The translations under genes and the position numbers were made by a program. A stretch of DNA of 64,000 nt. Origin: a virus. Within the stretch, counting starts at the first letter, position 1, and every line of letters begins with the position of its first letter. The stretch lies in IMG/VR virus record IMGVR_UViG_3300045988_122518, one strand, 5' to 3'. Below are positions 1 through 64,000 of the stretch, one piece after another. Under the pieces are notes generated by a model. That model had not been told where the DNA came from. It saw only the letters and a program-made list of their open reading frames with translations, and did no database searches.

Positions 1-657
1 AATAATAAAATCGTCAGTAATGTAAGAGTCTATGACTTACCAGAAAGTATGGTTGCTTCTGGATACCCAATGAGAACGGATACCGAGCAACATCCAATTA
101 ATGATAAAGATATGACAAGATGTTAGAGTCTTGTGTCTGCCACAAAAAGTGGCAATATGGCTCATGCACAATTTTTAACCGGTATTAGAGTTAATTTTGA
201 TTTAACTTTTTCCAATAAGGCTTGGGTCGAAGCAGAAAGATATAGATTTCTTGAATTTGTATCTTCACAATCCACAATGCATTGCATTACTAAATTTGAT
301 TTAAATGAACAATATAATGAATATGTTGATCCAAGAATCATTGAGATAATGCGTGAGAAAGTTGATATTTATAATAAACTTTTAAGTATTATTGATAGAA
401 TTAAGCATTGTGAAACTGAAAACAAAAATGAAAAAATTAAAATGCTTGAGCAGTTAGAAGAGATTAGAAAAGAAAAATATCTTGAAATTCTATACTCTAA
501 TCCTGCTGGATTTTTGCTTACCGCAAGATTAACTACTAATTATAGATGTTTAAGAAACATATATATTTAGAGAAAAAATCATCGTCTTCCCGAATGGAGA
601 GAGTTCTGTAAATGGATTGAAACTCTTCCTTATGCGGAAGAACTATTGGTAAATTAA
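1..657 (+). CDS. 5'-truncated CDS, ThyX-like flavin-dependent thymidylate synthase family (tentative); two in-frame TAG sense codons (124-126, 568-570); ends at TAA 655-657
   Basis: Frame 1 is open from the window edge. The R-Y-R-x7-S-S-Q-S and N-Y-R-C-L-R-N ... H-R-L-P-E-W segments resemble the ThyX RHR-x7-S and C-terminal motifs. The downstream in-frame peptide PEWREFCKWIETLPYAEELL looks like real protein and only exists if TAG 568 is read through. Confidence 0.4.
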
Positions 658-664
658 TCATAAC

Positions 665-693
665 TTGATTTTTCTAAATAAATATTATATAAT
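665..693 (+). promoter_or_regulatory. sigma70-like promoter (TTGATT, 17 nt, TATAAT) upstream of 732 gene
   Basis: -35/-10 hexamers with 17-nt spacer; shares the motif TATAATATTTATATAA with the promoter at 3281. Confidence 0.3.
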
Positions 694-731
694 ATTTATA
701 TAAGATAAAGAAAGGTTATAAACTTTTTAAA

Positions 732-1109
732 ATGAGTAAGAAACAAGCATTTATTGATTATGTTGAAGAATTAATTGTTGCCACTAATGAAAACCGCTAT
801 CCAGTAGTAATGAGTGAAGATGCTAGTATCTATTGGGAAGCGTTAAAAGCTAAAGAAGAAACTGAAAAGCCTCTATTTACTGAGGGCGGAAAAGCCATTA
901 TTAAATGGATGCAAGATAATAATAAAGATATTCCTCTTGTTAAATCAAGAGAAATTGCCGAATATCTCGGTGTGTCTAGCCGTGGAGTTGCGGGTTCCAT
1001 GCGCAAATTAGTATCTGATGGTTTCGTAGAAAAAGTTAGTCAAGATCCAATTATTTATACTTTAACAGAAAAAGGAAAAAATATTAATTTATTGAATTTA
1101 TTTAATTAA
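732..1109 (+). CDS. small winged-helix-like DNA-binding protein (hypothetical)
   Basis: Intact 125-aa ORF ending at TAA. The segment EIAEYLGVSSRGVAGSMRKLVSDGFVEK resembles MarR/wHTH recognition helices. Confidence 0.5.
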   Translation: MSKKQAFIDYVEELIVATNENRYPVVMSEDASIYWEALKAKEETEKPLFTEGGKAIIKWMQDNNKDIPLVKSREIAEYLGVSSRGVAGSMRKLVSDGFVEKVSQDPIIYTLTEKGKNINLLNLFN

Positions 1110-1123
1110 GGAGAAATTTATTT

Positions 1124-2071
1124 ATGAAGAAAGTAATGGAAAATACTACTCATATTGAAGGTATCTTGTACGAACATGCTTTGGAAAATAAGGTAACCGG
1201 ACCAAATTCTAAGAATCCCGGCACTCCTTTTATTTCTGGTACTATTAGTATTGCTACTGATAATGCTCTTACTAATATCGTCCAGATTCACTTTACTTAT
1301 GTAACTCAAACTACTACTAAGGGCACTCCTAATGCTACATATAGTATTCTTCAGAATATTATTGATGGTACAATCGGTAATTATATGGCTGATGGAGAAG
1401 ATAAAGCTGCTAAGCTTCGTGTCGATTCCGCGATTGGTCTTAATGAATTTTATTCTGATCGTAATGGTAAGGAAGAGCTTGTAAGCACTAAGCGCAATGA
1501 GGGTGGATTTGTTCATACTACTACTACTCTTATTGATGATGAAAAGCAGCGCAATACTTTTAAATGCGATATGATTATCACCAATGTGACTCATGTTGAT
1601 GCTGATGAAGAGCACAATATCCCTGAAAAGGTAATTGTTAAGGGAGCAATTTTTGATTTCCGCAAGTCTTTACTTCCTGTTGAGTTTACAGCTACTAATC
1701 CTGGAGCTATGGCTTATTACGAAGGTCTTGGAGCCTCTCCTTCTGAGCCTGTGTTCACAAAGCTTTGGGGCCGTCAGGTATCTGAAGTAATTAAGCGCGA
1801 GATTCGTGAAGAGTCTGCATTTGGCGATGATAATGTTCGTGAGGTTCAAAGCACTCGTAAGGATTTTGTCATTACCGGTGGCGCTAAGGAGCCTTATGTT
1901 TGGGATGATGAAAGTTCTATCACTGCGAAAGAGCTTACTGAGGCTATGGCAGCACGTGAGACTTACCTTGCTACTTTGAAGCAGCGTCAAGATGAATATA
2001 AAGCTTCTAAGCAGAATGCTACTACTGCTGCTACTATCACACCCACTGCTACAGAAGGTTTTAAATTCTAA
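1124..2071 (+). CDS. hypothetical protein, possibly phage ssDNA-binding protein (precedes Sak4-like ATPase)
   Basis: Intact 315-aa ORF with RBS AAGGAG upstream and no TAG. The functional guess is only from its position next to a Sak4-like gene and a C-terminal aromatic tail. Confidence 0.5.
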   Translation: MKKVMENTTHIEGILYEHALENKVTGPNSKNPGTPFISGTISIATDNALTNIVQIHFTYVTQTTTKGTPNATYSILQNIIDGTIGNYMADGEDKAAKLRVDSAIGLNEFYSDRNGKEELVSTKRNEGGFVHTTTTLIDDEKQRNTFKCDMIITNVTHVDADEEHNIPEKVIVKGAIFDFRKSLLPVEFTATNPGAMAYYEGLGASPSEPVFTKLWGRQVSEVIKREIREESAFGDDNVREVQSTRKDFVITGGAKEPYVWDDESSITAKELTEAMAARETYLATLKQRQDEYKASKQNATTAATITPTATEGFKF

Positions 2072-2092
2072 TCATGAATTAGCCATTAAATA

Positions 2093-2121
2093 GCGATGAC
2101 CTCCCAATAAGAGGTCATCGC
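2093..2121 (+). terminator. rho-independent terminator hairpin (11-bp perfect stem GCGATGACCTC / GAGGTCATCGC)
   Basis: Perfect inverted repeat with a 7-nt loop immediately after the TAA of the 1124-2071 gene. Confidence 0.55.
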
Positions 2122-2218
2122 GCTAAAGTTAATTTATATGATGATTTTTGTAATATACTAAATTTAGAAGAAATACTTAAAGAGATAATAATTAAAACAA
2201 ATAAGGAGAAATAACATA

Positions 2219-3214
2219 ATGGCTATTGATTTAACTAAAATTCAACCTCATAAGGTAAGTAAAGATCTTTCTGGTTATATTACTTTTATTTATGGTAAGC
2301 CCAAGACCGGCAAGACTACTTTGGCAACTCAAATGCCGAATTCTTTGCTTTTAGCTTTTGAGCAGGGCTATAACTGCCTTCCTGGTGTTATGGCCGCCGA
2401 CATTACTTCTTGGGCAGAAATGAAGCAAGTCTATCGTGATTTGAAGCGTCCAGAAGTAAAAGCAATGTATAATGCTATTATTGTAGACACTATTGATGAA
2501 GCTGCTAAGTACTGTGAGAAATATATCTGTAATCAAAATCAGATTGAATCTCTTGGAGACCTTGGTTATGGTAAGGGCTGGTCTAAGTTTAAAGATGAAT
2601 TTAATGAAGTCTTTAGAGGCTTAACTCGTCTTGGATATGCTGTTTTCTTTATCGGACATGAAAAAGAACAAACTGTAACTCGCCCTGATGGTACTGAGGT
2701 TGTGGCAGTAAGACCAAATCTTTCTCAATCCACTCGCACTATTATCACTGGTATGGCTGACGTTTATGGATATGCTCATCAAAAGGCGGCAGGTCAAATG
2801 TCTGTCCTAACTCTTCGTTCTGGTAATGACCTTATTGACTGTGGTGGCCGTTTTAAGTATATCGAGAGCGAAATTCCTATGAATTATGATAGTCTTATTA
2901 ATGCCATCCATGAGGCTATTGATAAGGAAGCAGCTGACAATGGTGGTAAATTTGTCACTGATGAAAAGATGGTCGTTGCCCCTGAAGCTCCTACTTATGA
3001 TTATGAAGCACTTATGGCCGAATTCCAAAATCTTGCTGGAGATATGATGAATAAGAATCCTGGATTCTTTGGTCCTCGTATTACTCAAATTATTGATAAA
3101 TATTTGGGTAAAGGTAAGAAAATTTCTGACGCCACTCCTGAACAGGCAGAATTTGTATCTTTAATTGTTGGTGAAATTAAAGATGATCTTCTTCCTCAAA
3201 TGGAAAGTAAGTAA
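2219..3214 (+). CDS. Sak4-like RecA-family ATPase (AAA_24 phage nucleotide-binding protein)
   Basis: Walker A GKPKTGKTT near the N-terminus, Walker B-like IIVDTIDE; the size and layout are typical of phage Sak4/AAA_24 recombination ATPases. Confidence 0.65.
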   Translation: MAIDLTKIQPHKVSKDLSGYITFIYGKPKTGKTTLATQMPNSLLLAFEQGYNCLPGVMAADITSWAEMKQVYRDLKRPEVKAMYNAIIVDTIDEAAKYCEKYICNQNQIESLGDLGYGKGWSKFKDEFNEVFRGLTRLGYAVFFIGHEKEQTVTRPDGTEVVAVRPNLSQSTRTIITGMADVYGYAHQKAAGQMSVLTLRSGNDLIDCGGRFKYIESEIPMNYDSLINAIHEAIDKEAADNGGKFVTDEKMVVAPEAPTYDYEALMAEFQNLAGDMMNKNPGFFGPRITQIIDKYLGKGKKISDATPEQAEFVSLIVGEIKDDLLPQMESK

Positions 3215-3230
3215 ATAAAATATAATTTAT

Positions 3231-3270
3231 AACCGGAGTGATAAAAGTCGCTCCGGTTTGACTTTTATTT
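3231..3270 (+). terminator. rho-independent terminator (AACCGGAG ... CTCCGGTT followed by T-rich tract)
   Basis: 8-bp GC-containing stem then TTTGACTTTTATTT, directly after the Sak4-like stop. Confidence 0.55.
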
Positions 3271-3286
3271 AAAAATATTGTATAAT
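3258..3286 (+). promoter_or_regulatory. sigma70-like promoter with extended -10 (TTGACT, 16 nt, TGTTATAAT)
   Basis: Hexamers and TG extension; overlaps the preceding terminator tail. Confidence 0.35.
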
Positions 3287-3313
3287 ATTTATATAAAGTA
3301 ATGGAAAGGAGTA

Positions 3314-3883
3314 ATTTATATACATAAAGTTAAATGTATTTATTGTCAGCAAACTTTTGATAGAGATAAGTTTCCTTATGTTCAAATAAAATCTCGAAGA
3401 TATGCACACCCTGAATGTGCTAAATAGGCTGAAAATGAAGACACTCCTTTACAAGTTCATAATCCGCCCGAAAAAGTAAAAACAAAAGAAGATTTAGATA
3501 AAGAAAAATTTGAAGAATATGTAAAAAATTTATTGGGAGAATCATATATTAATGCTCGCGTCCGCAAACAAATGAATGATTATATTAGAGAATATCAATA
3601 TACATATTCTGGAATGTTAAAAGCCTTAGTTTATTTTTATGAGGTTAAAGGAAATAATAAAAATAAAGCTAATGGTGGAATTGGTATTATACCTTTTATT
3701 TATAAAGACGCCTACAATTATTATTATAATCTTTGGATGATTCAACAATCTAATAAAGATAAAAATGTTATTGATTACGTTCCTAAATTAAAGGAAATAA
3801 AAATTCCTATTCCTAAAAAAGAACCTCGAAAAAGATCAGTTTTTACATTTTTAGATGAATAGGAGGACTTAAATGCCGAGTAA
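3314..3883 (+). CDS. zinc-ribbon-containing hypothetical protein; no ATG start (candidate ATT/ATA start after RBS AAAGGAG at 3305-3311); in-frame TAG at 3425-3427 and 3860-3862
   Basis: Frame 2 is open from 3302 to TAA 3881-3883. It encodes CIYCQQTF ... HPECAK (a Cys4/His zinc-ribbon-like pattern) joined through TAG to the tracked ORF 3533-3862. There is a strong RBS but no canonical start codon. Confidence 0.35.
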
Positions 3884-5405
3884 ATATGTAGACCCAACAG
3901 CGATTACACAAGTTATAGGGTGTGTATATAATACTCCTTAGCTTTTGGATTTTACTGATAGATATACAATAACTGATGAAGATTTTGCTGATGAATTTCA
4001 TAGAATTGTTTTTGGAGCAATATATAAAATTCATGAATTAGGAGCTTAGAAAATTACTTTAGAAAATATTAGTGATTTTCTTTCTTCTCGACCTAAATAT
4101 GAAGCCACATTTAAAATTAATAAAGGTGAAGAATGGTTATTGAAAGTTTCTGAAAATGCGAAACCTTTGTCATTTGATTATTATTATGGTCGTTTAAAAA
4201 AAATGTCTCTACTTCGTGCTTATGACAGATATGGCATTGATGTTTCTTTTATTTATGATCCTGATAATATTTTAGATACTGAAAAAAAACAATTACAAGA
4301 AGATAATCTTGATAATTCTTCATTAGAGCATATCGCACAATTAATTGATGACCGCATAGAACAAATTAAATATGAGTATGTAAATGACGTTGAAGGAGTT
4401 GCGGTTCAAGCAGGTGATGGAATTTTTGAATTGCTTGATGATTTAGAGCAACATCCAATAGCAGGAAGTCCTCTATATGGGCCATTAATTAATACAGTTA
4501 CTCGTGGGGCAAGACTTAAAAAGTTTTATTTGCGCTCCGCAGCCACAGGTGTAGGTAAAACTCGTTCTATGATCGCGGATTCGTGTTATATTGCTTGTAA
4601 TAAAATATATGACGATACTTTTGGAAGTTGGATCAAAAATGGAATCCAAGAACCAGTATTGTATATAACTACAGAGCAAGATAAAAATGAAATTCAAACA
4701 ATGATGCTCGCTTTTCTTTCTAATGTAAATGAAGAACATATTATTTATAATGAATATCAAGGAAATGAAAAAGAACGAGTAATAGAGGCCGCAAAAATTC
4801 TTAAAGATAGCCCATTGTATATCCGTGAATTACCTGATTTTTCATTGCAGGATGTCGAGAATGAAATCAAAAAAGGCATCCGAGATCACGATGTAAAATA
4901 TATATTTCATGACTATATTCATACAAGCATGAAAATTCTTGAAGAAATTACTCGTCGTAGTGGCGGAGTAAAACTTCGTGAAGACAACATACTTTTTATG
5001 CTATCTAACAAATTAAAAGATATCTGTAATCAATATGGTGTTTTTATTATGTCAGCAACACAATTAAATGGTGATTATGTTGATTCTAAAACTCCTGACC
5101 AGAATCTTTTGCGTGGAGCAAAATCTATTGCCGATAAAGTAGATTATGGATCAATTCTTTTAAATGTCCAAGATGATGATTTAATTTCATTGGAAAAAAT
5201 ACTAAACACAAAATTATTTGATACTCCAACTATTAAAATGTCTGTTTATAAAAATAGACGTGGTAGGTATAAAGGAGTTATTTTATGGTGTAAAGCAGAT
5301 TTAGGAACTTGTAGAATTATTCCTATGTTTTGTACTACATACGCTTATGAACTTGTTCCTATTGATGATATAAAAATTACTCTTGAAGAAGAGTCAGCTT
5401 TTTAA
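3873..5405 (+). CDS. dnaB: DnaB-family replicative helicase, 510 aa with two in-frame TAG sense codons (3939-3941, 4047-4049)
   Basis: RBS AGGAGGA then ATG 3873. The N-terminal domain VDPTAITQVIGCVYNTP-TAG-LLDFTDRYTITDEDFADEFHRIVFGAIYKIHELGA-TAG-KITLENISDFL matches the DnaB N-terminal fold pattern. The C-terminal RecA-like domain has Walker A SAATGVGKTRSM and Walker B IFHDYIHT. Without TAG read-through the N-terminal 89 codons are lost. Confidence 0.85.
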
Positions 5406-5422
5406 AATTAAGGAGAAAAATT

Positions 5423-5605
5423 ATGAAGAGTGGTAATGTTGAATACAAGATGAGCAATAGAATGGCTAAGGAGATTATTCGTTCTTATAAAGCCGTTCCC
5501 AGTCTTGCTAAGCTTCGTCCGCAGGAAATGCTTGTTCATTATGTTAACGAACAGTGTGGACTTATGAGAAATTGTTCTAAAGTAATTACTTATGATAGTA
5601 TTTGA
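5423..5605 (+). CDS. small hypothetical protein (60 aa)
   Basis: Good RBS TAAGGAGAAAAATT-ATG; ends at TGA, overlapping the primase start. Confidence 0.35.
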   Translation: MKSGNVEYKMSNRMAKEIIRSYKAVPSLAKLRPQEMLVHYVNEQCGLMRNCSKVITYDSI

Positions 5606-6695
5606 TAAATCAGAAATTCGTCAAGCTCTTGGGCTTGAAAATATTTATGATTTATTAATTGAATGGGGCGGAGATCCTGAATATACAGAATTCGGGATTC
5701 TCTCTTCCACCATTTGTCATAATCCTCCTGGAGAAGGTAGCAGAAAACTTTATTTTTATGAAAATACAGGATTATTTAAATGCTACACAGGATGTGATTC
5801 AACTTTTGATATTTTTGAATTATGTTCTAAAGTAATGAAAATTCAATATGATGAAGAATTTGATTTAAATGATTCAGTTTTATGGGTTGCTCGTCGTTTT
5901 GGTTTATCAGGTATGATAAAAGATGACGATATGGGTAAAACTTTAGATGATTGGAAAATTTTATCAAATTATTCTCGTATCCAAGAGATTGAATTAAAAA
6001 ATAACAAAATTATTTTAAAAGATTATGATGATTCTATTTTAAATAGATTAAATTATAATATTAAAATAGTTCCTTGGCTTGATGAGGGAATTTCTCAAGA
6101 AGTAATTAATAAAGCGCATATTGGTTTTTATCCAGGAGCCGATCAAATTACAATTCCTCATTATGATATTAGTGGAAGATTTATAGGCTTGCGCGGACGC
6201 ACTATGTGCAAAGACGAGGCAGAGCTATATGGGAAATATAGACCAATGAAAATAAATAATCAATTATATAATCATCCTCTTGGAATGAACTTATATGGAT
6301 TGAATTGGTCTAAAAATGCCATTGGCATAATGAAAAAAGCAATTATTTTTGAAAGTGAAAAATCAGTATTGAAATATGCTACTGATTTCGGTTGGAATAA
6401 CAATATATCAGTAGCTTGTTGCGGAAGTAATGTTTCTTCGCATCAAATTCAACTATTGTTAGATAGCGGTGCGCAGGAAATTATAATTGCTTTTGATAGG
6501 CAATTCCAAGAAATTGGAGACGCAGAATTTCAACACTTAAAGTTAAATCTTTTAAAGATTAGAACTAAATTTAAAAATGATGTGCTTATATCTTTTATTT
6601 TTGATAAAAATATGATTACAAAATACAAAGATTCACCAATTGATGATGGTAAAGAAAAATTTTTACAATTATATAAGGAAAGGATATTTATATGA
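5592..6695 (+). CDS. dnaG: DnaG-type DNA primase (zinc-binding domain plus TOPRIM)
   Basis: N-terminal zinc ribbon CHNPPGEGSRKLYFYENTGLFKCYTGC and downstream TOPRIM-like acidic motifs; no TAG; ends at TGA. Confidence 0.75.
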   Translation: MIVFDKSEIRQALGLENIYDLLIEWGGDPEYTEFGILSSTICHNPPGEGSRKLYFYENTGLFKCYTGCDSTFDIFELCSKVMKIQYDEEFDLNDSVLWVARRFGLSGMIKDDDMGKTLDDWKILSNYSRIQEIELKNNKIILKDYDDSILNRLNYNIKIVPWLDEGISQEVINKAHIGFYPGADQITIPHYDISGRFIGLRGRTMCKDEAELYGKYRPMKINNQLYNHPLGMNLYGLNWSKNAIGIMKKAIIFESEKSVLKYATDFGWNNNISVACCGSNVSSHQIQLLLDSGAQEIIIAFDRQFQEIGDAEFQHLKLNLLKIRTKFKNDVLISFIFDKNMITKYKDSPIDDGKEKFLQLYKERIFI

Positions 6696-6982
6696 ATGAT
6701 GATTATGATATTCCTATCTCTATAAATGATACAATTATTTCACTGAGCGCGCAAATTGAAGGATTAAAAAAACAAAGAGATAGTTTGCTCCGAAGTTGTA
6801 TTTATTGCGATAAATGTAATAAATATTATGATAAAACCAGTAATTGTATATCAAGTGGAATTGAAACTCGAAAAGTAATTAGATATAATGGAGATTTAGA
6901 AAAAGGATATACGGAAATAGAAATTCCTGTTCTTTTTCATATTTGTCCATTAGGGCATAAGATGGGAGAGAGCGGTTTATGA
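6692..6982 (+). CDS. zinc-ribbon hypothetical protein
   Basis: CIYCDKCNKYY ... HICPLGH pattern; start overlaps the primase stop (ATGA); ends at TGA. Confidence 0.45.
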   Translation: MNDDYDIPISINDTIISLSAQIEGLKKQRDSLLRSCIYCDKCNKYYDKTSNCISSGIETRKVIRYNGDLEKGYTEIEIPVLFHICPLGHKMGESGL

Positions 6983-7296
6983 CAGGCATTGTTTGGTGTA
7001 ATACTTTCATTGAAGGAATTGAACAATTGGAAAGAATTGAAGAACAATATAAAGCAATGGGTATAAAACCAATAGAAAAAATTAAATCTATCAATCGTTA
7101 TTCTATAGTTTTTGAAAATGAAGATTATTGGAAAGTAGTTATTTCTACTGGAAATGCCAGAGGATATAAGTGTAATATTTCTTATATTTCTCGTCAAACC
7201 CCTCTTTCAGTTATTGAAACTATTATTTTTCCATGCACAAGAGCCCTTCCTTATACTGCTTATCATTATTATGGTGATCCAGTAGGAGAGGACTGA
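6979..7296 (+). CDS. hypothetical protein
   Basis: Intact 105-aa ORF whose start overlaps the upstream stop. Confidence 0.4.
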   Translation: MTGIVWCNTFIEGIEQLERIEEQYKAMGIKPIEKIKSINRYSIVFENEDYWKVVISTGNARGYKCNISYISRQTPLSVIETIIFPCTRALPYTAYHYYGDPVGED

Positions 7297-7365
7297 TATG
7301 AATAAGTAAATTATAGAAATTCTTAAATAATAGTGGTGGTATTATGAAAGGAGGTTGAATAGCCT

Positions 7366-9114
7366 ATGGACTATCAACTAAAAGCTCCTCGCATCCCGCA
7401 GTATTCAGCGGTCGAACAGGTGCTAACCAATAGAGGAATTAAATTACAAGATATTCCTCATTATCTTAATACCACTGATGACGACATTATAGAACCAGCG
7501 ACTATTGATAGAATAGAAAATGGGGCAAAAATGCTCGTCAAACATATTGCACAAAATGACAAAGTTCTTATATAGGTAGATAGTGATTGTGATGGCTATA
7601 CTTCGGCGGCCGCACTCATGAATTACTTATACTGTCTTTTTCCTGCGTTTGTGCAAAACAATATTTTTTATCGTGTCCATGCAGGAAAACAACACGGAAT
7701 TATACCAGATAGTATTGATAAAGATATTAAATTAGTAATTGCTCCAGATTCTTCATCAAATGATTATTTAGAACACGAATATTTATATAAAAATGGTATT
7801 GACGTGTTGGTAATAGACCACCATGAAGCTGATAAAATATCATAGTATGCTTGTATTATTAACAATCAATTATGTGATTATCCGACCAAATCTTTATCTG
7901 GCGTAGGAATGGTTTATAAGTTTTGTTGTTATATTGATGAACTTATGAATGTTCAGTATGCGGATCATATATTGGATTTAGTTGCTCTTGGAATGGTGGC
8001 TGACATGATGGATATGCGTGATTTTGAAACAAAACATTTAATTAATAAAGGCTTACAACAAATCACCAATCCTTACTTCAGAGGCATAATCAATAGAGAT
8101 TAGTTTCATTTTAATAATGAGATTACGCCTATTGGAGTAGCTTTCTATATTGCTCCTTTAGTTAATGCAACTACTCGTGTTGGGACGCAAGAAGAAAAGC
8201 TCATGCTATTCGAGTCAATGCTTGATTTTAAGGGATACGAACTTGTCCCTTCAACAAAACGTGGATGTAAAGGTCAAGCAGAAACAAGAGTAGAACAAGC
8301 TTGTCGTAATTGTACTAATATCAAGAATAGGCAAACTAAAATCAGAGACACTAGCTTGGAAAAAATTGAATAGATAATCGCAAATCAAAATCTTTTAAGT
8401 AATAAAATCTTAGGAATTAAGTTAGATGGATTTGCTGCTGATAAAAATTTGACTGGATTAATGGCCAATCAATTAATGAGCAAATATCAACGTCCTGTTT
8501 TAATTCTTAATAAAACAATAGATGAAAAAACTCAACAAATTTGTTGGGAAGGCTCCGGCAGAGGATACGACAAATCCGCACTTAAAGACTTTAGAGAATT
8601 TTGTCAAAAATCAAATCTAATTATGTATGCGGAAGGACATCCTAATGCTTTTGGATTTGGTATTATTGATGATAATTTTGATAAATTTATTGAATATGCG
8701 AATTCTGCTTTACAAGATTTTGATTTCACCCCAATTTATAGTGTTGATTTTATTTATCACACTAATAATTTAGTTGGAAAAGATATTATTGATATCGCTC
8801 AACTTAAATCACTTTGGGGCCAAGGGGTAGAAGAAGCATCTATTGCCGTTGAAGGAATAAAAGTTGCATCAAATAACTTAACTTTAATGTCAAAAGATAA
8901 AAATCCTACCTTAAAGATAACTATGCCAGATGGTATCAGTTTAATCAAGTTTAAGTCGTCCGAGGAGGAATACGAGAAATTGTATTCTGAATAGGGTTAT
9001 GTGACAATTAATATCGTTGGTAAATGCGAACGAAATATATGGAATAATAACATTAGTCCTTAGATTATTATAGAAGATTACGAAATTGTAGATAGGGCTG
9101 CTTATTATTTTTAA
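7366..9114 (+). CDS. recJ: RecJ-like ssDNA exonuclease (DHH/DHHA1 phosphoesterase), about 582 aa with six in-frame TAG codons (7573, 7843, 8101, 8371, 8992, 9061)
   Basis: RBS AAAGGAGG then ATG 7366. Tracked fragments 7366-7575, 7618-7845, 7909-8103 and 8449-8994 all lie in frame 1, separated only by TAG. Motif I reads KVLI-TAG-VDSDCDGYTSAA, motif DHH reads VLVIDHHEADKIS, motif III reads LDLVALGMVADMMDM, plus a DHHA1-like C-terminus. The last two TAGs extend the reading frame to TAA 9112-9114; that extension is less certain. Confidence 0.75.
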
Positions 9115-9167
9115 TAATTGACACTACGACTAATAGACTTAAAAAACCTATTAGGAGGAAATCATTT

Positions 9168-10007
9168 ATGAAAAGATATAAGATTTTAGCAGGAAGTATT
9201 ATTTGTTTTGTATTAATTTTTATTTTACAAACATCAGCTCTTGCTTTAAATTATAGCGAAATCACTACTTTTTCGGAAGTTTACATCCCTTCTGAATCAT
9301 CAACTGTATATAATTTTTTACCAGAAGAAACTATTGATATGGAACCTATGGATAGAGAAATTAATGATACAGTTAACCGTAAAGAGCTCAAATCTCTAAT
9401 CCAAGAGTATCAAGAGATTGTAAATAGTGCTCATGACTTAGCCGAAGCAACGAGAGCATTAGGGTATGATGAAAATCATCCTATTATTGAATTTGCTAAA
9501 AAAGAATATGAAACTGCTAATGGATATTTGGAAATTTATCAGAATCGTTTAGATAAAATTAATTCTCAATGGAATGATAAATCATCTACTTATCCAGTAG
9601 CAACAGAAATTTGGCTTTATATGAAAGACCAAGGATGGAATGACGCGGTTTGCGCCGGTATTTTGGGTAATATGATGGCAGAATGCGGCGGTAATACTTT
9701 ATCTTTACAGCCAACTGCTTCTAATAAATATTATTATGGAATTTGTCAATGGAGTAAAGGATATTCAAGTGTTTGGTATTCTGATTTAGACACACAATGC
9801 GAATTCTTAATAAATACTATTGGATATGAATTTAATACTTTTGGTTCTTCATATAAAAGAGGATTTAATTTTAATTCTTTTTTAAATTTAAATGATGAAA
9901 AAGAAGTTGCTAAAGCTTTTGCAAAATGTTATGAGCGTTGTGGATCAAGTTCTTTAAATCAAAGACAAAAGAATGCGACCACTGCTTATAATTATTTTAC
10001 TAATTAA
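9168..10007 (+). CDS. secreted protein with lysozyme-like (phage tail lysozyme-like GN..ECG) domain, putative peptidoglycan hydrolase
   Basis: N-terminal signal peptide/TM (ILAGSIICFVLIFILQTSALA), then AGILGNMMAECGGNTLSLQPTASN and a Cys-rich C-terminus; RBS AGGAGG; ends at TAA. Confidence 0.5.
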   Translation: MKRYKILAGSIICFVLIFILQTSALALNYSEITTFSEVYIPSESSTVYNFLPEETIDMEPMDREINDTVNRKELKSLIQEYQEIVNSAHDLAEATRALGYDENHPIIEFAKKEYETANGYLEIYQNRLDKINSQWNDKSSTYPVATEIWLYMKDQGWNDAVCAGILGNMMAECGGNTLSLQPTASNKYYYGICQWSKGYSSVWYSDLDTQCEFLINTIGYEFNTFGSSYKRGFNFNSFLNLNDEKEVAKAFAKCYERCGSSSLNQRQKNATTAYNYFTN

Positions 10008-10070
10008 TTTTACGGCTATATGAAGATTTATTTCTTCATATAGCCATTATTTTTATTTATGGAGTAGATT

Positions 10071-10519
10071 ATGGGAAAATTTAATTATTATGCTGATGAC
10101 ATTAATATGGTATATTAGGCAACCCCACAAAAAAGTGGTGAAGCGCTTTATGAAACTTTAGAATCTTTAGGGTCATATGGGTATACATATAATGAAGTGA
10201 ACAATAGAATAAATAAACAATTAAATGAACTGGGGATTTCTTCTAAAGACGATTTATTCAAGGTATTAGATGAAATCGCAGACTTATGGATTAAAGCTTC
10301 TACCACTGGTTATAAAGAAGAAGGGTGGTTGCTCGGGCCGGGAACAAGCGAGAAAACCGACAAATCAAATGAAAAAAGTGATTTAGAAATTTTTGGAGAA
10401 AAACTCAAATCTGAAATTTTTTCTGAATCTAATTAGCCACGCACAAAAACTATTTCTTTTGGACCACCTATGATAATTAAAGCTGATAATACAGATGATG
10501 ATGAGTTTATTATATTCTA
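10071..10519 (+). CDS. hypothetical protein (two in-frame TAG: 10116, 10434)
   Basis: RBS GGAGTAG then ATG 10071; the frame 3 reading joins to tracked ORF 10197-10436 and runs to TAA 10517-10519. Confidence 0.4.
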
Positions 10520-10522
10520 AAT

Positions 10523-10551
10523 TTGACTAAATAATTAAAATATGGTATTAT
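10523..10551 (+). promoter_or_regulatory. promoter with extended -10 (TTGACT, 17 nt, TGGTATTAT); 27-nt motif repeated at 12849
   Basis: ATATGGTATTATATAAATATAAATGAA is nearly identical to ATATGATATTATATAAATATAAATGAA at 12849-12875. Confidence 0.35.
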
Positions 10552-10583
10552 ATAAATATAAATGAAGAAAGAAGAAAAATATT

Positions 10584-10898
10584 ATGGGTAGTCCATCTTT
10601 ATGTTATAAAAAGATTTTAAGGTCTTATATAGAATGGAATAGTTATTTAACTAAATATTAGAAACAATTTTCAAAGGAGTATTTACTTTCTTTAAACGAA
10701 GAAGAGTTAGAGTCTCTTGTAAAAAAATTTAATTAGAGTCATAAAGATTTTGCTTGCTTTGTAGCAGGTATTGTTACTTCAAATTTTTTAAATAATTGTT
10801 GTAATGATGAAGTTAATGCTTGTGTCGCAACTATCCCAATGTTATTTGAATTATTTGATATAGATGAACCCGAAGATGTTGATTTTAAAGAGGTATAA
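10584..10898 (+). CDS. hypothetical protein (two in-frame TAG: 10659, 10734)
   Basis: Frame 3 is open from ATG 10584 to TAA; the encoded sequence looks protein-like (NEEELESLVKKFN ... CCNDEVNACVAT). Confidence 0.35.
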
Positions 10899-10901
10899 AA
10901 T

Positions 10902-11180
10902 ATGGATTTAAAAGAAATGGTTGATAAAGCTCATAAATATGATAATAGTTTAGAATTTTTTGAAGAAAGAGAAAAACATACTAAAGGTTATATATATGAT
11001 AGTCTTTGTTATAGATATCAATTAGCCCGCTACAAAGCTATGAAGGAAGATATTGAAATGTATATTAATAGTAAAGGATATTCTAAAAGAAAAGCTGAAA
11101 ACATGGCTAGAGACCTTTATGAAAGAGATTGTATGCGTTTTTACCAAATTCTTAATGAAGCAATTGGAGAACATGATTAA
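10902..11180 (+). CDS. hypothetical protein
   Basis: Intact 92-aa ORF with RBS. Confidence 0.4.
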   Translation: MDLKEMVDKAHKYDNSLEFFEEREKHTKGYIYDSLCYRYQLARYKAMKEDIEMYINSKGYSKRKAENMARDLYERDCMRFYQILNEAIGEHD

Positions 11181-11401
11181 TGTGGATTTACTGGAAAGAA
11201 CAATGTAATTATTGTTCTAATTATGAAAATTGTTCTTATTATAATAAAGCTCAAGAATTAATTTCTAAATTAGATAATATAGATAGACATACAACAGGTG
11301 TTTATGGAACATTAAAATGGGCTTGTGATTATTTTATAGTTGATGAGAATAAATATTATAGATTAAACCCTGGAGACTGTGAAAATGGAATTAACTCGTA
11401 A
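11180..11401 (+). CDS. Cys-rich hypothetical protein
   Basis: Intact 73-aa ORF; start overlaps the upstream stop. Confidence 0.4.
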   Translation: MWIYWKEQCNYCSNYENCSYYNKAQELISKLDNIDRHTTGVYGTLKWACDYFIVDENKYYRLNPGDCENGINS

Positions 11402-12578
11402 ACAAGAAGAAGGATTAAAAATTGCGGTTGAGCGCTATTATGCCCATGAGCGTTGGACTTGTATAGCGGGATACGCGGGAAGCGGAAAGAGCACTTTGAT
11501 TAAATTTATTATTTCTGCTCTTGATGTTGATCCAGAAGAAGAAGTTTGTTATGTGGCATTTACAGGTAAAGCTGCGACTGTGCTTCAACAAAAAGGCTGT
11601 CCAAATGCGACAACCGCACATAAACTTTTATATAAAGCTAAAATGATGGCCAATGGAACTTTTAAATTTTTTCCAAAAGATAACAGTGAATTAGCCCAAT
11701 ATAAAGTAATTGTTGTCGATGAAGTATCAATGCTTCCTAAAAAGTTATGGGACTTAATGCTAACCCATGGTATTTATATTATTGCGGCCGGCGACCCAGG
11801 TCAATTACCTCCTGTAGATCCTAATGAAAATAATCATGTATTAGATAAACCACATATTTTTCTCGATGAAATTATGCGTCAAGCGCAAGATAGTGAGATT
11901 ATTCGTTTCTCAATGTGGATTAGAGAAGGTAAATCTTTAATTTCTTATCGTCCAGAAGGAAAACAAGTAAGAGTATATGATAAAAGTCAAGTTATACCTG
12001 AAATGTATGATTGGGCTGATTAGATCATTTGTGCTAAAAATGCCACAAGAACTAAAATTAATAATGTAGTCCGATTAAGAAAAGGATTTGATCCTAATGT
12101 CCCCCAAATTGGAGATAAAATTATTGGATTACATAATAACTGGGATTTCATGTCTGAGAACCGAGTATGGGCTTTAACTAATGGCACTGTTGGAACTATT
12201 GAAGATTTTTATACTGAAGACATTCGAGTCCCTTATTATATTTCAGAAGTTCCTATTACTTATATGTTTACTCAAATTGTTTTAAGTGATGGGGATAAAT
12301 TTTGTGGGACTCCAATTGATTATAAACAACTTATCACCGGTGAAGGGACTCTTACAGGTAGCCAATGCTATCAATTAAGAAATAATAAACAATGCCTCGA
12401 TCCTCCACTTGATTTCTCCTATGCTTACGCTATTACCTGTTGGAAAGCACAAGGTAGTGAGTATGGAAAAGTATTAGGATTTGAAGAAAATCATCCTTTT
12501 GATCGAGAAGAACATAAAAAATATTTATATACTATGGCTACTAGAGCCAGTGATAAATTAGTAATTATAAGGAAGTAA
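11379..12578 (+). CDS. SF1 Dda/RecD-like DNA helicase, 399 aa with one in-frame TAG (12021-12023)
   Basis: Walker A GYAGSGKST, Walker B VVDEVSM, motif III GDPGQLPPV in 11379-12023. After the TAG, motifs V and VI (AITCWKAQGSEYGKV, YTMATRASDKL) lie in the same frame (tracked ORF 12150-12578). Confidence 0.8.
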
Positions 12579-12579
12579 T

Positions 12580-12843
12580 ATGTTAAATACATCTAATTTA
12601 AATTCAAGTATTAATGCTATACTTGAAAATAATATGTTTCTTAAAGACGCGGATTTAGCTTAGGATTTAAATTCTAATTTAGAACTTTTTACCCATGACT
12701 TAAATGTAGAATTAAATACATTAAATTCTATGGTTTGTGATAATATGCATAAGATATCATCTCGGTCAAGGGAATTTGCTGATTTTTTAAAAGATATTCG
12801 TAGTATATGCGATAATTATATCTCTCGATTTGATTATTATTAA
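12580..12843 (+). CDS. hypothetical protein (one in-frame TAG at 12661)
   Basis: RBS AGGAAG then ATG 12580; frame 1 is open to TAA 12841-12843. Confidence 0.3.
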
Positions 12844-12858
12844 ATAATATGATATTAT
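12829..12858 (+). promoter_or_regulatory. promoter with extended -10 upstream of DNA polymerase (TTGATT, about 18 nt, TGATATTAT)
   Basis: Repeat of the 10545 motif. Confidence 0.35.
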
Positions 12859-12868
12859 ATAAATATAA

Positions 12869-15800
12869 ATGAAAGATGAAAGGAATGTGCGAATGAGATC
12901 ATATTTCGGGATTCACAATCATACAATGTATTCAAATTTACGTCTATTAGATTGTATTAATAGACCACAAGCTCTTATTGACAAAGCGATAGAATTAGGC
13001 CTATCAGGAATAACTATTACAGACCATGAATGCCTTTCTGCCCATATGGAAGTAAATCAATATGCAAAAAAAATAAGAGAAGAAAATCCTGATTTTACTA
13101 TTGCTCTTGGTAATGAAATTTATCTCACTGATACAAGAGATAATGGACAAAAATATTATCACTTTATTCTTATTGCTAAAGATGCCATTGGACATAAAGC
13201 GTTAAGAGAATTAAGTTCTATTGCTTGGATTCATAGTTATGTTGATAGACGTATGGAACGAGTTCCTACTTTAAAAAGTGAACTTGAAATGGTAATGGAA
13301 CAATATAAAGGGCATGTTATAGCAACAACTGCTTGTATTGGTGGAGAACTTGGGAGTTGTATTTTACCAATGTTCCAAGCTGAATTAAACAAAGATATTG
13401 AAACTCAAACTAAATATTATAATCAAATAATTGATTATATCAATTTTTGTATTAAAGTATTTGGAAAAGATGATTTTTATCTTGAATGTGCGCCATCTAC
13501 TGATGCTGAGCAAATAATTGTAAATCATAAAATTTATCAAATCGCTAAGGCATTTGATTTAAAAATGGTAGTTGGAACAGATGCACATTATTTAACTAAA
13601 GAAGATAGACCCATTCATAAAGCATATCTTACTTCTAAACCAGGAGAAAGAGAAGTTGACGATTTTTATAAATTTACTTACTTAATGACAAGTGATGAAA
13701 TTTTTGAATTAATGGAACCTTATGCTAATGATTGGGATAAAGATAATAAAACAGGAAAAGAATTGATAAATTGGATTCTTGATAACACTCAAGAGATCCA
13801 AAATAAAATTTCTTTTTATTCATTAGAAAGAAAACAAATTATTCCAAAAGTTGAAGTAAAGGATTATAAGAAAGGATTCATTCCTTCAAACTGGTTCGAT
13901 AAATATCCAATTATCTGTTCTTTAATTAATAGCGACAATATTCAAGAACGATATTGGGTAAATGAATGTATTAAAGCTTTACAAGAAAAGCAACTTTATG
14001 ATAATAAAAATTATTTAGAGCGACTTGAAATTGAAGCTGATATTATAAAAGACATTGGTGAAAAATTAGATGATTGTCTTTTTGCTTATTTTAATACTTT
14101 CCAACATTATATTAATTTATTTTGGGAATGTGGAAGTATTGTAGGTCCTGGACGTGGTTCAGCGACTGGCTTTTTATCTAATTATCTTTTAGGCATTACT
14201 CAATTAGACCCAATTCGTTGGGGACTTCCTTATTGGAGATTTTTAAATAAGGAGCGCGCGGAGTTGCCTGATATTGATATTGACCTTGCCCCAAGTAAGC
14301 GTCCCGCAATTTTCAAAGCAATTAGAAAAGAACGCGGAGAATTGGGATTGGTTCAAGTTGCTACATTTGGAACTGAAGGCACTAAACAAAGTATTTTAAC
14401 TGCTTGCCGTGGATATAGAAGTGAAGAATTTCCAGAAGGAATTGATGTTGATAATGCTCAATATATGTCTTCATTAATTCCTCAAGAGCGTGGATTTTTA
14501 TGGCCTATCCATGATGTTATTTATGGCAATGAGGAAAAAGATCGTAAACCCGTTCAAGCATTTATTCGAGAAGTAAATCAATATCCTGGTCTTTTGGATA
14601 TTATTGTATATATTGAAGGAATGGTTAATAAACGTTCTTCTCATGCTTCTGGCGTTATTTTATATGGCGACGATCCATTTGATACCGCATCATTTATGAG
14701 AACTCCTAGTGGAGATATGATTACTTGTTGGGATCTCCATAAGGCGGAAGCTGCTGGAGACACAAAATATGACTTCCTTGTAACTGAAGCTTCTGACAAA
14801 ATTATTACTTGTTATCAATTACTTTTAAAAGATAAACAAATTCCAGAATTATCTTTACGAGAATTTTATAATAAATATATTCATCCAGAAGTAATAGATA
14901 CAACTGATCAAGCAATTTGGGACCACCTCGCCGCCGGTGATGTATTAGATGTATTCCAATTTTCTACGGGAGTTGGTTTGGCAATTGCGAAACGCCTTAA
15001 ACCCCAAGACCCTATGGAAATGACGGCGGCCAATGCTATGATGCGTCTTATGTCTGAAAAAGGTAAAGAATCACAGCAAGATAGATATTACCGCATTCAA
15101 CATTCAGGTATTAAAGTATTTGATGATGAAATGAAAGCTCAGCGTCTTCCGCAAGAATTAATTGATAAGATGCATAAGCATTGTGATAAATATTATGGAT
15201 GTTGTCCTATCCAAGAGCAAATGATGGAAATCCTTATGGATGTAGCTCATTTTACTCTTGGTGAAGCTAATACTGCGCGTAAGATTGTTGCTAAAAAGCA
15301 AATGGCTAAAATTCCACAACTGAGAGAGCAAGTATTTAGTAAATTTGATAATGAAAAATCTGCTGAATACTTTTGGGAAATCGCAGTTGCTCCTCAATTA
15401 GGGTATGCATTTAGTCTTAATCATTCTCTTCCCTATTCATTTGTAGCAATTCAAATGATTTACTTAGTAATTCATTTTAATCCTATTTATTGGGATACTG
15501 CTTGCTTAATTGTTAATAGTGGTTCCCTTGAAGATAATAGTGAAGAAGAGATTGTCGATATTTATGCTCCTGAAGGCGATGATTTAGCTAATGGAGCAAC
15601 ATTTGAAGATCTTCCTGACAAAAGTGGCAAAATCCGCAAAACCGCGGCTACTGATTATGGAAAAATTGCCAAGGCTATTAGTGACATTCAAAAAGCAGGA
15701 ATTGAAGTAGGTCTTCCTGATATTAATAAATCTAAATTTGGATTTGCCCCTGATATTGAAAATAATAAAATCCTTTTTGGACTAAAAGGTATGCTAAATG

Positions 15801-16882
15801 TTGGTGATGAATTAGTTAATACAATCATTGCCAATCGTCCTTATTCAAATCCTAAAGAATTTTTATACCGTATTAAGCCAGGTAAACAAGCTATGATTTC
15901 TCTTATTAAAGGCGGAGCTTTTGATAATATGATGGATAGAAAAGAATTAATGATTTGGTATATTTGGGAAACTTGCGACAAAAAGAAAAGAATTACTCTT
16001 CAAAATATGGGCGGACTTATGAAGTATGATCTTCTTCCAGAAGAAAATGAAAATCAAATTATGGCTCGCCGTATTTATGAATTTAATAGATATTTAAAAG
16101 CAATTTGTAAAACTACAAAAAATAATGGTTTATATCAACTTGATGAACGAGCTATTAATTTCTTAGTAGAAATTGGAGAAGATAATAATATTCAATTTGA
16201 TGGAACTAATTATTCTTTAAGTGAAAATATTTGGAATGGTATATACCAAAAGTGGATGGATATATTTCGCACTTGGATTGCTAATAACAAAGATGAAATT
16301 TTGAATAATCTGAATATAAAAATATTTAAAGATGATTGGGATAAATATGCTAATAAAAATAATTTATCCGCTTGGGAAATGGAAGTTCTTTGTTATTATT
16401 ATCATACTCATGAATTAAATAATATTAACAATGATAAATACGGATTCGTAGATTTCTTTAAGCTTCCAGAAGACCCAATAATTGATAGAAGTTTTACTAA
16501 AGGAAATCACACTATTCATATTTATAAATTGTTTAAAATTTGCGGAACTTGTATAGCAAAAAATAAAACTAAAAGCACTGTAACTATCCTTACTACTACT
16601 GGTCCTGTAGAAGTAAAATTTAGAAAAGAATATTTTAGTTTGTTTGATAAACAAATTTCAGAGCGCGGTGCAGATGGAACCAAACATATTGTTGAAAAAT
16701 CTTGGTTTAATCGCGGAAATATGATTGTAGTCTCTGGAATCCGCAATGGAGATAATTTCATGTCAAAAAAATATGCTTCTTCTGGAGGGCATCAATTATA
16801 TAAAATTGATGAAATTTTATCCAATGGCGATTTAGTTTTAAAAGATGCTCGTTATCAAGGAGGAATTGAAGAAGATGTATAA
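12869..16882 (+). CDS. dnaE: DnaE-type DNA polymerase III alpha subunit (PHP domain plus polymerase core), 1337 aa with no TAG
   Basis: N-terminal PHP motif GIHNHTMYSNLRLLDCI ... ITDHECLS, then GSATGFLSNYLLGITQLDP and ELPDIDIDL catalytic-region motifs typical of Pol III alpha. Confidence 0.85.
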   Translation: MKDERNVRMRSYFGIHNHTMYSNLRLLDCINRPQALIDKAIELGLSGITITDHECLSAHMEVNQYAKKIREENPDFTIALGNEIYLTDTRDNGQKYYHFILIAKDAIGHKALRELSSIAWIHSYVDRRMERVPTLKSELEMVMEQYKGHVIATTACIGGELGSCILPMFQAELNKDIETQTKYYNQIIDYINFCIKVFGKDDFYLECAPSTDAEQIIVNHKIYQIAKAFDLKMVVGTDAHYLTKEDRPIHKAYLTSKPGEREVDDFYKFTYLMTSDEIFELMEPYANDWDKDNKTGKELINWILDNTQEIQNKISFYSLERKQIIPKVEVKDYKKGFIPSNWFDKYPIICSLINSDNIQERYWVNECIKALQEKQLYDNKNYLERLEIEADIIKDIGEKLDDCLFAYFNTFQHYINLFWECGSIVGPGRGSATGFLSNYLLGITQLDPIRWGLPYWRFLNKERAELPDIDIDLAPSKRPAIFKAIRKERGELGLVQVATFGTEGTKQSILTACRGYRSEEFPEGIDVDNAQYMSSLIPQERGFLWPIHDVIYGNEEKDRKPVQAFIREVNQYPGLLDIIVYIEGMVNKRSSHASGVILYGDDPFDTASFMRTPSGDMITCWDLHKAEAAGDTKYDFLVTEASDKIITCYQLLLKDKQIPELSLREFYNKYIHPEVIDTTDQAIWDHLAAGDVLDVFQFSTGVGLAIAKRLKPQDPMEMTAANAMMRLMSEKGKESQQDRYYRIQHSGIKVFDDEMKAQRLPQELIDKMHKHCDKYYGCCPIQEQMMEILMDVAHFTLGEANTARKIVAKKQMAKIPQLREQVFSKFDNEKSAEYFWEIAVAPQLGYAFSLNHSLPYSFVAIQMIYLVIHFNPIYWDTACLIVNSGSLEDNSEEEIVDIYAPEGDDLANGATFEDLPDKSGKIRKTAATDYGKIAKAISDIQKAGIEVGLPDINKSKFGFAPDIENNKILFGLKGMLNVGDELVNTIIANRPYSNPKEFLYRIKPGKQAMISLIKGGAFDNMMDRKELMIWYIWETCDKKKRITLQNMGGLMKYDLLPEENENQIMARRIYEFNRYLKAICKTTKNNGLYQLDERAINFLVEIGEDNNIQFDGTNYSLSENIWNGIYQKWMDIFRTWIANNKDEILNNLNIKIFKDDWDKYANKNNLSAWEMEVLCYYYHTHELNNINNDKYGFVDFFKLPEDPIIDRSFTKGNHTIHIYKLFKICGTCIAKNKTKSTVTILTTTGPVEVKFRKEYFSLFDKQISERGADGTKHIVEKSWFNRGNMIVVSGIRNGDNFMSKKYASSGGHQLYKIDEILSNGDLVLKDARYQGGIEEDV

Positions 16883-17449
16883 AATTATTGCATTATGTGG
16901 AAAATCTGGTGCGGGAAAAGATAGCCTAATGATGGCTACCTTTTCCCATTTAGAGGAATATTTAAATCCTATTATAAGCCACACTACACGCCCGAAGCGT
17001 GAAAAAGAAATAGCAGACAAAAATTATCATTTTGTTTCAGATGACTAGTTTTTAACTTTAATTGATGAAAATAAAATGTTAGAAACCACTTCTTTTAATA
17101 ATTGGTATTATGGCACAAGTATTGACAGTTTGTCTGATAGTAAAGTTAATATTGGTGTTTTTAATCCCGAAGGAATTATAAGTCTTCTTAAAGATGATAG
17201 AATTGAATTGGAGATATATTATATCACCGCTAAAGGAAAGACACGCTTAATTAGGCAATTAAATAGAGAAAAAAATCCTGATGTAAATGAAATCATTAGA
17301 AGATATACTACTGATGAAATTCAATTTTAGCTAATGAATGATATTAAGTGCAATATTGTGACAAATGAAACATTAGAAGATTATAATAATATTGTTAATC
17401 TTTTAACTCAAAAAGTTAAGCAATGGGCGGAAATGGACCAAGATAAATA
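16875..17449 (+). CDS. gmk: guanylate kinase-like nucleoside monophosphate kinase with two in-frame TAG (17046, 17328)
   Basis: P-loop ALCGKSGAGKDSL, then ISHTTRPKREKE ... YHFVSDD-TAG-F ... YGTS. The TAG falls where Gmk homologues have Glu/Gln (S-x-E/Q-E-F). Tracked fragments 16845-17048 and 17076-17330 are in the same frame. ATG 16875 overlaps the polymerase end. Confidence 0.65.
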
Positions 17450-17469
17450 ATTATTTACTAACAAAACCT

Positions 17470-17507
17470 AAATATAGTAGAATATTCTAAAAGAACTACT
17501 ATATTTA
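17470..17507 (+). terminator. hairpin (11-bp stem AAATATAGTAG / CTACTATATTT), possible terminator/attenuator between gmk and nrdD
   Basis: Perfect inverted repeat with a 16-nt loop; the 3' tail is only modestly U-rich. Confidence 0.3.
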
Positions 17508-17525
17508 GTTTGGAGGCAAAAAAAA

Positions 17526-19847
17526 TTGTATATTATTAAACGTGATGGAAGTATAACTCAATTTAATAAAAAGAAAATTATTAATGCAATAAATAAAGCA
17601 TTTATTGAAGTTGATGGTAAACTATATGAAGATGATACCGCAAAAGATATTGCGGAAGACATTGAAAGACAAATAAATCATTTCCCTGATGGAAGTGTCG
17701 GAGTAGAAGATCTTCAAGATTGGATTGAAGATTATTTAATGCGTTCTGAGCGACGCGATGTTGCTCGTGCTTATATCAGATATAGATATAAAAAAGAAGT
17801 TGCTCGTAATAAAAAAGATGATTTTATTAAAGCAATTCGTGAAAAGCTCGATGGTAATAACGTAAAAAATCAAAATGCTAATGTTGATGAACATTCATTC
17901 GGTGGTCGTATAGGTGAAGCAAGTGGTGTTGTCACCAAACAACTTGCACTTGATTACTTACTTTCCCCTATGGCTCGTAAGAATCATATTGATAATATGA
18001 TATATACTCATGACCTTGATTCTTATTATGTTGGTTCTCATAATTGTTTAAGTATTCCCTTTGATAATTTACTCGCTAATGGATTTAATACTCGTCAAGC
18101 TGATGTTCGTCCTGCGGGTTCAATTAATACAGCATTTCAATTAATTGCTGTTATTTTTCAAATCCAAAGTCTTTGTTAGTTTGGCGGAGTTAGTGCCACT
18201 CACTTAGATTGGACTATGGTTCCTTATGTAAGAAAATCTTTTTGGAAGCATTTTAAAGATGGAGTTAAATACTTATATAGTCTTAATGATTATAACTATA
18301 TTGTTAATAATGTATTAGGAGATTTAGACACATCAAAAATGCCTATTCAATCATACCGAAATGCCACAACAAAAACTGAAGAAGAAAATGCAGTTAGTTA
18401 TTTATTAGCTTTTGAAACTTATAAAAAGGCTTATGATTATGCCTATGATATGACTGTCCGTGAGACTCATCAAGCTGCAGAAGGTCTTTACCATAATCTT
18501 AATACTTTACAGTCTCGTAGCGGTAACCAATTACCATTTACGAGTATTAATTATGGCACTTGCGCCTTACCAGAAGGTAGAATGGTAACCAAAGCATTAT
18601 TAGATGTCTCCATTGAAGGTCTTGGTAAATTGCATAAAACTTCAATTTTCCCTTGTGGAATTTTCCAATGTATGAAAGGTGTTAACCGCAAACCTGGTGA
18701 TCTTAACTATGATTTATATAGATTAGCATTAGAAAGCACCGCGAGACGCCTTTATCCTAATTATGCAAATGTTGATTGGTCTGGTAATGCGGGATATGAT
18801 ATTAATGATCCTCGCACTTATTTTTCTACAATGGGATGTAGAACTGCAAATGGTTGGGATATTAATGGATTCGGTCAACTTAAAGATGGACGTGGAAATA
18901 TTTGTCCTGTTACTATTATCCTTCCTACTCTTGCGATGATGGCCGTTACTCTAAATGAAAATGATAATTGGGATGATTATAAGTCATTGTCTCAAGAAGA
19001 ACGGACTAAAATTGGCGTAGAACGATTTATGTCTTTACTCGATAGAAAAATCAATGAAGCACGTATTCAATTAATGGAGCGTTTTGAGTGGATTTGTTCT
19101 CAAGATCCTGGATCCGCGAGATTTATGTATGAAAATAATGTTATGGCAGGTTATATTCCAGAAGAAGGAATTCGTTCTGCTCTTAAACATGGAACTCTTG
19201 CTATTGGTCAGTTAGGTTTGGCTGAAACTCTTCAAATTCTTATCGGTAAAGATCACACCACTTCAGAAGGAATGGAATTAGCTAAACGAATTGAACAATT
19301 ATTTAAAGATAGATGTGCCGAGTATAAAGAAAAATATAAATTAAATTTTGGTGTATACTATACCCCAGCAGAAAATCTTTGTTATACAGCTATGACGAAA
19401 TTTAAAGAAAGGTATGGAATTATCCCTAATGTTAGTGATAAAGAGTTTTTTACCAATAGTATTCACGTTCCAGTGTGGAAAGAAATGAGTCCATTTGAAA
19501 AAATTGATATTGAATCTGAATTAACTGGTTATTCATCCGCAGGATGTATTACTTATGTTGAACTTGATTCTACTGTAAAACATAATATTGATGCTCTTGA
19601 AACTATCGTTAATTATGCGATGGATCACGATATTCCTTATTTCGCAGTAAATGTTCCTAATGACACTTGCCTTGAATGTGGTTATTGTGATGAATTTAAT
19701 GATTCTTGCCCTGAGTGCGGAAGCCACAATATTCAACAATTACGTCGTGTGACCGGTTATCTTACAGGTAATTATAAAACTGCTTTTAACTGGGGTAAAC
19801 AAAAAGAAGTTGAAGCAAGAGTAAAGCATACAGGAATATTAGAATGA
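17526..19847 (+). CDS. nrdD: anaerobic (class III) ribonucleoside-triphosphate reductase NrdD, 773 aa with one in-frame TAG (18177-18179)
   Basis: N-terminal ATP-cone (IIKRDGSITQFNKKKIINAINKAF); C-terminal zinc ribbon CLECGYC ... CPECGS and glycyl-radical motif RRVTGYL. Tracked ORFs 17526-18179 and 18216-19847 share a frame and are joined through TAG. Confidence 0.85.
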
Positions 19848-19859
19848 TGAGGTTATAGA

Positions 19860-20537
19860 ATGAATTATTCTAAAAAACCTTTAAAAAAGCATTAGAAAAT
19901 AAAACATAAATTAGAAAAAGCTACTGAAATATTAAATAAAAAAATTGATTCGGAATTAGAAGCAATTATAAAAACAATATTTTCTTGGATAGCTAATGAT
20001 GAAAAAATTAATACAGAAGAACATCAAACTATTCTAATAAATTTATTTTATAAGGCTTTAGAAAATCTTTATTCAGAGATTAATATAGAATTAGGGAAAA
20101 TTTACACAAAAGTAGCTCCATTTAATTTGCAGAATATCGCAAATTTAACTTTTCAAGAAGATGGAAAAACATTAGATGAGCGAATTATTAAATATTTAGA
20201 TGGCTTAGAAGAAAAAAGATTATCTGGTGATTTTCCAGATAATTTAAAAAGTTTTAGCGTTAATATGTATTCTCGTCTATTAAATAATGAAAGTAAATAT
20301 TTATTCACTTATTTAATGGAAATGAAAATAAGACCCGTAGCTTCAATACTCGTAATTGAATCAGGGACTTGCGGTGATCTATGCAGTGAATGGGATGGAG
20401 AGTATCCAGCAGGAGAAGATATTCCTCTTCCTCCTTACCATACTAATTGTTAGTGTTCTGCTTATTATATTGAAACTGATGATGAAGATGACGTTAATGA
20501 TTTAGATTTAGAAGTGGAGGAAATAAAGGATATATGA
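19860..20537 (+). CDS. hypothetical protein (two in-frame TAG: 19893, 20451)
   Basis: ATG 19860 is in frame with tracked ORF 20127-20453 and ends at TGA 20535-20537. Confidence 0.4.
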
Positions 20538-21028
20538 AATATGCAGGAATTATAAAGAATGATTTGGCGGCGGCACCCGGAGTATGTGTATCATTTTTTA
20601 CACAAGGGTGTCCGCACCATTGTGAAGGATGTCAAAACCCCGAAACGTGGGATTTTAATGGTGGTAAAGAATTTACTAATAAAGTATTAGATGAATTAAT
20701 TACTGCTATTAATGCAAATAATGTTGAGCGTAATCTTTGTATTATGGGTGGAGAACCTCTCTGCCCTGAAAATGAATTTTTAACTAATTTAGTTATTACT
20801 GAAATTAAAAAAATATATCCAAACATTAAAATATATATATGGACTGGATATATTTATGATGATTTAAAGAATAGTAATAATATTAGAATTAAGAATATAT
20901 TAAAAACCGCTGATTACCTAATTGATGGACCATATATCCAAAAGGAAAGAGATATCACTCTGCCTTTGCGCGGTTCCCGCAATTAGAACATTATTAATTT
21001 AAAACTTGACAAAAAAGAAAATTTGTGA
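20534..21028 (+). CDS. nrdG: anaerobic RNR activating radical-SAM protein NrdG; the nominal end at TAG 20984 extends to TGA 21026-21028 if TAG is sense
   Basis: CxxxCxxC-type cluster motif GCPHHCEGCQN near the N-terminus; size typical for NrdG; sits directly downstream of nrdD. Confidence 0.75.
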
Positions 21029-21040
21029 TATAATTTTTCT
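21007..21040 (+). promoter_or_regulatory. near-consensus sigma70 promoter (TTGACA, 17 nt, TGATATAAT)
   Basis: Consensus -35, 17-nt spacer and extended -10, immediately upstream of the 21068 gene. Confidence 0.5.
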
Positions 21041-21067
21041 ATGAAATAGATAGGAGATTATATAACA

Positions 21068-21601
21068 ATGAATGTTTTTTATACTAATACGATGGGAGAA
21101 TTATATAATTCTCCTCGTAAATTCAAAGAAGGAACTATTGCCATTTCTGGCGAGGATCAGAAACAATATTATTACACTGGAAATGAATGGGTAATGATAG
21201 GAACTACTACTAATAATTTGTCAGATAATTCTACTACATTTCAAACTGGAATGAATTTATATGATTTTAATAAAAATATTATGATACAAATGGATCCAAT
21301 TAATGAAGAAGAATTAAATAAATTAATGAGTAGTATTAACGAAATAAGTGAATATGGAATGTATTATATGTTATTATGTAAAGATTATAATTATTATACC
21401 ATTTTTCACAAAAATATTCCTCCAATTATTTCAACTGGTTCTTTGGCGAGTATGGTAATTATACTTTGTCAAGAATTGGGAAGTATTGTTGGTTGGGAAA
21501 AAAATAATAATGGCGCTATTGAGATTTGGATAAATATTGATAATGAATCTTATTGTTTTTATTTATTCCAATATGATGCTGGTATTGTGGAGTGTAATTA
21601 A
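21068..21601 (+). CDS. hypothetical protein
   Basis: Intact 177-aa ORF with RBS GGAG. Confidence 0.4.
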   Translation: MNVFYTNTMGELYNSPRKFKEGTIAISGEDQKQYYYTGNEWVMIGTTTNNLSDNSTTFQTGMNLYDFNKNIMIQMDPINEEELNKLMSSINEISEYGMYYMLLCKDYNYYTIFHKNIPPIISTGSLASMVIILCQELGSIVGWEKNNNGAIEIWINIDNESYCFYLFQYDAGIVECN

Positions 21602-21862
21602 ATGATTGTTTGTAATATTAATTTATTTTCAATGGAACAAAATGTTTTTAAAACTTATGATGATGGAATGGCAGTAACTATTGGAACTTGTAGTATTTCT
21701 GATCTTCCAAATGTTTTAGTAGCATCTTGTTATAAGAACGATACTGATACTATACGTTTATATGGCATTGAAGATTTTATTAATGAATTAATTCCAAAAA
21801 TTTATGAAAGTAATAGTTTAAATTATTCCAATAGAAAAGAAATTAAAGTTGAGGTAGGTTAA
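21602..21862 (+). CDS. hypothetical protein
   Basis: Intact 86-aa ORF, translationally coupled to the upstream gene. Confidence 0.35.
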   Translation: MIVCNINLFSMEQNVFKTYDDGMAVTIGTCSISDLPNVLVASCYKNDTDTIRLYGIEDFINELIPKIYESNSLNYSNRKEIKVEVG

Positions 21863-22110
21863 TGAATAAGTATCTTGTAAGTGCTACGGAAGTTTATCGC
21901 GTAGATAATGAGGAAAGTGCGGCCGCGCTTATTGATGAGGCTAAGGCTGAAACTAAATATATTTTAGCTAAGTATAGTTCAGTAAAGAAAGAAAAAAAGG
22001 CTAAGGGTGAAATTGTCGATGAATGGTATCAAGTCACTCTTGTTAAGAAATTCAATGATGAAAAAGATCCTATTAGTAATATTGATGTAAATTATGAGGT
22101 AAACTTTTAA
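21862..22110 (+). CDS. hypothetical protein
   Basis: Intact 82-aa ORF whose start overlaps the upstream stop. Confidence 0.35.
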   Translation: MNKYLVSATEVYRVDNEESAAALIDEAKAETKYILAKYSSVKKEKKAKGEIVDEWYQVTLVKKFNDEKDPISNIDVNYEVNF

Positions 22111-31814: not shown

Positions 31815-34800
31815 TCACTTTATAATAGGCTCTTCTTCAAAATTCGCTCTATTAGATATCATTGCTTCATAAATAGTGTGTAAAGTATTTTTAATACTTT
31901 CACCATAACTAGCAACATAATAATATCTAAAACGACCTGTGTATCCATTAGCCACTGTAGGCATACCAGTTTGACGAGGAGTAAAAATATTGCCAGAGCT
32001 ATCTGCTGTAATTTGTTTAATTGGATGTTTATTAGTACCAATCTATACTTGAATAGCGCCAGTATAACCTTTAAACTAATTACCAGACATATTTAAAATT
32101 GTCTGACCAGAAAATGCATTTATATCAAAATTAAGAATACCGTCTTTGCATCCCTCTATAATTAAATTATAAGGAGAATAAGAACCCATCTTACTTTGAT
32201 AAAATGCTTGAGCTCCAAAAGTCAAACCTTCAGTAGAAGAAGAATAAGGAATTATGTTATTACGACTTAAAGGACATTGATAAAATGCTTTAGTACCAAT
32301 TTTCTTTAAACAATCACTGAATTGGAAATATTCTAATCCACTATCTAAAATAAAGGCATAATCATCTATTACAGAAATTTTATTACTATCTTTTGGAGCA
32401 AAGAATATAGCAGTAATATTAGGATTTACTTGAATACCAACTGCTGCTGAGGGGTTAACTTGGCTATATTTAATTCTTGTAATTGGCTAACCATTATAAG
32501 TTGTAGGTAAAGTAATTTTGCCTTTTAAATTCTTAGCTAAGTCAGTCATTGCAAATGATAATTCTCCATCAGAGTTTATAATATCATAATATTTATGAGT
32601 AGAATCATTAGTTAAAATATTATTATAAACACTAATGGGTTCTCCAATAGCGTAAAATTCGCGATCAGCATAGGCTAGTTGTTTAGTTAAATCAATTTTA
32701 ACTCCATCTTTATCCGCCCATCCCGTCTATCTCCAAGTCCATTCTAATGAGTCTTCGCCTTCTGGTAAATCAGATACTTCTGTATTATTAAAATAGTAAA
32801 ATTCTTCTGGAACAGTAATCCTTTCACCATAATTAAATACTTTCTTTACGGTTGAATCATCAATAACACGATCGCCATTAACAAAAGTAATTGTATAAGA
32901 TTTACGCTCAAATCTCGCTTTAAAAATATAATCTATTTTTTTATTAGATTCTTGTTCTGTGGGAAAAGATAAAGAATTCCAGTTATTTTTTAAAATAGTA
33001 TCCTTTTCATCTACATTTTTTCCAACCGTAATTATTAATTCTCCAGTATCATCTTCCCAACCTTTAAAATCATAAGTAGGCATTTTTTCTTGTAAGCTAC
33101 CAAAAGAGATATAAGTTTCACCCTTAGAGTCTGTTGGATCATCAAAGAATTTTTTACTAGTCGATAATGACAATTTCTAAGTTTTTAAAATTTCTTGAGT
33201 TAGCACTCCGTCCGCATTTTTCTGTTCAAGAACAAATTTAGCAGAATATTCTTTTTTAACATTTTTTACAAAAATAGTCAAATTAGGATAAATACTTTGC
33301 AGTTCTTCTTGAATCACATGTTCTTCTATCTCTTGAGCATTTTCAATATAAATAACACCAGTTATATTAGGATGGGTCTAGTTAATACCTTTGAAATAAA
33401 CCGGAGCTTTATTATATAAATTACGCAATAAAGTATAATCAATAATTTTATTATGAATATCATTATATCCATTTATATTATTATCATAATAATAAATTAA
33501 ATTATTCTTTATTTCACTTGGGGTAATTTTACTTATATCTTCTACATCAATTTTTTCTAATTGGAAGTGTCCATTATCTTTATAATACTCAATATTGCTA
33601 TTCAATTCTGTTTTATCATCATTTAACAGTCTATAAGGACTCCATTGGACATTAGTTAAATTAATTTCGCATCCCGTTAAATTACTCTTTTCACACCCAA
33701 GATAATAACGTCTTAATAATTCATAAGAATAATAATCTAAATTGCCACCACGAATATCAAAAGTTTTTATACTTGTTGTAATTGCAGTATCTCCAACATC
33801 TGTTAGATTCTTAATATATAATCCCTTGTTTTCTTCCGCAACCTCAAGACGATTAGTAATAGGATTAACTGTAGGATGTACATATGTAGTAACTAATTTA
33901 GTTAAAAGATTTGCTTCTATTAAACTTAAGTAATTTGTATAATCAGTTAAATATAAAGTATTTAAAGCGACCCCTTCCGCAAACTGAACTTTAGTAACAT
34001 TAGAACCGGTATTTCTAAAGTTTTCTAATTTTTCACTTTTAGTTAAATCTAAAGCTACTGGATTTAAAAATTTAATATTGCAAAGATTCATTTCTTTTAA
34101 TAGAGGCATACCTTCACTAGGATAACTCCAATTATTTACATCATTATTTTTATATTCTTTCCCTTGCTCAGAAAGACCATCATATCCTAATAGTAAATCT
34201 ACTAATTTATTAGCTTTACCTCTAATGAATAATTCTTGGAAATATAATTTACTTAAATCTCCAAGAGATTTCATTTGCTCTAGTCCGTAAATATAATATA
34301 ATTGTTCACGATAATTACCACTTGACATAATACCTTTTTTTAAGTCGGGGGCAGTAAATCTAACCGGAGTTAAACCATCATATTTCTAAGATGGGAAATT
34401 TGCTCCGTCTGTTCCAACAGTGACATAAGAACGACGTGCTGGTTCCATCTCAATCCAATATTCACCATCAAACATATGATTTTTAGTGCCAAATTCAACC
34501 CCATCTTTCCAATAAGGAGAATTTGGTATTAAATTAGTTAATCCCTAATTATTAGTTCCTTCAATCCATTCATCAGATGTGGTATTTGGATTATTAGCAG
34601 AAATACGACTTATAATATTATTACTACCACTATCTCCAGAATATTCATCTACTGTTAACCAAGAGTCAATATAATTAAGACGATTAGTTAAAAATTGAGA
34701 ACGATAAAGATTGCGGTCGCCCTATAAAGCATAAAAATACTAATCAGTTTCTACTTCATACTAACCACCATTAGTAATACGACCAAAAATAGTGTCCTTT

Positions 34801-37800
34801 GCTGCTGAATTAGTCGGAATAATATATTTATATTCTTCATCTAAATTTAAAGCAATAATAGGACGCTCTCCCTATACAGCATAACTACCCGGGAATAAAG
34901 AAGGATCTGTTTTATACCATTTATCAACAACATCACTCTTTTTAGAAGAAGTTCCAGACTCTTTCTTAAAAATTTGTTTTACTTGACTCTAATCATAAGA
35001 TCCATTTGGCTTACCCATTAATTGTTTGTATTTATCAACAATTTTGCTCTTAAAGAAAGTATAGAAATTATTCCATAATACACTATCATTAGTAGAATAA
35101 CTACCATCTTCAGTAGCATCAACATAATATTCAAATGATGGAATACCAGTATTATTAATACCTAATTGAGTATCAATATCATAAAAAATAGGATACCAAA
35201 TATAATGTTGAATTCCAGTGACTTTTTCAATATTTCCTTTTTGAGGACCCCAAGAAGCAAACATTGCATTTTTACCACGAGAGTCATAACATTCAAAAAT
35301 CTCAGTCATTAAAAAATAAGTAGCTAAATATTCAATATTAAAATAATTGCTTAACTCATTTTTAAATTTAGCTTGACGATATTCCTTACTATCTTTATGG
35401 TAAGTAATTGAGTTATAAGTTATCGGTGTAGGTAATAACCATCTATCATCAATTTGGCTCTCATCTTCAATAAAAGAATAATAAGTTGTATAAGGATTAT
35501 ATTTTTCAGAATCTAAGATATAAATTTTATTATCCTAATTCTATAAAATATAGTATTTATTTATCTAATAAACTTTATTATCATCATCAGTTAATTTAAT
35601 TATACTATAAACTTTACTGTCTTTATTATAAATATAATATTTTTCTTCTAAATTAAAATCTTCAGTGGCAATTTTATAAGTTTCGCTACCATTTTCATCA
35701 ACTTTATCAAATAGATAATATTTATTTGGCTCATACTTGGCTTCAGCTAAATCTATTTTCTCATATTGACCCATTGAAGGAATTTCATATAAAACTCCAT
35801 CAAAATCAATGCTACAATCTAAACAAGTACTCCAAACCCAACTTACGGCGTCTTCCCAATTTGACATTAATGCAAGAAGTAATTCACGAGAAGTATTTCT
35901 ATTCTTCATATCAAAGATGATAGGATTTTGTCCTGGATTAGTAATAGTCCATTGTTTATGTTTAATGCCAGTAGAATTATCAATAATGGTTTCTGATTTT
36001 AATCTATCGGGAACTGTATTATTTATTGCGTCAGTAAATTCAATTATCTTGTTCGCGTCGGTAGCCTCCGCTGAAATGCACTTAAATAATTGGTCTGTGA
36101 TTAAATCATCATTAGAGTTATATCTAACTTCAAAAGAGTCAGCAACTATTGGAGCTCCGCCAGAAGTTAAGTAACCTGTTGAATTTTTATCATCCATTAA
36201 TGGAGGTCTAAAAGATAATTTATATCTATTCCAAGGATCACGGAAAGAACAATATGTTCTTGAATTATTCTAAAATTCCCAACATTCAGCAATATCTCTT
36301 ACTTTTGGAGTTCCATTAATTTGATTCTATAAAATCTTTTTATCAGGTTTAAATCCAAAACATTCATCAGACCCTTTATCTAATAACATATTATATTTTC
36401 CAATATAAATAATATCGTTTTCACTATATTCATTGTCATTAGTTGAAGGCCAATGAAATGCTAAAACAGGATATCCTTTCATAGAAGTTCTATAATCATC
36501 AGCATTTCCATATAAATCATATTTGTCAAAAGACTCTTGATAATCTTCTATTGGATGCTTAGAATAAGTTTCATTAACTAAATTAGCAAATCCTCTATTA
36601 TAATCTCCAGAAGATTCCATAAAATCAATTTTTAAAGTAAACTTAGTAGTACCAACAGTATTATTGTCCATATAGAAAAATTTAAGATAACTCTTACTTT
36701 TTGTATTTAAATTATTATTTGTTTCTTCTTCTTTATAAATAGATTCAAAAGGTCCTCTATTCATAAACATAGCTTCTTTACATTTAGCCTTATAATTACG
36801 TCTTGGATAATTACGAGAAGAAGTTCCCTAAACCTAAAATGTTGCTTTATCAAAAAGAGTTATAAAGCTGGGGCAATGATGTAAATAATAATTCTATACC
36901 GCAGTATATTTTATTTCCTTAGTTTCTTCATCTATTACTGGTTTCCAGCCCTCTTTTTCAACTATTTTATCAAGTTCGCCCTTAGCATAAGCAATATCTA
37001 ATGGGACATTTACGAATTCCATAGTTCCTTTTTGAGCACCATTCTCTTTAGAGTATGGAAGTCTATTATCAGTGCTTTCACTATTATTTTTAGTAGTTTT
37101 TAAAATAATATATGGCATTAATGGTTTATCACTATGGTCAGTATTGTAATCAAGCATTTTACGATAAGAAAATACGTAATCATTTAAAATAGTATTATAA
37201 TCATATAAATCTTTTTGATCCCATTGATTAATATCTTTTTTATCAAAAGCATAATTCTAAACTACGTCAGGAATAGTTAAGCTAGCATCATAAACTCTAA
37301 TACTATAAATATCAATATCACAAGTATTAGACATAAATTTAATCACATCAGAATCAATTGTCCAAGCAGAATTACTAGATTTATCAGAACGACGAGCTAC
37401 ACTAGTTAAAACACCGTTTAAAAAAATTTCTAATAATTTAGAATCTCCACCAGTATGACCAGGCTTAGAACTTGTGTAAACAAATGTTAAATATAACATT
37501 TCATCTTCTACAAAATCAACTGAAACAGTCTCTTCATCACCATTAGCTGTAAATACAGCATCTTGAGGGCTAAAATAAATACCTAAAGGATTTTTTAAAG
37601 AACCGTAAGCACAAACAAGATTATTTAAATTAAAATCTTGATCTAATCCATTATAAGTTAATTCATCATAACTTGGTGCTTCTGGATGTTCTGGTAAATA
37701 TTTTTTTGTTAAGAATTCATCATAATTAACATAAATAGACTAATCTTTAAATGCATTCCAGGCGTCTCTATCAGTCCAAGATTTTCCAGAATCATCACTT

Positions 37801-39533
37801 GCTTTATAACGAGTATACTTTGTAATTACTTTAGAATAATTTTGTGGATTTCTAATTTTAAATTGAATCTCAATACTATGAGTAGGAGTAGAAGAACTAT
37901 TATCAAAAGATAATGATCCAATAGGAATAGAGACTTCAGCTCCATTACTGACTCTTAAACAAGTAGTATTATTATCATCAAAAACCCAACCATTATTATA
38001 CCAATTAAAATTTTTAAATTCCGCATATTTACCGTTAATCTCTAATGTTTCACGGCTTAATTTGCTCTCAGAATTAGAACGTCCAGTAGCAACAAAATTA
38101 ACTTTTAAGTCATTGGCTCTAGCTAACTCCATATTTCTCAATGGATCTATTTTAATTGTAAAAGTAAAATTACGAGAATAATCATATGGTTCAGTTCCTA
38201 CCTTAATTGTATAATAAGAACTATCATTAACAGAAAGATTAGTAATTTCCCAATATTGCCATATAGTCTAATCAGCAATTTCACGAGTACTTAATAAGAC
38301 ACCGTTTTTATACAAACTAACTTTCGCAATTATTACATTGGGATCATATACTCTAAAAGGAATTCTAATAGTTTCATAAGTGTAATATTCAGTTTTAAAA
38401 TCACCAGTCCAAATTAAAGGAGTTTCACTACTTTTATCTAAAATAACAATTTCTTTCTCAATAAAATCAGTACCATTTCCTTTTTCACCGCTGTTAACTA
38501 AATAAAGTTTAGCTTTAATAGTATGTTCTCCATGAAGAAAATAATTTGCTAAAGTTATTGTAGAATCATTATTATTATTTAAAATAATTGTATTCTTTGT
38601 TATAGTAACACTATCTTCATTTCTGGTATTAGTATTATCATATTCTTTATCTAAAACTAAATAATTATCAAAATAAACTTCAATAGCACTATTTACTTTA
38701 TTAGACATCAACCAAGTAACATTAATCTAACCATTATCAAAAGGTAAATTATTATTAAATTTACTTTCCTACCACTAAAGAGTTAATTCATGAGTAGTTA
38801 TAAATTGAGTTTTCTTAGTTGTAGAAAAATGATTATTAGTAGGGTCACTATTTTTACTAACAATAAACTCAATTTCATGTGTGGAAGATTTTCTTAAATG
38901 AGCAGAAATATCAATAGTAATTGGTTTATTATGTTGATAAGTTTTTGCTTCACTATAAATATCTTCCCAAGAACCATCACTCTTTTTCTATCTAATAGTT
39001 AAAGTACCTTCAACAGAATCAAGAACTGGATCTCCGTTTATTGTTCTACATTTTACAAGCGCGGTTACACTTACTGATTCACCATTAAGCACATCAGTAG
39101 GACCATCTAAAGTTAAAGAAACAGTACCATTTACTTTAATTTCTTGGTCTTGGTTTCCACCACCTGCCAATAATTTTTCACAACTTGCAACTTTTTCTTT
39201 ATCATCATTTAATTTAAATTTTTTAATACGATAAAATGCTCCATCGCTATTTAAAATTAAATCATTTATATGAGGATTAGAACTTGATAAATTAGATAAA
39301 TGAATTGAATATCCAATTGGATTCTCATCTGCATCATAATCAATTTCAACTTCTTTTTCAGTTCCGTAAATTACCTAAACTCCACTTGAACCTATCGGTA
39401 TTTTATTCTCAGTCGCTGTATCTAAATAAACTCGTCCTGTGTCTGTTGCTACATAAAAATATCCATCAGTTTGAGGATATGCCTTTATTTTTTCTTCTGG
39501 GCCCTAAACAGGACGAAAACGTATCTTAGACAT
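31815..39533 (-). CDS. giant structural ORF of about 2572 aa (tail/baseplate megaprotein) containing dozens of in-frame TAG codons
   Basis: RBS GAAAGGAG then ATG 39533. Ten tracked - strand ORFs (38988, 38268, 37740, 37257, 36894, 36327, 35565, 34989, 33378, 32727) all share frame 0. The junctions at 36198-36326, 35310-35564, 34329-34988, 33174-33377 and 31815-32726 were traced codon by codon and contain only TAG. The other junctions were read less rigorously, so an undetected TAA/TGA would split the ORF into two or three genes. Confidence 0.45.
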
Positions 39534-39551
39534 AATTTACTCCTTTCTATC

Positions 39552-39592
39552 CTAAAAAAAATATGGGGAAAGAATATTTCATCTTTCCCCAT
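39552..39592 (-). terminator. rho-independent terminator after the 39652 gene (TGGGGAAAGA / TCTTTCCCCA plus U-run on the - strand)
   Basis: 10-bp stem; on the - strand it is followed by a T8 tract. Confidence 0.5.
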
Positions 39593-39651
39593 AAAAACAT
39601 TCTTCTATATAAAATAGAAAAAATTATATTTATTATTAAATAGTATTGCCC

Positions 39652-41313
39652 TTAGAATGTTCCCCACTCTAACTCAAAATTAACTTTAGCATCATCAGTC
39701 ACAGTCGCCGCAGAAACATTAACCTTTAGGCTATTACTAGTGAAAACAAGCGGTTTGCCTTCAAGATCAGCACCAGCAACTTTAAGGTTAGGAATTAAAG
39801 TATCAGTACCATTTACCGTATAATCTGCATTAGCAATTTCTTGATGAGTATTTTTTACAGTAAAAGTTTTTTTAGTAGATTTAATTACATGCCCTTGAGC
39901 ATCAATTTCAGTTGGCTCATTAATAGTAATAGTTTGTTCATCAGCATAGGATTGAGAAACTGGAGTATTTACAGTTAAAGTATTACTATGTTTAATAGTA
40001 ACAACTTTAGAATTAGTAGGTTGACCTTTTGAATCTGTTAAAACTTTTGTTTCTAAAACAATACCACTTTCACCATTAAGAGCATAATCTAAAAGTTTTT
40101 TGGTAGAACCAAGTTTAATGATAAAACCAGCAGTACTATTATCATTGGCTCCTTCAACTTCAGTAACAGGGTCATCAGCAGAAGGAACATAGGTCCAATT
40201 AATAGTACCAGTAATAGCCCCATTAACTTCTTCACCAGAAGCGATAATTAAATCACCAGGACGTAAATAATGACCATTCCAAAGTGTATCTTCGGCTCCA
40301 GTATAAATAAAGGTATTACCTTCAGTAATTTCAGTAATATCAGAATTATCATAGGCAATAGCTCCATCTTTAACTTGGAATCCGCCACGGAATACCATAG
40401 CATTAATAGTTCTAAGTTGATTATCAATATCTTGTTTGCTATAAACAGGAAGAGTTAAAACACCATCTTTAAATTTGTAGCCACCAGTCTTGCCTTCTAA
40501 AGCAATTTCTGGATCAATATCAGCAGATAAAGTTGTACCATTACCAGCTCCTTCAACGCCAGGACCACTAATAGAAGCAGTAAAACCAGTACCAGTACCG
40601 TGATTAACTACATCAATACTATCAACAGCTTTATTTACACTTAATGTATAGTTTCCTGTAGAAGTTTCAGCAATATTAACATTACTACCAGCAATAATAT
40701 TAAAATTACCTGCATCAGTATCAGTATTTTTCAAATTAACATTTAAAGTTTTTTCATTTAAAGAAGAGCTTAATTGATAATTGATTCCTTTTAAACTCAG
40801 TTTAACAGTGTCTACACCTTTATCATCAACAGCAGGAACTGCTTCAATTTGGATATAATCGCTACCTATAATATCATAAGTCTCAGTAATAATATTACCA
40901 CTACTATCAGCAATAGTATTAGTTATAGAAACTCCATTAGGTTTTTCAGGATTACTATTTACTGATACATTACTATTTTTTTTACTAGTATCTAAAACAG
41001 TATCAGTATTAGTTTGAATCCAACCTTTACCATTATTAATACATAAGATATTTTTATCTTTTACATAATAAAATTCGCCAGCAGTATTTTGGTTAAAACT
41101 TTGAGGTAAACCTGCGGTAGTATCAACTACGTTAATACCTTGATTTACAGGAACACAATTATTTTCATCTACACCATAATAAAGACGACTTGGTTTTTTA
41201 TAATCATCAGCGGATTTATTATCATTAATTACTAAATAAAACGCACCAGGTTTATATCTACCTGCCACCTTTTCAAATTCGGCTTGAGAGCCTTTTAAAA
41301 ATTTAACGTTCAA
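39652..41313 (-). CDS. tail-fibre-like protein, 553 aa, TTG start, no in-frame TAG
   Basis: Uninterrupted tracked ORF; RBS AAAGGAG then TTG; N-terminal motif MNVKFLKGSQAEFEK ... YLV is shared with the 41909 and 29124 genes; Thr/Asn/Gly-rich beta repeats. Confidence 0.65.
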   Translation of the reverse strand: MNVKFLKGSQAEFEKVAGRYKPGAFYLVINDNKSADDYKKPSRLYYGVDENNCVPVNQGINVVDTTAGLPQSFNQNTAGEFYYVKDKNILCINNGKGWIQTNTDTVLDTSKKNSNVSVNSNPEKPNGVSITNTIADSSGNIITETYDIIGSDYIQIEAVPAVDDKGVDTVKLSLKGINYQLSSSLNEKTLNVNLKNTDTDAGNFNIIAGSNVNIAETSTGNYTLSVNKAVDSIDVVNHGTGTGFTASISGPGVEGAGNGTTLSADIDPEIALEGKTGGYKFKDGVLTLPVYSKQDIDNQLRTINAMVFRGGFQVKDGAIAYDNSDITEITEGNTFIYTGAEDTLWNGHYLRPGDLIIASGEEVNGAITGTINWTYVPSADDPVTEVEGANDNSTAGFIIKLGSTKKLLDYALNGESGIVLETKVLTDSKGQPTNSKVVTIKHSNTLTVNTPVSQSYADEQTITINEPTEIDAQGHVIKSTKKTFTVKNTHQEIANADYTVNGTDTLIPNLKVAGADLEGKPLVFTSNSLKVNVSAATVTDDAKVNFELEWGTF

Positions 41314-41327
41314 TCTTTTTCACTCCT

Positions 41328-41909
41328 TTAAATATCAGACCAAGAAACAGTTTGTTCAACTGCTTCAACACGAGTTACCAAATTATCAGGGCTCTTATCT
41401 ACTAAATATTTATTAGCTATATTAATTGTTTCAATATCTCCCTAAGTTAATGTTCCTATTGGCATATCAATCCATGTACCAGCGTCGGTAAGAATATGTT
41501 TTCCTTTAGTTTCATGTAGAGAAACAGGAACTAAACCCGGGACTGTGCCCTTAAAAACAGGAGCTAATTTAGCTAAATTTTCTTCTGTAGATAATTTTTC
41601 AACAATAGAATTAATTAAAGTCTCATTATTTTCTAAACCCTAATTAACCCATTTTTTCTATTCTCCATTATAAATTAAAACTTGATTTGTCTTAACTTCA
41701 TTAAGAACAATATCACTTAAATCGCTTAACTTACCTGCGGAACTAATTCCACCGCAAATTAGACGACTACCTAAATAAAGTTCTCCAGAAGAATCATTTT
41801 CCCCATAAATAAAATATAAAGTATCATTGTCTCTTTTCGTCCCTAAATTTTCAAAAGCGGTTTTAGAACCTCTGACAAATTTTACATATTTATTTAATGT
41901 ATTAGGCAA
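41328..41909 (-). CDS. tail-fibre N-terminal-domain paralogue (194 aa, TTG start, two in-frame TAG)
   Basis: RBS AAAGGAG then TTG 41909; MPNTLNKYVKFVRGSKTAFENLG ... DTLYF motif; the length is divisible by 3 to TAA 41328. Confidence 0.45.
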
Positions 41910-41939
41910 GATAATCGACTCCTTTCTATTATTTATAAA

Positions 41940-41990
41940 ATCTTTTTAATCAATACTAAAAGGGTTTGGCCTATTAAGACCAAACCCTTT
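41940..41990 (-). terminator. terminator hairpin (AAAGGGTTTGG / CCAAACCCTTT)
   Basis: 11-bp stem downstream (- strand) of the fibre gene ending at 41998. Confidence 0.45.
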
Positions 41991-41997
41991 ATTTAAA

Positions 41998-44618
41998 TTA
42001 AGTTGTTTCAGATGGAGTATCAGTATTATTTGAGCCATTTTTTAAAGCATCAACATCAGTTCTTAATCCAATAATTAAATTATTTAATTCAATATCTTTA
42101 TCCTATAGAACTTTGATAGTTGTATTTAACTATGTATTTTTATTCTATAATTCTACAATTAAATCAAACATCTCTGCTATTGTTTTAGCTCCATTATTTC
42201 CAGAAGTCGCATTGTATGTAAGGCCGCGGACCGCGCTTTCATTTAATTTGCCACTTGCTAAAGTATTTATATCAGCTAATGTGCCAGTATAGCCACCTAA
42301 AAGATTAGTTTTTAAAGTATTTAAACTACTCATAGTAGCAACTTTATTACTACTACTATAAGTTCCATCAAAAGTAATAGGTAAATCACTTTCTTGTAAA
42401 GCGCTTCTTAAAACAGTTATTAAACCATCTTTTTCTTCTACAGCCGTAACAAATTGTTTATCTACCTTGTTATCAGTTTTATCTAATTTATCAATAGCCT
42501 ACTTAATACTATAAGCAACAGAATTAGTAGTAGATACGGCTCCATTTAAAATATCAATTTTATCGCTTAAATTACTAATATTATCTCTATCACTATTGAT
42601 TCCTTGTCTTAAGCCATAAAGAGTTGGAACAGTATCTTTACCAAAACTATTATTAGTTTGACCCAATAAAGTATTATATTTGCTATCGCTATTATCAATC
42701 AATCTATTAATACTATCATTAAGAGTTGTATCTTTGGTAATAGTATTTAATTTATCATTAGTAATATATCCAGTTCCTAACGTTAAAGTACCTAAATAAG
42801 ATTTTTCACTACTTAAAGCTCCGGTAGTATCAATAAAACTTAAAGAAGTAAGAACATTACCCTCTTTAGTATTTTCATAAGAACCTTTTGGAATACTAAC
42901 TGAGAATGTTTCTTCTTTTACAACATGTCCAGCTCTATCTGCAAATAATTTAGGTAAAGTAATAGAAGAGCCAAAAGTACTAAAATCAACATCTTTACCA
43001 TAACTTTTTGATGCTTTACTTACGTCTAAATTATTATGGGTAATTTTAATAGCTCCACCATTTTTTTCGATATCTGCATCTATTGAAATTAGATTATCTC
43101 CCTAAATAATTGCAGATTTCATATAATTGTCATTAATATCATTATCAGTTTCAGTAGAAAAGTAAATAAGTTTATTGGTCTCTAATTTTCCTAAATTCAT
43201 TTTTTTGTTAAGAGTATTTAAAGCTCCCTTAACATTAGTTTTGTCAAAATTAGTAGTAGAATCATTACGATTTTGACCATAAAGTAAATCATAAGTTTCA
43301 CATACTGCATTACCAAGAGCAGGAAGTTTTACTACAAGTGATTTGCGGTCATAGCCATCTTCAATCGGTTCACCAACAACATTATCCTATTCTACATTAT
43401 AATAAAATTTATATCCTGACTAACTTAATTTATAATTAATACTATTTTCTGTAGTATTATCATAAGAGTGTTTTGTCTTACTAAATCCTTCTTTATTATA
43501 ATAAATATTATTATCATCTAAATCAAGTTGGAAATTAGTAGGAACTCTTAATTTATAAAGTAAATTTGTACTACTTTGATCCGCAGTTATAGCAGGTCCA
43601 AGTTCACTTTCTAAATAATAAACACGTCCTTCAGTTTTAGTATCATTATTATCTAATTTATAATGACTATCAGTTTCATCGTAATAATAATACTTACCTG
43701 GTTGATATACAATACTAGCGTTATCAACCGCAACATATGGGTCTTGAGGAAGCAATGGATAAATTGAAAAATTTGGAACAACGGTATTTAATTCAGCAAT
43801 CTAAATATAAGTTTCTTGATTATTAATATATTGTTTTATCCAAACGGTAGAATCATATCCTCGTCCATAAACGGGATAATCTATTTGATAATTTTTATTA
43901 TACTATTCATCATCAACTCTATCATTAGTAATTCTAGTAAGATATCTCCAATACGGAGACCCATCAGATTTGATATCTCCCGTATATAAATACCAATAAC
44001 TACTTTTGCTAATTTTTACCATTTTTCCTTTTTCGCATAAAATAATATGAGAATCACTTCTATCAGTAGGATCATCATACATATTCCCATTATTGTCAAG
44101 ATAGCCTATTATATACTAAGAAGCCGGAAGACCATATTCAACTAAAACATAGCGACCTAAAAACACTCCATCGCTAGCACAATTATTATCCATTTGAAGT
44201 CTATTATTATAAATTCTATCAAAAGCGAAGGTTGTTTTTGAAGTATTAGTTATATTACCATAAAAACCCATTATCAACCCTCCTCAAATAAATAATCTAT
44301 AATAAGATACGCTTCTTTATTTTGATTAATCAAATTCATAGAACTTCTATCAAATTTAATTAAATTAATAGTAGAAATACCTTCTAAATCTAATTCATAA
44401 ATACCAGTATTTCCAACAATAATAGCATTAGAGCTATCATTCAAATAAAATTTCGTTCCTGGTAAAGTCTAAATACCCAACTGAGTAATCAACACATTTT
44501 GATTATTATTTTTAAATGCGGTTCCTGTAATTAGTTTACTCATATTAACATCACTTGGATAGTTCTTAGAATTAAGACCTTCCCCATAATAACGAATTTG
44601 TCTTATCTTTCTTGCCAT
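41998..44618 (-). CDS. long tail fibre protein (about 870 aa) with an apparent -1 frameshift or single-base indel near 44222; many in-frame TAG
   Basis: RBS AAGGAGGA then ATG 44618. Frame 0 is open for 132 codons (MARKIRQIRYYGEG ... MGFYGNITNTSKTTFA). The rest, FDRIYNNRLQMDNNCASDGVFLGRYVLVEYG ... through the tracked ORFs 43420, 42499, 42145 to TAA 41998, is in the -1 frame. The junction lies at a CGCTTTGAT T-run. Confidence 0.45.
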
Positions 44619-44688
44619 TTAGTGGTCCTCCTTAATATACTCTTGATATTGCTTTGGTGGCACTAATAGACATTGAACCATTATAAGT

Positions 44689-46938
44689 TAATGGAATAGT
44701 TATTTTATTAACTAAATATTCTCCTTCAACGCCACTTCTTTTATCTTCAATGTAAATTCTATTATTAGGTTCTAAATAATAAACTGGAATAGTAGAAATT
44801 GAAACACTTTCCGTACAATAAGCTGTTGTATAAAGTAAATCTTCAATTTCATCAACTGCGCTCTTACCTTTAGAACTAATTTTAAAATAATTATCATACC
44901 CTGAAGGAATATTAATCCAAATATATCCACTTTCTGTTGGATAATTATTCTAAATAATAGAATCATAATCTGTCTATGTCATAAATAATACATCAGGTGT
45001 ATCTCTATAACATATGACTTTTATATTAGTATCATTAATTGCTTTTGTTCTATCTCCGATTAATTGAACTGAGTATTTAGCAATATCCGCATTTTCTTCT
45101 CCAATAAAATCAAACCAGAAATTTAAATTCTCAGGATTATTCTTTACTTCTTCTTTAAAATCTAACTTATCATAATCATAAATATCTCTCCAAAAAGAAA
45201 ATAAATCTACATAATAAGTTTCATAACCCGTTATTCCAGAAGGATAAAAATCAGAATTCGCGGCTGCCACTTTACTAGTAAAATCATCCGCATAATTATA
45301 TTGATAATAATCTACGGCCATACGATATAAAACTTCACGCCAATCGCAATAAATAACCCCCGGTTCATTTTCGCTTTGATACCATTTGTTTTTATAAGTC
45401 TTTTGTTCTAATTGCGGATTCATAGTATCAAAAATATCATTATTATACATTGTAGATTTATACCTATTTATATCATTATCATTCACAATAATTGTGGTAT
45501 ATTGAATAGGTTTTTGATCTATTGCATATCTTAAATGAATAGGGATTTCTGCCCCACTGGCGCTTTCTCTCTATCCCCAAATAGAAAAATCATTTCTTAG
45601 ATTAGCAATCTATGGAGTATTATTAAAAGAAATAACCGTCTACCCATCTCTGAAAGAATAAATTGAAGAAGAAGAATAAACCGCAGGCTCAATATAACTA
45701 TCTCCATTAGAATTATTCACTATATTATTCCAAGACTGGTATTCATAAAATTTCTTTCGCTAAAAAATAAATCTACCATTTATATCATAGTAATACTCAA
45801 AACAACTTAGCATATTTTTAATCTTATCTAATACACTGGTTATATTTTCACCGACACTAGTAATAAGTTCTCCTGCATAGACTAAATCACAAATACGATA
45901 ACCAACTGTTTCATTAGTTGTTCGACTTATAATAGTGTAAATAGTTCCATTATTTACCAATCTTACTTTAGTCGGCTCGGAAACATCATCTAATAATTTA
46001 TTACTATCTAAATTATCGAATTTAATACTACTCATATCAGTTATTTTATTATTATTTATATCTAATAAAGTAGGCATTGTCCCTATTGAAGCATTAACTA
46101 TTCTATTCGTTTGCGCGTCTTTAAAGAAATACATAGTTTCATCGCATTTATTAGCTAATAACTCATAACCATATTGATCTAAATCATTAATAATTATATT
46201 GCTTTCTTTTTCTTTGCCATAAACTGTAAGAAGTTTTTTAATAATAGTCTAAATAGGAATTGAAATTAAATTCAAATAACTCTCCCTTAAATAATACTCT
46301 TTATTACTAAACTCTTCTTCATCTAAGACGTAATAAGTAGTTTGTTTATTCTAAGTAGAAATATAATAAATATTATGTTTTTTAGCTTCTTCTTCACTAT
46401 TAACAATATAACAATATTTACCTTTTATATAATTATCTTTAGTTATATTATTTTGTTTATTATAGCTATAAGTAATTACTTCTTCTTGTCCAAAATCTAC
46501 AGAAGCAGGTAAATCTCCTCCTAAATCTCCATTCAATAAACACATCTTATCTTTACCTTGAATAGAGATATTATATGAGCTAGCACTTTGAGAAGTATTA
46601 AAAGATGTAATTAAATAAATACCTTGATTAAACCAAATAATATCTGGATATTTATTATCAATTTTATTTTCTAATCCAATAGCCAAACTAAACTTAGAAT
46701 TTAAACCCCAAGAATATTGTTTATATAATTTCTCATTCGTGGCCATAGTAAGAGAACAAGACCGGCGGACTGCAGATGTTCCATCAATATTAATTGATCC
46801 GCCGGTTATCTTACCCTCTATATTTTCTATTGGTAATTCATCAAATGTTAGTAGCTCAATACGAGCATAAACTACTTTATGTTTAAATTCATCTAACTTT
46901 TTAAGAAAGTCGGTATCATATTGTCTTTGAGTCTTCAT
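44689..46938 (-). CDS. tail/baseplate structural protein, 749 aa, several in-frame TAG
   Basis: ATG 46938 with RBS; tracked ORFs 46351, 45760 and 44974 share frame 1; both junctions and the C-terminus were traced codon by codon to TAA 44689-44691. Confidence 0.55.
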
Positions 46939-49807
46939 AATCCTCTACCGCCTTTCTTAAAGTATCAATGAATAAAGCATAAGTTTCATCTATAGTTTTT
47001 TGTAATTCTGCTACTTTTCTATTGTATTTTTTTATACAATCCTAAATATTATTTTGATTTACATTATAAAATGGATCATCGTTAGAGAAGTCAGGATTAC
47101 TTTTATCTTGTTCTAATTCTTTAAAATCTTTTAAAGCTTTTTTAGCTCTTAACCAATTTTGCTTTAATTGATAAATAGTCGTTGTAGTATAGGTCTACCC
47201 ATTAAAAATTCTATAAGTAGTTTGATTATCATTTTCAAAAGAATAAACTACTTCTTGACGTTGAACTGATAATTCGCATAAAACGCCTGGATCGATTTCA
47301 ATAGAAGTAATATCAGTTAAGTCTTTAATCTAATATTCATTCTTCTAATCAATACCAATAATTTGTTTATCATCTTCATTTATTCTAATATTACAAGCCC
47401 AATTCTTTTCACTAACTAATACGCCAGAATCATAAATTTCTTTCTTAGTATATCCATCAATATAGTAATCTTGTTCTTCAGTTTGACTTACTAAATAGAT
47501 ATGATAAATTAAGGTAGGATCAAAATCTACACGTTTAATTTCTACAGAATGATCTTTTTCTCCTTCTTCTTCACTAATTGCTCTGCCGGGAGTAGTATAA
47601 AAATTAACTTTATTACTTGTATATAATTTCTATACATCACGCTTAGTAAAACGCAAGAAATAAATCTATGTTACTTTGTATTTAAAATCATCATTATAAA
47701 GATTTAAAATATTACCTTCAGTTCCATAATATTGCTCTAAAGGCAAATCCGCGACTTGAATATCATTAATAGTATCAAACTTACTTGCCTGCTTGCCATA
47801 ATAAGAATATACAATAGTTCCTTGCTATAAGCCCACGTCAGATAATTCTACTACTTTAACACTATAGATTGGAGCAACATGATCTATTAAATAAGCTCCT
47901 GTAATACCAATAACAATTTCTTCTCCATCAATGCTGAACTTATCTCCAGGAGCAAAACCTTCAAATCGAATCGTTATCGCAGGAGAATTAGCTAAAATAT
48001 CTTTGGTCTATAAACTATAATGATCTCCGTCATAAAGTAATTCAAACATAGGATAAAAACTTAATGTTTGTAATAAATTATCTAAACAAGTTTGTTTATT
48101 TGCTTGTAATTTATTAATTTCTACCTAAGTCAGATTTTCATCTTTCAAATTATCAATATAGGTATTTACATCATTAATATACCCATTAATTTTATACCAT
48201 CCATCAAAAGAAATACTATCCCATTTAAGAATTTCGCTCTCGGGCGGGTCCGCGTCAATAAATCCATAAGTAGTAAGATTATCAAAACTAACTTTATCAA
48301 TCTCATATGCAGTTCCACTAAATGTATGAAGCATACGTCCTAATTTATCTTCAGGGCTTAAACTTACATTTAACAAACGCACAATAAAGTTTCCTTCTGT
48401 TGGAGATTTAAATAATTTAGGTTCTCCATCAGTTAAAAATTCTAAAGCCTTAGTTTTAAATTGACGTTCTATATTAATATTATAGTTAGTTAAATCAGTT
48501 GATGTAAAATCTTTAATTTCATCATCGCCTAATTTACCTATAAATAAATGGTCTTCATCCATAAGGTAAGAAATTAAACCACTTATAGGAAATTCGTGAT
48601 AATAAGTATTTCCATTCCTAAAAATATAAGGATATTGGCTTCCAATAGTATCAGTTTTACTTTCAAGGGTATTAATTTTAAAATTGCTTACTTTTGGATT
48701 AAATCTTATTTTTAATAACTATCCATTATTATATAAAAAACTATCTTCAAAAATACTATATACAGTATTAGAAAAGATTTTATTACTGCGGACCGCAGTT
48801 TCGTCGCTATATTGCTGAACCGCATATTGATAACTAAACCCATGCTCGACAGTAAAATCTCTATATAATTCTCTTGATGGAGTTTCACCAACTAATTTAA
48901 ATTTTAATACTGTATTCCAAGTATTGAAATCATCTTCGCTACTGGCTCTTAATAAAGCAAAAGCCCCAGTAGCAGGAATTTCTAACCCTGTTTTTTTATC
49001 GCGGATTCCATTTAAATTAATTTTTACATATCCATTATTTTCATCCATAGTAGCGGAAAGGGTTGCTTGTAATTCTGGATTAATAGTTTCTCTATTAATG
49101 ATTTGGTATCTAACACTCTCTGCTTCATAGTTATTAATAGTAGTTATAGAATATTGAATAAAATAATTTTTATTTTTTTGTAATTCTTTATTTAATTCAA
49201 AACTATCATAACTTTCATTTAATTCCGTGTCATTAATTGAATTATGTAATTGCTCTCCACTATCAGCAAAAATATTACCATTTTCATCATACACTTTAAA
49301 TCTATATGAATAAACTTTTTCAGTAATATCATCATTTTTTTCTTTTTGGCTATATACTCCAATAAAATTTGTTTTATTTATTCCTACTAAATTATCTTCA
49401 AAACCTTTTATATAAACTGCGGGCTTAGTCGTGCATTTAGCAATACCAACCGTAGAATAATATCCAACTACTCCATTAGTATTAATATATGCTAACTGAA
49501 TTTTGTAAGACTATCCTGGATTTAATTTATATTGAATAGGTTTTCCATTATTAGTAATTGATTTAAGATTTATATTAAAAGTAATAGAACCTTGTTCCAA
49601 ACAACCGCGGACTTTGCTTGGAGTAAAATCCGCGGTTGTTCCCTAAGCAATTACGACATTGCTTGACACTGTTTTAATTATATAACATAATCCTGAAACT
49701 TCTACCATACTAACTGCACGATTCATTTGAAATGGAATAGTAATTTCCTATCCAACAAATGCTGGTAAAGTTCCAGATATAATAGGTGGATATAATTTAT
49801 TAACCAT
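46901..49807 (-). CDS. tail/baseplate structural protein, 968 aa, about 15 in-frame TAG
   Basis: RBS AGGAGGG then ATG 49807; traced codon by codon through tracked ORFs 48719-49294 and 48125-48562 to TAA 46901-46903; the only non-sense codons encountered were TAG. Confidence 0.6.
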
Positions 49808-49811
49808 TTTA

Positions 49812-49985
49812 TCCCTCCTAATTATTCTCGTTATTCTTCTCCTCTTGAAGATCTACTAATCTATTTGTAAAATCTCTTAATTGTTTTAAACACTCTCCCA
49901 TAAGAATAGTATCTTCTCCTTTAGTTGATACTAAAGAAAGAGTATTGTATAAAACTTTTAAAAAATTAATATCTTGTTCTTTCAT
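49812..49985 (-). CDS. small hypothetical protein (about 57 aa, one TAG)
   Basis: RBS AAAAGGAGAAAAAGG then ATG 49985. Confidence 0.3.
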
Positions 49986-50007
49986 TTTCCTTTTTCTCCT
50001 TTTTAAT

Positions 50008-53000
50008 TTAACCTGTTATTTCTTTTCCATTGAGAGTCAATGAACCATTTATTACAACGGGACCTTGTAAATAGATAGACCTATCAGTCACATTAAGATA
50101 ATTACCAGTTCCTCCCATTAAGCCAATTGTGCCATTAAAAATAGTTAAATTGGGAGTAGAAGAATATTCAACAGAAGGACCTAAATAAATATTACTACTA
50201 TTTTTATAATTCAAAATTTTTGATAAATAACTTAAATCATCTACCGCACTCTATGCATTAGACGCAGCATTGCTAGCTACTATAGAAATTGAAGCAGCTG
50301 TTTCCGCTACATCCGCGGCTGCATCTGCTGCCTATTGAGCTTTAGTAGCAGCAGCCCCCGCCGCGCTAGCGGCACTTTTAGCTTCAGCAGCAGCGCTACC
50401 AATTGCATTTAATATATCACTTAATGATTTTTCTCCCGCTCCATACTAAATATACCAAGGCTATCCCGTAGAACCATTATAATTAATTTTAATATTATCA
50501 CTAAAAGTACCAGACTAAGCATAAATTTTACCATTTAATAAATCTAAACTTAACCCTGTTATTACACTAGCTCCAGACTCATTATAAGTATATTCAAAAT
50601 CTTTAGATTCTATAATACTTGAAGTTCCATTAATTATAATCTATCCTGTGCTAGATTTACCAAAAGTAGCAGTTCCGTCATCTTTTAAAGCATAAACTTG
50701 ATATCCATTATTATATCCATAAACCCCAGTATTATAAGAAATACTTGAATCTGCATTTTGTTTTGTTCCAAAATCACCTATTAATACTCCGGTAAAAGTA
50801 TTAGCATTTTTATCTTTTTTACCTGCAGCAATCTAAGCTACACCTAAAAAATTATTTTCTACATCAGTATAAAATTTTCCATCCCATTTATTTACCATAG
50901 CAGATGGATATTTATTCTATAATACTAAAATAGGCTACGTCCAAACTATCTTATTTCCCTATTTTCCTTGGACTCCATAAACGCTTACTCCATCAACATA
51001 AAAACTCATAGGACTTAGTCTATACTCTTTTTTATCTTCATTATAATTAATCTTACCGATAAAAGCATCATTAGAATTACTAGAATAAATACTCCAAGTC
51101 GCAATTTCATCTACTTCGCCATTTACAAATAATTTATAAGGCTCTTTAGAAAATGTAGGTTCACCATTACTTAAATAAATTACCTCTGTTGGACCATTTA
51201 TATAAGTATTATCTAAAGTTGTAATAGGAACTGGATAGTAAGCAGTTAAATCATAGTCTCCCCAACCAGATAATTTTACCTACAAAATAATTAAATTACT
51301 CATTATAGAGTTTGTAGTATTAACTCTTAACACACAATTCTAATTATTAGTATTCTATAAATCAACATTATTAACCGTTGATCCAGCCATAAAACTCCAA
51401 GTCCAATTACATTTTTCAAAATTAGTAATTTCTTTACCTTCATTATCATATAACTAAGCTCTAAAAGTATAATTATCTCTTACTCCACTTTTTATAGCAG
51501 TAAATACTTTATTATTTAAATTCTCGTGAGCTATCATATCAATTACCAAAGTACAATCAGTGCCATTAGTTCCTACCTATCCAAAAGTGAAATCTTTAAT
51601 GGAGGTATAAACAATACCATCTTTTTCTACTTTAGCAATTACGGTATTATTAGATTTATTACTACTATAAAAAGTATTAATAGTATAATTTAAAGAAAAT
51701 TCTCCAGGAGAAACATTGACGTTTTCATTAGTTAAATCAATAATAATTTCTTTATAAGTAGCATCAGTTCCATCATCTTTAATACCAAAATTAAGCATAG
51801 TATTTTTAATAGGAATTTGCCAAATTACTCTCTAAGCTTCAACTAATTTACTTTCTCCATCCTAATTTTTACCAATTATACCATTATTAATAGCATAAGT
51901 CTTAGAATCAAAATGCAAAGTTAATTTACGACTAATCTTTCCATCTGATCTATTCATCAAATAATTAGCCTAATTATAAATTAAATAATTACCATTAGTC
52001 TAATCTTCACAGTGAATAGACAAAGCATTTAAACTATCAATAGTCGCATCATTAGGAACTTGTTTTTCATTATTAAAAGTAATTATATTACTTCTATAAA
52101 CTTTTCCATTATATAAAATAATTACTTTAACCTATTCTTGATTTTTATTAGAGCGCGGTTTTAGCTAATAATAAAAATTATTTTTATTATCTTCAATCGC
52201 AGTCCAATAGACACCAGAATATTCGTCCGCGGAAGGTGCTCCAAATTCATACGCATACCAGCGAACTTCAAATGTATCTTCTTTTTTATGTTCAGTTATT
52301 TGAGTTCTATTGCCATCTTCATCAAAATGAACCCATTTCAATTTAATAGTTTTAGAATCAATCTAACCTTTATCATCAATTACATAAGTACTTCCATCTA
52401 ATGAATACAGTCTTACATATTCATTTTCTATTTCATCTGCGGAAATACCTAATCCCATATATATATCTTTTACAAAGATATTATTAGGCGGAATTGACAT
52501 ATTGAAATCATTGGCATAACTAATTAAATTATTATTACTATCTTTAAAATTATCTTTTTGATATAAAAATATTTTTATATTATATATTTTAGCTACTGCG
52601 CTAGTATCAATAACAATTTCTTGAGAATAATATCCTTCAAAATTATAGGGATTGCCATACATGTCATTAGTATCTAAATCAATGGATGCGATTAAAGGGG
52701 TTTCTCCATTATTTTTGATACTTGCTTCTATTTTTTTAATATTATCCGCAGTATCATCTTTAATACCATATATATTTATTTTTAATCCATAATTACCACT
52801 TATTACACCGAGTGTTTCAAGCCAGGCGCGGAAATCGGCACGCAGCCCCAACCGCGTAAATCCCTATTGCTCATCAGTAAAGGTAATTCCGCCATTTGGA
52901 GTAATCTCAATTTCCTCTTCATTACCATTAGCTAAGATACTCCAAATTTCTTTATTATTATCTTTGGCAATAAAAAAATTACCAGTTAAATCAATAAAAG

Positions 53001-53325
53001 TATTAAAAGGATTGACAAAATTATATGGTTTATTTTCATTTTTATCTGTCTTTTTACCGACAATAAATTTAGTGCTATTATAGTCTCCTTCTGGAATCTA
53101 TACATACACTTTATCGCCTTTGTTATAAGTGGTTATTTGGGAATAAGCATAAAATTCCGCATAAGATTCATTTTTGACCTTATACTTACCAATAAGTTTA
53201 TCAGTCGCATCAATAATAGTACATTCAATGGTACTATCAAATTTAACTTTGTCAACACTTGAATTAGCAATAATACTCATTGCTTGACATAAACTTTCTT
53301 GAATATTTAGTGCGTTATCAGCCAA
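50008..53325 (-). CDS. large tail protein directly downstream of the tape measure gene (1105 aa, TTG start, Ala-rich linker, many TAG); Dit/Tal-like by position
   Basis: RBS AAAGGAGGG then TTG 53325; tracked ORFs 53098, 52363, 51577 and 50008 all share frame 1; the 52852-53097 junction was traced; ends at TAA 50008-50010. Confidence 0.5.
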
Positions 53326-53395
53326 AATAATCCCTCCTTTTACTCATTACTCTATAATTTTCTAAAAAATTAATTAGTTTTATTCAATATAATTA

Positions 53396-53440
53396 CCCAA
53401 AAAGAAAAAGGGTGAAGCCTATAAGACTTCACCCTTAATT
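53396..53440 (-). terminator. terminator hairpin after the tape measure gene (AAGGGTGAAG / CTTCACCCTT)
   Basis: 10-bp stem then a U-rich tract on the - strand immediately after TAA 53441. Confidence 0.5.
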
Positions 53441-56400
53441 TTATTTTCTATTGGCATATTGAGAAGCTACATTAACTAATGTATTAAATGCTTCTTGAAT
53501 TTCGTATCTATCAGTAGCGTTCGGGAAACTAGCTTCAATTCTAACATTCTATTCTAATGTTCCATCTTGAGAACTAACAGTAAATCCAGAAGAAGAAAGG
53601 GTAGAGATTTGTTGACTATTGAAATCTAATTGTTTAGCGATCTATCTAACTAATTGGATAGAAGCTAACATATTTTCCGTATCATCAGCATTAAGAACTA
53701 ATTCTTTCTAATGTAAGAACGCTAATTTTCCGCTATCATTCCAAGTGCCAGTATAACCACCACTTCTAAATCCGACTAAATCTCTCCATTCCTAATCAGT
53801 AAGCTAAGCAAAACTATATTTACCATTAGGAAGTTTACCAGAGATTTTTCCTTCACTGAGTAATTTATAATATGCATCAACTCGAGCCGTAGTGTCTTCA
53901 TTGATACTACCGCCATTAGCAATTTTTTCTTCGCGGTTTCTTTTATATTGATTATATTGCGCGGAACCATAAGCCACAGTGCCCATCATGGCCGCCCAGT
54001 CAGTATCTCCACCACTATCGCTACCAAATCCACTTTGAGAGCGTAATGTCGCTTGAATAGCGTTCAAAAGCTCTTCATAAGCTCTAATAGTATCAAGTAA
54101 TTGCTGACGATGTTGTGCCCAAGCTTCAGTAGCACTACGGACAGAACTTAACTCACCTTCAAGAGCAGGAATAACTCTATTAGATACTTCTTGATAAAGT
54201 TTATTACTTTCATCAGTAACATCTTTAACTTTCTATTGAGTATCTTTTAAATCATCACCAACAATTTTACTAATTTCATCCATACTGTCTTGCCATTCTT
54301 TAAATGTATCATTGATAATATTAGTGTTTTCAGTAATGGTATCTTTCCAACTATTACTATTATCTTTGATAATATCAAAAGAATTTACCCAAGCGTCTTG
54401 AACAACTCTACTATCCTCTTCTTGTGCTTTTGCATAAAGATTTCCAGCAGTAGTAATTAAATCAGTATATTGTTGAATTACTAAAGCACGTTCTTGTTGA
54501 TATGTGGTCTCACGGTAAACAGCATCTTCCGCGGCTTTCTAATCAAGTTCCGCGAGCTTCTCAGCCAACTCTTTCTCATATTGAAGTTTTTGTTGACCAT
54601 ATTTATTTGTCGCATCAAGACGAATATTATATAAATCATTTTCCGCGTCCGCCAAAGCCTATTGCGCGTCATTTACTTTCTCTTGGTCTGCGGTATACAC
54701 ATAACCAAAATTACCCTCATTATCACGTTGTAATCTAACTGTGGATTTTGCGTTTTGAGCTTCCTCTAATGCAATTTGCGCTTCAAGCACTTTATATTTA
54801 GCCTAAGCAATTTCTAATTCTAATTGACTTAATTTATCTTTATCTCTTAACTACTCAATTTCTTTAGTAAATTGCTGGTATCTATTTTTAGCTGCTTGAT
54901 TATTTGTCTTATCAATAGCCTAATTAACATTATTAAGTAGTTTATTCATTTCATAAATCTAATTAGTTTTTGTTAAGTATTCATCTTGATAAGAAGACAT
55001 TCTATCCAAAGCATCATTTAAAGCATCCCAACCGGAAATATTAAAGTTATTACCATTAATACTTACTTTAGTAGTGCTTAATTGCTTATTCATTTCATCC
55101 GCAGCTTGTTCCATCTTTGTAGTAAGAATTTCTTTTAATGCTTCACCATATTCTTCCGCTTTAGAAAGCATATCTTCTTCCGCTTCATCGAACGCGGCTA
55201 ATATAGCATCATAATTCTTTTGAAGCACTTCGCGTTCAGCCTCATCAGTTGAACTGGCTAAAGCTGCGGCCGCTGCATCGCGCTCACGCTTCAAGCTTTC
55301 GTACCATTGTTTAGAAGTATCAAAATTATTTTTCTTAGTCTAAGCAGTTCCATTTAAAACTGATAAAACTTTATCATAATCTTTATCTTTACCTAACAAA
55401 GTAATAATAGAACGATAATGATCTAATACACTAGTTAAATGCTCCATATGATTTGTATATTTAGACAATTCATCATTTGCTAAATCTATAGTATTACCAT
55501 AATATTCAAGCATTTCTTTATCTAAATCCTACAAAGCATTTAAATTATCTAATGTATTATCATATACATCTTGTAAGCCTTCGATATAATTTTCTTGAGA
55601 AATTTCTCCATTAGAATAAGCATTGTTTAACTAACCATAGAAATTTTCATAAGTTCCTAATTGGCTAATTACTGGATCAAATTGACCTTGTAAATATCCA
55701 AGAGCTTCAGCAGCTTTATAAATATTATCACTTAATTTATCGAAATAATATTCTAATTTCTTAGTATCATTTTCATCTAATTGAATTTTTACTTCAACTT
55801 CATAAATTAATTTTTCATAATGTAATTCTTGAACTGTATTCTTTAAATCAATTAAAGCTTTTTCTTGCTCTTTTAATTTATCTAAAGTTTCTTCATACTA
55901 CTCTAAAGCTTCTCTCTATTTATCAGTAGTAGCTTTATTATATAAAGCAGTATAATTATCGATTTCTAATGTTTCCTTATTAAAAATTGCCTATCCGCCG
56001 AACTGTTTTTGAACTTCCTACCGATCTACAGCTACATTCGCTAAAATTAAATTATACAACTAAGACTATAAATCAATCAATTTTTTATTAGCTTCAATTT
56101 CTTGATTTATATTATCAATTTTAGCTTTTCCATAAAGTTTATCTTTGCTATCCGCTAATTTATCTAAAAGTTTTTGATAATATTGAATTTCACGAGTTAT
56201 TTCATGATAGCGCTCAGCGACTTTTTGCAATTCTTTAGCAGTATTAGATGCATTTTTTCCAAGATTTTTAAAAGCATTATTAGTCTTTAAAACTGATGCT
56301 CCAACAGAAGCAATCATCCCGCGGATGTCATTTGCCTATGCCATAGTAGAAGCATAAAGGGAATTATAAGTAGCCGCAATTTTAGCCCAAGTTTCTTTGG

Positions 56401-59400
56401 AAGTATTTTGTCCATCTGCTAATGCTTTATCTAACGTCTTCTATGCATCTTCTAAGACTTTTGCTTCAGCACTAACACCTGTTGACCCTTTATAATCAAC
56501 CTAGAATTTTCCTTCTAGTTTTCCCTTTCCATTTCCGCTAACTGCTTTTTTCATATTATTTATAGCAGTATTAGCAAAATCTACAGAATTCTATGCTGCT
56601 GATTTAAAAGCTTTCTACCAATTTTCCGCTACAACTTTAGCATTATCTTTTGAAGAATTGGCAACAATTTCTTGATTATCAGCCTATGTATCAGCTGTAT
56701 CTTTACTATTTTTTGATTCTAATTCAGCTAAATTACCAGAGATACTACTCCTAATAGCCGCAGATTCCTAAGCACTTAAATTTTCAGCTGTGGCAAGAAT
56801 TTCTGCCAAATGAGCTATATTTTTATAATTTACAGCTTTCGCTTCTAATAAAGTAGCCTAATTATTTAACTATTCGACAGTAGCTTCAGCGTCAGCAGCA
56901 ATTTCTGCTTTAGCTGCATCAAAGCAATCTTTAACAACACTTTCTTTTAATTTAGCTGATCCATCTTTAGCTATTGTCATTCCTTCAATAATACCAGGAA
57001 AAACATTATTTAATTCTCGAATGTCATCAGCAGCAACACTATAATTAGGACCAATTTTAGAAGCCTAAGTATTCATATCTTTAATAGCATTTGTAATACT
57101 ATTAAATTCTTGTTCTGCTTGGCCATGAACTTCAACATTTATACTATATTGCTAATCTGCTAATTCATCCATAGAATCTTTAAATTTACTAAGATCAGCC
57201 TCTACAGTAACATTTACTCCTTCTTTTTTATTTATGATCTATAAATTTTGTCGAAGTTCTTTAAGAAGTTTATCTGAATCTTTATTTAAATCATTTAATT
57301 TGATTTCAGCCATTTTATCTTGGACTTGTTCTAAAGCTTCATAATAAGTTTGACTACCAGCATTCCAAGTATGAGATAATTCTAAAGCCGCAGATTCTAA
57401 TTCAGGATATTGTTTTTTTATTATTTCTAATTGCTATATCAAGTTAGAATAATCTTCATTAGAAGAAATATTTTCTTGAGTAACATCTCCACTCTATAAT
57501 CCACTAATTAAATTAGAAGCGTTTTTTTCGCCCGTTTTGGCAGCGTCAACAATTCTCTAATTATAATTATCAGGATTATAATTATTTAAACTATTTTCGA
57601 ACCCTTCTAGCCAAGCTTCTCCATCATTTAATCCTAAAGATTCCATTTGTTCTTTAGTTAATCCTAAAGCTTCTGCAAATCCATCTGATCCAAGTTGTTT
57701 TAATTCTTCAACCTAATCAGGAGATAATTCAGATAAAATAGAAGTTAAATCTAAACCACTTTCGGCATTTGCTAGACTATCAAGAATTGCCTATGAAAAA
57801 TTAGCACCAAATGTTTTATCAAAAAATTCTGTTTTCTTAAGAAGGTTTTCAATAGATTTATCAAATTCTTCTAAATTATAAGAATCATTATTCTCTAAAG
57901 AATTAAAAATTTCATCTGTTGCTCTTTTCCTAGCGATCTATTCTCGCATATAGGAATCATTTTCGTCTTCAAAAAGGACAGTTCCGTTTATATTCTTTAA
58001 AGTTCCTTTTCCAGTCCCACCACTATAAATATATTGACCTAACTCTTCTTCTGTTAATCCTAAAACTTCTCTTGCATAAGCTTTTGCTAATTCTTTATCA
58101 TTATCTATATTTAAATCAGCATTATTATTATGAGCTGGCAAAGTTAAATTAGTAAAATCTTTACCACTATTTTTAAGAATTTGACGCTAATATCCTGCTT
58201 CAGCAGCATAAATATAATCCTATAAAACAGTATTATCAGTAATCTTTTCAACTCGTCCAGAATTATTTTGAATATTTTTACTTTTTAATATTTCATTACT
58301 ATAATAATCAGTAGCTTTAGTAGCTTCAGTAATACTATCTGCTAAATTAAAGAAAGCATCACTACTTTCCATAATTTTATCAATGCTCTCAGAATAAAAC
58401 GTTGTATTTTCTTCTAATTTTTGTCTTAAAATTTCATCCTAACTCTTATGAGTTTTTATACTTTCTTTCTATGCTTCAATAGCAAATTGAGTAATTAATT
58501 CAATTTCACCATTTGTAATTGTGCCAGAATTTCCTTCTCGCTTTACTTTACCAATATTTCTACTTAAATCAGTATTAGAAACTTCTTTTTTAGCAGATTC
58601 AACATCAATTTTAGCACTCTACTAAAGAACTTTTATATTATTTGCAGTATCATTAATCTTCTTTTGAGCTTCTTCAATAGCTCCTGTATCAAAAACAATT
58701 AAGCCATCTTTAATTTCATATTTATCCCATAATCTATAAGTTTCAATTAGTTCTTTAGCTTTCTCATTAGCTGATTCTAAAGAATCTGTATATTCCTATG
58801 TTTTTTTATCTAACCCATTAAGCGCTTCAACGGCTGTAGTATAATCATTAGCTTTATTTTTAAATTCTTCAATTGATGAAGTTAATTCATTGTATTTTTC
58901 AGTTAATTTTTCTACTGTTTCACTAGCAGATTTTAAATTATTATCTGCTTTATTATATTCATCTATAGCAGATTTAATAATAAACACTAAAGCACCAATA
59001 GCGGCTCCAACCAAAGCTATTGACCCTAAAGATTTAGTAAATACCTTAATTGCTAATTTAAAAGCTGCTACTCCTTTTAAAGTAACTAAATTTAACGCTT
59101 CTTGTTCTAAGGCCTATCCATTTAATCCAACAGCAGTCATTAAAGAACTAGATAACATTCCCATATTAGCAATTGAAGTTTTATTTAAAGAATTCATTAA
59201 TAAGGGTAAGGCAATAGATAAAGCAGTTACGGTTGAAAGTAATTTATCTCCAATACCAATTTCATCATTATTCCATGTATCTACAATTCCTTTTATAGAA
59301 GTTATTGCCATAGCAATACTGCTTAATCCCTAAGCAAAAGAAGCTACTCCTGCTTCTGCTGAAGGTAATACTCCACTAAAAGAATTTATAGTATTAATAT

Positions 59401-61747
59401 ATTCTTGATTAGCATCAGTGGCTCTATTAGTAGCCTATACATTATTAAGAATTTCAATAACCATAGAAGAATATGAATCTTGTAATGAATTAATAGTATT
59501 TTCAATCTGTTCTTCAGTCATCTAAGTGCCTTCTAAAGTACTTCGTAACTATGAAAATGCTGAATTGGCTTCATTTTCTGTAATAGTAATTAAACTATTT
59601 AACTAATTTCTAAATTCTTCAGTTGTATTATAAGTCCCATTAAGAATATTATCTAAACTATTAAAAGACATCCCTAACTAAGAAGTTTTATCACAAACCT
59701 ATTGGAGTTTCTCTTTTAATTCATCTAAATTTTCGATATCTCTTGTAGCACTTTGGAAATCATCTAAAACACTAGATAAAACAAAATTCTGTCTAGTAGA
59801 ATTTACCTAAGATCTATAATCCTAAACATTCCCTTGTTTCATTCTAACTTGCGTTTCAAGCTATCTTTCTAATTGACGAGTTATTTTTTGCTATTGTTCT
59901 AAATCTTGAGCACTCTTAATTGCTCGTTCTCCAAGTTTTTCATTAATATCTATAATAAATTTAGCCTAAGCCTATTCTTCTTCAGTCAACTGACTCCCCT
60001 AAGCAATTAATTCTCTTTGTTTCTAAATTAAAACATCTTGTAAATTAGCCTACTAAGTATAAATATCACTACGAGTAGAATAATCAGGTCCCTAATCAAC
60101 ATTATCTGCCATAATAGATCTCAATTTATTATTAGCTTCTTGACGCATTTTTACAATTTCATTTATTCCATTTTTAGAAGAAATTTTAATATTATACATC
60201 ATCCGTTGAATAGATTTTGTAATATCATTCCCGAATACTTTAAATCCAATAGTTCCAATAATAGATAGAACTCCAGGCAGTCCTCCTAATGCTTTAATTA
60301 GCTAGCTAATAACATTTAATAATTTTGCAAAAATATTAGTTAATTGAATAAAAGCCTTATCATCCAATAGCTAATCATAAATAGTTTCCAAAGAAGCAGT
60401 AACTCTATTTTTAGCAGCTTCCCAAGATTCTGCGTAAACGTCAGCTTGCTCCTGAAGAGATCCATCAGCATCCTAAGCTTTAGTAAGATTTTCTTTATAA
60501 TAATCAAAATGATCCATCAAAGCAATTAATTGAGTATATTGACGAACACCCGCAACCTATTGTGCTAAAGCTACTTGCTAATCTTTATCAATACTCTGCC
60601 ATTTATTACCCATTTCTTCGATAATATTATCCATATCTTTTAATTCACCGTTAGAATCTTTAATATTAATTCCAACTTTTTCAAGAGCCTATGAGTATTG
60701 ATTTAATGTAGTACCATCTTCTAAAGTTTCACCAAGTTTTAAACCTTGAATACGAGCAAAGATCGTTTTTAAAGCAGTACCTACAACATCTTCACTTTGA
60801 CGAGTAGTAGCAGTAATAGTGGCTAAAGCTGCTGCTGCATTATCAAAACTTAAACCAATTGTACTAGCAACCGCTGCAAATTTTTCAAGGCCACCAGCAA
60901 TCTCATCAGAACTAGAAGCGGTATCCGCACCTAAACGCACCATAGCATCAGCATAATGCTCTAATGACTAGCTTCCATCATAAAAATTATTCCAGACAGC
61001 AGTCATTTGATCTGAAACAATTTCAGCACTTTCACGAGCCACATTTGCCATTTTTATAGTGATGTCAGTACGTTCTTTTACCTATTCATCATTTAAACCC
61101 TACTGATAATAAATTAAGGCTGCGTCAGTATATTTAGTAGTTGTAGTGCTTAACTCTTTAGCAGCTTTATTTGCCTAAATTGCAAATTTTGCCATCTAAT
61201 CTGCATTTTGTCCAGTAACGATACGAATATTATTTAAAGATTCATTTAAATCCTAAGCATAATAATAGGCAGACTATATTGCTCCCATAAAGCCATGTAA
61301 AATACTTGAAGATATTTGCCAACGAGCAGTATTAGCTAAAGTAGTTCCAAATTCTTTTAATAAGGCATTACTTCTTTTTAAGGGCAACTCTGCTGTAGAA
61401 ATAGATTTTGCTAAATTAGCGAAAGCCTATTCGCCTTCTCTACCTAAAATTTGTAGCTAATCTCCATACTCGCTAATAGTTCTTCCACTTTTTTTTAATG
61501 ATTGATTAAATTTTCCTAAATCAATAGTCCCCGCCTCTGTTCGGCAAGTGACTAACATCCCTTGTAATTCACTAACATAAGGCAAGGCTTTTTGAATTTC
61601 TTGCGATAAACTTAAATTACCATAGCTGTTAACATTTTTTGTTAAATTATTAAGCTATTCTTGTAAATCTTTCAACTATTGTTGAGCCTATTTAGCATCA
61701 GCAGTAAATTGTAAATTAACCTAATAACTATTTAATTGTTTAGCCAT
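53441..61747 (-). CDS. tail tape measure protein, 2768 aa, recoded with dozens of in-frame TAG
   Basis: RBS AAAGGAG then ATG 61747. Nine tracked ORFs between 53804 and 60943 share frame 2. The C-terminal 120 codons were traced to TAA 53441-53443 and contain the TMP-type motif FRSGGYTGTWNDSGKLAFLH.KELVLNADDTENM. Long coiled-coil-rich sequence throughout. Confidence 0.7.
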
Positions 61748-61779
61748 AGGAATCTCCTTTCTCTCCAATTTTTACTTTG

Positions 61780-61828
61780 CAAAATAAAAATAAAATGGGG
61801 ATAAGAGCAATTATACTCTTATCCCCAT
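61780..61828 (-). terminator. terminator-like hairpin (TGGGGATAAGAG / CTCTTATCCCCA plus U-run) between the chaperone-like gene and the tape measure start
   Basis: 12-bp perfect stem followed on the - strand by TTTTATTTTTATTTT. Confidence 0.45.
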
Positions 61829-61871
61829 CACTCTATTATTTTTCAAAAAATAATATTATTAACTAATTTAA

Positions 61872-62405
61872 TTAGCCCAATTTAGTAAGTACGTCTTTCA
61901 ATAAAGCCATATTATCTGGATCATTTAACTTCTTTTGAATATCTGTTGCATCCAAATCTAAATTACTATAATCCGCGGAAATTGCTTCCATAATACCCAT
62001 CGCAGAATTGCGATATGACACAATATTATTAGCCATCTCGTGAGTCGTTTTATTTAAATAATAAAATTCTCCATCAGGCACAAGACCAATAATAAGATTA
62101 AGCACTTTAGAAGCATTAAGCATATCGTAAAGCTTCATTGGATCTTCTTTTTGCTTTTCAGTAAATGAAATATTACTATAAGCATAAACAATCTCTAAAC
62201 CAAGATTCATATCTAATTTTAAAAGGTTATAGTATCCAGTATTTTCATCCACTGAATTATTCAATACACGAGTAATCAATTCACTCTTTTCCGCGATAGG
62301 AAGATATTGCTTTACTTCAATAGTCTAATCATTGTATTCAACAGTTTGAACTTTATTAAGTTCATCCTTAGTAATTCCTAATTTATTATATGAAATTTTA
62401 GCCAT
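61872..62405 (-). CDS. putative tail assembly chaperone (177 aa, one TAG), by position upstream of the tape measure gene
   Basis: RBS AAAAGGAGG then ATG 62405; tracked ORF 61872-62279 extended through one TAG; ends at TAA. Confidence 0.4.
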
Positions 62406-62453
62406 AATTAGCCTCCTTTTACTCTTTATTATATTATACAAAAAATTTTTTAT

Positions 62454-63595
62454 TTAGTCAATTTTAAAATGCGTTTACCAATAGCAGTTTCAACTAAATT
62501 ATCTATATCTTCTTGAATTAAATTATCAAATTCATTAAAATTTGATATTTCAGTCTCAAATTGTTTAAACAGAATTTTTGCCTAAGTATCAACATCCTAA
62601 GATTTTAAACTATTTATTATAGTTCGCAAAGACTAAATTCTTTCTTTAAACAAACTTTTTATTTTTTTACCAGTAGTTTTTAACTATATATTATAAACTA
62701 CCTACATGGTTTTAGGATCAACAATAATAATATCTCCACCAGTATACCAACTTATATGATTTTTAGAATCTATTAATAGCTAAGGGAAATGGCCTTTTAT
62801 TCCGCCCTCTTGCTCGTAAACAGAAACAGTATCTTTATTTCCAGAATTCAAATTTATCTGTTCTATTCCACTTGTCTTTAAATAATTATAAATCCCTCTT
62901 TCATAATTAGCCATATGATTCATAAAAGCATCATAAGCCTACCCTAAACCTTGCCCTCTATAATATCTATTTAAATTAATTTTTCCAGTTTTTTTAGATG
63001 TTGAACCATAAAAAGCCTAAGCCCAAGTGGCGCCAGTTAAATGATGATTTTTTTCTGAATAATAACTTACTAATTTACTTTTATAATATCTATATAAATA
63101 ATGTGCTTCTTCTTTACTAATAGACTATCCTAATTGAGTTAAAAAACCATTTAAATGTAAATTTAAAAAATTCTAAACTTCTTGAGCTTTTAGCGCGGTT
63201 TCCATAGCACTTGATACAGCTTCACCCGCAGTATCAATACCCCATTCTTTACCTCTTATCTATTCAGCCATATTTTGTTCTAGAATAGTTGAAATTTCAG
63301 CAGACTAATTTTTTGTTCCACGATAAGCAACAATTAATTCCAATGATTTTTTATTTAATAAAACAACTTCTTGGAACTTCTTCCATTTAGACTAAAATTC
63401 TAATGCCATTTTAGGAGTAACTACATCTCCTTTAATTCCATTTAAAACTTTATCTAAATCATTAATAACTGAATTAATTTCTGCTCCATTCTTTTCACAG
63501 TATTCTTTAAAAATCTATAAAAATAATTCTTCATTATTAACAAATATATCTCCAAATATTATACCTTTTATTTTACCATTAGTATTAATTACCAA
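62454..63595 (-). CDS. hypothetical tail-region protein (about 380 aa, TTG start, about 12 in-frame TAG)
   Basis: RBS AAAGGAGG then TTG 63595; read through TAGs to TAA 62454; protein-like sequence throughout, but the frame was not coordinate-verified. Confidence 0.35.
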
Positions 63596-63619
63596 ATTTA
63601 ATCCTCCTTTTCCACATAA

Positions 63620-63658
63620 CGAAAAAAATGGGAGAGAATATTTCTATTCTCTCCCATT
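63620..63658 (-). terminator. terminator hairpin (AATGGGAGAGAATA / TATTCTCTCCCATT)
   Basis: 14-bp stem then a U-run on the - strand. Confidence 0.45.
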
Positions 63659-63660
63659 AA

Positions 63661-63843
63661 TTAATCTTTTTTATCTAATTCAGATAAAATCTTACTTACC
63701 TCATCTTCCTATTGAAGAATTACTTCCTCAATAGGTTTAATAGGCTCTTTCTTTACAGCCTTTTCTACTTTTGGCTGCTTTTTAGTAGATTCTTTTTTAG
63801 GCTGTTTTGGTGGAGTATATTTTACTGGACCTTTTACAACCAT
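63661..63843 (-). CDS. small Lys-rich hypothetical protein (about 60 aa, one TAG)
   Basis: RBS GGAGGCT then ATG 63843. Confidence 0.3.
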
Positions 63844-63850
63844 ATTAATT

Positions 63851-64000
63851 AGCCTCCAATAACAGTGGTGCTATTAGCAGCGGTCTTTCTACGAATATCG
63901 TTGTCAACAGTTTCGTCTTCTTCAATAATCTGAATAGCAGCCAAAACTTTCTTACTATGATCGAAACGAGTATAGTCAGGGAATGCATCCATAGTAAAGG
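63851..64000 (-). CDS. 3' end of an upstream tail gene (5' part lies outside the window), possibly the major tail protein
   Basis: Open frame ending ...TVIGG then TAA at 63851. Confidence 0.3.

What the first reader, a model, noticed from the sequence alone, without database searches (positions are those of the whole stretch)
1..64000. TAG is a sense codon throughout: stop-codon-recoded phage (code-15-like, TAG probably Gln)
At least 14 recognisable enzymes and regulators are intact single reading frames only if TAG is translated: DnaB, RecJ-like, SF1 helicase, Gmk, NrdD, NrdG, RuvC-like, the AgrA-like regulator, the tape measure protein and every large tail gene. Conserved motifs sit on both sides of the TAGs; in DnaB the N-terminal domain and the Walker motifs are separated by two TAGs. 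In every case checked codon by codon the only interrupting triplet was TAG, never TAA or TGA, and every gene terminates at TAA or TGA. In Gmk the TAG falls at the conserved S-x-(E/Q)-E-F position, which fits Gln/Glu. The standard-code six-frame track is nearly empty from 44 to 62 kb for this reason alone.
Basis: partly seen in the sequence, partly recalled or inferred. Interest (0 to 1): 0.9.

Follow-up and report, generated by a model that had tools for sequence, protein, structure and literature searches.

The report
Gut phage reading TAG as glutamine

Summary
With TAG as a sense codon, ORFs of at least 100 aa cover 93% of the window instead of 46%. In 44-62 kb the figure rises from 22% to 98%. 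Treating TGA as sense changes nothing.

36 of 49 genes carry 244 in-frame TAGs and no in-frame TAA or TGA. All 49 end at TAA (38) or TGA (11).

TAG means glutamine. In about 60 related contigs, window TAGs that change become CAA or CAG far more often than anything else, and window CAG and CAA are the codons most often replaced by TAG. In NrdD and NrdG the TAG sits at a conserved Gln.

Usage is graded. It is 0 of 50 Gln codons in DNA polymerase III alpha, 12% in the replication block and 39% in the tail block. It is essentially zero in a GC-rich block of about 78 small genes elsewhere in the genome, which carries 20 perfect sigma-70 promoters.

The window has no tRNA. The same phage lineage has a cluster of at least 19 tRNAs about 60 kb away, and no CUA tRNA was seen in the part I could fetch. 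A related TAG-recoded phage carries two Gln-like CUA tRNAs in its cluster.

This is a new member of a known kind (code-15 gut phages), of modest interest.

The parts
1..657 (+). Gene of unknown function (phrog_6721). It runs off the window start. 2 in-frame TAG.
3873..5405 (+). DnaB-type replicative helicase, 510 aa, 2 TAG (residues 23 and 59, inside the N-terminal domain).
   Evidence: Pfam PF03796 and PF00772
7366..9114 (+). RecJ-like DHH phosphoesterase, 582 aa, 6 TAG.
   Evidence: Pfam DHH and RecJ_OB. The C-terminal TAG aligns to Gln in relatives.
11385..12578 (+). SF1 (RecD/Pif1-like) helicase, 397 aa, 1 TAG.
   Evidence: Pfam AAA_30 and UvrD_C_2
12869..16882 (+). DNA polymerase III alpha (SPbeta YorL-like), 1,337 aa, with no TAG among 50 Gln codons. 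It can be translated under the standard code.
16845..17450 (+). Guanylate kinase, 2 TAG. The first aligns to Asp/Glu in solved homologues.
17526..19847 (+). Anaerobic ribonucleotide reductase NrdD, 773 aa, 1 TAG. The TAG sits at the Gln of 'sQyGG' / 'hQyGG' in two of three solved NrdD structures.
20534..21028 (+). NrdG activase, 164 aa, 1 TAG in the 'RGSRN-TAG' motif. Relatives of 56-57% identity have 'RGSRNQ' or 'RGSHNQ'.
22731..23174 (+). RuvC-like Holliday junction resolvase, 3 TAG.
   Evidence: phrog_827 and phrog_159
26890..27606 (+). Response regulator (receiver domain plus a weak LytTR match), 1 TAG. It lies on the opposite strand inside the late block.
31815..39533 (-). Structural protein of 2,572 aa, 30 TAG. 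Its only family hit is a weak BspA-type LRR match.
39652..41313 (-). Tail-fibre-like protein, 553 aa, with no TAG among 15 Gln codons. It is an exception inside the heavily recoded block.
41998..44271 (-). Structural protein, 757 aa, 10 TAG.
44632..46938 (-). Tail/baseplate protein, 768 aa, 8 TAG.
   Evidence: phrog_1887 (tail protein) and phrog_32343
46916..49807 (-). Structural protein, 963 aa, 13 TAG.
50008..53280 (-). Structural protein, 1,090 aa, 24 TAG. TAG makes up 65% of its Gln-type codons.
53441..61747 (-). Tape measure protein, 2,768 aa, 84 TAG.
   Evidence: Pfam PF10145, one stretch over residues 193-399
62450..63595 (-). Protein of unknown function upstream of the tape measure gene, 381 aa, 14 TAG.
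23715..31508 (-). Ten smaller minus-strand genes at the downstream end of the late block, 1-7 TAG each. Several have a TAG within 7-16 codons of the stop, and relatives conserve the residues that follow it. The opposite-strand regulator gene at 26890-27606 interrupts this span.

Best explanation
The window is about one third of a roughly 197-kb tailed phage from the human gut that uses genetic code 15: UAG is decoded as glutamine, and only UAA and UGA terminate.

The most likely mechanism is the one proposed for other recoded gut phages. Early genes contain no TAG, so host ribosomes can translate them under the standard code. The phage then supplies an amber-suppressor tRNA with anticodon CUA, derived from tRNA-Gln and charged by the host GlnRS. 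That tRNA lets ribosomes read through the TAGs that are sparse in replication genes and dense in tail genes. Late structural proteins therefore cannot be completed until the code has switched. Because every gene ends in TAA or TGA, release factor 2 alone could terminate them, so RF1 could be outcompeted or disabled.

Shown here:
- TAG is in frame and conserved.
- TAG is interchangeable with CAA and CAG.
- TAG is never a terminator in the window.
- TAG use is graded between gene blocks.
- A TAG-free, promoter-rich early block exists elsewhere in the genome.
- The same lineage carries a large tRNA cluster.
- A related recoded phage carries two Gln-like CUA tRNAs.

Inferred, not shown:
- that this lineage carries its own CUA tRNA
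- which synthetase charges it
- what happens to RF1
- the timing of expression
For: TAG as sense. Coverage by ORFs of at least 100 aa is 46% under code 11, 93% with TAG as sense and 50% with TGA as sense.

TAG means Gln. The evidence is the codon substitutions in relatives, NrdD against solved structures, and NrdG, RecJ and other C-terminal alignments. TAG positions along genes are distributed like CAA/CAG positions (KS p = 0.79). Counting TAG as Gln lifts the Gln content from 3.0% to 4.2% of codons, against 3.7% in the TAG-free polymerase.

Gradient. TAG is 12% of Gln-type codons in the plus-strand replication block and 39% in the minus-strand structural block (Fisher p = 1e-15). It is 0 of 50 in Pol III alpha.

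Early block. In the same lineage (IMG/VR contig ..._118370) a block of at least 34 kb has 40-47% GC and about 78 small genes. Their stops are TAA 53, TGA 24 and TAG 1, and TAG occurs at 0.28 of expectation on the coding strand. The block has 20 perfect TTGACA-N16-18-TATAAT promoters on its coding strand, against 1 in the whole 64-kb window.

tRNAs. ENA contigs carry a protein identical to one encoded on IMG/VR contig ..._118370. On those contigs and on close relatives of them, a cluster of 16-19 tRNAs runs off the fetched DNA. A related TAG-recoded phage, L312, has 66 in-frame TAGs in 17 genes. It shares 75-94% nucleotide identity with the window's lineage in the common segments. Its tRNA order is Gln(UUG), Gln(CUG), then a CUA tRNA directly abutting, and it has a second CUA tRNA about 16.6 kb downstream. 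Both CUA tRNAs have U1-U72 unpaired, C2-G71, C3-G70, G73 and an encoded CCA, like the neighbouring tRNA-Gln(CUG).

Literature. The model comes from Borges et al. (bioRxiv 10.1101/2021.08.26.457843). UAG read as Gln was shown by metaproteomics in crAss-like phages (PMC9523058, abstract seen).
Against: - ARAGORN and Rfam find no tRNA in the window.
- No CUA tRNA was found in the roughly 152 kb of this lineage's 197-kb genome that I could read. About 45 kb stayed out of reach.
- No release-factor-like gene was found in 5 Mb of fetched loci.
- Replication genes such as DnaB and RecJ also carry TAGs, so the switch would have to come before replication, not only before morphogenesis.
- The capsid-like gene just outside the window has no TAG. 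TAG density therefore does not simply follow lateness.
- Expression timing is inferred from sequence only.
Confidence: 0.85

Rival explanations
1. TAG is a sense codon for an amino acid other than glutamine, such as tyrosine, pyrrolysine, lysine, glutamate or leucine.
For: In distant relatives TAG also aligns to AAA, GAA and GAT (bands below 80% identity). The first Gmk TAG aligns to Asp/Glu in solved structures. ARAGORN labels CUA tRNAs 'Pyl' by default. The D and anticodon arms of the first CUA tRNA in L312 resemble those of the neighbouring tRNA-Tyr (my reading).
Against: Among single-base neighbours of TAG in close relatives, CAG appears 52 times, TAT once and GAG, AAG, TTG, TCG and TGG never. 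CAA, which is two changes away, appears 31 times, as expected if the path is synonymous. The per-site tally is Gln 69, Glu 9, Lys 8, Tyr 5. AAA and GAA are simply the commonest codons of this AT-rich genome. Both CUA tRNAs lack the long variable arm of bacterial tRNA-Tyr and have a Gln-type acceptor end. I did not search for a pyl operon.
Confidence: 0.04
2. The phage has no suppressor tRNA of its own. UAG is read by a near-cognate host tRNA, for example tRNA-Gln(CUG), after the phage removes or blocks RF1, or by one of the aberrant tRNA-like genes in its cluster.
For: No CUA tRNA was seen in about 152 kb of the lineage's genome. Borges et al. detected TAG suppressors in only 40% of TAG-recoded genomes. 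The cluster begins with a conserved tRNA that has a 6-nt anticodon loop.
Against: The fetched part of the cluster lacks tRNA-Gln, Val, Tyr, Gly, Lys and Cys, so it is clearly incomplete. In the related phage the CUA tRNA sits exactly in the Val-Gln-Gln-CUA-Tyr stretch that lies beyond my reach. Completing a protein with 84 TAGs would need very efficient decoding. The odd tRNA's loop contains no CUA.
Confidence: 0.1
3. The host itself reads TAG as Gln, and the phage merely matches its host. There is no code switch.
For: The host is unknown. Related contigs were binned into MAGs labelled 'uncultured Mollicutes' and 'Clostridium sp.'. Some uncultured lineages do have altered codes.
Against: About 78 early genes and 13 window genes avoid TAG completely, both as sense and as stop, and TAG is strongly depleted in the early block. 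That pattern is expected if those genes must be read correctly under both codes. It is unnecessary if the host already reads TAG as Gln. To my knowledge no bacterium with TAG read as Gln has been described. Phages matched to a recoded host use the codon in about 90% of their genes.
Confidence: 0.04
4. The TAGs are real stops. The region would be a decayed prophage, an assembly artefact or a set of short independent genes.
For: Under code 11 the tail region consists only of short ORFs.
Against: Only TAG interrupts the frames, never TAA or TGA. 142 of 216 aligned TAG sites are TAG in every relative compared, across about 60 related contigs from IMG/VR. Single HMM matches span the TAGs. Sequence after a TAG is conserved as protein.
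Confidence: 0.01

Closest known systems
crAss-like phages using genetic code 15 (TAG read as Gln), validated by metaproteomics (Peters et al. 2022, PMC9523058)
   Same: Human-gut phage of low GC. TAG is read as Gln, mostly in late structural genes. Genes end at TAA or TGA.
   Different: This phage has a genome of about 197 kb and an SPbeta-like replication module (Pol III alpha YorL 39% identical, YorF). That points to a Firmicutes-type host rather than Bacteroidota. I did not test for Crassvirales marker genes.
Gemstone clades of Borges et al. (bioRxiv 10.1101/2021.08.26.457843), in particular 'Sapphire'
   Same: Their text gives four mean genome lengths for five named clades. Read in order, the 201 +/- 22 kb value would belong to Sapphire. 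Their Sapphire representative is shown among the TAG-recoded maps. Sapphire has the lowest fraction of recoded genes (26%), and its structural and lysis genes lie in several recoded modules. All of this fits a 197-kb genome with a large TAG-free block.
   Different: Membership is defined by a terminase tree, and I had no Sapphire sequence to compare. The resemblance is a lead, not a test.
Lak megaphages and other large TAG-recoded phages that carry suppressor tRNAs and sometimes RF2
   Same: A large phage with many tRNAs and recoded late genes.
   Different: Lak genomes are about 550 kb and infect Prevotella. No RF2-like gene was found here.
phAss-1 / proposed Phassvirus (Babkin et al. 2023, PMC10607447)
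   Same: Human-gut phage with TAG in characteristic phage ORFs and suppressor tRNA genes.
   Different: That genome is 136 kb. The GenBank phage collection holds no near nucleotide match to window 1-25000, and its best Pol III alpha protein match is 39% identical.
E. coli supE-type amber suppressor, tRNA-Gln with anticodon CUA
   Same: The two CUA tRNAs of the related phage have G73 and a weak or unpaired 1-72 pair, and they sit next to tRNA-Gln genes. The identity rules for GlnRS are from my own knowledge.
   Different: These tRNAs are phage-encoded. They were found in a relative, not yet in this lineage, and charging is untested.
Theta (HDV-like) ribozymes next to suppressor tRNAs of recoded gut phages (Kienbeck et al. 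2024, PMC10879173)
   Same: The setting is the same: tRNA clusters of recoded gut phages.
   Different: Rfam gave no HDV-like hit in the tRNA regions searched. Both CUA tRNAs here encode CCA, whereas only 4.5% of theta-associated tRNAs do. I did not run the authors' motif.

Membership tests
Phages with stop-codon recoding, genetic code 15 (TAG read as Gln) | Conserved genes are interrupted in frame by TAG and by no other stop codon. | tested here: met
   36 of 49 genes hold 244 TAGs with no in-frame TAA or TGA. Single HMM stretches span the TAGs. Treating TGA as sense gives no gain.
Phages with stop-codon recoding, genetic code 15 (TAG read as Gln) | TAG positions correspond to glutamine in homologues. 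| tested here: met
   Relatives of at least 95% identity: CAG 52, CAA 31, other 4. Per site: Gln 69 against Glu 9. The reciprocal test gives the same answer. NrdD and NrdG have conserved Gln at the TAG.
Phages with stop-codon recoding, genetic code 15 (TAG read as Gln) | TAG is not used as a terminator; genes end at TAA or TGA. | tested here: met
   Stops are 38 TAA and 11 TGA. For all 11 genes with a TAG within 30 codons of the end, relatives conserve the residues after it.
Phages with stop-codon recoding, genetic code 15 (TAG read as Gln) | The phage encodes a suppressor tRNA with anticodon CUA. | tested here: inconclusive
   There is none in the window and none in about 152 kb of the lineage's 197 kb. 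The lineage's tRNA cluster is cut off at the edge of the fetched DNA. A related recoded phage has two. About 45 kb was not seen.
Phages with stop-codon recoding, genetic code 15 (TAG read as Gln) | Recoding is concentrated in late structural and lysis genes, and early genes are compatible with the standard code. | tested here: met
   12% against 39% of Gln-type codons (p = 1e-15). Pol III alpha has 0 of 50. About 78 early genes have no in-frame TAG and only one TAG stop, and they carry 20 consensus sigma-70 promoters. The timing itself is inferred.
Phages with stop-codon recoding, genetic code 15 (TAG read as Gln) | The host uses the standard code. | not testable with these tools
   The host is unknown. 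The only pointers are MAG bin labels and SPbeta-like replication genes.
Phages with stop-codon recoding, genetic code 15 (TAG read as Gln) | Peptides show Gln at TAG positions. | not testable with these tools
   No proteomic data were available.
Sapphire clade (Borges et al.) | Placement in the clade on the large-terminase tree with at least 95% bootstrap support. | not testable with these tools
   No Sapphire sequences were held. The terminase-like ORF of this lineage is at L149:8464-10203 (assigned by eye, no family search).
Sapphire clade (Borges et al.) | Genome of about 201 +/- 22 kb, TAG recoding and a low fraction of recoded genes. | tested here: met
   Related contigs reach 190-197 kb. 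73% of window genes carry TAG, but essentially none of about 78 genes in the early block do. This is consistent with the clade but does not define it. The 201-kb figure rests on my reading of an ambiguous list in the paper.
Crassvirales | crAss-type capsid, portal and terminase genes, a giant RNA polymerase, a genome of about 100 kb and a Bacteroidota host. | not tested
   I ran no marker-gene profiles. Genome size (about 197 kb) and the SPbeta-like Pol III alpha argue against membership.
supE-type suppressor tRNA-Gln(CUA) | Anticodon CUA on a tRNA body with Gln identity features (G73, weak 1-72 pair). | tested here: inconclusive
   The feature is met for the two tRNAs of the related phage, at about L312:4607-4681 and L312:21249-21323. 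No such tRNA was found for the window's own lineage.

The most novel reading that the evidence does not exclude
This lineage has no ordinary CUA suppressor. UAG would instead be decoded by an unconventional route: a host near-cognate tRNA after RF1 is disabled, or one of the aberrant AT-rich tRNA-like genes in the cluster. In that case the sharp split of the genome would be the real control device. One compartment is GC-rich, TAG-free and packed with sigma-70 promoters. The other is AT-rich and uses TAG. The conserved first tRNA of the cluster has a 6-nt anticodon loop that reads as UUA or UCA, and it could then act on termination at UAA or UGA.
Probability: 0.08. Interest if true: 0.65.

Novelty: new member of a known kind. 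Interest (0 to 1): 0.3.

Why it matters
For annotation the effect is large. Under code 11 more than half of this window, and nearly the whole tail module, is lost as fragments. The tape measure gene alone would break at 84 places.

Biologically the window adds a well-populated example from the human gut. One window protein is indexed in 411 blocks of the assembly collection. The phage is a large, probably Firmicutes-infecting member of the code-15 group. Its three tiers of TAG use, roughly 0%, 12% and 39% of Gln-type codons, fit the published idea that the code change times late gene expression.

It opens no new question. TAG read as Gln in gut phages has been known since 2014 (from my own knowledge) and was confirmed by proteomics in 2022. 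The public gene calls for these contigs already read through TAG.

Tried and rejected
1. TGA or TAA as the recoded codon. TGA as sense gives no gain (50% against 46% coverage). TAA as sense only produces many more overlapping ORFs of at least 100 aa (211 against 69), as expected in 30% GC DNA, and the longest barely grows.

2. Finding the source contig by an exact 40-mer: no match. A megablast of window 1-25000 against GenBank phages also found nothing.

3. The hunt for the suppressor tRNA.
- I walked the genome outwards from both ends of the window. This used all 8 viral scans, the single metagenome scan, the single genome scan, all 3 protein searches and 9 look-ups of encoding contigs.
- No tRNA appeared over roughly 113 kb.
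- The tRNA cluster then turned up, but the fetched DNA ends inside it.
- Using homing-endonuclease paralogues to sample other parts of the genome failed, because the hits looked up sit at the same DnaB insertion site.

This is weak negative evidence.

5. PHROGs on nine tail-region proteins gave almost no annotation.

6. TAGs as 5'-proximal gates: rejected. Their positions along genes match those of CAA and CAG.

7. TAG as a terminator of early genes, for example the TAG 7 codons before the end of the 3302-3883 ORF (gene call 3533-3883), 10 nt upstream of the dnaB start. Rejected, because relatives conserve the residues after it.

8. An AT-rich tRNA-like gene with CUA inside a 9-nt loop (L310:19101-19170) as the suppressor. 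Its anticodon region is not conserved in the homologous element of L312, so I do not propose it.

9. HDV-like or theta ribozymes next to the CUA tRNA: no Rfam hit.

Full report
**Observation**

The window has 29.8% GC. Stop-to-stop ORFs of at least 100 aa total 13,818 aa under the standard code, 22,982 aa if TAG is read as sense and 16,287 aa if TGA is. The longest ORF grows from 1,337 to 2,776 aa.

Start-to-stop ORFs of at least 100 aa cover these fractions:

| Region | Code 11 | TAG as sense | TGA as sense |
|---|---|---|---|
| Whole window | 46% | 93% | 50% |
| 44-62 kb | 22% | 98% | 24% |
| 44-62 kb, ORFs of at least 200 aa | 0% | 95% | 0% |

I settled on 49 genes. 36 of them contain 244 in-frame TAGs. 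None contains an in-frame TAA or TGA. The terminators are TAA 38 times and TGA 11 times.

- DnaB, RecJ-like DHH protein, SF1 helicase, guanylate kinase, NrdD, NrdG and a response regulator
- tape measure protein, lysozyme and dUTPase
- primase and RuvC-like resolvase

Most large tail genes have no family match. The DnaB TAGs lie inside the N-terminal domain. The LytTR match is below Pfam's cut-off.

**What TAG encodes**

Two scans of IMG/VR brought in 60 loci from related phage contigs of up to 197 kb. I translated them with TAG as X, aligned the window proteins to them and read the codons under each aligned TAG.

| Identity band | TAG | CAG | CAA | Other |
|---|---|---|---|---|
| At least 95% | 1,245 | 52 | 31 | 4 in total |
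| 80-95% | 322 | 32 | 64 | GAA 17, AAA 10 |

TAA and TGA never appear. Counted once per site, 216 of 255 TAG codons have aligned relatives. 142 are TAG in every relative. 57 of the 74 variable sites show CAA or CAG. Gln accounts for 69 alternatives against 9 for Glu and 8 for Lys.

The reverse test agrees. Window CAG (6.3%) and CAA (1.6%) are the codons most often replaced by TAG in relatives.

Distant standard-code homologues also agree. The NrdD TAG aligns to the Gln of 'sQyGG' and 'hQyGG' in two of three solved NrdD structures. The NrdG TAG is the Q of 'RGSRNQ' in relatives of 56-57% identity.

TAGs within 30 codons of a gene's end are followed by residues that relatives conserve, so they are not terminators. 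TAG positions along genes are distributed like CAA/CAG positions.

TAG is therefore an ordinary glutamine codon here. It is four times commoner than CAG (244 against 58).

**Uneven use**

TAG supplies 12% of Gln-type codons in the plus-strand replication and nucleotide-metabolism block (1-23.7 kb). It supplies 39% in the minus-strand structural block from 28 kb onwards (Fisher p = 1e-15). DNA polymerase III alpha has 0 of 50. A tail-fibre-like gene has 0 of 15.

**The rest of the genome**

I walked outwards from both window ends.
- Upstream of the window start lie gyrase, RNase H, ligase and a lysozyme/holin pair.
- Beyond the window end lie sheath-like, capsid-like (0 TAG) and portal-like ORFs, and a terminase-like ORF with 7 TAG. 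These four labels are by eye and position, not from a family search.
- Next, on the opposite strand, comes a block of at least 34 kb with 40-47% GC.

That block holds about 78 small genes. Their stops are TAA 53, TGA 24 and TAG 1. TAG occurs at 0.28 of expectation on the coding strand, and CAG outnumbers CAA. The block carries 20 perfect TTGACA-N16-18-TATAAT promoters on its coding strand, against one in the whole window.

This looks like a host-transcribed early region that is safe under either code. That is what the code-switch model of Borges et al. predicts.

**The suppressor tRNA**

The window has no tRNA and no Rfam family. Two protein searches let me step further along the genome. ENA contigs that carry a protein identical to one on IMG/VR contig ..._118370, and close relatives of them, hold a cluster of 16-19 tRNAs. 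On that contig the cluster would lie about 60 kb beyond the window end.

The fetched DNA ends inside the cluster. It contains no CUA tRNA, but it also contains no tRNA-Gln, Val, Tyr, Gly, Lys or Cys.

A related phage, L312, is itself TAG-recoded, with 66 in-frame TAGs in 17 genes. It shares 75% nucleotide identity over the adjacent glycine-rich genes, 74 of 76 bases of tRNA-His and 94% around tRNA-Ile with the window's lineage. Its tRNA order is Ile, Pro, Val, Gln(UUG), Gln(CUG), CUA, Tyr, and it has a second CUA tRNA about 16.6 kb downstream.

Read in the right register, both CUA tRNAs have an unpaired U1-U72, C2-G71, C3-G70, G73 and an encoded CCA. That is the acceptor design of the neighbouring tRNA-Gln(CUG) and, from my own knowledge, of GlnRS substrates.

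In the window's lineage the fetched DNA stops just after Ile and Pro. By synteny the Gln/CUA stretch should lie shortly beyond the end of the fetched DNA. That is an inference, and about 45 kb of the genome remains unseen.

No release-factor gene turned up (a weak test).

**Comparison and verdict**

TAG read as Gln in gut phages is established. Ivanova et al. 2014 is from my own knowledge. Borges et al. is bioRxiv 10.1101/2021.08.26.457843, and the proteomic proof is PMC9523058.

The size, the TAG code and the low overall fraction of recoded genes fit the 'Sapphire' clade of Borges et al., but membership could not be tested. The nearest annotated phages are SPbeta-like, with Pol III alpha only 39% identical.

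The public gene calls for these contigs already read through TAG. The finding is real and correctly interpreted, and it is a new member of a known kind.

Noticed in passing
L174:6000-20306, L187, L209 (IMG/VR contig ..._118370, about 98,844-132,800); outside the window: The genome has two compositional compartments. A block of at least 34 kb has 40-47% GC, about 78 small TAG-free genes and more CAG than CAA. It carries 20 perfect sigma-70 consensus promoters and a repeated intergenic element of about 70 nt. The rest of the genome has 29-30% GC. Small AT-rich, TAG-containing islands sit inside the block, for example L187:15879-16529 with 6 TAG.
   Followed up: partly
L306:20839-20909, L307:20839-20909, L309/L310/L311:11381-11451, L316:11385-11455: The first gene of the tRNA cluster is a conserved AT-rich tRNA (Rfam tRNA 42.7 bits) with a 6-nt anticodon loop. 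The loop is AUUUAA in five loci and CUUCAA in one. Read as U33-NNN-A37, the anticodon would be UUA (ochre) or UCA (opal). Its function is unknown.
   Followed up: partly
L310:16473-16523: A match to the type-P1 twister ribozyme lies inside the tRNA cluster. It scores 41.2 bits with E = 3e-6, below the gathering score of 67.2.
   Followed up: no
L310:19101-19170 and L312:about 620-720: An AT-rich tRNA-like element (Rfam tRNA 46.7 bits) has a 3-bp anticodon stem and a 9-nt loop. Its anticodon region is not conserved between the two phages. It is probably a degenerate tRNA.
   Followed up: partly
window 12869-16882 and 39652-41313; L064:4075-5199: Three long genes have no TAG at all although their neighbours are recoded: Pol III alpha, a tail-fibre-like gene and, just outside the window, a capsid-like gene (assigned by position, no family search). 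Possible reasons are a need for very high or early expression, or recent acquisition.
   Followed up: partly
L143:14363-15040, L300:10001-10678, L302:10001-10681 (relatives); the corresponding site is window dnaB, 3873-5405: Many relatives carry a GIY-YIG homing endonuclease that splits dnaB, and further copies nearby. The window's dnaB is intact. The endonuclease genes themselves contain in-frame TAGs.
   Followed up: partly
window 26890-27606 (+): A response-regulator gene (receiver domain plus a weak LytTR match) sits on the opposite strand inside the late block. It may be a phage-encoded AgrA-like regulator.
   Followed up: no
L316:1-7919, L312:11458-20463: Relatives carry a gene set next to the two glycine-rich (ALK_LTK_GRD) proteins that looks like peptide modification or export. 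It includes radical SAM proteins, YcaO, a glycosyltransferase and a C39 peptidase, all TAG-recoded.
   Followed up: no
L220:1510-2904 and 3601-4305: A GC-rich (46%), TAG-free flotillin/SPFH-like gene and a cysteine-rich repeat protein are embedded in AT-rich DNA upstream of the gyrase genes. The flotillin label is by eye, not from a family search. They look recently acquired.
   Followed up: no
(gene tables of ENA and Logan contigs): The public gene calls list full-length DnaB (510 aa) and RecJ (582 aa), and the tool reports 'translates_to_query: no' for TAG-containing genes. The collection's gene caller therefore already used a TAG-sense code for these contigs.
   Followed up: yes
L061, L062: Contigs 98% identical in Pol III alpha were binned into MAGs labelled 'uncultured Mollicutes bacterium' and 'Clostridium sp.'. 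This may hint at the host or may be a binning artefact of low-GC DNA.
   Followed up: no
window 53441-61747 against L047-L060: The tape measure protein is far more variable between strains (48-98% identity) than the neighbouring tail genes (88-100%).
   Followed up: no

What the first reader, a model, noticed from the sequence alone, without database searches (positions are those of the whole stretch)
12869..61747. Strong early-versus-late asymmetry in TAG usage
The 4-kb DnaE-type polymerase, primase, Sak4-like ATPase, SSB candidate, dUTPase and several small early genes contain no in-frame TAG. Other early genes carry 1-6. In the late module one gene traced in full (46901-49807) has about 15 TAGs in 968 codons, and the tape measure gene has dozens. 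This fits the published hypothesis that stop-codon recoding acts as a timer: late and lytic proteins can only be made once a suppressor tRNA or release-factor change is in place, while core replication proteins are translatable under the host code.
Basis: partly seen in the sequence, partly recalled or inferred. Interest (0 to 1): 0.8.

Follow-up and report, generated by a model that had tools for sequence, protein, structure and literature searches.

The report
Amber codons skewed to late genes
This is part of a common human-gut phage of about 190 kb that reads the TAG stop codon as glutamine and uses it about four times more often in tail and other late genes than in replication genes, a real pattern that was already described for other recoded phages.

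Summary
Under the standard code, long ORFs cover 61% of the window. With TAG read as sense they cover 95%. The + strand replication module (49-23680) has 32 in-frame TAG in 7,273 codons, or 12% of Gln codons. The - strand tail/lysis module (23715-63409) has 211 in 12,480 codons, or 37% (gene-label permutation p about 0.001). DnaE, primase, Sak4, the YorF-like gene and dUTPase have none. The tape measure gene has 84.

TAG means Gln. It aligns with conserved Gln in standard-code relatives, and strain polymorphisms are TAG<->CAA/CAG.

Gene-specific TAG content is conserved across diverged lineages, so it is selected. Species-level relatives carry a tRNA-Gln-like tRNA(CUA) about 50 kb upstream of the window, on the early strand.

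The simple early/late timer reading is only partly right:
- The replicative helicase DnaB, RecJ, Dda and NrdD/G need read-through.
- The holin has one TAG.
- A 553-aa late gene has none.
- The probable capsid and tail-tube genes just outside the window are TAG-free in eight or nine lineages.

Avoidance of TAG in abundant proteins therefore acts alongside timing.

The phenomenon is published (Yutin 2021, Borges 2021/22, Babkin 2023). This is a new member of a known kind.

The parts
49..23680 (+). Replication and nucleotide-metabolism ('early/middle') module. 27 genes, 32 in-frame TAG in 7,273 codons, 12% of Gln codons.
   Evidence: PHROG annotation; counts
12869..16882 (+). DnaE-type (Pol III alpha) DNA polymerase. 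1337 codons, 50 Gln codons, no TAG. Also TAG-free in TAG-recoded relatives at 77% and 64% identity.
   Evidence: phrog_405, E = 2.6e-218
5592..6695 (+). DNA primase. 0 TAG among 13 Gln codons.
   Evidence: phrog_47
2219..3214 (+). Sak4-like ATPase. 0 TAG among 14 Gln codons.
   Evidence: phrog_124, E = 1e-50
1124..2071 (+). Its function is not confirmed. 0 TAG among 9 Gln codons.
   Evidence: phrog_2367; PF27337 YorF on identical genes
22110..22628 (+). dUTPase. 0 TAG.
   Evidence: phrog_135
3873..5405 (+). DnaB-like replicative helicase with 2 TAG (codons 23 and 59). Codon 23 aligns with an invariant Gln in eight relatives that do not recode TAG.
   Evidence: phrog_19
7366..9114 (+). RecJ-like exonuclease. 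6 TAG among 30 Gln codons, the most TAG codons of any early gene.
   Evidence: phrog_2484, E = 7e-154
17739..21028 (+). NrdD (1 TAG), a 225-aa gene (2 TAG) and NrdG (1 TAG). The NrdD and NrdG TAGs sit at Gln positions invariant in relatives.
23715..63409 (-). Tail, lysis and structural ('late') module. 22 genes, 211 in-frame TAG in 12,480 codons, 37% of Gln codons. It converges on the early module near position 23700.
53441..61747 (-). Tape measure protein. 2768 codons, 84 TAG (42% of Gln codons).
   Evidence: phrog_4211, E = 6e-71. The gene in L054 has 80 TAG.
50008..53280 (-). 1090-aa minor tail protein. 24 TAG among 37 Gln codons (65%).
46916..49807 (-). 13 TAG.
31815..39533 (-). Giant 2572-aa protein. 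30 TAG among 83 Gln codons.
39652..41313 (-). 553-aa fibre-like late gene with a TTG start. 0 TAG among 15 Gln codons, an exception inside the late module.
27651..28061 (-). Holin. Only 1 TAG (codon 87) among 12 Gln codons.
   Evidence: phrog_13712, E = 7e-38
62450..63409 (-). 319-aa gene upstream of the tape measure gene, chaperone-like by position. 13 TAG among 22 Gln codons.

Best explanation
The window comes from a human-gut tailed phage of about 190 kb that infects a standard-code host, probably a member of the Bacillota, and decodes TAG as glutamine.

The decoder is most likely a phage tRNA(CUA) derived from tRNA-Gln. In species-level relatives this tRNA lies about 50 kb upstream of the window, on the same strand as the early genes.

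TAG and CAA/CAG interchange freely over evolutionary time. Selection then sets a gene-specific TAG load in three tiers.
1. TAG is purged from genes that must be made before or independently of suppression: DnaE, primase, Sak4, the YorF-like gene, dUTPase, gyrase, ligase and almost all genes further upstream on the early arm.
2. TAG is also purged from the most abundant virion proteins.
3. TAG rises to 30-65% of Gln codons in low-copy tail proteins, chaperone-like genes, a putative endolysin and homing endonucleases.

The yield of full-length protein falls as (read-through efficiency)^n, where n is the number of TAG codons. The number of TAG codons therefore sets how complete the code switch must be before a protein appears. 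This gives a graded translational gate rather than a binary early/late switch.

Shown here: the recoding, the Gln meaning, the asymmetry, its conservation across lineages, and the suppressor tRNA in relatives.

Inferred: the timing, the dependence on suppressor level, the expression-level effect, and the host.
For: - Recoding: ORF coverage is 0.61 under code 11 and 0.95 with TAG as sense.
- Asymmetry: TAG makes up 12% of Gln codons in the early module and 37% in the late module, permutation p about 0.001.
- Gln meaning from relatives: TAG aligns with Gln in 55 of 128 comparisons with relatives that do not recode TAG. Gln is invariant at DnaB codon 23, Dda 213, NrdD 147, NrdG 151 and RecJ 566.
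- Gln meaning from strains: among near-identical strains TAG alternates almost only with CAA/CAG. In the tape measure gene 24 of 29 variants are CAA/CAG, and in guanylate kinase 12 of 12.
- Standard-code host: sister lineages with the same gene order use code 11 or code 4.
- Recurrence: the early-below-late skew appears in every TAG-recoded relative examined, 0.05-0.20 against 0.21-0.42.
- Conserved TAG-free genes: DnaE, primase, Sak4 and dUTPase stay TAG-free at 64-77% identity while RecJ, Dda and others gain and lose TAG. GyrB, ligase and the SPFH protein are TAG-free in about ten loci, and GyrA carries at most one TAG there. GIY-YIG endonucleases are TAG-rich in all of them.
- Upstream early region: 2 TAG against 83 CAA/CAG codons.
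- Suppressor: tRNA(CUA) is present in 5 of 5 species-level contigs that cover the spot, L380 and L423-L426. It scores 56 bits against the Rfam tRNA model. It resembles tRNA-Gln(CUG).
- Lysin: a putative endolysin on the early strand has 9 TAG among 25 Gln codons.
- Abundant virion proteins: the probable capsid and tail-tube genes are TAG-free in eight or nine lineages.
- Literature: the same pattern and the timer hypothesis are published.
Against: - No temporal expression data exist. 'Early' and 'late' rest on gene function and strand.
- DnaB, RecJ, Dda, NrdD/G and RuvC carry TAG, so replication cannot be fully independent of suppression.
- The holin has one TAG.
- Genes next to the suppressor tRNA carry some TAG.
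- The suppressor was not seen on a contig proven identical to the window. L366 starts about 80 nt after the neighbouring tRNA-Tyr.
- About 40 kb of the genome was never examined.
- No RF2, RF1 inhibitor or Gln-tRNA synthetase gene was found.
- Capsid and tail-tube identities rest on gene order and weak matches.
Confidence: 0.6

Rival explanations
1. Pure translation-cost model. TAG is simply a poor Gln codon, because it competes with RF1 and the suppressor is limited. It is removed in proportion to how much protein is needed and how costly truncation is, and it drifts upward in weakly selected genes. There is no timing function.
For: - The probable capsid and tail-tube genes and a 553-aa late gene are TAG-free inside the late operon, conserved in eight or nine lineages.
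- The distribution is graded rather than binary, and both modules are heterogeneous.
- Replication genes such as DnaB and RecJ carry TAG.
- The holin has 1 TAG.
- TAG is below a crude composition-based expectation in both modules.
Against: - DnaE, primase, gyrase, ligase and dozens of small upstream genes are not expected to be highly expressed, yet they are TAG-free across lineages.
- A lysin and homing endonucleases embedded among TAG-free early genes are TAG-rich.
- The tape measure gene, with 84 TAG, still has to be made in full.
Confidence: 0.25
2. Mosaic history. The replication genes were imported recently from standard-code relatives and have not yet accumulated TAG.
For: The clade mixes codes 11, 15 and 4 and is visibly mosaic.
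Against: - DnaE is TAG-free in three TAG-recoded lineages separated by 23-36% amino-acid divergence, with 22-34 conserved Gln codons and no TAG, while neighbouring genes turn TAG over.
- The nearest standard-code DnaE is only about 59% identical.
Confidence: 0.05
3. Composition or annotation artefact. The skew reflects Gln-rich coiled coils, strand composition or wrongly delimited genes.
For: - The tape measure protein is Gln-rich (7.3% Gln).
- Out-of-frame TAG is 1.3-1.6 times higher in the late module.
- Some early TAGs may lie 5' of the true start codons.
Against: - The skew persists per Gln codon, without the tape measure gene and without DnaE.
- GC skew relative to the coding strand is the same in both modules.
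- Correcting start codons would lower the early count further.
Confidence: 0.03
4. The host itself reads TAG as an amino acid, so the asymmetry carries no regulatory meaning.
For: The host was not identified. The genome scan returned only phage contigs binned into inconsistent MAG taxa.
Against: - Syntenic sister phages never use in-frame TAG, or recode TGA instead.
- The phage clade encodes its own tRNA(CUA).
- There is strong, conserved TAG avoidance in many genes.
Confidence: 0.02

Closest known systems
Stop-codon-recoded gut phages of Borges et al. 2021/2022 (crAss-like, Lak, Jade, Sapphire, Agate, Garnet, Amethyst, Topaz) and their 'recoding regulates late and lytic genes' hypothesis
   Same: - TAG is read as Gln in a low-GC gut phage with a standard-code host.
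- Structural genes use the recoded codon heavily, and replication genes use it variably or not at all.
- The phage encodes a suppressor tRNA.
- Related clade members use codes 11, 15 and 4.
- A homing endonuclease in an early region is preferentially recoded.
   Different: - Clade assignment could not be tested.
- The holin here is not TAG-biased.
- The probable capsid and tail-tube genes are conserved TAG-free.
- No RF2 or aminoacyl-tRNA synthetase 'code-change module' was found.
crAss-like phages with alternative codes (Yutin et al. 2021, PMC7886860; Peters et al. 2022, PMC9523058)
   Same: - Reassignment is seen mostly in the parts of the genome with late genes.
- Suppressors arise by point mutation of a tRNA anticodon.
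- The code switches at short phylogenetic distance.
- TAG as Gln was confirmed by proteomics in those phages.
   Different: This is an unrelated phage lineage. It has a DnaE polymerase, a siphovirus-like tail with a 2768-aa tape measure protein, and affinities to phages of Bacillota rather than to Crassvirales of Bacteroidota.
phAss-1 / proposed Phassvirus group ('Caudoviricetes code 15 clade'; Babkin et al. 2023, PMC10607447)
   Same: - Human-gut phage with TAG read as Gln.
- Large tRNA array that includes tRNA-Sup(CUA), and no dedicated synthetase.
- TAG occurs mostly in virion genes and in some DNA-processing genes.
- The homologous capsid-like gene is 50% identical and is also intact under code 11.
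- Related to Enterococcus phage EF1-like phages.
   Different: Identity is only about 50% at the best-conserved protein. The genome is about 190 kb against 136 kb, and the gene order differs. It is not a member of that genus.

Membership tests
Genetic code 15 (TAG read as Gln) phage | Genes fragmented under code 11 become full length when TAG is read as sense | tested here: met
   ORF coverage is 0.61 under code 11 and 0.95 with TAG as sense. TGA as sense gives 0.65. The full-length tape measure, RecJ and DnaB proteins match PHROG families end to end.
Genetic code 15 (TAG read as Gln) phage | In-frame TAG corresponds to glutamine | tested here: met
   Gln is the commonest aligned residue (55 of 128) and is invariant at five positions in relatives that do not recode TAG. 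Strain-level variants of TAG are almost all CAA/CAG. No proteomic confirmation.
Genetic code 15 (TAG read as Gln) phage | Phage-encoded suppressor tRNA with anticodon CUA | tested here: inconclusive
   None in the window. None in about 150 kb of the nearly identical contig 132576 lineage. Present in all five species-level contigs that cover the site about 50 kb upstream (L380, L423-L426) and in more distant relatives. The matching stretch of the window's own lineage could not be fetched.
Genetic code 15 (TAG read as Gln) phage | Host uses the standard code | not testable with these tools
   The host was not identified. This is inferred from code-11 and code-4 sister phages and from conserved TAG avoidance.
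Recoding as a late-gene or lysis timer (Borges model) | Structural and late genes are enriched in the recoded codon relative to replication genes | tested here: met
   TAG makes up 37% of Gln codons in the late module and 12% in the early module, p about 0.001. The pattern recurs in all TAG-recoded relatives.
Recoding as a late-gene or lysis timer (Borges model) | Lysis genes are among the most strongly recoded | tested here: inconclusive
   The holin has 1 TAG among 12 Gln codons. The putative endolysin outside the window has 9 among 25, which is high for its surroundings but not extreme.
Recoding as a late-gene or lysis timer (Borges model) | All proteins needed before the code switch are free of the recoded codon | tested here: not met
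   DnaB helicase (2 TAG), RecJ (6), Dda (1), NrdD (1), NrdG (1) and RuvC-like (3) contain TAG at conserved positions. They may be middle genes.
Recoding as a late-gene or lysis timer (Borges model) | TAG-containing genes are translated later than TAG-free genes | not testable with these tools
   Needs time-resolved expression data from an infected host.
Proposed Phassvirus genus (phAss-1) | Nucleotide identity and gene order at genus level | tested here: not met
   No nucleotide-level match of DnaE to the phAss-1 record in the phage collection. The capsid-like protein is 50% identical. Genome size and tRNA-array context differ.

The most novel reading that the evidence does not exclude
The number of amber codons per gene may be a selected dosage-and-timing code.

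Read-through is incomplete and rises during infection, so each gene's TAG count sets both when its protein appears and how much full-length protein is made. Zero TAG would suit the replisome core and the hundreds-of-copies capsid and tail-tube proteins. Dozens of TAG would suit the few-copies tape measure and tail-tip proteins. High loads would suit lysins and selfish endonucleases wherever they sit in the genome.

On this reading the conserved TAG-free and TAG-rich neighbours within one late operon reflect control of virion stoichiometry, not only a lysis timer.
Probability: 0.2. Interest if true: 0.55.

Novelty: new member of a known kind. Interest (0 to 1): 0.3.

Why it matters
The finding adds a well-sampled, very common human-gut phage lineage to the phages that switch the genetic code during infection. 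One of its window-encoded proteins is listed in 411 blocks of the assembly index.

Its relatives use three different codes while keeping the same gene order. That makes the clade a good natural experiment for two questions: how stop-codon reassignment evolves, and what selects for or against the recoded codon gene by gene.

One observation qualifies the published timer hypothesis. Probable capsid and tail-tube genes stay TAG-free beside TAG-rich neighbours in eight or nine lineages, while a lysin and homing endonucleases are TAG-rich among TAG-free early genes. This could be tested with existing metagenomic data.

On the practical side, these genomes are mis-annotated, and even binned as 'Mollicutes' MAGs, unless code 15 is used.

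Tried and rejected
- **Search for the suppressor tRNA.** ARAGORN and Rfam found no tRNA in the window. I then walked along near-identical IMG/VR contigs, using all 8 viral scans and the single metagenome scan. No tRNA turned up across contig 132576 positions 32-163 kb. An eight-tRNA array without CUA appeared 31-40 kb upstream of the window. The CUA tRNA appeared only in L380 and in ENA contigs L423-L426, reached through a homologue search. The locus from the window's own lineage (L366) begins just past it.
- **Identity of the TAG-free 368-aa and 327-aa genes outside the window.** PHROG gave only 'unknown' or 'virion structural protein'. The Pfam copy gave nothing. The PDB sequence search gave nothing for the 368-aa protein and E = 0.1 to tail-tube proteins for the 327-aa one. 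AlphaFold on a shallow alignment failed with pLDDT 42, so no fold search was run. The capsid and tube labels therefore rest on gene order.
- **Host identification.** The GTDB genome scan returned only phage contigs binned into contradictory MAG taxa.
- **Code-change proteins.** No RF2 or Gln-tRNA synthetase was found among the annotated genes or in extra Pfam scans.
- **GC-rich block as hidden RNA genes.** I considered that the GC-rich block upstream of the late operon might hide tRNAs or a prophage junction. Rfam showed only a weak tmRNA-like hit of 16.8 bits. The block is conserved in all relatives and encodes small proteins.
- **'tRNA-Ser(GGA)' as a misread suppressor.** I considered that the 94-nt tRNA at the syntenic array position might be a misread suppressor. 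Its anticodon loop reads GGA unambiguously.
- **TAG as Ser.** I considered this because the CUA tRNAs are 90-91 nt long. It was rejected because the acceptor and D arms match tRNA-Gln(CUG) and TAG aligns with Gln.
- **Clade of Borges et al.** Assignment to a named clade could not be tested because no sequences are held.

Full report
**What the window is**

The window has 29.8% G+C. Genes lie on the + strand up to about position 23,700 and on the - strand from there to the end. GC skew follows the coding strand in both halves.

Stop-to-stop ORFs of at least 100 aa cover 61% of the window under the standard code. With TAG read as sense they cover 95%. With TGA read as sense they cover 65%. TAG is therefore a sense codon here.

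PHROG and Pfam searches identify the + strand block as a replication and nucleotide-metabolism module. It holds a MarR-like regulator, a YorF-like protein, Sak4-like ATPase, DnaB helicase, primase, RecJ-like exonuclease, Dda/PIF1 helicase, DnaE-type polymerase, guanylate kinase, NrdD/NrdG, dUTPase and a RuvC-like resolvase.

The - strand block is a tail and lysis module. It holds a holin, a 2572-aa giant protein, several tail proteins and a 2768-aa tape measure protein.

The window contains no tRNA and no Rfam family.

**Checking the observation**

I called genes with TAG as sense and counted in-frame TAG together with the two standard Gln codons. Two late genes were later corrected to TTG starts.

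- DnaE: 1337 codons, 50 Gln codons.
- Primase.
- Sak4-like ATPase.
- The YorF-like 'SSB candidate'.
- dUTPase.

Fifteen of the 27 early genes carry 1-6 TAG. The tape measure gene has 84 TAG.

| Module | TAG | Codons | TAG per 1000 codons | TAG share of Gln codons |
|---|---|---|---|---|
| Early | 32 | 7,273 | 4.4 | 12.3% |
| Late | 211 | 12,480 | 16.9 | 37.1% |

Shuffling gene labels gives p = 0.0016 per codon and 0.0006 per Gln codon. The result survives removal of the tape measure gene and of DnaE. The Fisher test on pooled counts gives 1e-14.

Out-of-frame TAG differs only 1.3-1.6-fold between the modules, so base composition is not the cause. Zero TAG among the 50 Gln codons of DnaE has P = 0.0014 even at the low early-module rate.

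The same TAG codons recur in independent assemblies of the same phage.

**What TAG encodes**

I aligned window proteins to relatives that do not recode TAG. TAG falls opposite Gln in 55 of 128 comparisons. Glu is next with 23.

Gln is invariant at DnaB codon 23, Dda 213, NrdD 147, NrdG 151 and RecJ 566.

Where TAG varies among near-identical strains, the alternative is almost always CAA or CAG. That holds for 24 of 29 variants in the tape measure gene and 12 of 12 in guanylate kinase. This is genetic code 15.

**The phage and its relatives**

One window protein is found unchanged in 411 index blocks. The contigs read that carry it reach up to 173 kb in human-gut assemblies. IMG/VR holds many contigs of 100-197 kb whose DnaE is 96-100% identical. 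One of them is circularly permuted through DnaE. No close relative exists among deposited phage genomes.

The nearest described group is phAss-1, in the 'Caudoviricetes code 15 clade'. Its capsid-like protein is 50% identical. The Enterococcus phage EF1 group is also related.

Within the clade, lineages with the same gene order use three codes:
- the standard code in both early and late regions;
- TAG as sense;
- TGA as sense.

So the host reads TAG as stop, and reassignment arose repeatedly.

**Is the asymmetry selected?**

In nine TAG-recoded relatives, loci centred on DnaE have TAG at 5-20% of Gln codons. Loci on the tape-measure side have 21-42%.

DnaE is TAG-free in lineages 77% and 64% identical to the window; one contig has a single TAG. 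It is TGA-free in the TGA-recoded lineages.

Codon-by-codon comparison shows that TAG and CAA/CAG replace each other at conserved Gln positions in RecJ, Dda, NrdG and others. Meanwhile the 22-34 conserved Gln codons of DnaE never become TAG, nor do those of primase, Sak4 and dUTPase.

Upstream of the window, GyrB, DNA ligase and an SPFH protein are TAG-free in about ten loci of differing divergence, and GyrA carries at most one TAG. A GIY-YIG homing endonuclease is TAG-rich in all of them.

Gene-specific TAG load is thus a conserved property. It is not a matter of time since acquisition.

**The suppressor**

I walked along near-identical contigs. No tRNA appeared across about 130 kb.

An array of five to eight tRNAs lies 31-40 kb upstream of the window on the early strand. 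It has no CUA anticodon.

About 11 kb further upstream lies a second cluster: Phe, Ser, Leu, His, Ile, Pro, Val, CUA, Tyr. It contains a 90-nt tRNA with anticodon CUA and is present in all five species-level contigs that cover the site:
- L380, which is 94-97% identical in nucleotides to contigs whose DnaE is 99-100% identical to the window;
- ENA contigs of 33-187 kb.

It scores 56 bits against the Rfam tRNA model. Its acceptor stem and D arm resemble tRNA-Gln(CUG) of relatives, with an added hairpin in the variable region. The mismatched 1-72 pair and G73 are features I know as tRNA-Gln identity elements in E. coli. That identity assignment rests on my own knowledge and was not tested here.

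More distant TAG-recoded relatives carry their own CUA tRNAs. Each resembles the tRNA-Gln(CUG) of its own genome.

The locus from the window's own lineage starts about 80 nt after the neighbouring tRNA-Tyr. The suppressor is therefore very likely in this phage but was not seen directly. No RF2 or Gln-tRNA synthetase gene was found.

**Where the simple early/late reading fails**

- Core replication functions are not all TAG-free. The DnaB helicase has TAG at codons 23 and 59. RecJ has six, and Dda, NrdD, NrdG and the RuvC-like gene have one to three.
- The holin has one TAG among 12 Gln codons.
- A 553-aa fibre-like late gene has none among 15.
- Just beyond the right edge of the window, five late-operon genes of a near-identical contig (L054) are TAG-free: 305, 368, 197, 193 and 327 aa. 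By gene order the 368-aa gene is the major capsid protein and the 327-aa gene the major tail protein. They are interleaved with genes at 40-65% TAG.
- The 368-aa, 327-aa and 305-aa genes are TAG-free in the TAG-recoded lineages where an ortholog was found, apart from one TAG each for the first two in L089. That covers eight, nine and four lineages respectively. The 197-aa gene is TAG-free in seven of eight, and the 193-aa gene only in L054. Their neighbours stay TAG-rich. Timing cannot separate genes of one operon. Avoidance of a costly codon in the most abundant proteins can.

Two observations point the other way:
- A two-domain peptidoglycan hydrolase lies on the early strand about 11 kb upstream of the window. 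It has 9 TAG among 25 Gln codons, surrounded by TAG-free genes.
- The region 20-30 kb upstream has 2 TAG against 83 CAA/CAG codons.

**Most likely mechanism**

A phage tRNA-Gln-derived amber suppressor converts TAG to Gln in the infected cell. Because yield falls as efficiency^n, a protein with 84 TAG needs near-complete reassignment: 99% per codon gives 43% full length, and 95% gives about 1%. A protein with two TAG appears at modest suppression.

Selection keeps TAG out of two groups. One is the set of genes needed before or regardless of suppression. The other is the most abundant virion proteins. It tolerates or favours TAG in low-copy tail proteins, lysis enzymes and selfish endonucleases. 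This is a graded gate rather than a two-state switch.

The recoding, its meaning, the asymmetry and its conservation are shown here. The temporal behaviour is inferred.

**Comparison with what is known**

- Reassignment confined mostly to late genes was reported for crAss-like phages.
- The hypothesis that recoding regulates late and lytic genes, with replication genes variably recoded and a homing endonuclease preferentially recoded, was set out by Borges et al..
- TAG as Gln was confirmed by proteomics in crAss-like phages.
- A related phage group with CUA suppressors has been described.

This window is a further, very common example in a different lineage. The conserved TAG-free abundant virion genes are a modest refinement of the published picture.

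**Verdict**

The finding is a new member of a known kind, with low to moderate interest.

Noticed in passing
L283 7500-20261 and L293 1-15000 (relatives; roughly 80-95 kb from the window along the circular genome): A block of at least 15 kb at 40-48% G+C in a genome that is otherwise 27-32% G+C. It encodes small, almost TAG-free genes, including an AbrB-like regulator, an exonuclease-like protein and a duplicated 124-aa gene. It diverges from the start of the late operon. Several assemblies break there.
   Followed up: partly
L380 1144-1233; L424 7133-7222; L326 3760-3850; L328 6116-6206: The amber suppressor tRNAs of this clade look like tRNA-Gln but are 90-91 nt long. They have an extra hairpin of about 16 nt in the variable region, kept with compensatory changes between lineages.
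   Followed up: partly
L315 4366-4494; L424 479-529; L328 5520-5868: A RAGATH-33 RNA match above the gathering score (126.8 bits) sits directly after tRNA-Leu(UAA). There is a sub-threshold twister-P1 ribozyme hit in the tRNA region of L424. One relative has a tmRNA gene inside its tRNA array.
   Followed up: no
L033, L044, L096, L097 (TGA as sense); L022, L050, L036, L074-L087 (standard code): The same phage clade contains standard-code, TAG-recoded and TGA-recoded lineages with conserved gene order. DnaE is also free of in-frame TGA in the TGA-recoded ones.
   Followed up: partly
L024, L031, L034, L036, L042, L045, L046, L052 (DnaE); L001 13142-15709 (DnaB): In several relatives DnaE is interrupted by insertions of 1-1.9 kb. 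In one near-identical contig DnaB is split around a GIY-YIG endonuclease gene. These are probably introns or inteins.
   Followed up: no
L182 956-3454 and L106 4470-5855: An 832-aa early protein has Major Vault Protein shoulder and Vault_3 domains (E = 1.6e-21). A separate 461-aa SPFH/Band-7 protein lies about 13 kb further along the early arm. Both are TAG-free. Vault-like domains are unusual in a phage.
   Followed up: no
L106 8095-9396 (about 11 kb upstream of window position 1): A putative endolysin (Phage_lysozyme2 plus Amidase_2) is encoded on the early strand. It has 9 TAG among 25 Gln codons, among TAG-free neighbours. GIY-YIG homing endonucleases are likewise TAG-rich in all lineages.
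   Followed up: partly
L054 1670-4391 and 7676-8659 (just beyond window position 64000): The probable major capsid (368 aa) and major tail (327 aa) genes, and the 305-aa gene beside them, have no TAG in the TAG-recoded lineages where orthologs were found, apart from one TAG each for the first two in L089. That covers eight, nine and four lineages respectively. The 197-aa gene is TAG-free in seven of eight. Adjacent genes are 40-65% TAG.
   Followed up: yes
L366 2372-11269; L423-L426 10300-19400: A run of fibre-like genes, some with the Mtd_N (major tropism determinant) domain, lies between the two tRNA clusters on the early strand. They carry few TAG and vary between strains.
   Followed up: no
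window 26890-27606 (+): A response-regulator receiver plus LytTR DNA-binding protein is encoded on the opposite strand, inside the late/lysis module.
   Followed up: no
window 39652-41313 and 41328-41909 (-): Two adjacent late genes appear to start with TTG. ATG-based gene calling truncates one of them and misses the other.
   Followed up: yes
L438 (CAMELE010000001.1, 163,874 bp): A contig with 99% identical terminase is deposited as part of an 'uncultured Mollicutes' MAG. Other relatives sit in MAGs of contradictory taxa. The phage is being mis-binned as a small low-GC bacterium.
   Followed up: no
window 9168-10007 (+): A second Phage_lysozyme2-domain protein, with an N-terminal signal-like segment, lies in the replication module and is TAG-free. 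This contrasts with the TAG-rich lysin upstream.
   Followed up: no

Follow-up and report, generated by a model that had tools for sequence, protein, structure and literature searches.

The 64-kb stretch of DNA that we analysed (the window) belongs to a long-tailed, TAG-to-Gln recoded phage with a genome of ~193-196 kb and an SPbeta-like replication module. Its tail module runs from a 2,768-aa tape measure (PHROG 4211, 6e-71) through tail-tip proteins and fibre-like genes, one of which (553 aa) lies directly upstream of a giant gene; a coupled gene of 66 aa, more fibre-like genes, and a holin follow. This gene order, kept in the loci L001-L003 and in Hankyphage, supports the view that the giant reading frame lies in the late, structural block, 3' of fibre-like genes, as proposed in an earlier note on this DNA. 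The features of the locus are:

39553..39593, minus strand: terminator-like hairpin (12-bp stem) and T-run separating the upstream fibre-like gene from the giant gene; putative, by consensus match
39540..39547, minus strand: Shine-Dalgarno GAAAGGAG, 6 nt 5' of the giant gene's ATG
31815..39533, minus strand: complete coding sequence, 2,572 sense codons plus TGA (31817-31815); its 30 in-frame TAG codons are read as Gln
39159..39533, minus strand: N-terminal module (aa 1-125), presumed attachment, common to most family members
38094..39146, minus strand: region rich in beta structure (aa about 130-480); its homologues are PHROG 24896 and the target protein of Hankyphage
37239..38021, minus strand: Laminin_G_3 / concanavalin-A-like lectin-type region (aa about 505-765), by transitive homology
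34614..36896, minus strand: core (aa about 880-1640) with the predicted atypical protein-kinase fold of CotH; a stretch near aa 1262-1352 is a variable insert
36816..36830, minus strand: invariant Q-G-T-S-S motif of the N-lobe (aa 902-906); Q902 is TAG
35268..35285, minus strand: invariant D1417-S-R-G-K1421-N1422, candidate catalytic loop, by conservation
35160..35183, minus strand: invariant Y1451-D1452-x-D1454-T-Q-L-G1458, candidate metal-binding (DFG-like) motif, by conservation
33504..34286, minus strand: LRR-like region, LxxLxLxxN (aa about 1750-2010), by eye
32544..33236, minus strand: beta-rich repeats, Y-x-F-x-G-W ... F-Y-A (aa about 2100-2330), by sequence consensus
32034..32531, minus strand: BspA-type leucine-rich repeat domain (aa about 2335-2500), by family profile and Pfam LRR_5
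31818..32936, minus strand: exchangeable distal module (aa about 2200-2572), a mosaic seen in windowed identity profiles
31605..31805, minus strand: conserved 66-aa downstream gene, candidate assembly factor; its Shine-Dalgarno overlaps the giant gene's TGA (AAGTGAGGATAAATTATG)

Translation of the minus strand from 39533 to 31815 gives 30 internal stops, all of them TAG, and no TAA or TGA before the terminal TGA. The other two minus-strand frames of the same DNA contain 126 and 432 TAA/TGA codons. A run of 2,572 codons free of both, at ~28% G+C, is thus far beyond chance. The start codon (ATG, 39533-39531) has an in-frame TAA upstream, and the hairpin (39593-39562) lies 5' of it; SD-like motifs precede 14 of the 18 minus-strand gene starts. 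Together, the translation and GAAAGGAG establish the frame, from an ATG with its ribosome-binding site to TGA 31815, that the earlier note had read from the letters. Read in the standard code, this minus-strand frame breaks into exactly ten ORFs of 60 aa or longer (low ends at 32727, 33378, 34989, 35565, 36327, 36894, 37257, 37740, 38268, and 38988), the same number as counted before. The junctions then still untraced (36771-36893, 37158-37256, 37500-37739, 38142-38267, 38712-38987, and 39171-39530) each contain TAG only. We found 69 homologues of the giant protein, most of 2,300-2,680 aa. Two close ones (P0001 and P0002, 93% and 87% identity, 100% coverage) have the same start and end residues, and two others, in syntenic loci (P0030 and P0025), are exact table 11 translations of 2,516 and 2,598 aa without interruption. 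With full-length homologues, 30 TAG, and no TAA or TGA, the ten stop-split fragments are a single conserved gene of 2,572 codons, as the proposal of TAG readthrough had it.

TAG stands for Gln in this gene. The positions of its TAG codons are occupied by Gln in 13 of the 56 aligned cells of P0025 and P0030, 7.7-fold more than the background of 3.0% (p = 9e-9); its CAA/CAG positions align with Gln in the same two relatives at 31%. Three invariant Gln columns are encoded by TAG (codons 902, 1069, and 1604), the first of which is Q in the standard-code homologues. TAG makes up 206 of the 541 Gln codons (38%) in the minus-strand tail and lysis block, and 28 of 235 (12%) in the plus-strand replication block. 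The fibre-like gene directly upstream uses it in none of its 15 Gln codons, so recoding is uneven over the late block. That the frame is instead a coincidence or a decayed gene, made of ordinary genes or fragments of pseudogenes, some ten to thirty of them, that end at true TAG stops, is effectively refuted: table 11 does split it into ten ORFs and the window lacks a suppressor tRNA, but the other two frames are full of TAA/TGA, full-length homologues are collinear, two standard-code relatives have an unbroken gene, TAG aligns with Gln even in invariant columns, the entire structural block behaves alike, and most fragments have no start and ribosome-binding site of their own.

The TAG-to-Gln (code 15) gut phages (Lak, crAss-like, and 'gemstone' clades; Borges et al., 10.1101/2021.08.26.457843) likewise concentrate TAG in structural and lysis genes and use it more rarely in replication genes, and their alignment of TAG with Gln is found here too. 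Their code has been confirmed experimentally (PMC9523058). The contigs of close relatives of our phage, 192.6-196 kb long, are within the size range quoted for the large TAG-recoded clades. A search for a suppressor tRNA (anticodon CUA) returned no tRNA in the 64 kb, about a third of the genome, or in three related 27-kb loci, and no other code-change machinery was found in the 64 kb. In the published model for TAG-recoded phages, TAG is decoded in the late phase, after expression of a phage suppressor tRNA (preprint 10.1101/2021.08.26.457843). Because the gene contains 30 TAG codons, the full-length protein can be made only while TAG is decoded as Gln, which under this model would place its production in the late phase, after the phage suppressor tRNA.

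The profile of the N-terminal module matches the N-terminus of 183 of the 217 collected relatives. The most distant ones have different N-termini, and one (P0066) begins with the baseplate domain BppU_N; the module presumably serves for attachment. The beta-rich region that follows matches phrog_24896 (aa 175-562), and aa 137-611 align with residues 340-790 of the Hankyphage protein (E 2e-13). The latter has a Pfam Laminin_G_3 match above the cut-off (residues 729-872, E 8.3e-9) within the blocks aligned to about aa 550-780 of our protein, which itself gave no Laminin_G_3 match in a direct Pfam search.

The earlier note saw no recognisable enzymatic motif in the product. This does not hold: its best-conserved 760 aa are predicted to fold like the CotH protein kinases, and residues of catalytic type in them are invariant. 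The AlphaFold model of the core of a 93%-identical proxy (pLDDT 72.9, pTM 0.79) was compared by Foldseek with 350,542 chains, and the only significant matches were 5jda and 5jd9, both CotH, at 13% sequence identity. Neither the query nor its core matches Pfam CotH (PF08757) even at E ≤ 1, and family profiles searched against the PDB did not match CotH by sequence, so the assignment rests on the predicted structure of the proxy and on transitive HMM matches. By sequence, membership of the CotH family is transitive only. One homologue (P0068) scores 25.9-27.5 bits with Pfam CotH (cut-off 23.8) on a stretch aligned to aa 1378-1502, and four of seven compact cores are matched (best E 3.3e-8).

Conservation peaks in this region: aa 1401-1500 are the best-conserved bin of 100 aa in all pairwise comparisons. 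In 161 core segments, from relatives down to about 20% identity, the core motifs are 98-100% conserved (Q-G-T-S-S, 99-100%), and a conserved Lys accompanies those of catalytic type. D1417, K1421, and N1422, as well as D1452 and D1454, fall inside the stretch matched by positions 153-281 of the CotH model. CotH of B. subtilis has a catalytic Asp228 and a metal-binding Asp251 (PMC7821199). The Pfam and fold matches to CotH suggest that D1417 is the counterpart of Asp228. Compared with the CotH spore-coat kinases (PF08757; B. cereus 5JD9 and 5JDA), with which it shares the predicted atypical kinase-like fold, the core is embedded in a multidomain phage protein of 2,572 aa and carries about 400 aa of inserts; neither a spore-coat context nor a Ser/Lys/Arg-rich substrate was identified. 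Some relatives have a compact core, of 460 aa where ours has 760.

Since its catalytic-type Asp, Lys, and Asn are invariant, the core is probably an active phosphotransferase. The less likely alternative, yet the one of most weight, is a pseudokinase, which would transfer no phosphate and serve as a scaffold or bind a ligand, much as fungal CotH proteins are invasin ligands. The core has large lineage-specific inserts (460 aa when compact, 760 aa here), its identity to CotH is 13%, and the query falls below Pfam detection. Moreover, ATP is scarce outside cells, which counts against a kinase working at the cell surface, and an extracellular virion protein would see little of it. On the other hand, D-x-x-x-K-N, Y-D-x-D-T, Q-G-T-S-S, and the conserved Lys are nearly or fully invariant in the 161 segments, and the catalytic region is the best-conserved bin throughout, a pattern unusual for pseudokinases. 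The protein is also synthesised in the cytoplasm, where ATP is present.

From the distal part of the core onwards, aa 1381-1871 align with residues 1187-1572 of the Hankyphage protein, and the LRR-like region is shared up to about aa 1871. The Y-x-F-x-G-W motif of the beta-rich repeats may resemble the Listeria/Bacteroides repeat (Flg_new / TIGR02543), but Pfam and NCBIfam gave no match that would confirm it, neither in aa 1635-2572 nor at the C-terminal ends of P0025 and P0030. Leucine-rich repeats had been suspected in several segments. The suspicion is borne out for the C-terminus, which at the family level is confirmed by profile as BspA-type: the family profile matches PDB entries 4gt6, 4fs7, and 4fdw (E 9e-32 to 8.5e-21, the best with 4gt6), and LRR_5 (PF13306) is precomputed for most homologues, whereas the query alone reaches 19.9 bits at aa 2384-2445, under the cut-off of 27.7. 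It is not for the LxxLxLxxN region in mid-protein, where no profile match confirms an LRR fold.

The distal module of ~400 aa is swapped between lineages. P0012 is 98-100% identical to our protein in this module and about 60% elsewhere, and P0013 and P0018 show the reverse, with bodies 70-80% identical and distal modules at 29-60%. Distant relatives have C-termini with LRR_5, DUF6273, Lcl_C, Big_2, or a DGR variable region.

The giant DGR target of Hankyphage (Bacteroides phage p00, BK010646) is of similar size (2,245 aa) and sits in the same slot of the tail module (tape measure, hub, minor tail, giant gene, small ORF). It is collinear with our protein in three blocks over aa 137-1871, at about 23% identity, and shares the Laminin_G_3 and CotH-like body. 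The N-termini differ and the C-termini are unrelated: that of Hankyphage is a C-type-lectin-type variable region rewritten by the DGR (VR/TR/RT), a region diversified for ligand binding, whereas ours consists of beta-rich repeats and BspA-type LRR, and the 64-kb window has no TR/VR-like repeat pair. Hankyphage keeps to the standard code, and the two phages probably infect hosts of different phyla: Bacteroides in its case, and here a Shine-Dalgarno-using host of a phage with an SPbeta-like polymerase. The Hankyphage protein represents the 'category f1' DGR targets, which are about 2,000 aa long and have motifs of both Laminin_G_3 and CotH (Wu et al. 2018, PMC5758913; Benler et al. 2018, PMC6199706). 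Our protein fits the long Laminin_G_3/CotH-like tail-protein part of this type and lacks its DGR C-terminus.

Public predictions already label proteins of other phages with the CotH fold, including gp353 of Bacillus phage G, a 'Spore coat protein H kinase fold' protein (Myoviridae sp. ctrCp2), and a 'CotH kinase protein' (Siphoviridae sp. ctHAs12). The 'Internalin-like' and 'Spore coat protein-like' proteins of the crAss-like phages cr52_1 and cr124_1 belong to the same fold label group. By predicted structure, these proteins match the core model in Foldseek (E 7.5e-18 to 1.4e-8, probability 1.00), and for gp353 there is a sequence match as well (30% over aa 1376-1546). LRR or internalin-like parts occur in some of them. 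The BFVD entries are shorter, about 630-1,320 aa, and the phages belong to unrelated lineages. Such proteins were described as 'currently unstudied' (Benler et al. 2021).

We think it probable, overall, that the recoded gene encodes a giant host-recognition (receptor-binding) tail protein built around a CotH-type kinase fold. This reading draws on the BspA-type LRR C-terminus, the distal exchange, the homology to Hankyphage, and the BppU_N domain of a distant member. The gene context fits the tail or baseplate fibre protein suggested in the earlier note; a more specific placement in the baseplate or central fibre is not supported beyond what gene order and Hankyphage homology suggest. In the virion, the protein would most likely act as the giant receptor-binding fibre of the phage. 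The family-specific N-terminal module would dock it to the tail tip; the body would consist of the beta-rich region, the ConA/LamG-like lectin region, the kinase-fold core, and the LRR-like stalk; and the C-terminal BspA-type LRR module, swapped between lineages, presumably binds the target surface. The core would act on a substrate at a surface, or else in the cytoplasm while the tail is assembled, as CotH does when the spore coat is built. The coupled 66-aa gene, for which family searches gave no match, has syntenic homologues of 66-73 aa in L001-L003 and may encode a chaperone.

It is improbable, in our view, that the protein is instead a virion-associated adhesin that binds mucus or epithelial glycans of the animal environment and holds the phage where its hosts occur, the role proposed for Ig-like and lectin decorations. 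In favour of this, BspA-type LRRs and lectin-like domains are modules typical of adhesins, Benler et al. 2018 (PMC6199706) raise adherence to mucus for the Hankyphage homologue, and the neighbouring fibre-like genes could provide the true receptor-binding protein. However, the gene lies within the tail module, not among head-decoration genes, and distal exchange, with DGR diversification in the homologue, is a classic signature of host range; neither point is decisive. An effector ejected into the cell with or before the DNA to phosphorylate host proteins, in the manner of other phages' internal virion proteins, would suit the kinase fold with its conserved catalytic-type residues, the very large size, and a gene near that of the tape measure, but is very improbable given the LRR and lectin-type modules, exchangeable distal end, and DGR-diversified homologue C-terminus of an exposed binding protein, and a sequence in which no membrane-spanning or ejection-related features were seen.

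A stronger version of the receptor-binding reading, which we put forward only tentatively, is that phosphotransfer by an active CotH-fold kinase on the phage tail is obligatory for infection or tail assembly. Its target would be a component of the tail or fibre, phosphorylated in the cytoplasm to drive assembly much as CotH patterns the spore coat, or else a glycan or protein on the host surface, modified at adsorption.

For annotation, the locus makes a clean example: gene callers that use the standard code break the gene into ten or more pieces, and reading TAG as Gln restores a conserved protein of 2,572 aa and a tidy tail module. The gene thereby joins the giant DGR target of Hankyphage, scattered 'CotH-like' proteins of phage metagenomes, and BspA/internalin-like phage proteins. 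These three belong to a single family, a very large one of 3,765 cluster representatives, with a conserved LamG and kinase-fold body and interchangeable binding tips. The family is widespread and has been noticed before, without experimental study so far. That the best-conserved part of a host-recognition protein is a kinase-fold catalytic region raises the question of what such a fold is doing on the tail of a phage. An active kinase would bring tail fibres a new enzymatic activity, and would offer a handle on the host range of phages that abound in the gut. If, in addition, phosphotransfer were obligatory, thousands of giant LamG-CotH fibre proteins, including those diversified by DGRs, would form an enzyme-armed class of receptor-binding proteins, with a chemistry previously undescribed for phage tails.

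The minus-strand frame that starts at ATG 39533 runs through 2,572 sense codons to a TGA at 31815, and all of its 30 internal stops are TAG, with no TAA or TGA. The standard code breaks it into ORFs, of which exactly ten reach 60 aa or more. The ends of these ten match the junctions that the earlier note had left untraced, and each junction holds TAG only. In the two remaining frames of this strand, TAA and TGA together occur 126 and 432 times over the gene, so the open frame is not a chance effect of A+T-rich DNA. GAAAGGAG and an in-frame TAA lie upstream of the start codon. The giant gene is thus real, and its limits were correctly drawn in the earlier note.

We searched about 5.8 billion proteins and found 69 homologues, mostly of 2,300-2,680 aa. 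The two closest (93% and 87% identical) share the start and the end of the giant protein and are encoded on contigs of ~193-196 kb. Under translation table 11, the closest one has a fragmented locus, which is therefore also recoded. There is no close relative among the deposited phage genomes: megablast of the giant gene against 50,697 of them gave no match, and the tblastn matches are all distant. Two homologues at a greater distance (36% and 41% identity), found in syntenic loci, are single genes of 2,516 and 2,598 aa whose standard-code translation is exact. The TAG codons of the giant gene face Gln in 13 out of 56 aligned cells of these two proteins, against a background of 3.0% (7.7-fold enrichment, binomial p = 9e-9). 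At 23%, the frequency of Gln comes near that at the CAA and CAG codons of the giant gene (31%), and all other residues are enriched two-fold at most. At three of the TAG codons (902, 1069, and 1604), every distant homologue has Gln in the corresponding column. The alternative, that the region consists of several standard-code genes split by TAG stops, fits the ten ORFs but is excluded by these data, which confirm the read-through of TAG claimed previously.

Reading TAG as sense turns the minus-strand block (~24-64 kb) into a tight array of genes with TAA or TGA as stop codon. TAG accounts for 38% of the Gln codons in this block versus 12% in the plus-strand block. We found no tRNA gene in the 64-kb window or in the three related phage loci that carry homologues of the giant gene (L001 to L003), so the decoding agent is not seen there. 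Published work on recoded gut phages (PMC9523058 among it) suggests that such an agent exists and acts late in infection.

The giant gene lies in the structural block, after a fibre-like gene, which agrees with its initial description as late and downstream of the fibre genes. The main features of the window are the following:

1-23 kb, plus strand: replication module, with a PolIII-alpha-type polymerase, NrdD, RecJ, DnaB, Dda, primase, and Sak4
53441-61771, minus strand: tape measure protein of 2,768 aa with 84 in-frame TAGs (PHROG 4211, 6e-71), the 'first giant ORF'
after the tape measure, minus strand: proteins of 1,090, 963, and 768 aa with weak tail-protein matches
after the 768-aa gene, minus strand: 757-aa protein without family match
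39652-41313, minus strand: 553-aa fibre-like gene with a TTG start, directly upstream of the giant gene
39593-39562: terminator-like hairpin between the 553-aa fibre-like gene and the giant gene
39533-31815, minus strand: giant gene, between the 553-aa fibre-like gene and the 66-aa gene
31605-31805, minus strand: 66-aa gene, next after the giant gene
downstream of the 66-aa gene, minus strand: three fibre-like genes and a holin (PHROG 13712, 7e-38)

The polymerase matches PHROG 405 (2.6e-218), and its nearest counterparts (39% identity) are the polymerases of SPbeta-like Bacillus phages. Together with the presence of Shine-Dalgarno motifs upstream of 14 out of 18 gene starts, this affinity suggests a Bacillota-type host. 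A crAss-like phage had been guessed because TAG is recoded, the G+C is low, and the genes form two arms; this was dropped given the 2,768-aa tape measure and the affinity of the polymerase. Since the length of the tape measure normally scales with that of the tail, this phage is predicted to have an unusually long tail, possibly of several hundred nanometres.

The genes neighbouring the giant gene are syntenic in all three related loci, and a gene of 66-73 aa always follows it (L001 17714-17914, L002 17563-17784, and L003 17813-18019). The stop codon of the giant gene lies inside the Shine-Dalgarno of the 66-aa gene, which is thus apparently translationally coupled to it. The 66-aa protein has no family match and is a candidate fibre assembly factor. 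Its comparison with the small ORF that follows the homologous gene of Hankyphage (Bacteroides phage p00) showed that the two are unrelated.

Several other observations concern the neighbourhood of the giant gene. None of the 15 Gln codons of the 553-aa fibre-like gene (39652-41313, minus strand, TTG start) is TAG, despite the 38% of the block, which has about a 1-in-1,000 chance under random use of TAG; this gene might be expressible without TAG suppression. The interval of ~680 bp between it and the 757-aa gene (41314-41997, minus strand) contains a frame that stays open for 205 codons (41328-41945), three of them TAG, and whose first ATG is codon 160. Relatives have a gene of 284-328 aa at this position, and the gene may thus have a non-ATG start or be degraded. 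Downstream, the adjacent genes at 29197-29817 and 29823-31343 (minus strand, 206 and 506 aa) have a paralogous N-terminal region, visible as DNA repeats (D4 and D6, 78-79% identity) and as the protein motif '...DH.AE.IYF.IDRYFD...'; the 506-aa protein has faint PKD/Ig-like matches. Between the lysis and the structural genes, on the opposite strand to the late block, 26890-27606 (plus strand) encodes a LytTR-type response regulator (Pfam Response_reg 34.7 bits, above the cut-off; LytTR 20.8 bits, just below). Codon 17 of this gene is an in-frame TAG, the only one, and the gene is also found in L001 (21911-22627). Such an AgrA/ComE-like regulator could couple the late programme of the phage to host signalling.

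In the replication module, a 49-nt repeat (TTGAnTTTT...TATAAT-ATTTATATAA) occurs at 665-713, 3258-3306, and 12830-12878 (plus strand), upstream of genes of this module, including the polymerase, and resembles an early or middle promoter common to them. The replication (plus) and structural (minus) modules converge tail to tail, ending at ~23,174 and ~24,028, and the sign of the GC skew flips there (~23.2-24.0 kb).

Of 217 collected relatives, 183 have an N-terminus matched by a profile of aa 1-125 of the giant protein; the most distant ones have other N-termini, one of which is the baseplate domain BppU_N. The C-terminal tip is made of beta-rich repeats and BspA leucine-rich repeats (LRR). Pfam gave only one, sub-threshold LRR_5 match on the whole recoded protein, at the C-terminal end, and the family profile matches solved BspA-like LRR proteins with an E-value of 9e-32. 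Listeria/Bacteroides repeats were also considered at aa ~2100-2330 and rejected, since neither Pfam nor NCBIfam gave a match. The homologues P0008 and P0012 are 93-100% identical to the giant protein over the last about 400 aa and only 46-80% over the body, except for the first 100 aa (82%) and for aa 1401-1500 (88-89%). Two other homologues, P0013 and P0018, show the reverse pattern (body 44-88%, with 95% and 93% at aa 1401-1500; tip 28-61%). Hence, the giant gene is a mosaic whose tip was exchanged between lineages. Across the wider family, the C-terminal domain varies between LRR_5, DUF6273, Lcl_C, Big_2, and the variable region of a diversity-generating retroelement (DGR). Receptor-binding tail proteins typically pair a proximal body that is conserved with a distal module that is exchangeable, and their genes lie distally in the tail module.

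Among deposited phages, tblastn matched the Hankyphage group and gp353 of Bacillus phage G. The Hankyphage match is a 2,245-aa 'hypothetical protein'. Its gene comes after those for the tape measure, baseplate hub, and minor tail proteins, and the variable repeat of the DGR of this phage forms the 3' end of the gene. The similarity extends over three collinear blocks, at aa 137-611, 646-1061, and 1381-1871 of the giant protein (E-values of 2e-13, 4e-9, and 6e-19). The Pfam Laminin_G_3 domain of the Hankyphage protein (729-872) maps to aa ~550-780, making this region, upstream of the kinase fold described below, probably lectin-like. The tips differ: the Hankyphage protein ends in the variable repeat, whereas the giant protein has neither a C-type lectin nor a variable-repeat end and carries instead the beta-rich repeats and BspA LRR. 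This homology led us to search for a DGR; since there is no pair of template and variable repeats within the 64-kb window, the giant gene was not classed as a DGR target. From the location in the tail module, the exchangeable tip, and the homology to the Hankyphage DGR target, we infer that the giant protein is a host-recognition (receptor-binding) tail protein, in line with its first reading as a giant tail protein. A mucus adhesin is a less likely alternative, and an ejected effector an unlikely one.

The best-conserved part of the giant protein, at aa ~880-1640, points to an enzymatic fold. Its invariant columns (Q-G-T-S-S at 902-906, K968, N979, D1052/K1053, D1417-x3-K1421-N1422, and Y1451-D-x-D-T-x-x-G1458) are 98-100% conserved among 161 core segments. 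Six segments of the core had no Pfam match, and the family-core profiles did not detect CotH, the spore-coat protein kinase family, among PDB sequences (no match for A2 and a chance-level T-cell receptor for A5, E about 0.04), so more than sequence profiles is needed here. Among 1.84 billion representatives, a profile search gave 3,765 relatives (E ≤ 1e-3), and the top 150 are nearly all giant proteins. One homologue, P0068, aligns to aa 1378-1502 at 38% identity and matches Pfam CotH above the gathering cut-off on exactly this stretch; four out of seven compact cores also match CotH individually (best E-value 3.3e-8, model positions 153-281). A compact homologue core, that of P0209 for example, is about 460 aa long. 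We modelled the core with AlphaFold on the segment of P0001, a 93%-identical proxy, with an alignment of 38 sequences taken from the relatives of the profile search (pLDDT 72.9, pTM 0.79); that many were needed, because a 10-sequence alignment gave a model with pLDDT 42, which was left unused. The predicted structure matches CotH, even if an insert at aa ~1262-1352 is modelled poorly, and viral predicted structures that match it already bear such names as 'CotH kinase protein', 'Internalin-like protein', and 'Spore coat protein H kinase fold'. The core is thus predicted to be a CotH-type protein-kinase-like domain enlarged by inserts, and the absence of any recognisable enzymatic motif stated in the earlier note does not hold.

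In every comparison, aa 1401-1500, the candidate catalytic centre, are the most conserved 100-aa bin (the tips of P0008 and P0012 are higher, at 93-100%). Even where the overall identity to a relative is 36-41%, this bin reaches 72-73%, which argues for a function depending on these residues. Substitution of Asp228 or Asp251 inactivates CotH (PMC7821199). Given this requirement and the invariant D-x3-K-N and D-x-D motifs, we favour a catalytically active core over its being a pseudokinase or a ligand-binding module, which nevertheless stays the main rival.

A receptor-binding tail protein with a kinase-fold core would work as follows. It would be made only while TAG is suppressed, late in infection; its N-terminal module would mount it on the tail tip, the LRR tip would bind the target, and the core would act as a kinase. 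The nearest functional analogy would be CotH, because the giant protein is made in the ATP-rich cytoplasm. CotH phosphorylates structural proteins and thereby builds an extracellular proteinaceous layer.

DGR targets of about 2,000 aa with weak CotH and Laminin_G_3 motifs were reported in phage contexts (Wu et al. 2018, PMC5758913), the Hankyphage target protein was found to resemble no characterised protein (Benler et al. 2018, PMC6199706), and phage proteins in which a CotH-family kinase domain is joined to a hypervariable C-type lectin were called 'currently unstudied' (Benler et al. 2021). Earlier work has already described or annotated TAG-recoded phages, giant LamG-CotH phage proteins, and BspA-like phage proteins, and none of them is categorically new. 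Our results place the latter two in a single, very large family whose kinase-fold heart is conserved and whose tips are swappable; the giant gene is a well-preserved, non-DGR, LRR-tipped member of it.

What the first reader, a model, noticed from the sequence alone, without database searches (positions are those of the whole stretch)
53441..61747. Exceptionally long tape measure gene (about 8.3 kb, 2768 aa)
One frame-2 reading frame runs from RBS/ATG 61747 to TAA 53441, bracketed by terminator hairpins. It has the C-terminal GG-Y-TG ... AFLH-x-E-LVLN motif typical of tape measure proteins. Scaling at roughly 0.15 nm per residue implies a tail of about 400 nm, among the longest known. The gene is also the most heavily TAG-recoded in the window.
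Basis: partly seen in the sequence, partly recalled or inferred. Interest (0 to 1): 0.6.

Follow-up and report, generated by a model that had tools for sequence, protein, structure and literature searches.

The report
Long TAG-recoded phage tape measure gene
This is a real 2,768-residue tail tape measure gene of an uncultured gut-type phage that reads the TAG stop codon as glutamine; it predicts a tail of about 400 nm, but that size is normal for its group of large phages of Gram-positive bacteria, not record-breaking.

Summary
The minus-strand frame 61747→53441 has 2,768 sense codons, 84 in-frame TAG and no TAA/TGA before the final TAA (chance about 1e-84). It has a GGAG ribosome-binding site and a terminator-like hairpin on each side. 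TAG columns align with CAA/CAG in relatives, so TAG = Gln.

The protein is a tape measure protein (TMP): PF10145 and TIGR01760 score above their cut-offs, only 16 prolines occur, and three membrane-like hydrophobic segments are present. The last 111 residues (GGYTG…AFLH.KELVLN…) form a module found only in TMPs of large Firmicute siphoviruses (SPβ, Tsamsa, Lactococcus 949, Enterococcus VRE9/EF1). Relatives place the gene after SPβ-type head and tube genes.

Three calibrations from that group (0.140–0.153 nm/aa) predict a tail of 388–423 nm. "Exceptional" is overstated:
- Cultured relatives have TMPs of 2,285–3,276 aa.
- phAss-1 has 3,149 aa and P23-45 has 5,002 aa.
- 59 of 74 full-length metagenomic representatives with the same C-terminal module are longer than this one.

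No peptidoglycan hydrolase domain was found. TAG use is highest here by count, not by density.

New here: residues ~471–1835/1976 are a replaced cassette. Seven unrelated alleles sit in a backbone that is 84–96% identical, and total length stays mostly within 4%.

The parts
53441..61747 (-). Tape measure protein gene: 2,768 codons plus TAA, with 84 in-frame TAG read as Gln
   Evidence: frame and stop statistics; PF10145, TMP PHROGs, TIGR01760; full-length relatives of 2,735-2,969 aa; TAG aligns with CAA/CAG
61754..61760 (-). Ribosome-binding site AAAGGAG, 6 nt upstream of the ATG
   Evidence: Sequence; invariant in four relatives
61794..61829 (-). Terminator-like hairpin (16-bp stem, T run) between the 177-aa gene and the TMP gene
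   Evidence: nearly invariant in relatives. SPβ yomI has an annotated stem-loop in the same position
53408..53436 (-). Terminator-like hairpin (13-bp stem, T run) directly after the TMP stop codon
   Evidence: stem kept in relatives, with changes in or next to the loop. SPβ yomI likewise has a stem-loop here
60260..61273 (-). N-terminal TMP domain: TIGR01760 at residues 159-496, with the PF10145 core at 193-400 (60548-61171)
   Evidence: E=2.3e-29, 103 bits against a cut-off of 33.2; E=3.4e-31, 108.6 bits against 28.8; 24% identity to YomI 311-689, E=8e-28; residues 201-400 are 94-100% identical to five of six allele representatives, 68-98% to the sixth
60257..60313 (-). Hydrophobic segment 1 (residues 479-497)
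   Evidence: Kyte-Doolittle 19-residue window of 1.66
59186..59242 (-). Hydrophobic, membrane-like segment 2 (residues 836-854)
   Evidence: all cassette alleles keep hydrophobic segments, with window starts between about residues 817 and 982
58976..59032 (-). Hydrophobic, membrane-like segment 3 (residues 906-924; Kyte-Doolittle 2.37)
55821..60335 (-). Replaced central cassette (residues ~471 to ~1835 or 1976). No nucleotide similarity to relatives L003-L005, and seven allele classes among the 120 closest homologs
57938..58141 (-). No domain found. It lies in a zone (1121-1400) without helical or strand periodicity, inside the variable cassette
53444..55750 (-). Conserved C-terminal third (residues 2000-2768), 92-100% identical across all alleles
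53444..53776 (-). C-terminal 111-residue module (VGFRSGGYTG...AFLHQKELVLN...FPNAT...ASQYANRK); proposed tail-tip anchor
   Evidence: YomI, 52% identity; invariant G, T, G, A, K, E, L... columns in 111 sequences; TMPs of SPβ-, Tsamsa-, 949- and EF1-like phages; 2,833 representatives; at or within a few residues of the C-terminal end
61872..62405 (-). 177-aa gene directly upstream; candidate tail assembly chaperone, by position only
   Evidence: Present at a fixed 177 aa in every relative; phrog_30570 of unknown function; no Pfam hit
50008..53325 (-). First tail-tip gene downstream (1,090 aa from ATG 53280; a TTG at 53325 behind an AGGAGG site is the likelier start)
   Evidence: weak 'minor tail protein' PHROG hit; syntenic in relatives

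Best explanation
This is the single tail tape measure gene of a large siphovirus that reads TAG as glutamine (code 15). Related contigs are about 190-200 kb. The virion module is distantly SPβ-like.

Shown:
- One uninterrupted reading frame, provided TAG is a sense codon.
- TAG stands for Gln.
- An N-terminal TP901/PhageMin_Tail TMP domain.
- A proline-poor body predicted to be almost all helix, with three hydrophobic segments.
- A C-terminal module specific to TMPs of large Firmicute siphoviruses.
- The expected position after SPβ-type tube genes and before tail-tip genes.

Inferred mechanism:
- The first TAG is codon 9 and four lie within the first 31 codons. The protein can therefore be made only once TAG suppression is active, that is, late in infection.
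- The conserved C-terminal module docks in the tail-tip hub, where tail assembly starts.
- The YomU-like tube protein polymerises around the extended helical TMP until it reaches the N-terminal end. TMP length thereby sets a tail of roughly 390-420 nm.
- On infection the TMP is ejected, and its hydrophobic segments help form the channel across the membrane.

Unlike SPβ YomI, it carries no cell-wall hydrolase. The central ~1,400-1,500 residues are a spacer constrained in length but not in sequence, and they have been swapped between related phages.
For: Frame: 84 TAG, no TAA/TGA, P about 1e-84.

TAG = Gln: at well-aligned TAG columns in five homologous genes, the partner codons are TAG 694, CAA 95, CAG 24, AAA 12, GAA 12. 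Gln codons make up 73.5% of the non-TAG partners.

Independent assemblies: relatives carry 74-87 in-frame TAG with no other stops, and measure 2,735-2,969 aa.

Family: PF10145 E=2.3e-29; TIGR01760 E=3.4e-31; TMP PHROGs to E=6e-71; YomI N-domain E=8e-28 and C-motif E=9e-13.

C-terminal module: in the 40 tblastn rows listed, the annotated feature under the match is a TMP gene or a mislabelled one. It occurs in 2,833 clusters, at or within a few residues of the C-terminus.

Context: YonD, YonB, YomW, YomV and YomU_Tube genes, then 62-aa, ~360-aa and 177-aa genes, then the TMP, then tail-tip genes. No sheath family appears among the recorded Pfam hits within 10 kb on either side.

Physical character: 16 Pro in 2,768 residues and three hydrophobic segments; 67% helix and 1% strand in the model of residues 1001-2200; helical amphipathic periodicity above the shuffle level in most windows.

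Ruler: seven unrelated central alleles, six of them giving totals of 2,735-2,844 aa.

Calibration: SPβ 320 nm, Tsamsa 440 nm for 3,123 aa, phage 949 500 nm for 3,276 aa.
Against: - There is no virion image, proteome or transcript for this phage, so tail length and TMP incorporation are inferred.
- No suppressor tRNA was found in the window or in 10 kb beyond either end in relatives, about 84 kb of a ~197-kb genome.
- The model of residues 1001-2200 has low confidence (pLDDT 40, single sequence). Its helix content is indicative only.
- Residues ~1121-1400 and ~2521-2660 lack helical periodicity. They may be compact or disordered, which would shorten the ruler by a few tens of nm.
- The strong hairpin directly upstream of the gene leaves open how the TMP is transcribed (read-through or its own promoter).
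- The tip proteins show no BLAST-level similarity to SPβ.
- The role assigned to the C-terminal module has no structural match: Foldseek found nothing in the PDB or BFVD.
Confidence: 0.9

Rival explanations
1. The protein is a TMP with an embedded peptidoglycan hydrolase, like SPβ YomI/CwlP or mycobacteriophage TMPs, located around residues 1203-1270.
For: The closest characterised relative, YomI, carries SLT (1425-1533) and M23 (1579-1674) domains in its middle. Residues ~1121-1400 here are the least helix-like part of the protein.
Against: Pfam, NCBIfam and PHROGs found no lytic domain, and a PDB sequence search down to E=1 found none either. All 120 closest homologs have PF10145 as their only precomputed Pfam domain. 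The stretch lies in a cassette that is 0-22% identical to the six representatives of the other allele classes, which does not fit a conserved enzyme. The whole protein has only 3 Cys and 15 His.
Confidence: 0.04
2. It is a TMP, but a sizeable part does not act as ruler (for example ejected cargo or compact domains), so the tail is clearly shorter than 390 nm.
For: Two zones lack helical periodicity (1121-1400 and 2521-2660). The C-terminal model shows a small alpha/beta subdomain. In P23-45 the N-terminal part of the TMP is an RNA polymerase rather than simple ruler. YomI contains about 250 residues of enzyme.
Against: Calibrations that use whole-protein lengths within the same group already include such non-ruler parts and still give 0.140-0.153 nm/aa. 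Length is conserved across unrelated cassettes. Only 1% strand is predicted in residues 1001-2200.
Confidence: 0.15
3. The TAG codons are true stops, so the region is a string of short genes, a pseudogene or an assembly artefact.
For: Under table 11 the region breaks into ORFs of at most 111 aa. No suppressor tRNA was located.
Against: The absence of TAA/TGA has a chance probability of about 1e-84. The same frame, with 74-87 TAG, recurs in many independent assemblies. TAG is exchanged with CAA/CAG. The TMP domain hits span several TAG codons. The whole late region of the window resolves into long ORFs only when TAG is read through.
Confidence: 0.01
4. The phage has a contractile tail, and this is a myovirus tape measure.
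For: Only 10 kb on either side of the TMP was inspected in relatives, and several neighbouring genes have no annotation.
Against: The upstream genes match SPβ (siphovirus) families, including YomU_Tube, and no sheath family is among the recorded hits. In the 40 rows listed, the C-terminal module occurs only in siphovirus-type genomes (SPβ, Tsamsa, 949 and similar).
Confidence: 0.04

Closest known systems
Bacillus phage SPβ YomI (CwlP), tape measure protein, 2,285 aa
   Same: Both have a PhageMin_Tail N-domain (24% identity, E=8e-28). Both have the SGGYTGT...GKLAFLH.KEL.LN motif, which lies about 100 residues from the C-terminus in each (52% identity). Both genes are bracketed by stem-loops. 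Both sit in a genome with SPβ-type head and tube families and a Pol III alpha replication module.
   Different: YomI has SLT and M23 cell-wall hydrolase domains; this protein has none. This one is 483 aa longer and TAG-recoded. Its tail-tip neighbours have no BLAST similarity to YomH, YomG, YomF or YomE.
phAss-1 group of human-gut phages (PMC10607447)
   Same: These are TAG-to-Gln recoded, compared with Spbetavirus in that paper, and have Pol III alpha. Their very long TMPs are interrupted by TAG in standard-code annotation. The N-domains are 33% identical.
   Different: The phAss-1 genome is about 136 kb and its TMPs are longer (3,149-3,209 aa). Only the N-domain aligns, so this is a different lineage.
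TMPs of Tsamsa-like Bacillus phages, Lactococcus 949/phiL47 and Enterococcus EF1/VRE9
   Same: They share the C-terminal module (40-51% identity) and are long TMPs: 3,123 aa (Tsamsa), 3,116 (Izhevsk), 3,276 (949) and 2,673 (VRE9_1). Measured tails are 440-500 nm. Their genomes are large siphovirus genomes of 115-170 kb.
   Different: They use the standard genetic code and are cultured. No central similarity to them was detected: the full-length tblastn covers at most 34% of the query in any phage record.
TP901-1-type tape measure (TIGR01760) and the lambda gpH ruler model
   Same: The N-terminal equivalog domain scores above its cut-off. The ruler logic, in which TMP length sets tail length, is established knowledge for lambda and mycobacteriophages.
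   Different: This protein is several times longer than those classic model TMPs and has a different C-terminal module.
Thermus phage P23-45 TMP (5,002 aa, 800 nm tail)
   Same: A giant TMP setting a very long siphovirus tail.
   Different: The P23-45 TMP has an N-terminal virion RNA polymerase. No homology to it was detected here. It shows that 2,768 aa is far from the record.

Membership tests
Phage tail tape measure protein (TP901 / PhageMin_Tail type) | Match to PF10145 and TIGR01760 above the curated cut-offs | tested here: met
   PF10145: 103.2 bits against a cut-off of 33.2, residues 193-400. TIGR01760: 108.6 bits against 28.8, residues 159-496.
Phage tail tape measure protein (TP901 / PhageMin_Tail type) | Position in the tail module, after the tube and chaperone genes and before the distal tail or tip genes | tested here: met
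   In four relatives the order is YomU_Tube, 62-aa, ~360-aa, 177-aa, TMP, ~1,100-aa, 963-aa and 768-aa genes; the 768-aa protein hits phrog_1887 'tail protein'. The tube gene itself lies just beyond the window end.
Phage tail tape measure protein (TP901 / PhageMin_Tail type) | Long, mostly alpha-helical, proline-poor protein with internal hydrophobic segments | tested here: met
   16 Pro in 2,768 residues; three hydrophobic segments; 67% helix in a low-confidence model; helical periodicity.
Phage tail tape measure protein (TP901 / PhageMin_Tail type) | Protein length proportional to tail length; protein present in virions | not testable with these tools
   There is no virion for this uncultured phage. 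Indirect support: length is conserved across seven unrelated central alleles.
SPβ YomI/CwlP-type TMP with lytic domains | SLT lytic transglycosylase and M23 peptidase domains inside the TMP | tested here: not met
   YomI has both. The window protein and its 120 closest homologs have neither.
SPβ YomI/CwlP-type TMP with lytic domains | Shared N-domain and C-terminal GGYTG / AFLH.KEL.LN module | tested here: met
   BLASTP E=8e-28 and E=9e-13.
Genetic code 15 (TAG = Gln) phage | In-frame TAG in conserved genes, with TAA/TGA kept as the only stops | tested here: met
Genetic code 15 (TAG = Gln) phage | TAG positions correspond to Gln codons in homologs | tested here: met
   119 of 162 non-TAG partner codons are CAA or CAG.
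Genetic code 15 (TAG = Gln) phage | Phage-encoded suppressor tRNA(CUA) | tested here: inconclusive
   No tRNA in the window, in four loci around the TMP, or in six loci reaching 10 kb beyond the window start. Rfam found nothing. About 113 kb of the genome was not examined.
Genetic code 15 (TAG = Gln) phage | Recoding concentrated in late or structural genes | tested here: met
   Replication genes have almost no TAG: Pol III alpha 0 and NrdD 1. The large structural ORFs on the minus strand between 41998 and 61747 have 9-30 TAG per 1000 codons.

The most novel reading that the evidence does not exclude
The central ~1,400-1,500 residues of this tape measure are an exchangeable, length-matched cassette. 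At least seven mutually unrecognisable alleles circulate in one phage backbone that is 84-96% identical at the nucleotide level. Total lengths are held at 2,735-2,844 aa, with one allele at 2,969. In this reading, cassette replacement is driven by host or prophage defences that recognise TMPs during assembly or DNA injection (Tab-, SNIPE- or Ltp-like), while selection keeps tail length near 400 nm. That would be a natural experiment showing that length, not sequence, is the selected property of the ruler.
Probability: 0.35. Interest if true: 0.55.

Novelty: new member of a known kind. Interest (0 to 1): 0.3.

Why it matters
The gene is a clean worked example of why code-15 phages must be annotated with TAG read as a sense codon. 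Under the standard code this 8.3-kb gene breaks into ORFs of at most 111 aa, and database 'proteins' of 110-350 aa turn out to be its C-terminal fragments.

It also places a widespread uncultured lineage of ~195-kb phages in the guild of SPβ-, Tsamsa- and 949-like long-tailed siphoviruses of Firmicutes, and it gives a testable tail-length prediction of 388-423 nm.

The more interesting point is the length-matched replacement of the TMP centre among close relatives. If defence systems that target TMPs drive this, these phages offer natural allele series for testing both the ruler model and TMP-directed immunity.

Tried and rejected
- Megablast of the gene against 50,697 phage records found no match.
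- A PDB sequence search found only noise, E >= 0.24.
- The single-sequence model of residues 1001-2200 was too poor (pLDDT 40) for a fold search.
- The C-terminal model (pLDDT 69.5) gave no Foldseek hit in the PDB and nothing significant in BFVD.
- BLASTP of the neighbouring proteins against the SPβ yomU-to-yomC region found nothing below E=0.3.
- Pfam on six neighbours found nothing useful.
- There are no internal protein repeats, no meaningful tandem DNA repeats and no 11-residue aromatic periodicity.
- The overlapping alternative-frame ORF 53380-53970 (196 codons open under read-through) was rejected. It is interrupted by TAA/TGA in three of four relatives and has no ribosome-binding site.
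- The search for a suppressor tRNA failed: none in the window, in L001/L003-L005, or in six IMG/VR loci beyond the window start, and Rfam found nothing. An exact look-up of a window-edge protein also failed.
- I considered, but did not perform, a walk through the remaining ~113 kb of the genome, which would gain only 10 kb per scan.
- The clade name (for example 'Sapphire' or 'Jade' of Borges et al.; genome sizes) could not be assigned without their sequences.


Full report
**Observation**

Translating window 61747→53441 on the minus strand gives 2,768 sense codons and a terminal TAA. The 84 internal stops are all TAG; there is no TAA or TGA. The nearest upstream in-frame stop is TAA at 61774, so ATG 61747 is the only plausible start. 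It is preceded by AAAGGAG (61760-61754) with a 6-nt spacer.

With the strand's base composition, TAA/TGA should occur at 0.068 per codon, so a 2,768-codon run without one has a probability of about 1e-84. The other five frames contain 115-402 TAA/TGA each.

One detail needs correcting. The gene has the most TAG codons in the window, but not the highest density (30.3 per 1000, against 47.3 for 26200-26646 and 40.8 for 62450-63409). Nor does it have the highest share of Gln codons (0.42, against 0.65 for 50008-53280).

**The code**

Reading TAG as sense resolves the whole window into long ORFs. The plus-strand block at 1-23.7 kb has few or no TAG and includes DnaB, RecJ, Pol III alpha and the anaerobic ribonucleotide reductase NrdD. 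The large minus-strand structural ORFs are TAG-rich.

I aligned the gene with four homologous genes from independent metagenome assemblies (L001, L003-L005). Each has 74-87 in-frame TAG and no other stop. At well-aligned TAG columns the partner codons are TAG 694, CAA 95, CAG 24, AAA 12 and GAA 12, so Gln codons make up 73.5% of the non-TAG partners. TAG therefore encodes glutamine (code 15), as described for several gut phage clades.

No tRNA was found in the window, around the TMP in relatives, or within 10 kb beyond the window start in six IMG/VR relatives. Rfam gave nothing either. The suppressor remains unlocated, and about 113 kb of the ~197-kb genome was not examined.

**Identity**

- The recoded protein matches PF10145 PhageMin_Tail (residues 193-400, E=2.3e-29) and TIGR01760 tape_meas_TP901 (159-496, E=3.4e-31), both far above their cut-offs.
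- It matches eleven PHROG families annotated as tape measure, the best at E=6e-71. Two of those profiles are themselves about 2,650 positions long.
- It has 16 prolines in 2,768 residues and hydrophobic segments at 479-497, 836-854 and 906-924.
- A single-sequence AlphaFold model of residues 1001-2200 (from the 97%-identical P0001) has low confidence (pLDDT 40). It is 67% helix and 1% strand, with no compact domain.
- Helical amphipathic periodicity exceeds the shuffle level in most 140-residue windows. The exceptions are ~1121-1400 and ~2521-2660.
- There are no internal repeats.

**Context**

In relatives the gene order is YonD_N, YonB, YomW, YomV, YomU_Tube, a 62-aa gene, a ~314-367-aa gene, a 177-aa gene, the TMP, then genes of ~1,100, 58, 963, 768, 114 and 756 aa. 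These Pfam families are named after Bacillus phage SPβ virion proteins, and no sheath family appears among the recorded hits.

SPβ is a siphovirus with a flexible tail of 320 x 12 nm. In SPβ, yomI is likewise annotated with stem-loops immediately before and after it.

YomI carries SLT and M23 hydrolase domains. The window protein and its 120 closest homologs carry neither.

**The C-terminal module**

The last 111 residues form a conserved module with invariant or near-invariant GGYTG, A.LH.KELVLN and F-P positions across 111 diverse sequences.

By tblastn the module hits 80 phage records. In the 40 rows listed, the annotated feature under the match is a TMP gene or a mislabelled one. The genomes are large Firmicute siphoviruses: SPβ-like, Tsamsa-like, the Lactococcus 949 group, Enterococcus EF1/VRE9, Brevibacillus Sundance and Clostridium D-1873.

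A profile search of 1.84 billion cluster representatives finds the module in 2,833 of them (1,270 at E<=1e-30), at or within a few residues of the C-terminus. Many short 'proteins' of 110-350 aa that carry it look like C-terminal fragments of such TMPs, from short contigs or from standard-code gene calls that stop at TAG.

A model built with this alignment (pLDDT 69.5) shows a small alpha/beta subdomain, an extended low-confidence stretch at the motif, and two terminal helices. It has no structural match in the PDB or BFVD. By analogy with other siphophage tails I assign it the role of tail-tip anchor. That assignment is inference.

**How long, and how unusual**

Three calibrations come from phages with the same module:

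| Phage | TMP (aa) | Tail (nm) | nm/aa |
|---|---|---|---|
| SPβ | 2,285 | 320 | 0.140 |
| Tsamsa | 3,123 | 440 | 0.141 |
| Lactococcus 949 | 3,276 | 500 | 0.153 |

The size is ordinary for this group, however. VRE9_1 has 2,673 aa, FADO 3,080, Izhevsk 3,116, Tsamsa 3,123 and phage 949 3,276. The TAG-recoded phAss-1 group has 3,149-3,209 aa, and Thermus phage P23-45 has 5,002 aa and an 800-nm tail. Among the top 150 representatives with the C-terminal module, 74 are at least 2,000 aa long (median 2,935, maximum 3,579), and 59 of them exceed 2,768 aa.

**The suspected hydrolase**

Residues 1203-1270 (57938-58141) give no signal in Pfam, NCBIfam, PHROGs or the PDB. They are predicted as low-confidence coil and short helices. 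They also lie in a segment that is 0-22% identical to the six representatives of the other allele classes. There is no support for an embedded enzyme.

**The replaced cassette**

Relatives share a backbone that is 84-96% identical at the nucleotide level, including both hairpins and the intergenic regions (97-98%). Nucleotide similarity nevertheless vanishes between window ~60,335 and ~56,245 or 55,821, which corresponds to residues ~471-1835/1976.

Among the 120 closest homologs, the N-domain and the C-terminal third each form one cluster (median identity x coverage 93-98). Residues 600-2000 fall into seven clusters with a median identity x coverage of 7.6. Total lengths within the clusters are:
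- 2,735-2,737
- 2,738-2,747
- 2,744-2,750
- 2,767-2,770
- 2,827-2,835
- 2,833-2,844
- 2,969 (a single sequence)

All alleles keep a low proline count (14-24) and hydrophobic segments whose window starts fall between about residues 817 and 982. This pattern of sequence replaced, length kept and membrane segments kept is what a ruler-plus-channel protein should show. It is indirect evidence for the ruler function.

Defence proteins that recognise TMPs are documented: Tab and SNIPE. Defence escape is therefore a plausible but untested driver of the replacement.

**Verdict**

It is a new, uncultured member of a known kind: a long TMP of an SPβ-, Tsamsa- or 949-like siphovirus in a code-15 phage. 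The claims of exceptional length and of a hydrolase are not supported. The allelic, length-matched central cassette is the part worth following up.

Noticed in passing
window 62450-63594 (minus strand): This gene lies between the tube-side genes and the 177-aa gene. It is 319 aa from ATG 63409, or about 381 aa from the TTG at 63594 behind an AGGAGG site. It has the second-highest TAG density in the window (13 TAG, 40.8 per 1000 codons) and no Pfam or PHROG hit. It shows no nucleotide similarity in any of the four relatives, including the one whose TMP is 95% identical, and the gene at this position is 314-367 aa long in them. It looks like a second replaced locus next to the TMP.
   Followed up: partly
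window 50012-50627 (minus strand; 3' end of the 1,090-aa gene): The C-terminal ~200 residues of the first tail-tip gene lose nucleotide similarity in relatives L003 and L005 but not in L001 or L004. This suggests a swapped distal (receptor-binding?) domain.
   Followed up: no
window 53280-53325 (minus strand): The 1,090-aa gene downstream of the TMP probably starts at the TTG at 53325, which has an AAAGGAGGG site 7 nt upstream. The ATG at 53280 used by database gene calls has no ribosome-binding site.
   Followed up: no
window 31815-39533 (minus strand): A second giant ORF of 2,572 aa with 30 in-frame TAG lies in the structural region. It is possibly a tail fibre or host-recognition protein. 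It was not analysed.
   Followed up: no
window 1-23700 (plus strand): This is a replication and nucleotide-metabolism module: DnaB-like helicase (3873-5405), RecJ-like protein (7366-9114), SF1 helicase (11385-12578), Pol III alpha (12869-16882, 0 TAG) and anaerobic ribonucleotide reductase NrdD (17739-19847, 1 TAG). The near absence of TAG fits early expression under the standard code, and NrdD points to an anaerobic host.
   Followed up: partly
window (all); L001, L003-L005; L010, L018, L020, L022, L025, L037: No tRNA gene of any kind occurs in about 84 kb of this phage lineage, and no Rfam family is found in the window. The source of TAG suppression is unknown.
   Followed up: partly
window 53380-53970 (minus strand, alternative frame): A 196-codon stretch free of TAA/TGA overlaps the TMP 3' end and runs through the terminator. 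It is interrupted by TAA/TGA in three of four relatives, so it was judged an off-frame artefact.
   Followed up: yes
window 61657-61723 (minus strand; TMP codons 9, 20, 24, 31): Four TAG codons fall within the first 31 codons of the TMP, so under the standard code translation would stop after 8 residues. This fits the published idea that recoding locks late genes until suppression is available.
   Followed up: no
window 25031-25912 (minus strand): This 293-aa ORF has a Gly/Trp/Asn-rich, membrane-like N-terminus and a Cys-rich C-terminal tail (…CCCENK…, …GCGYGSGCGCNS). It has no Pfam hit and was not examined further.
   Followed up: no
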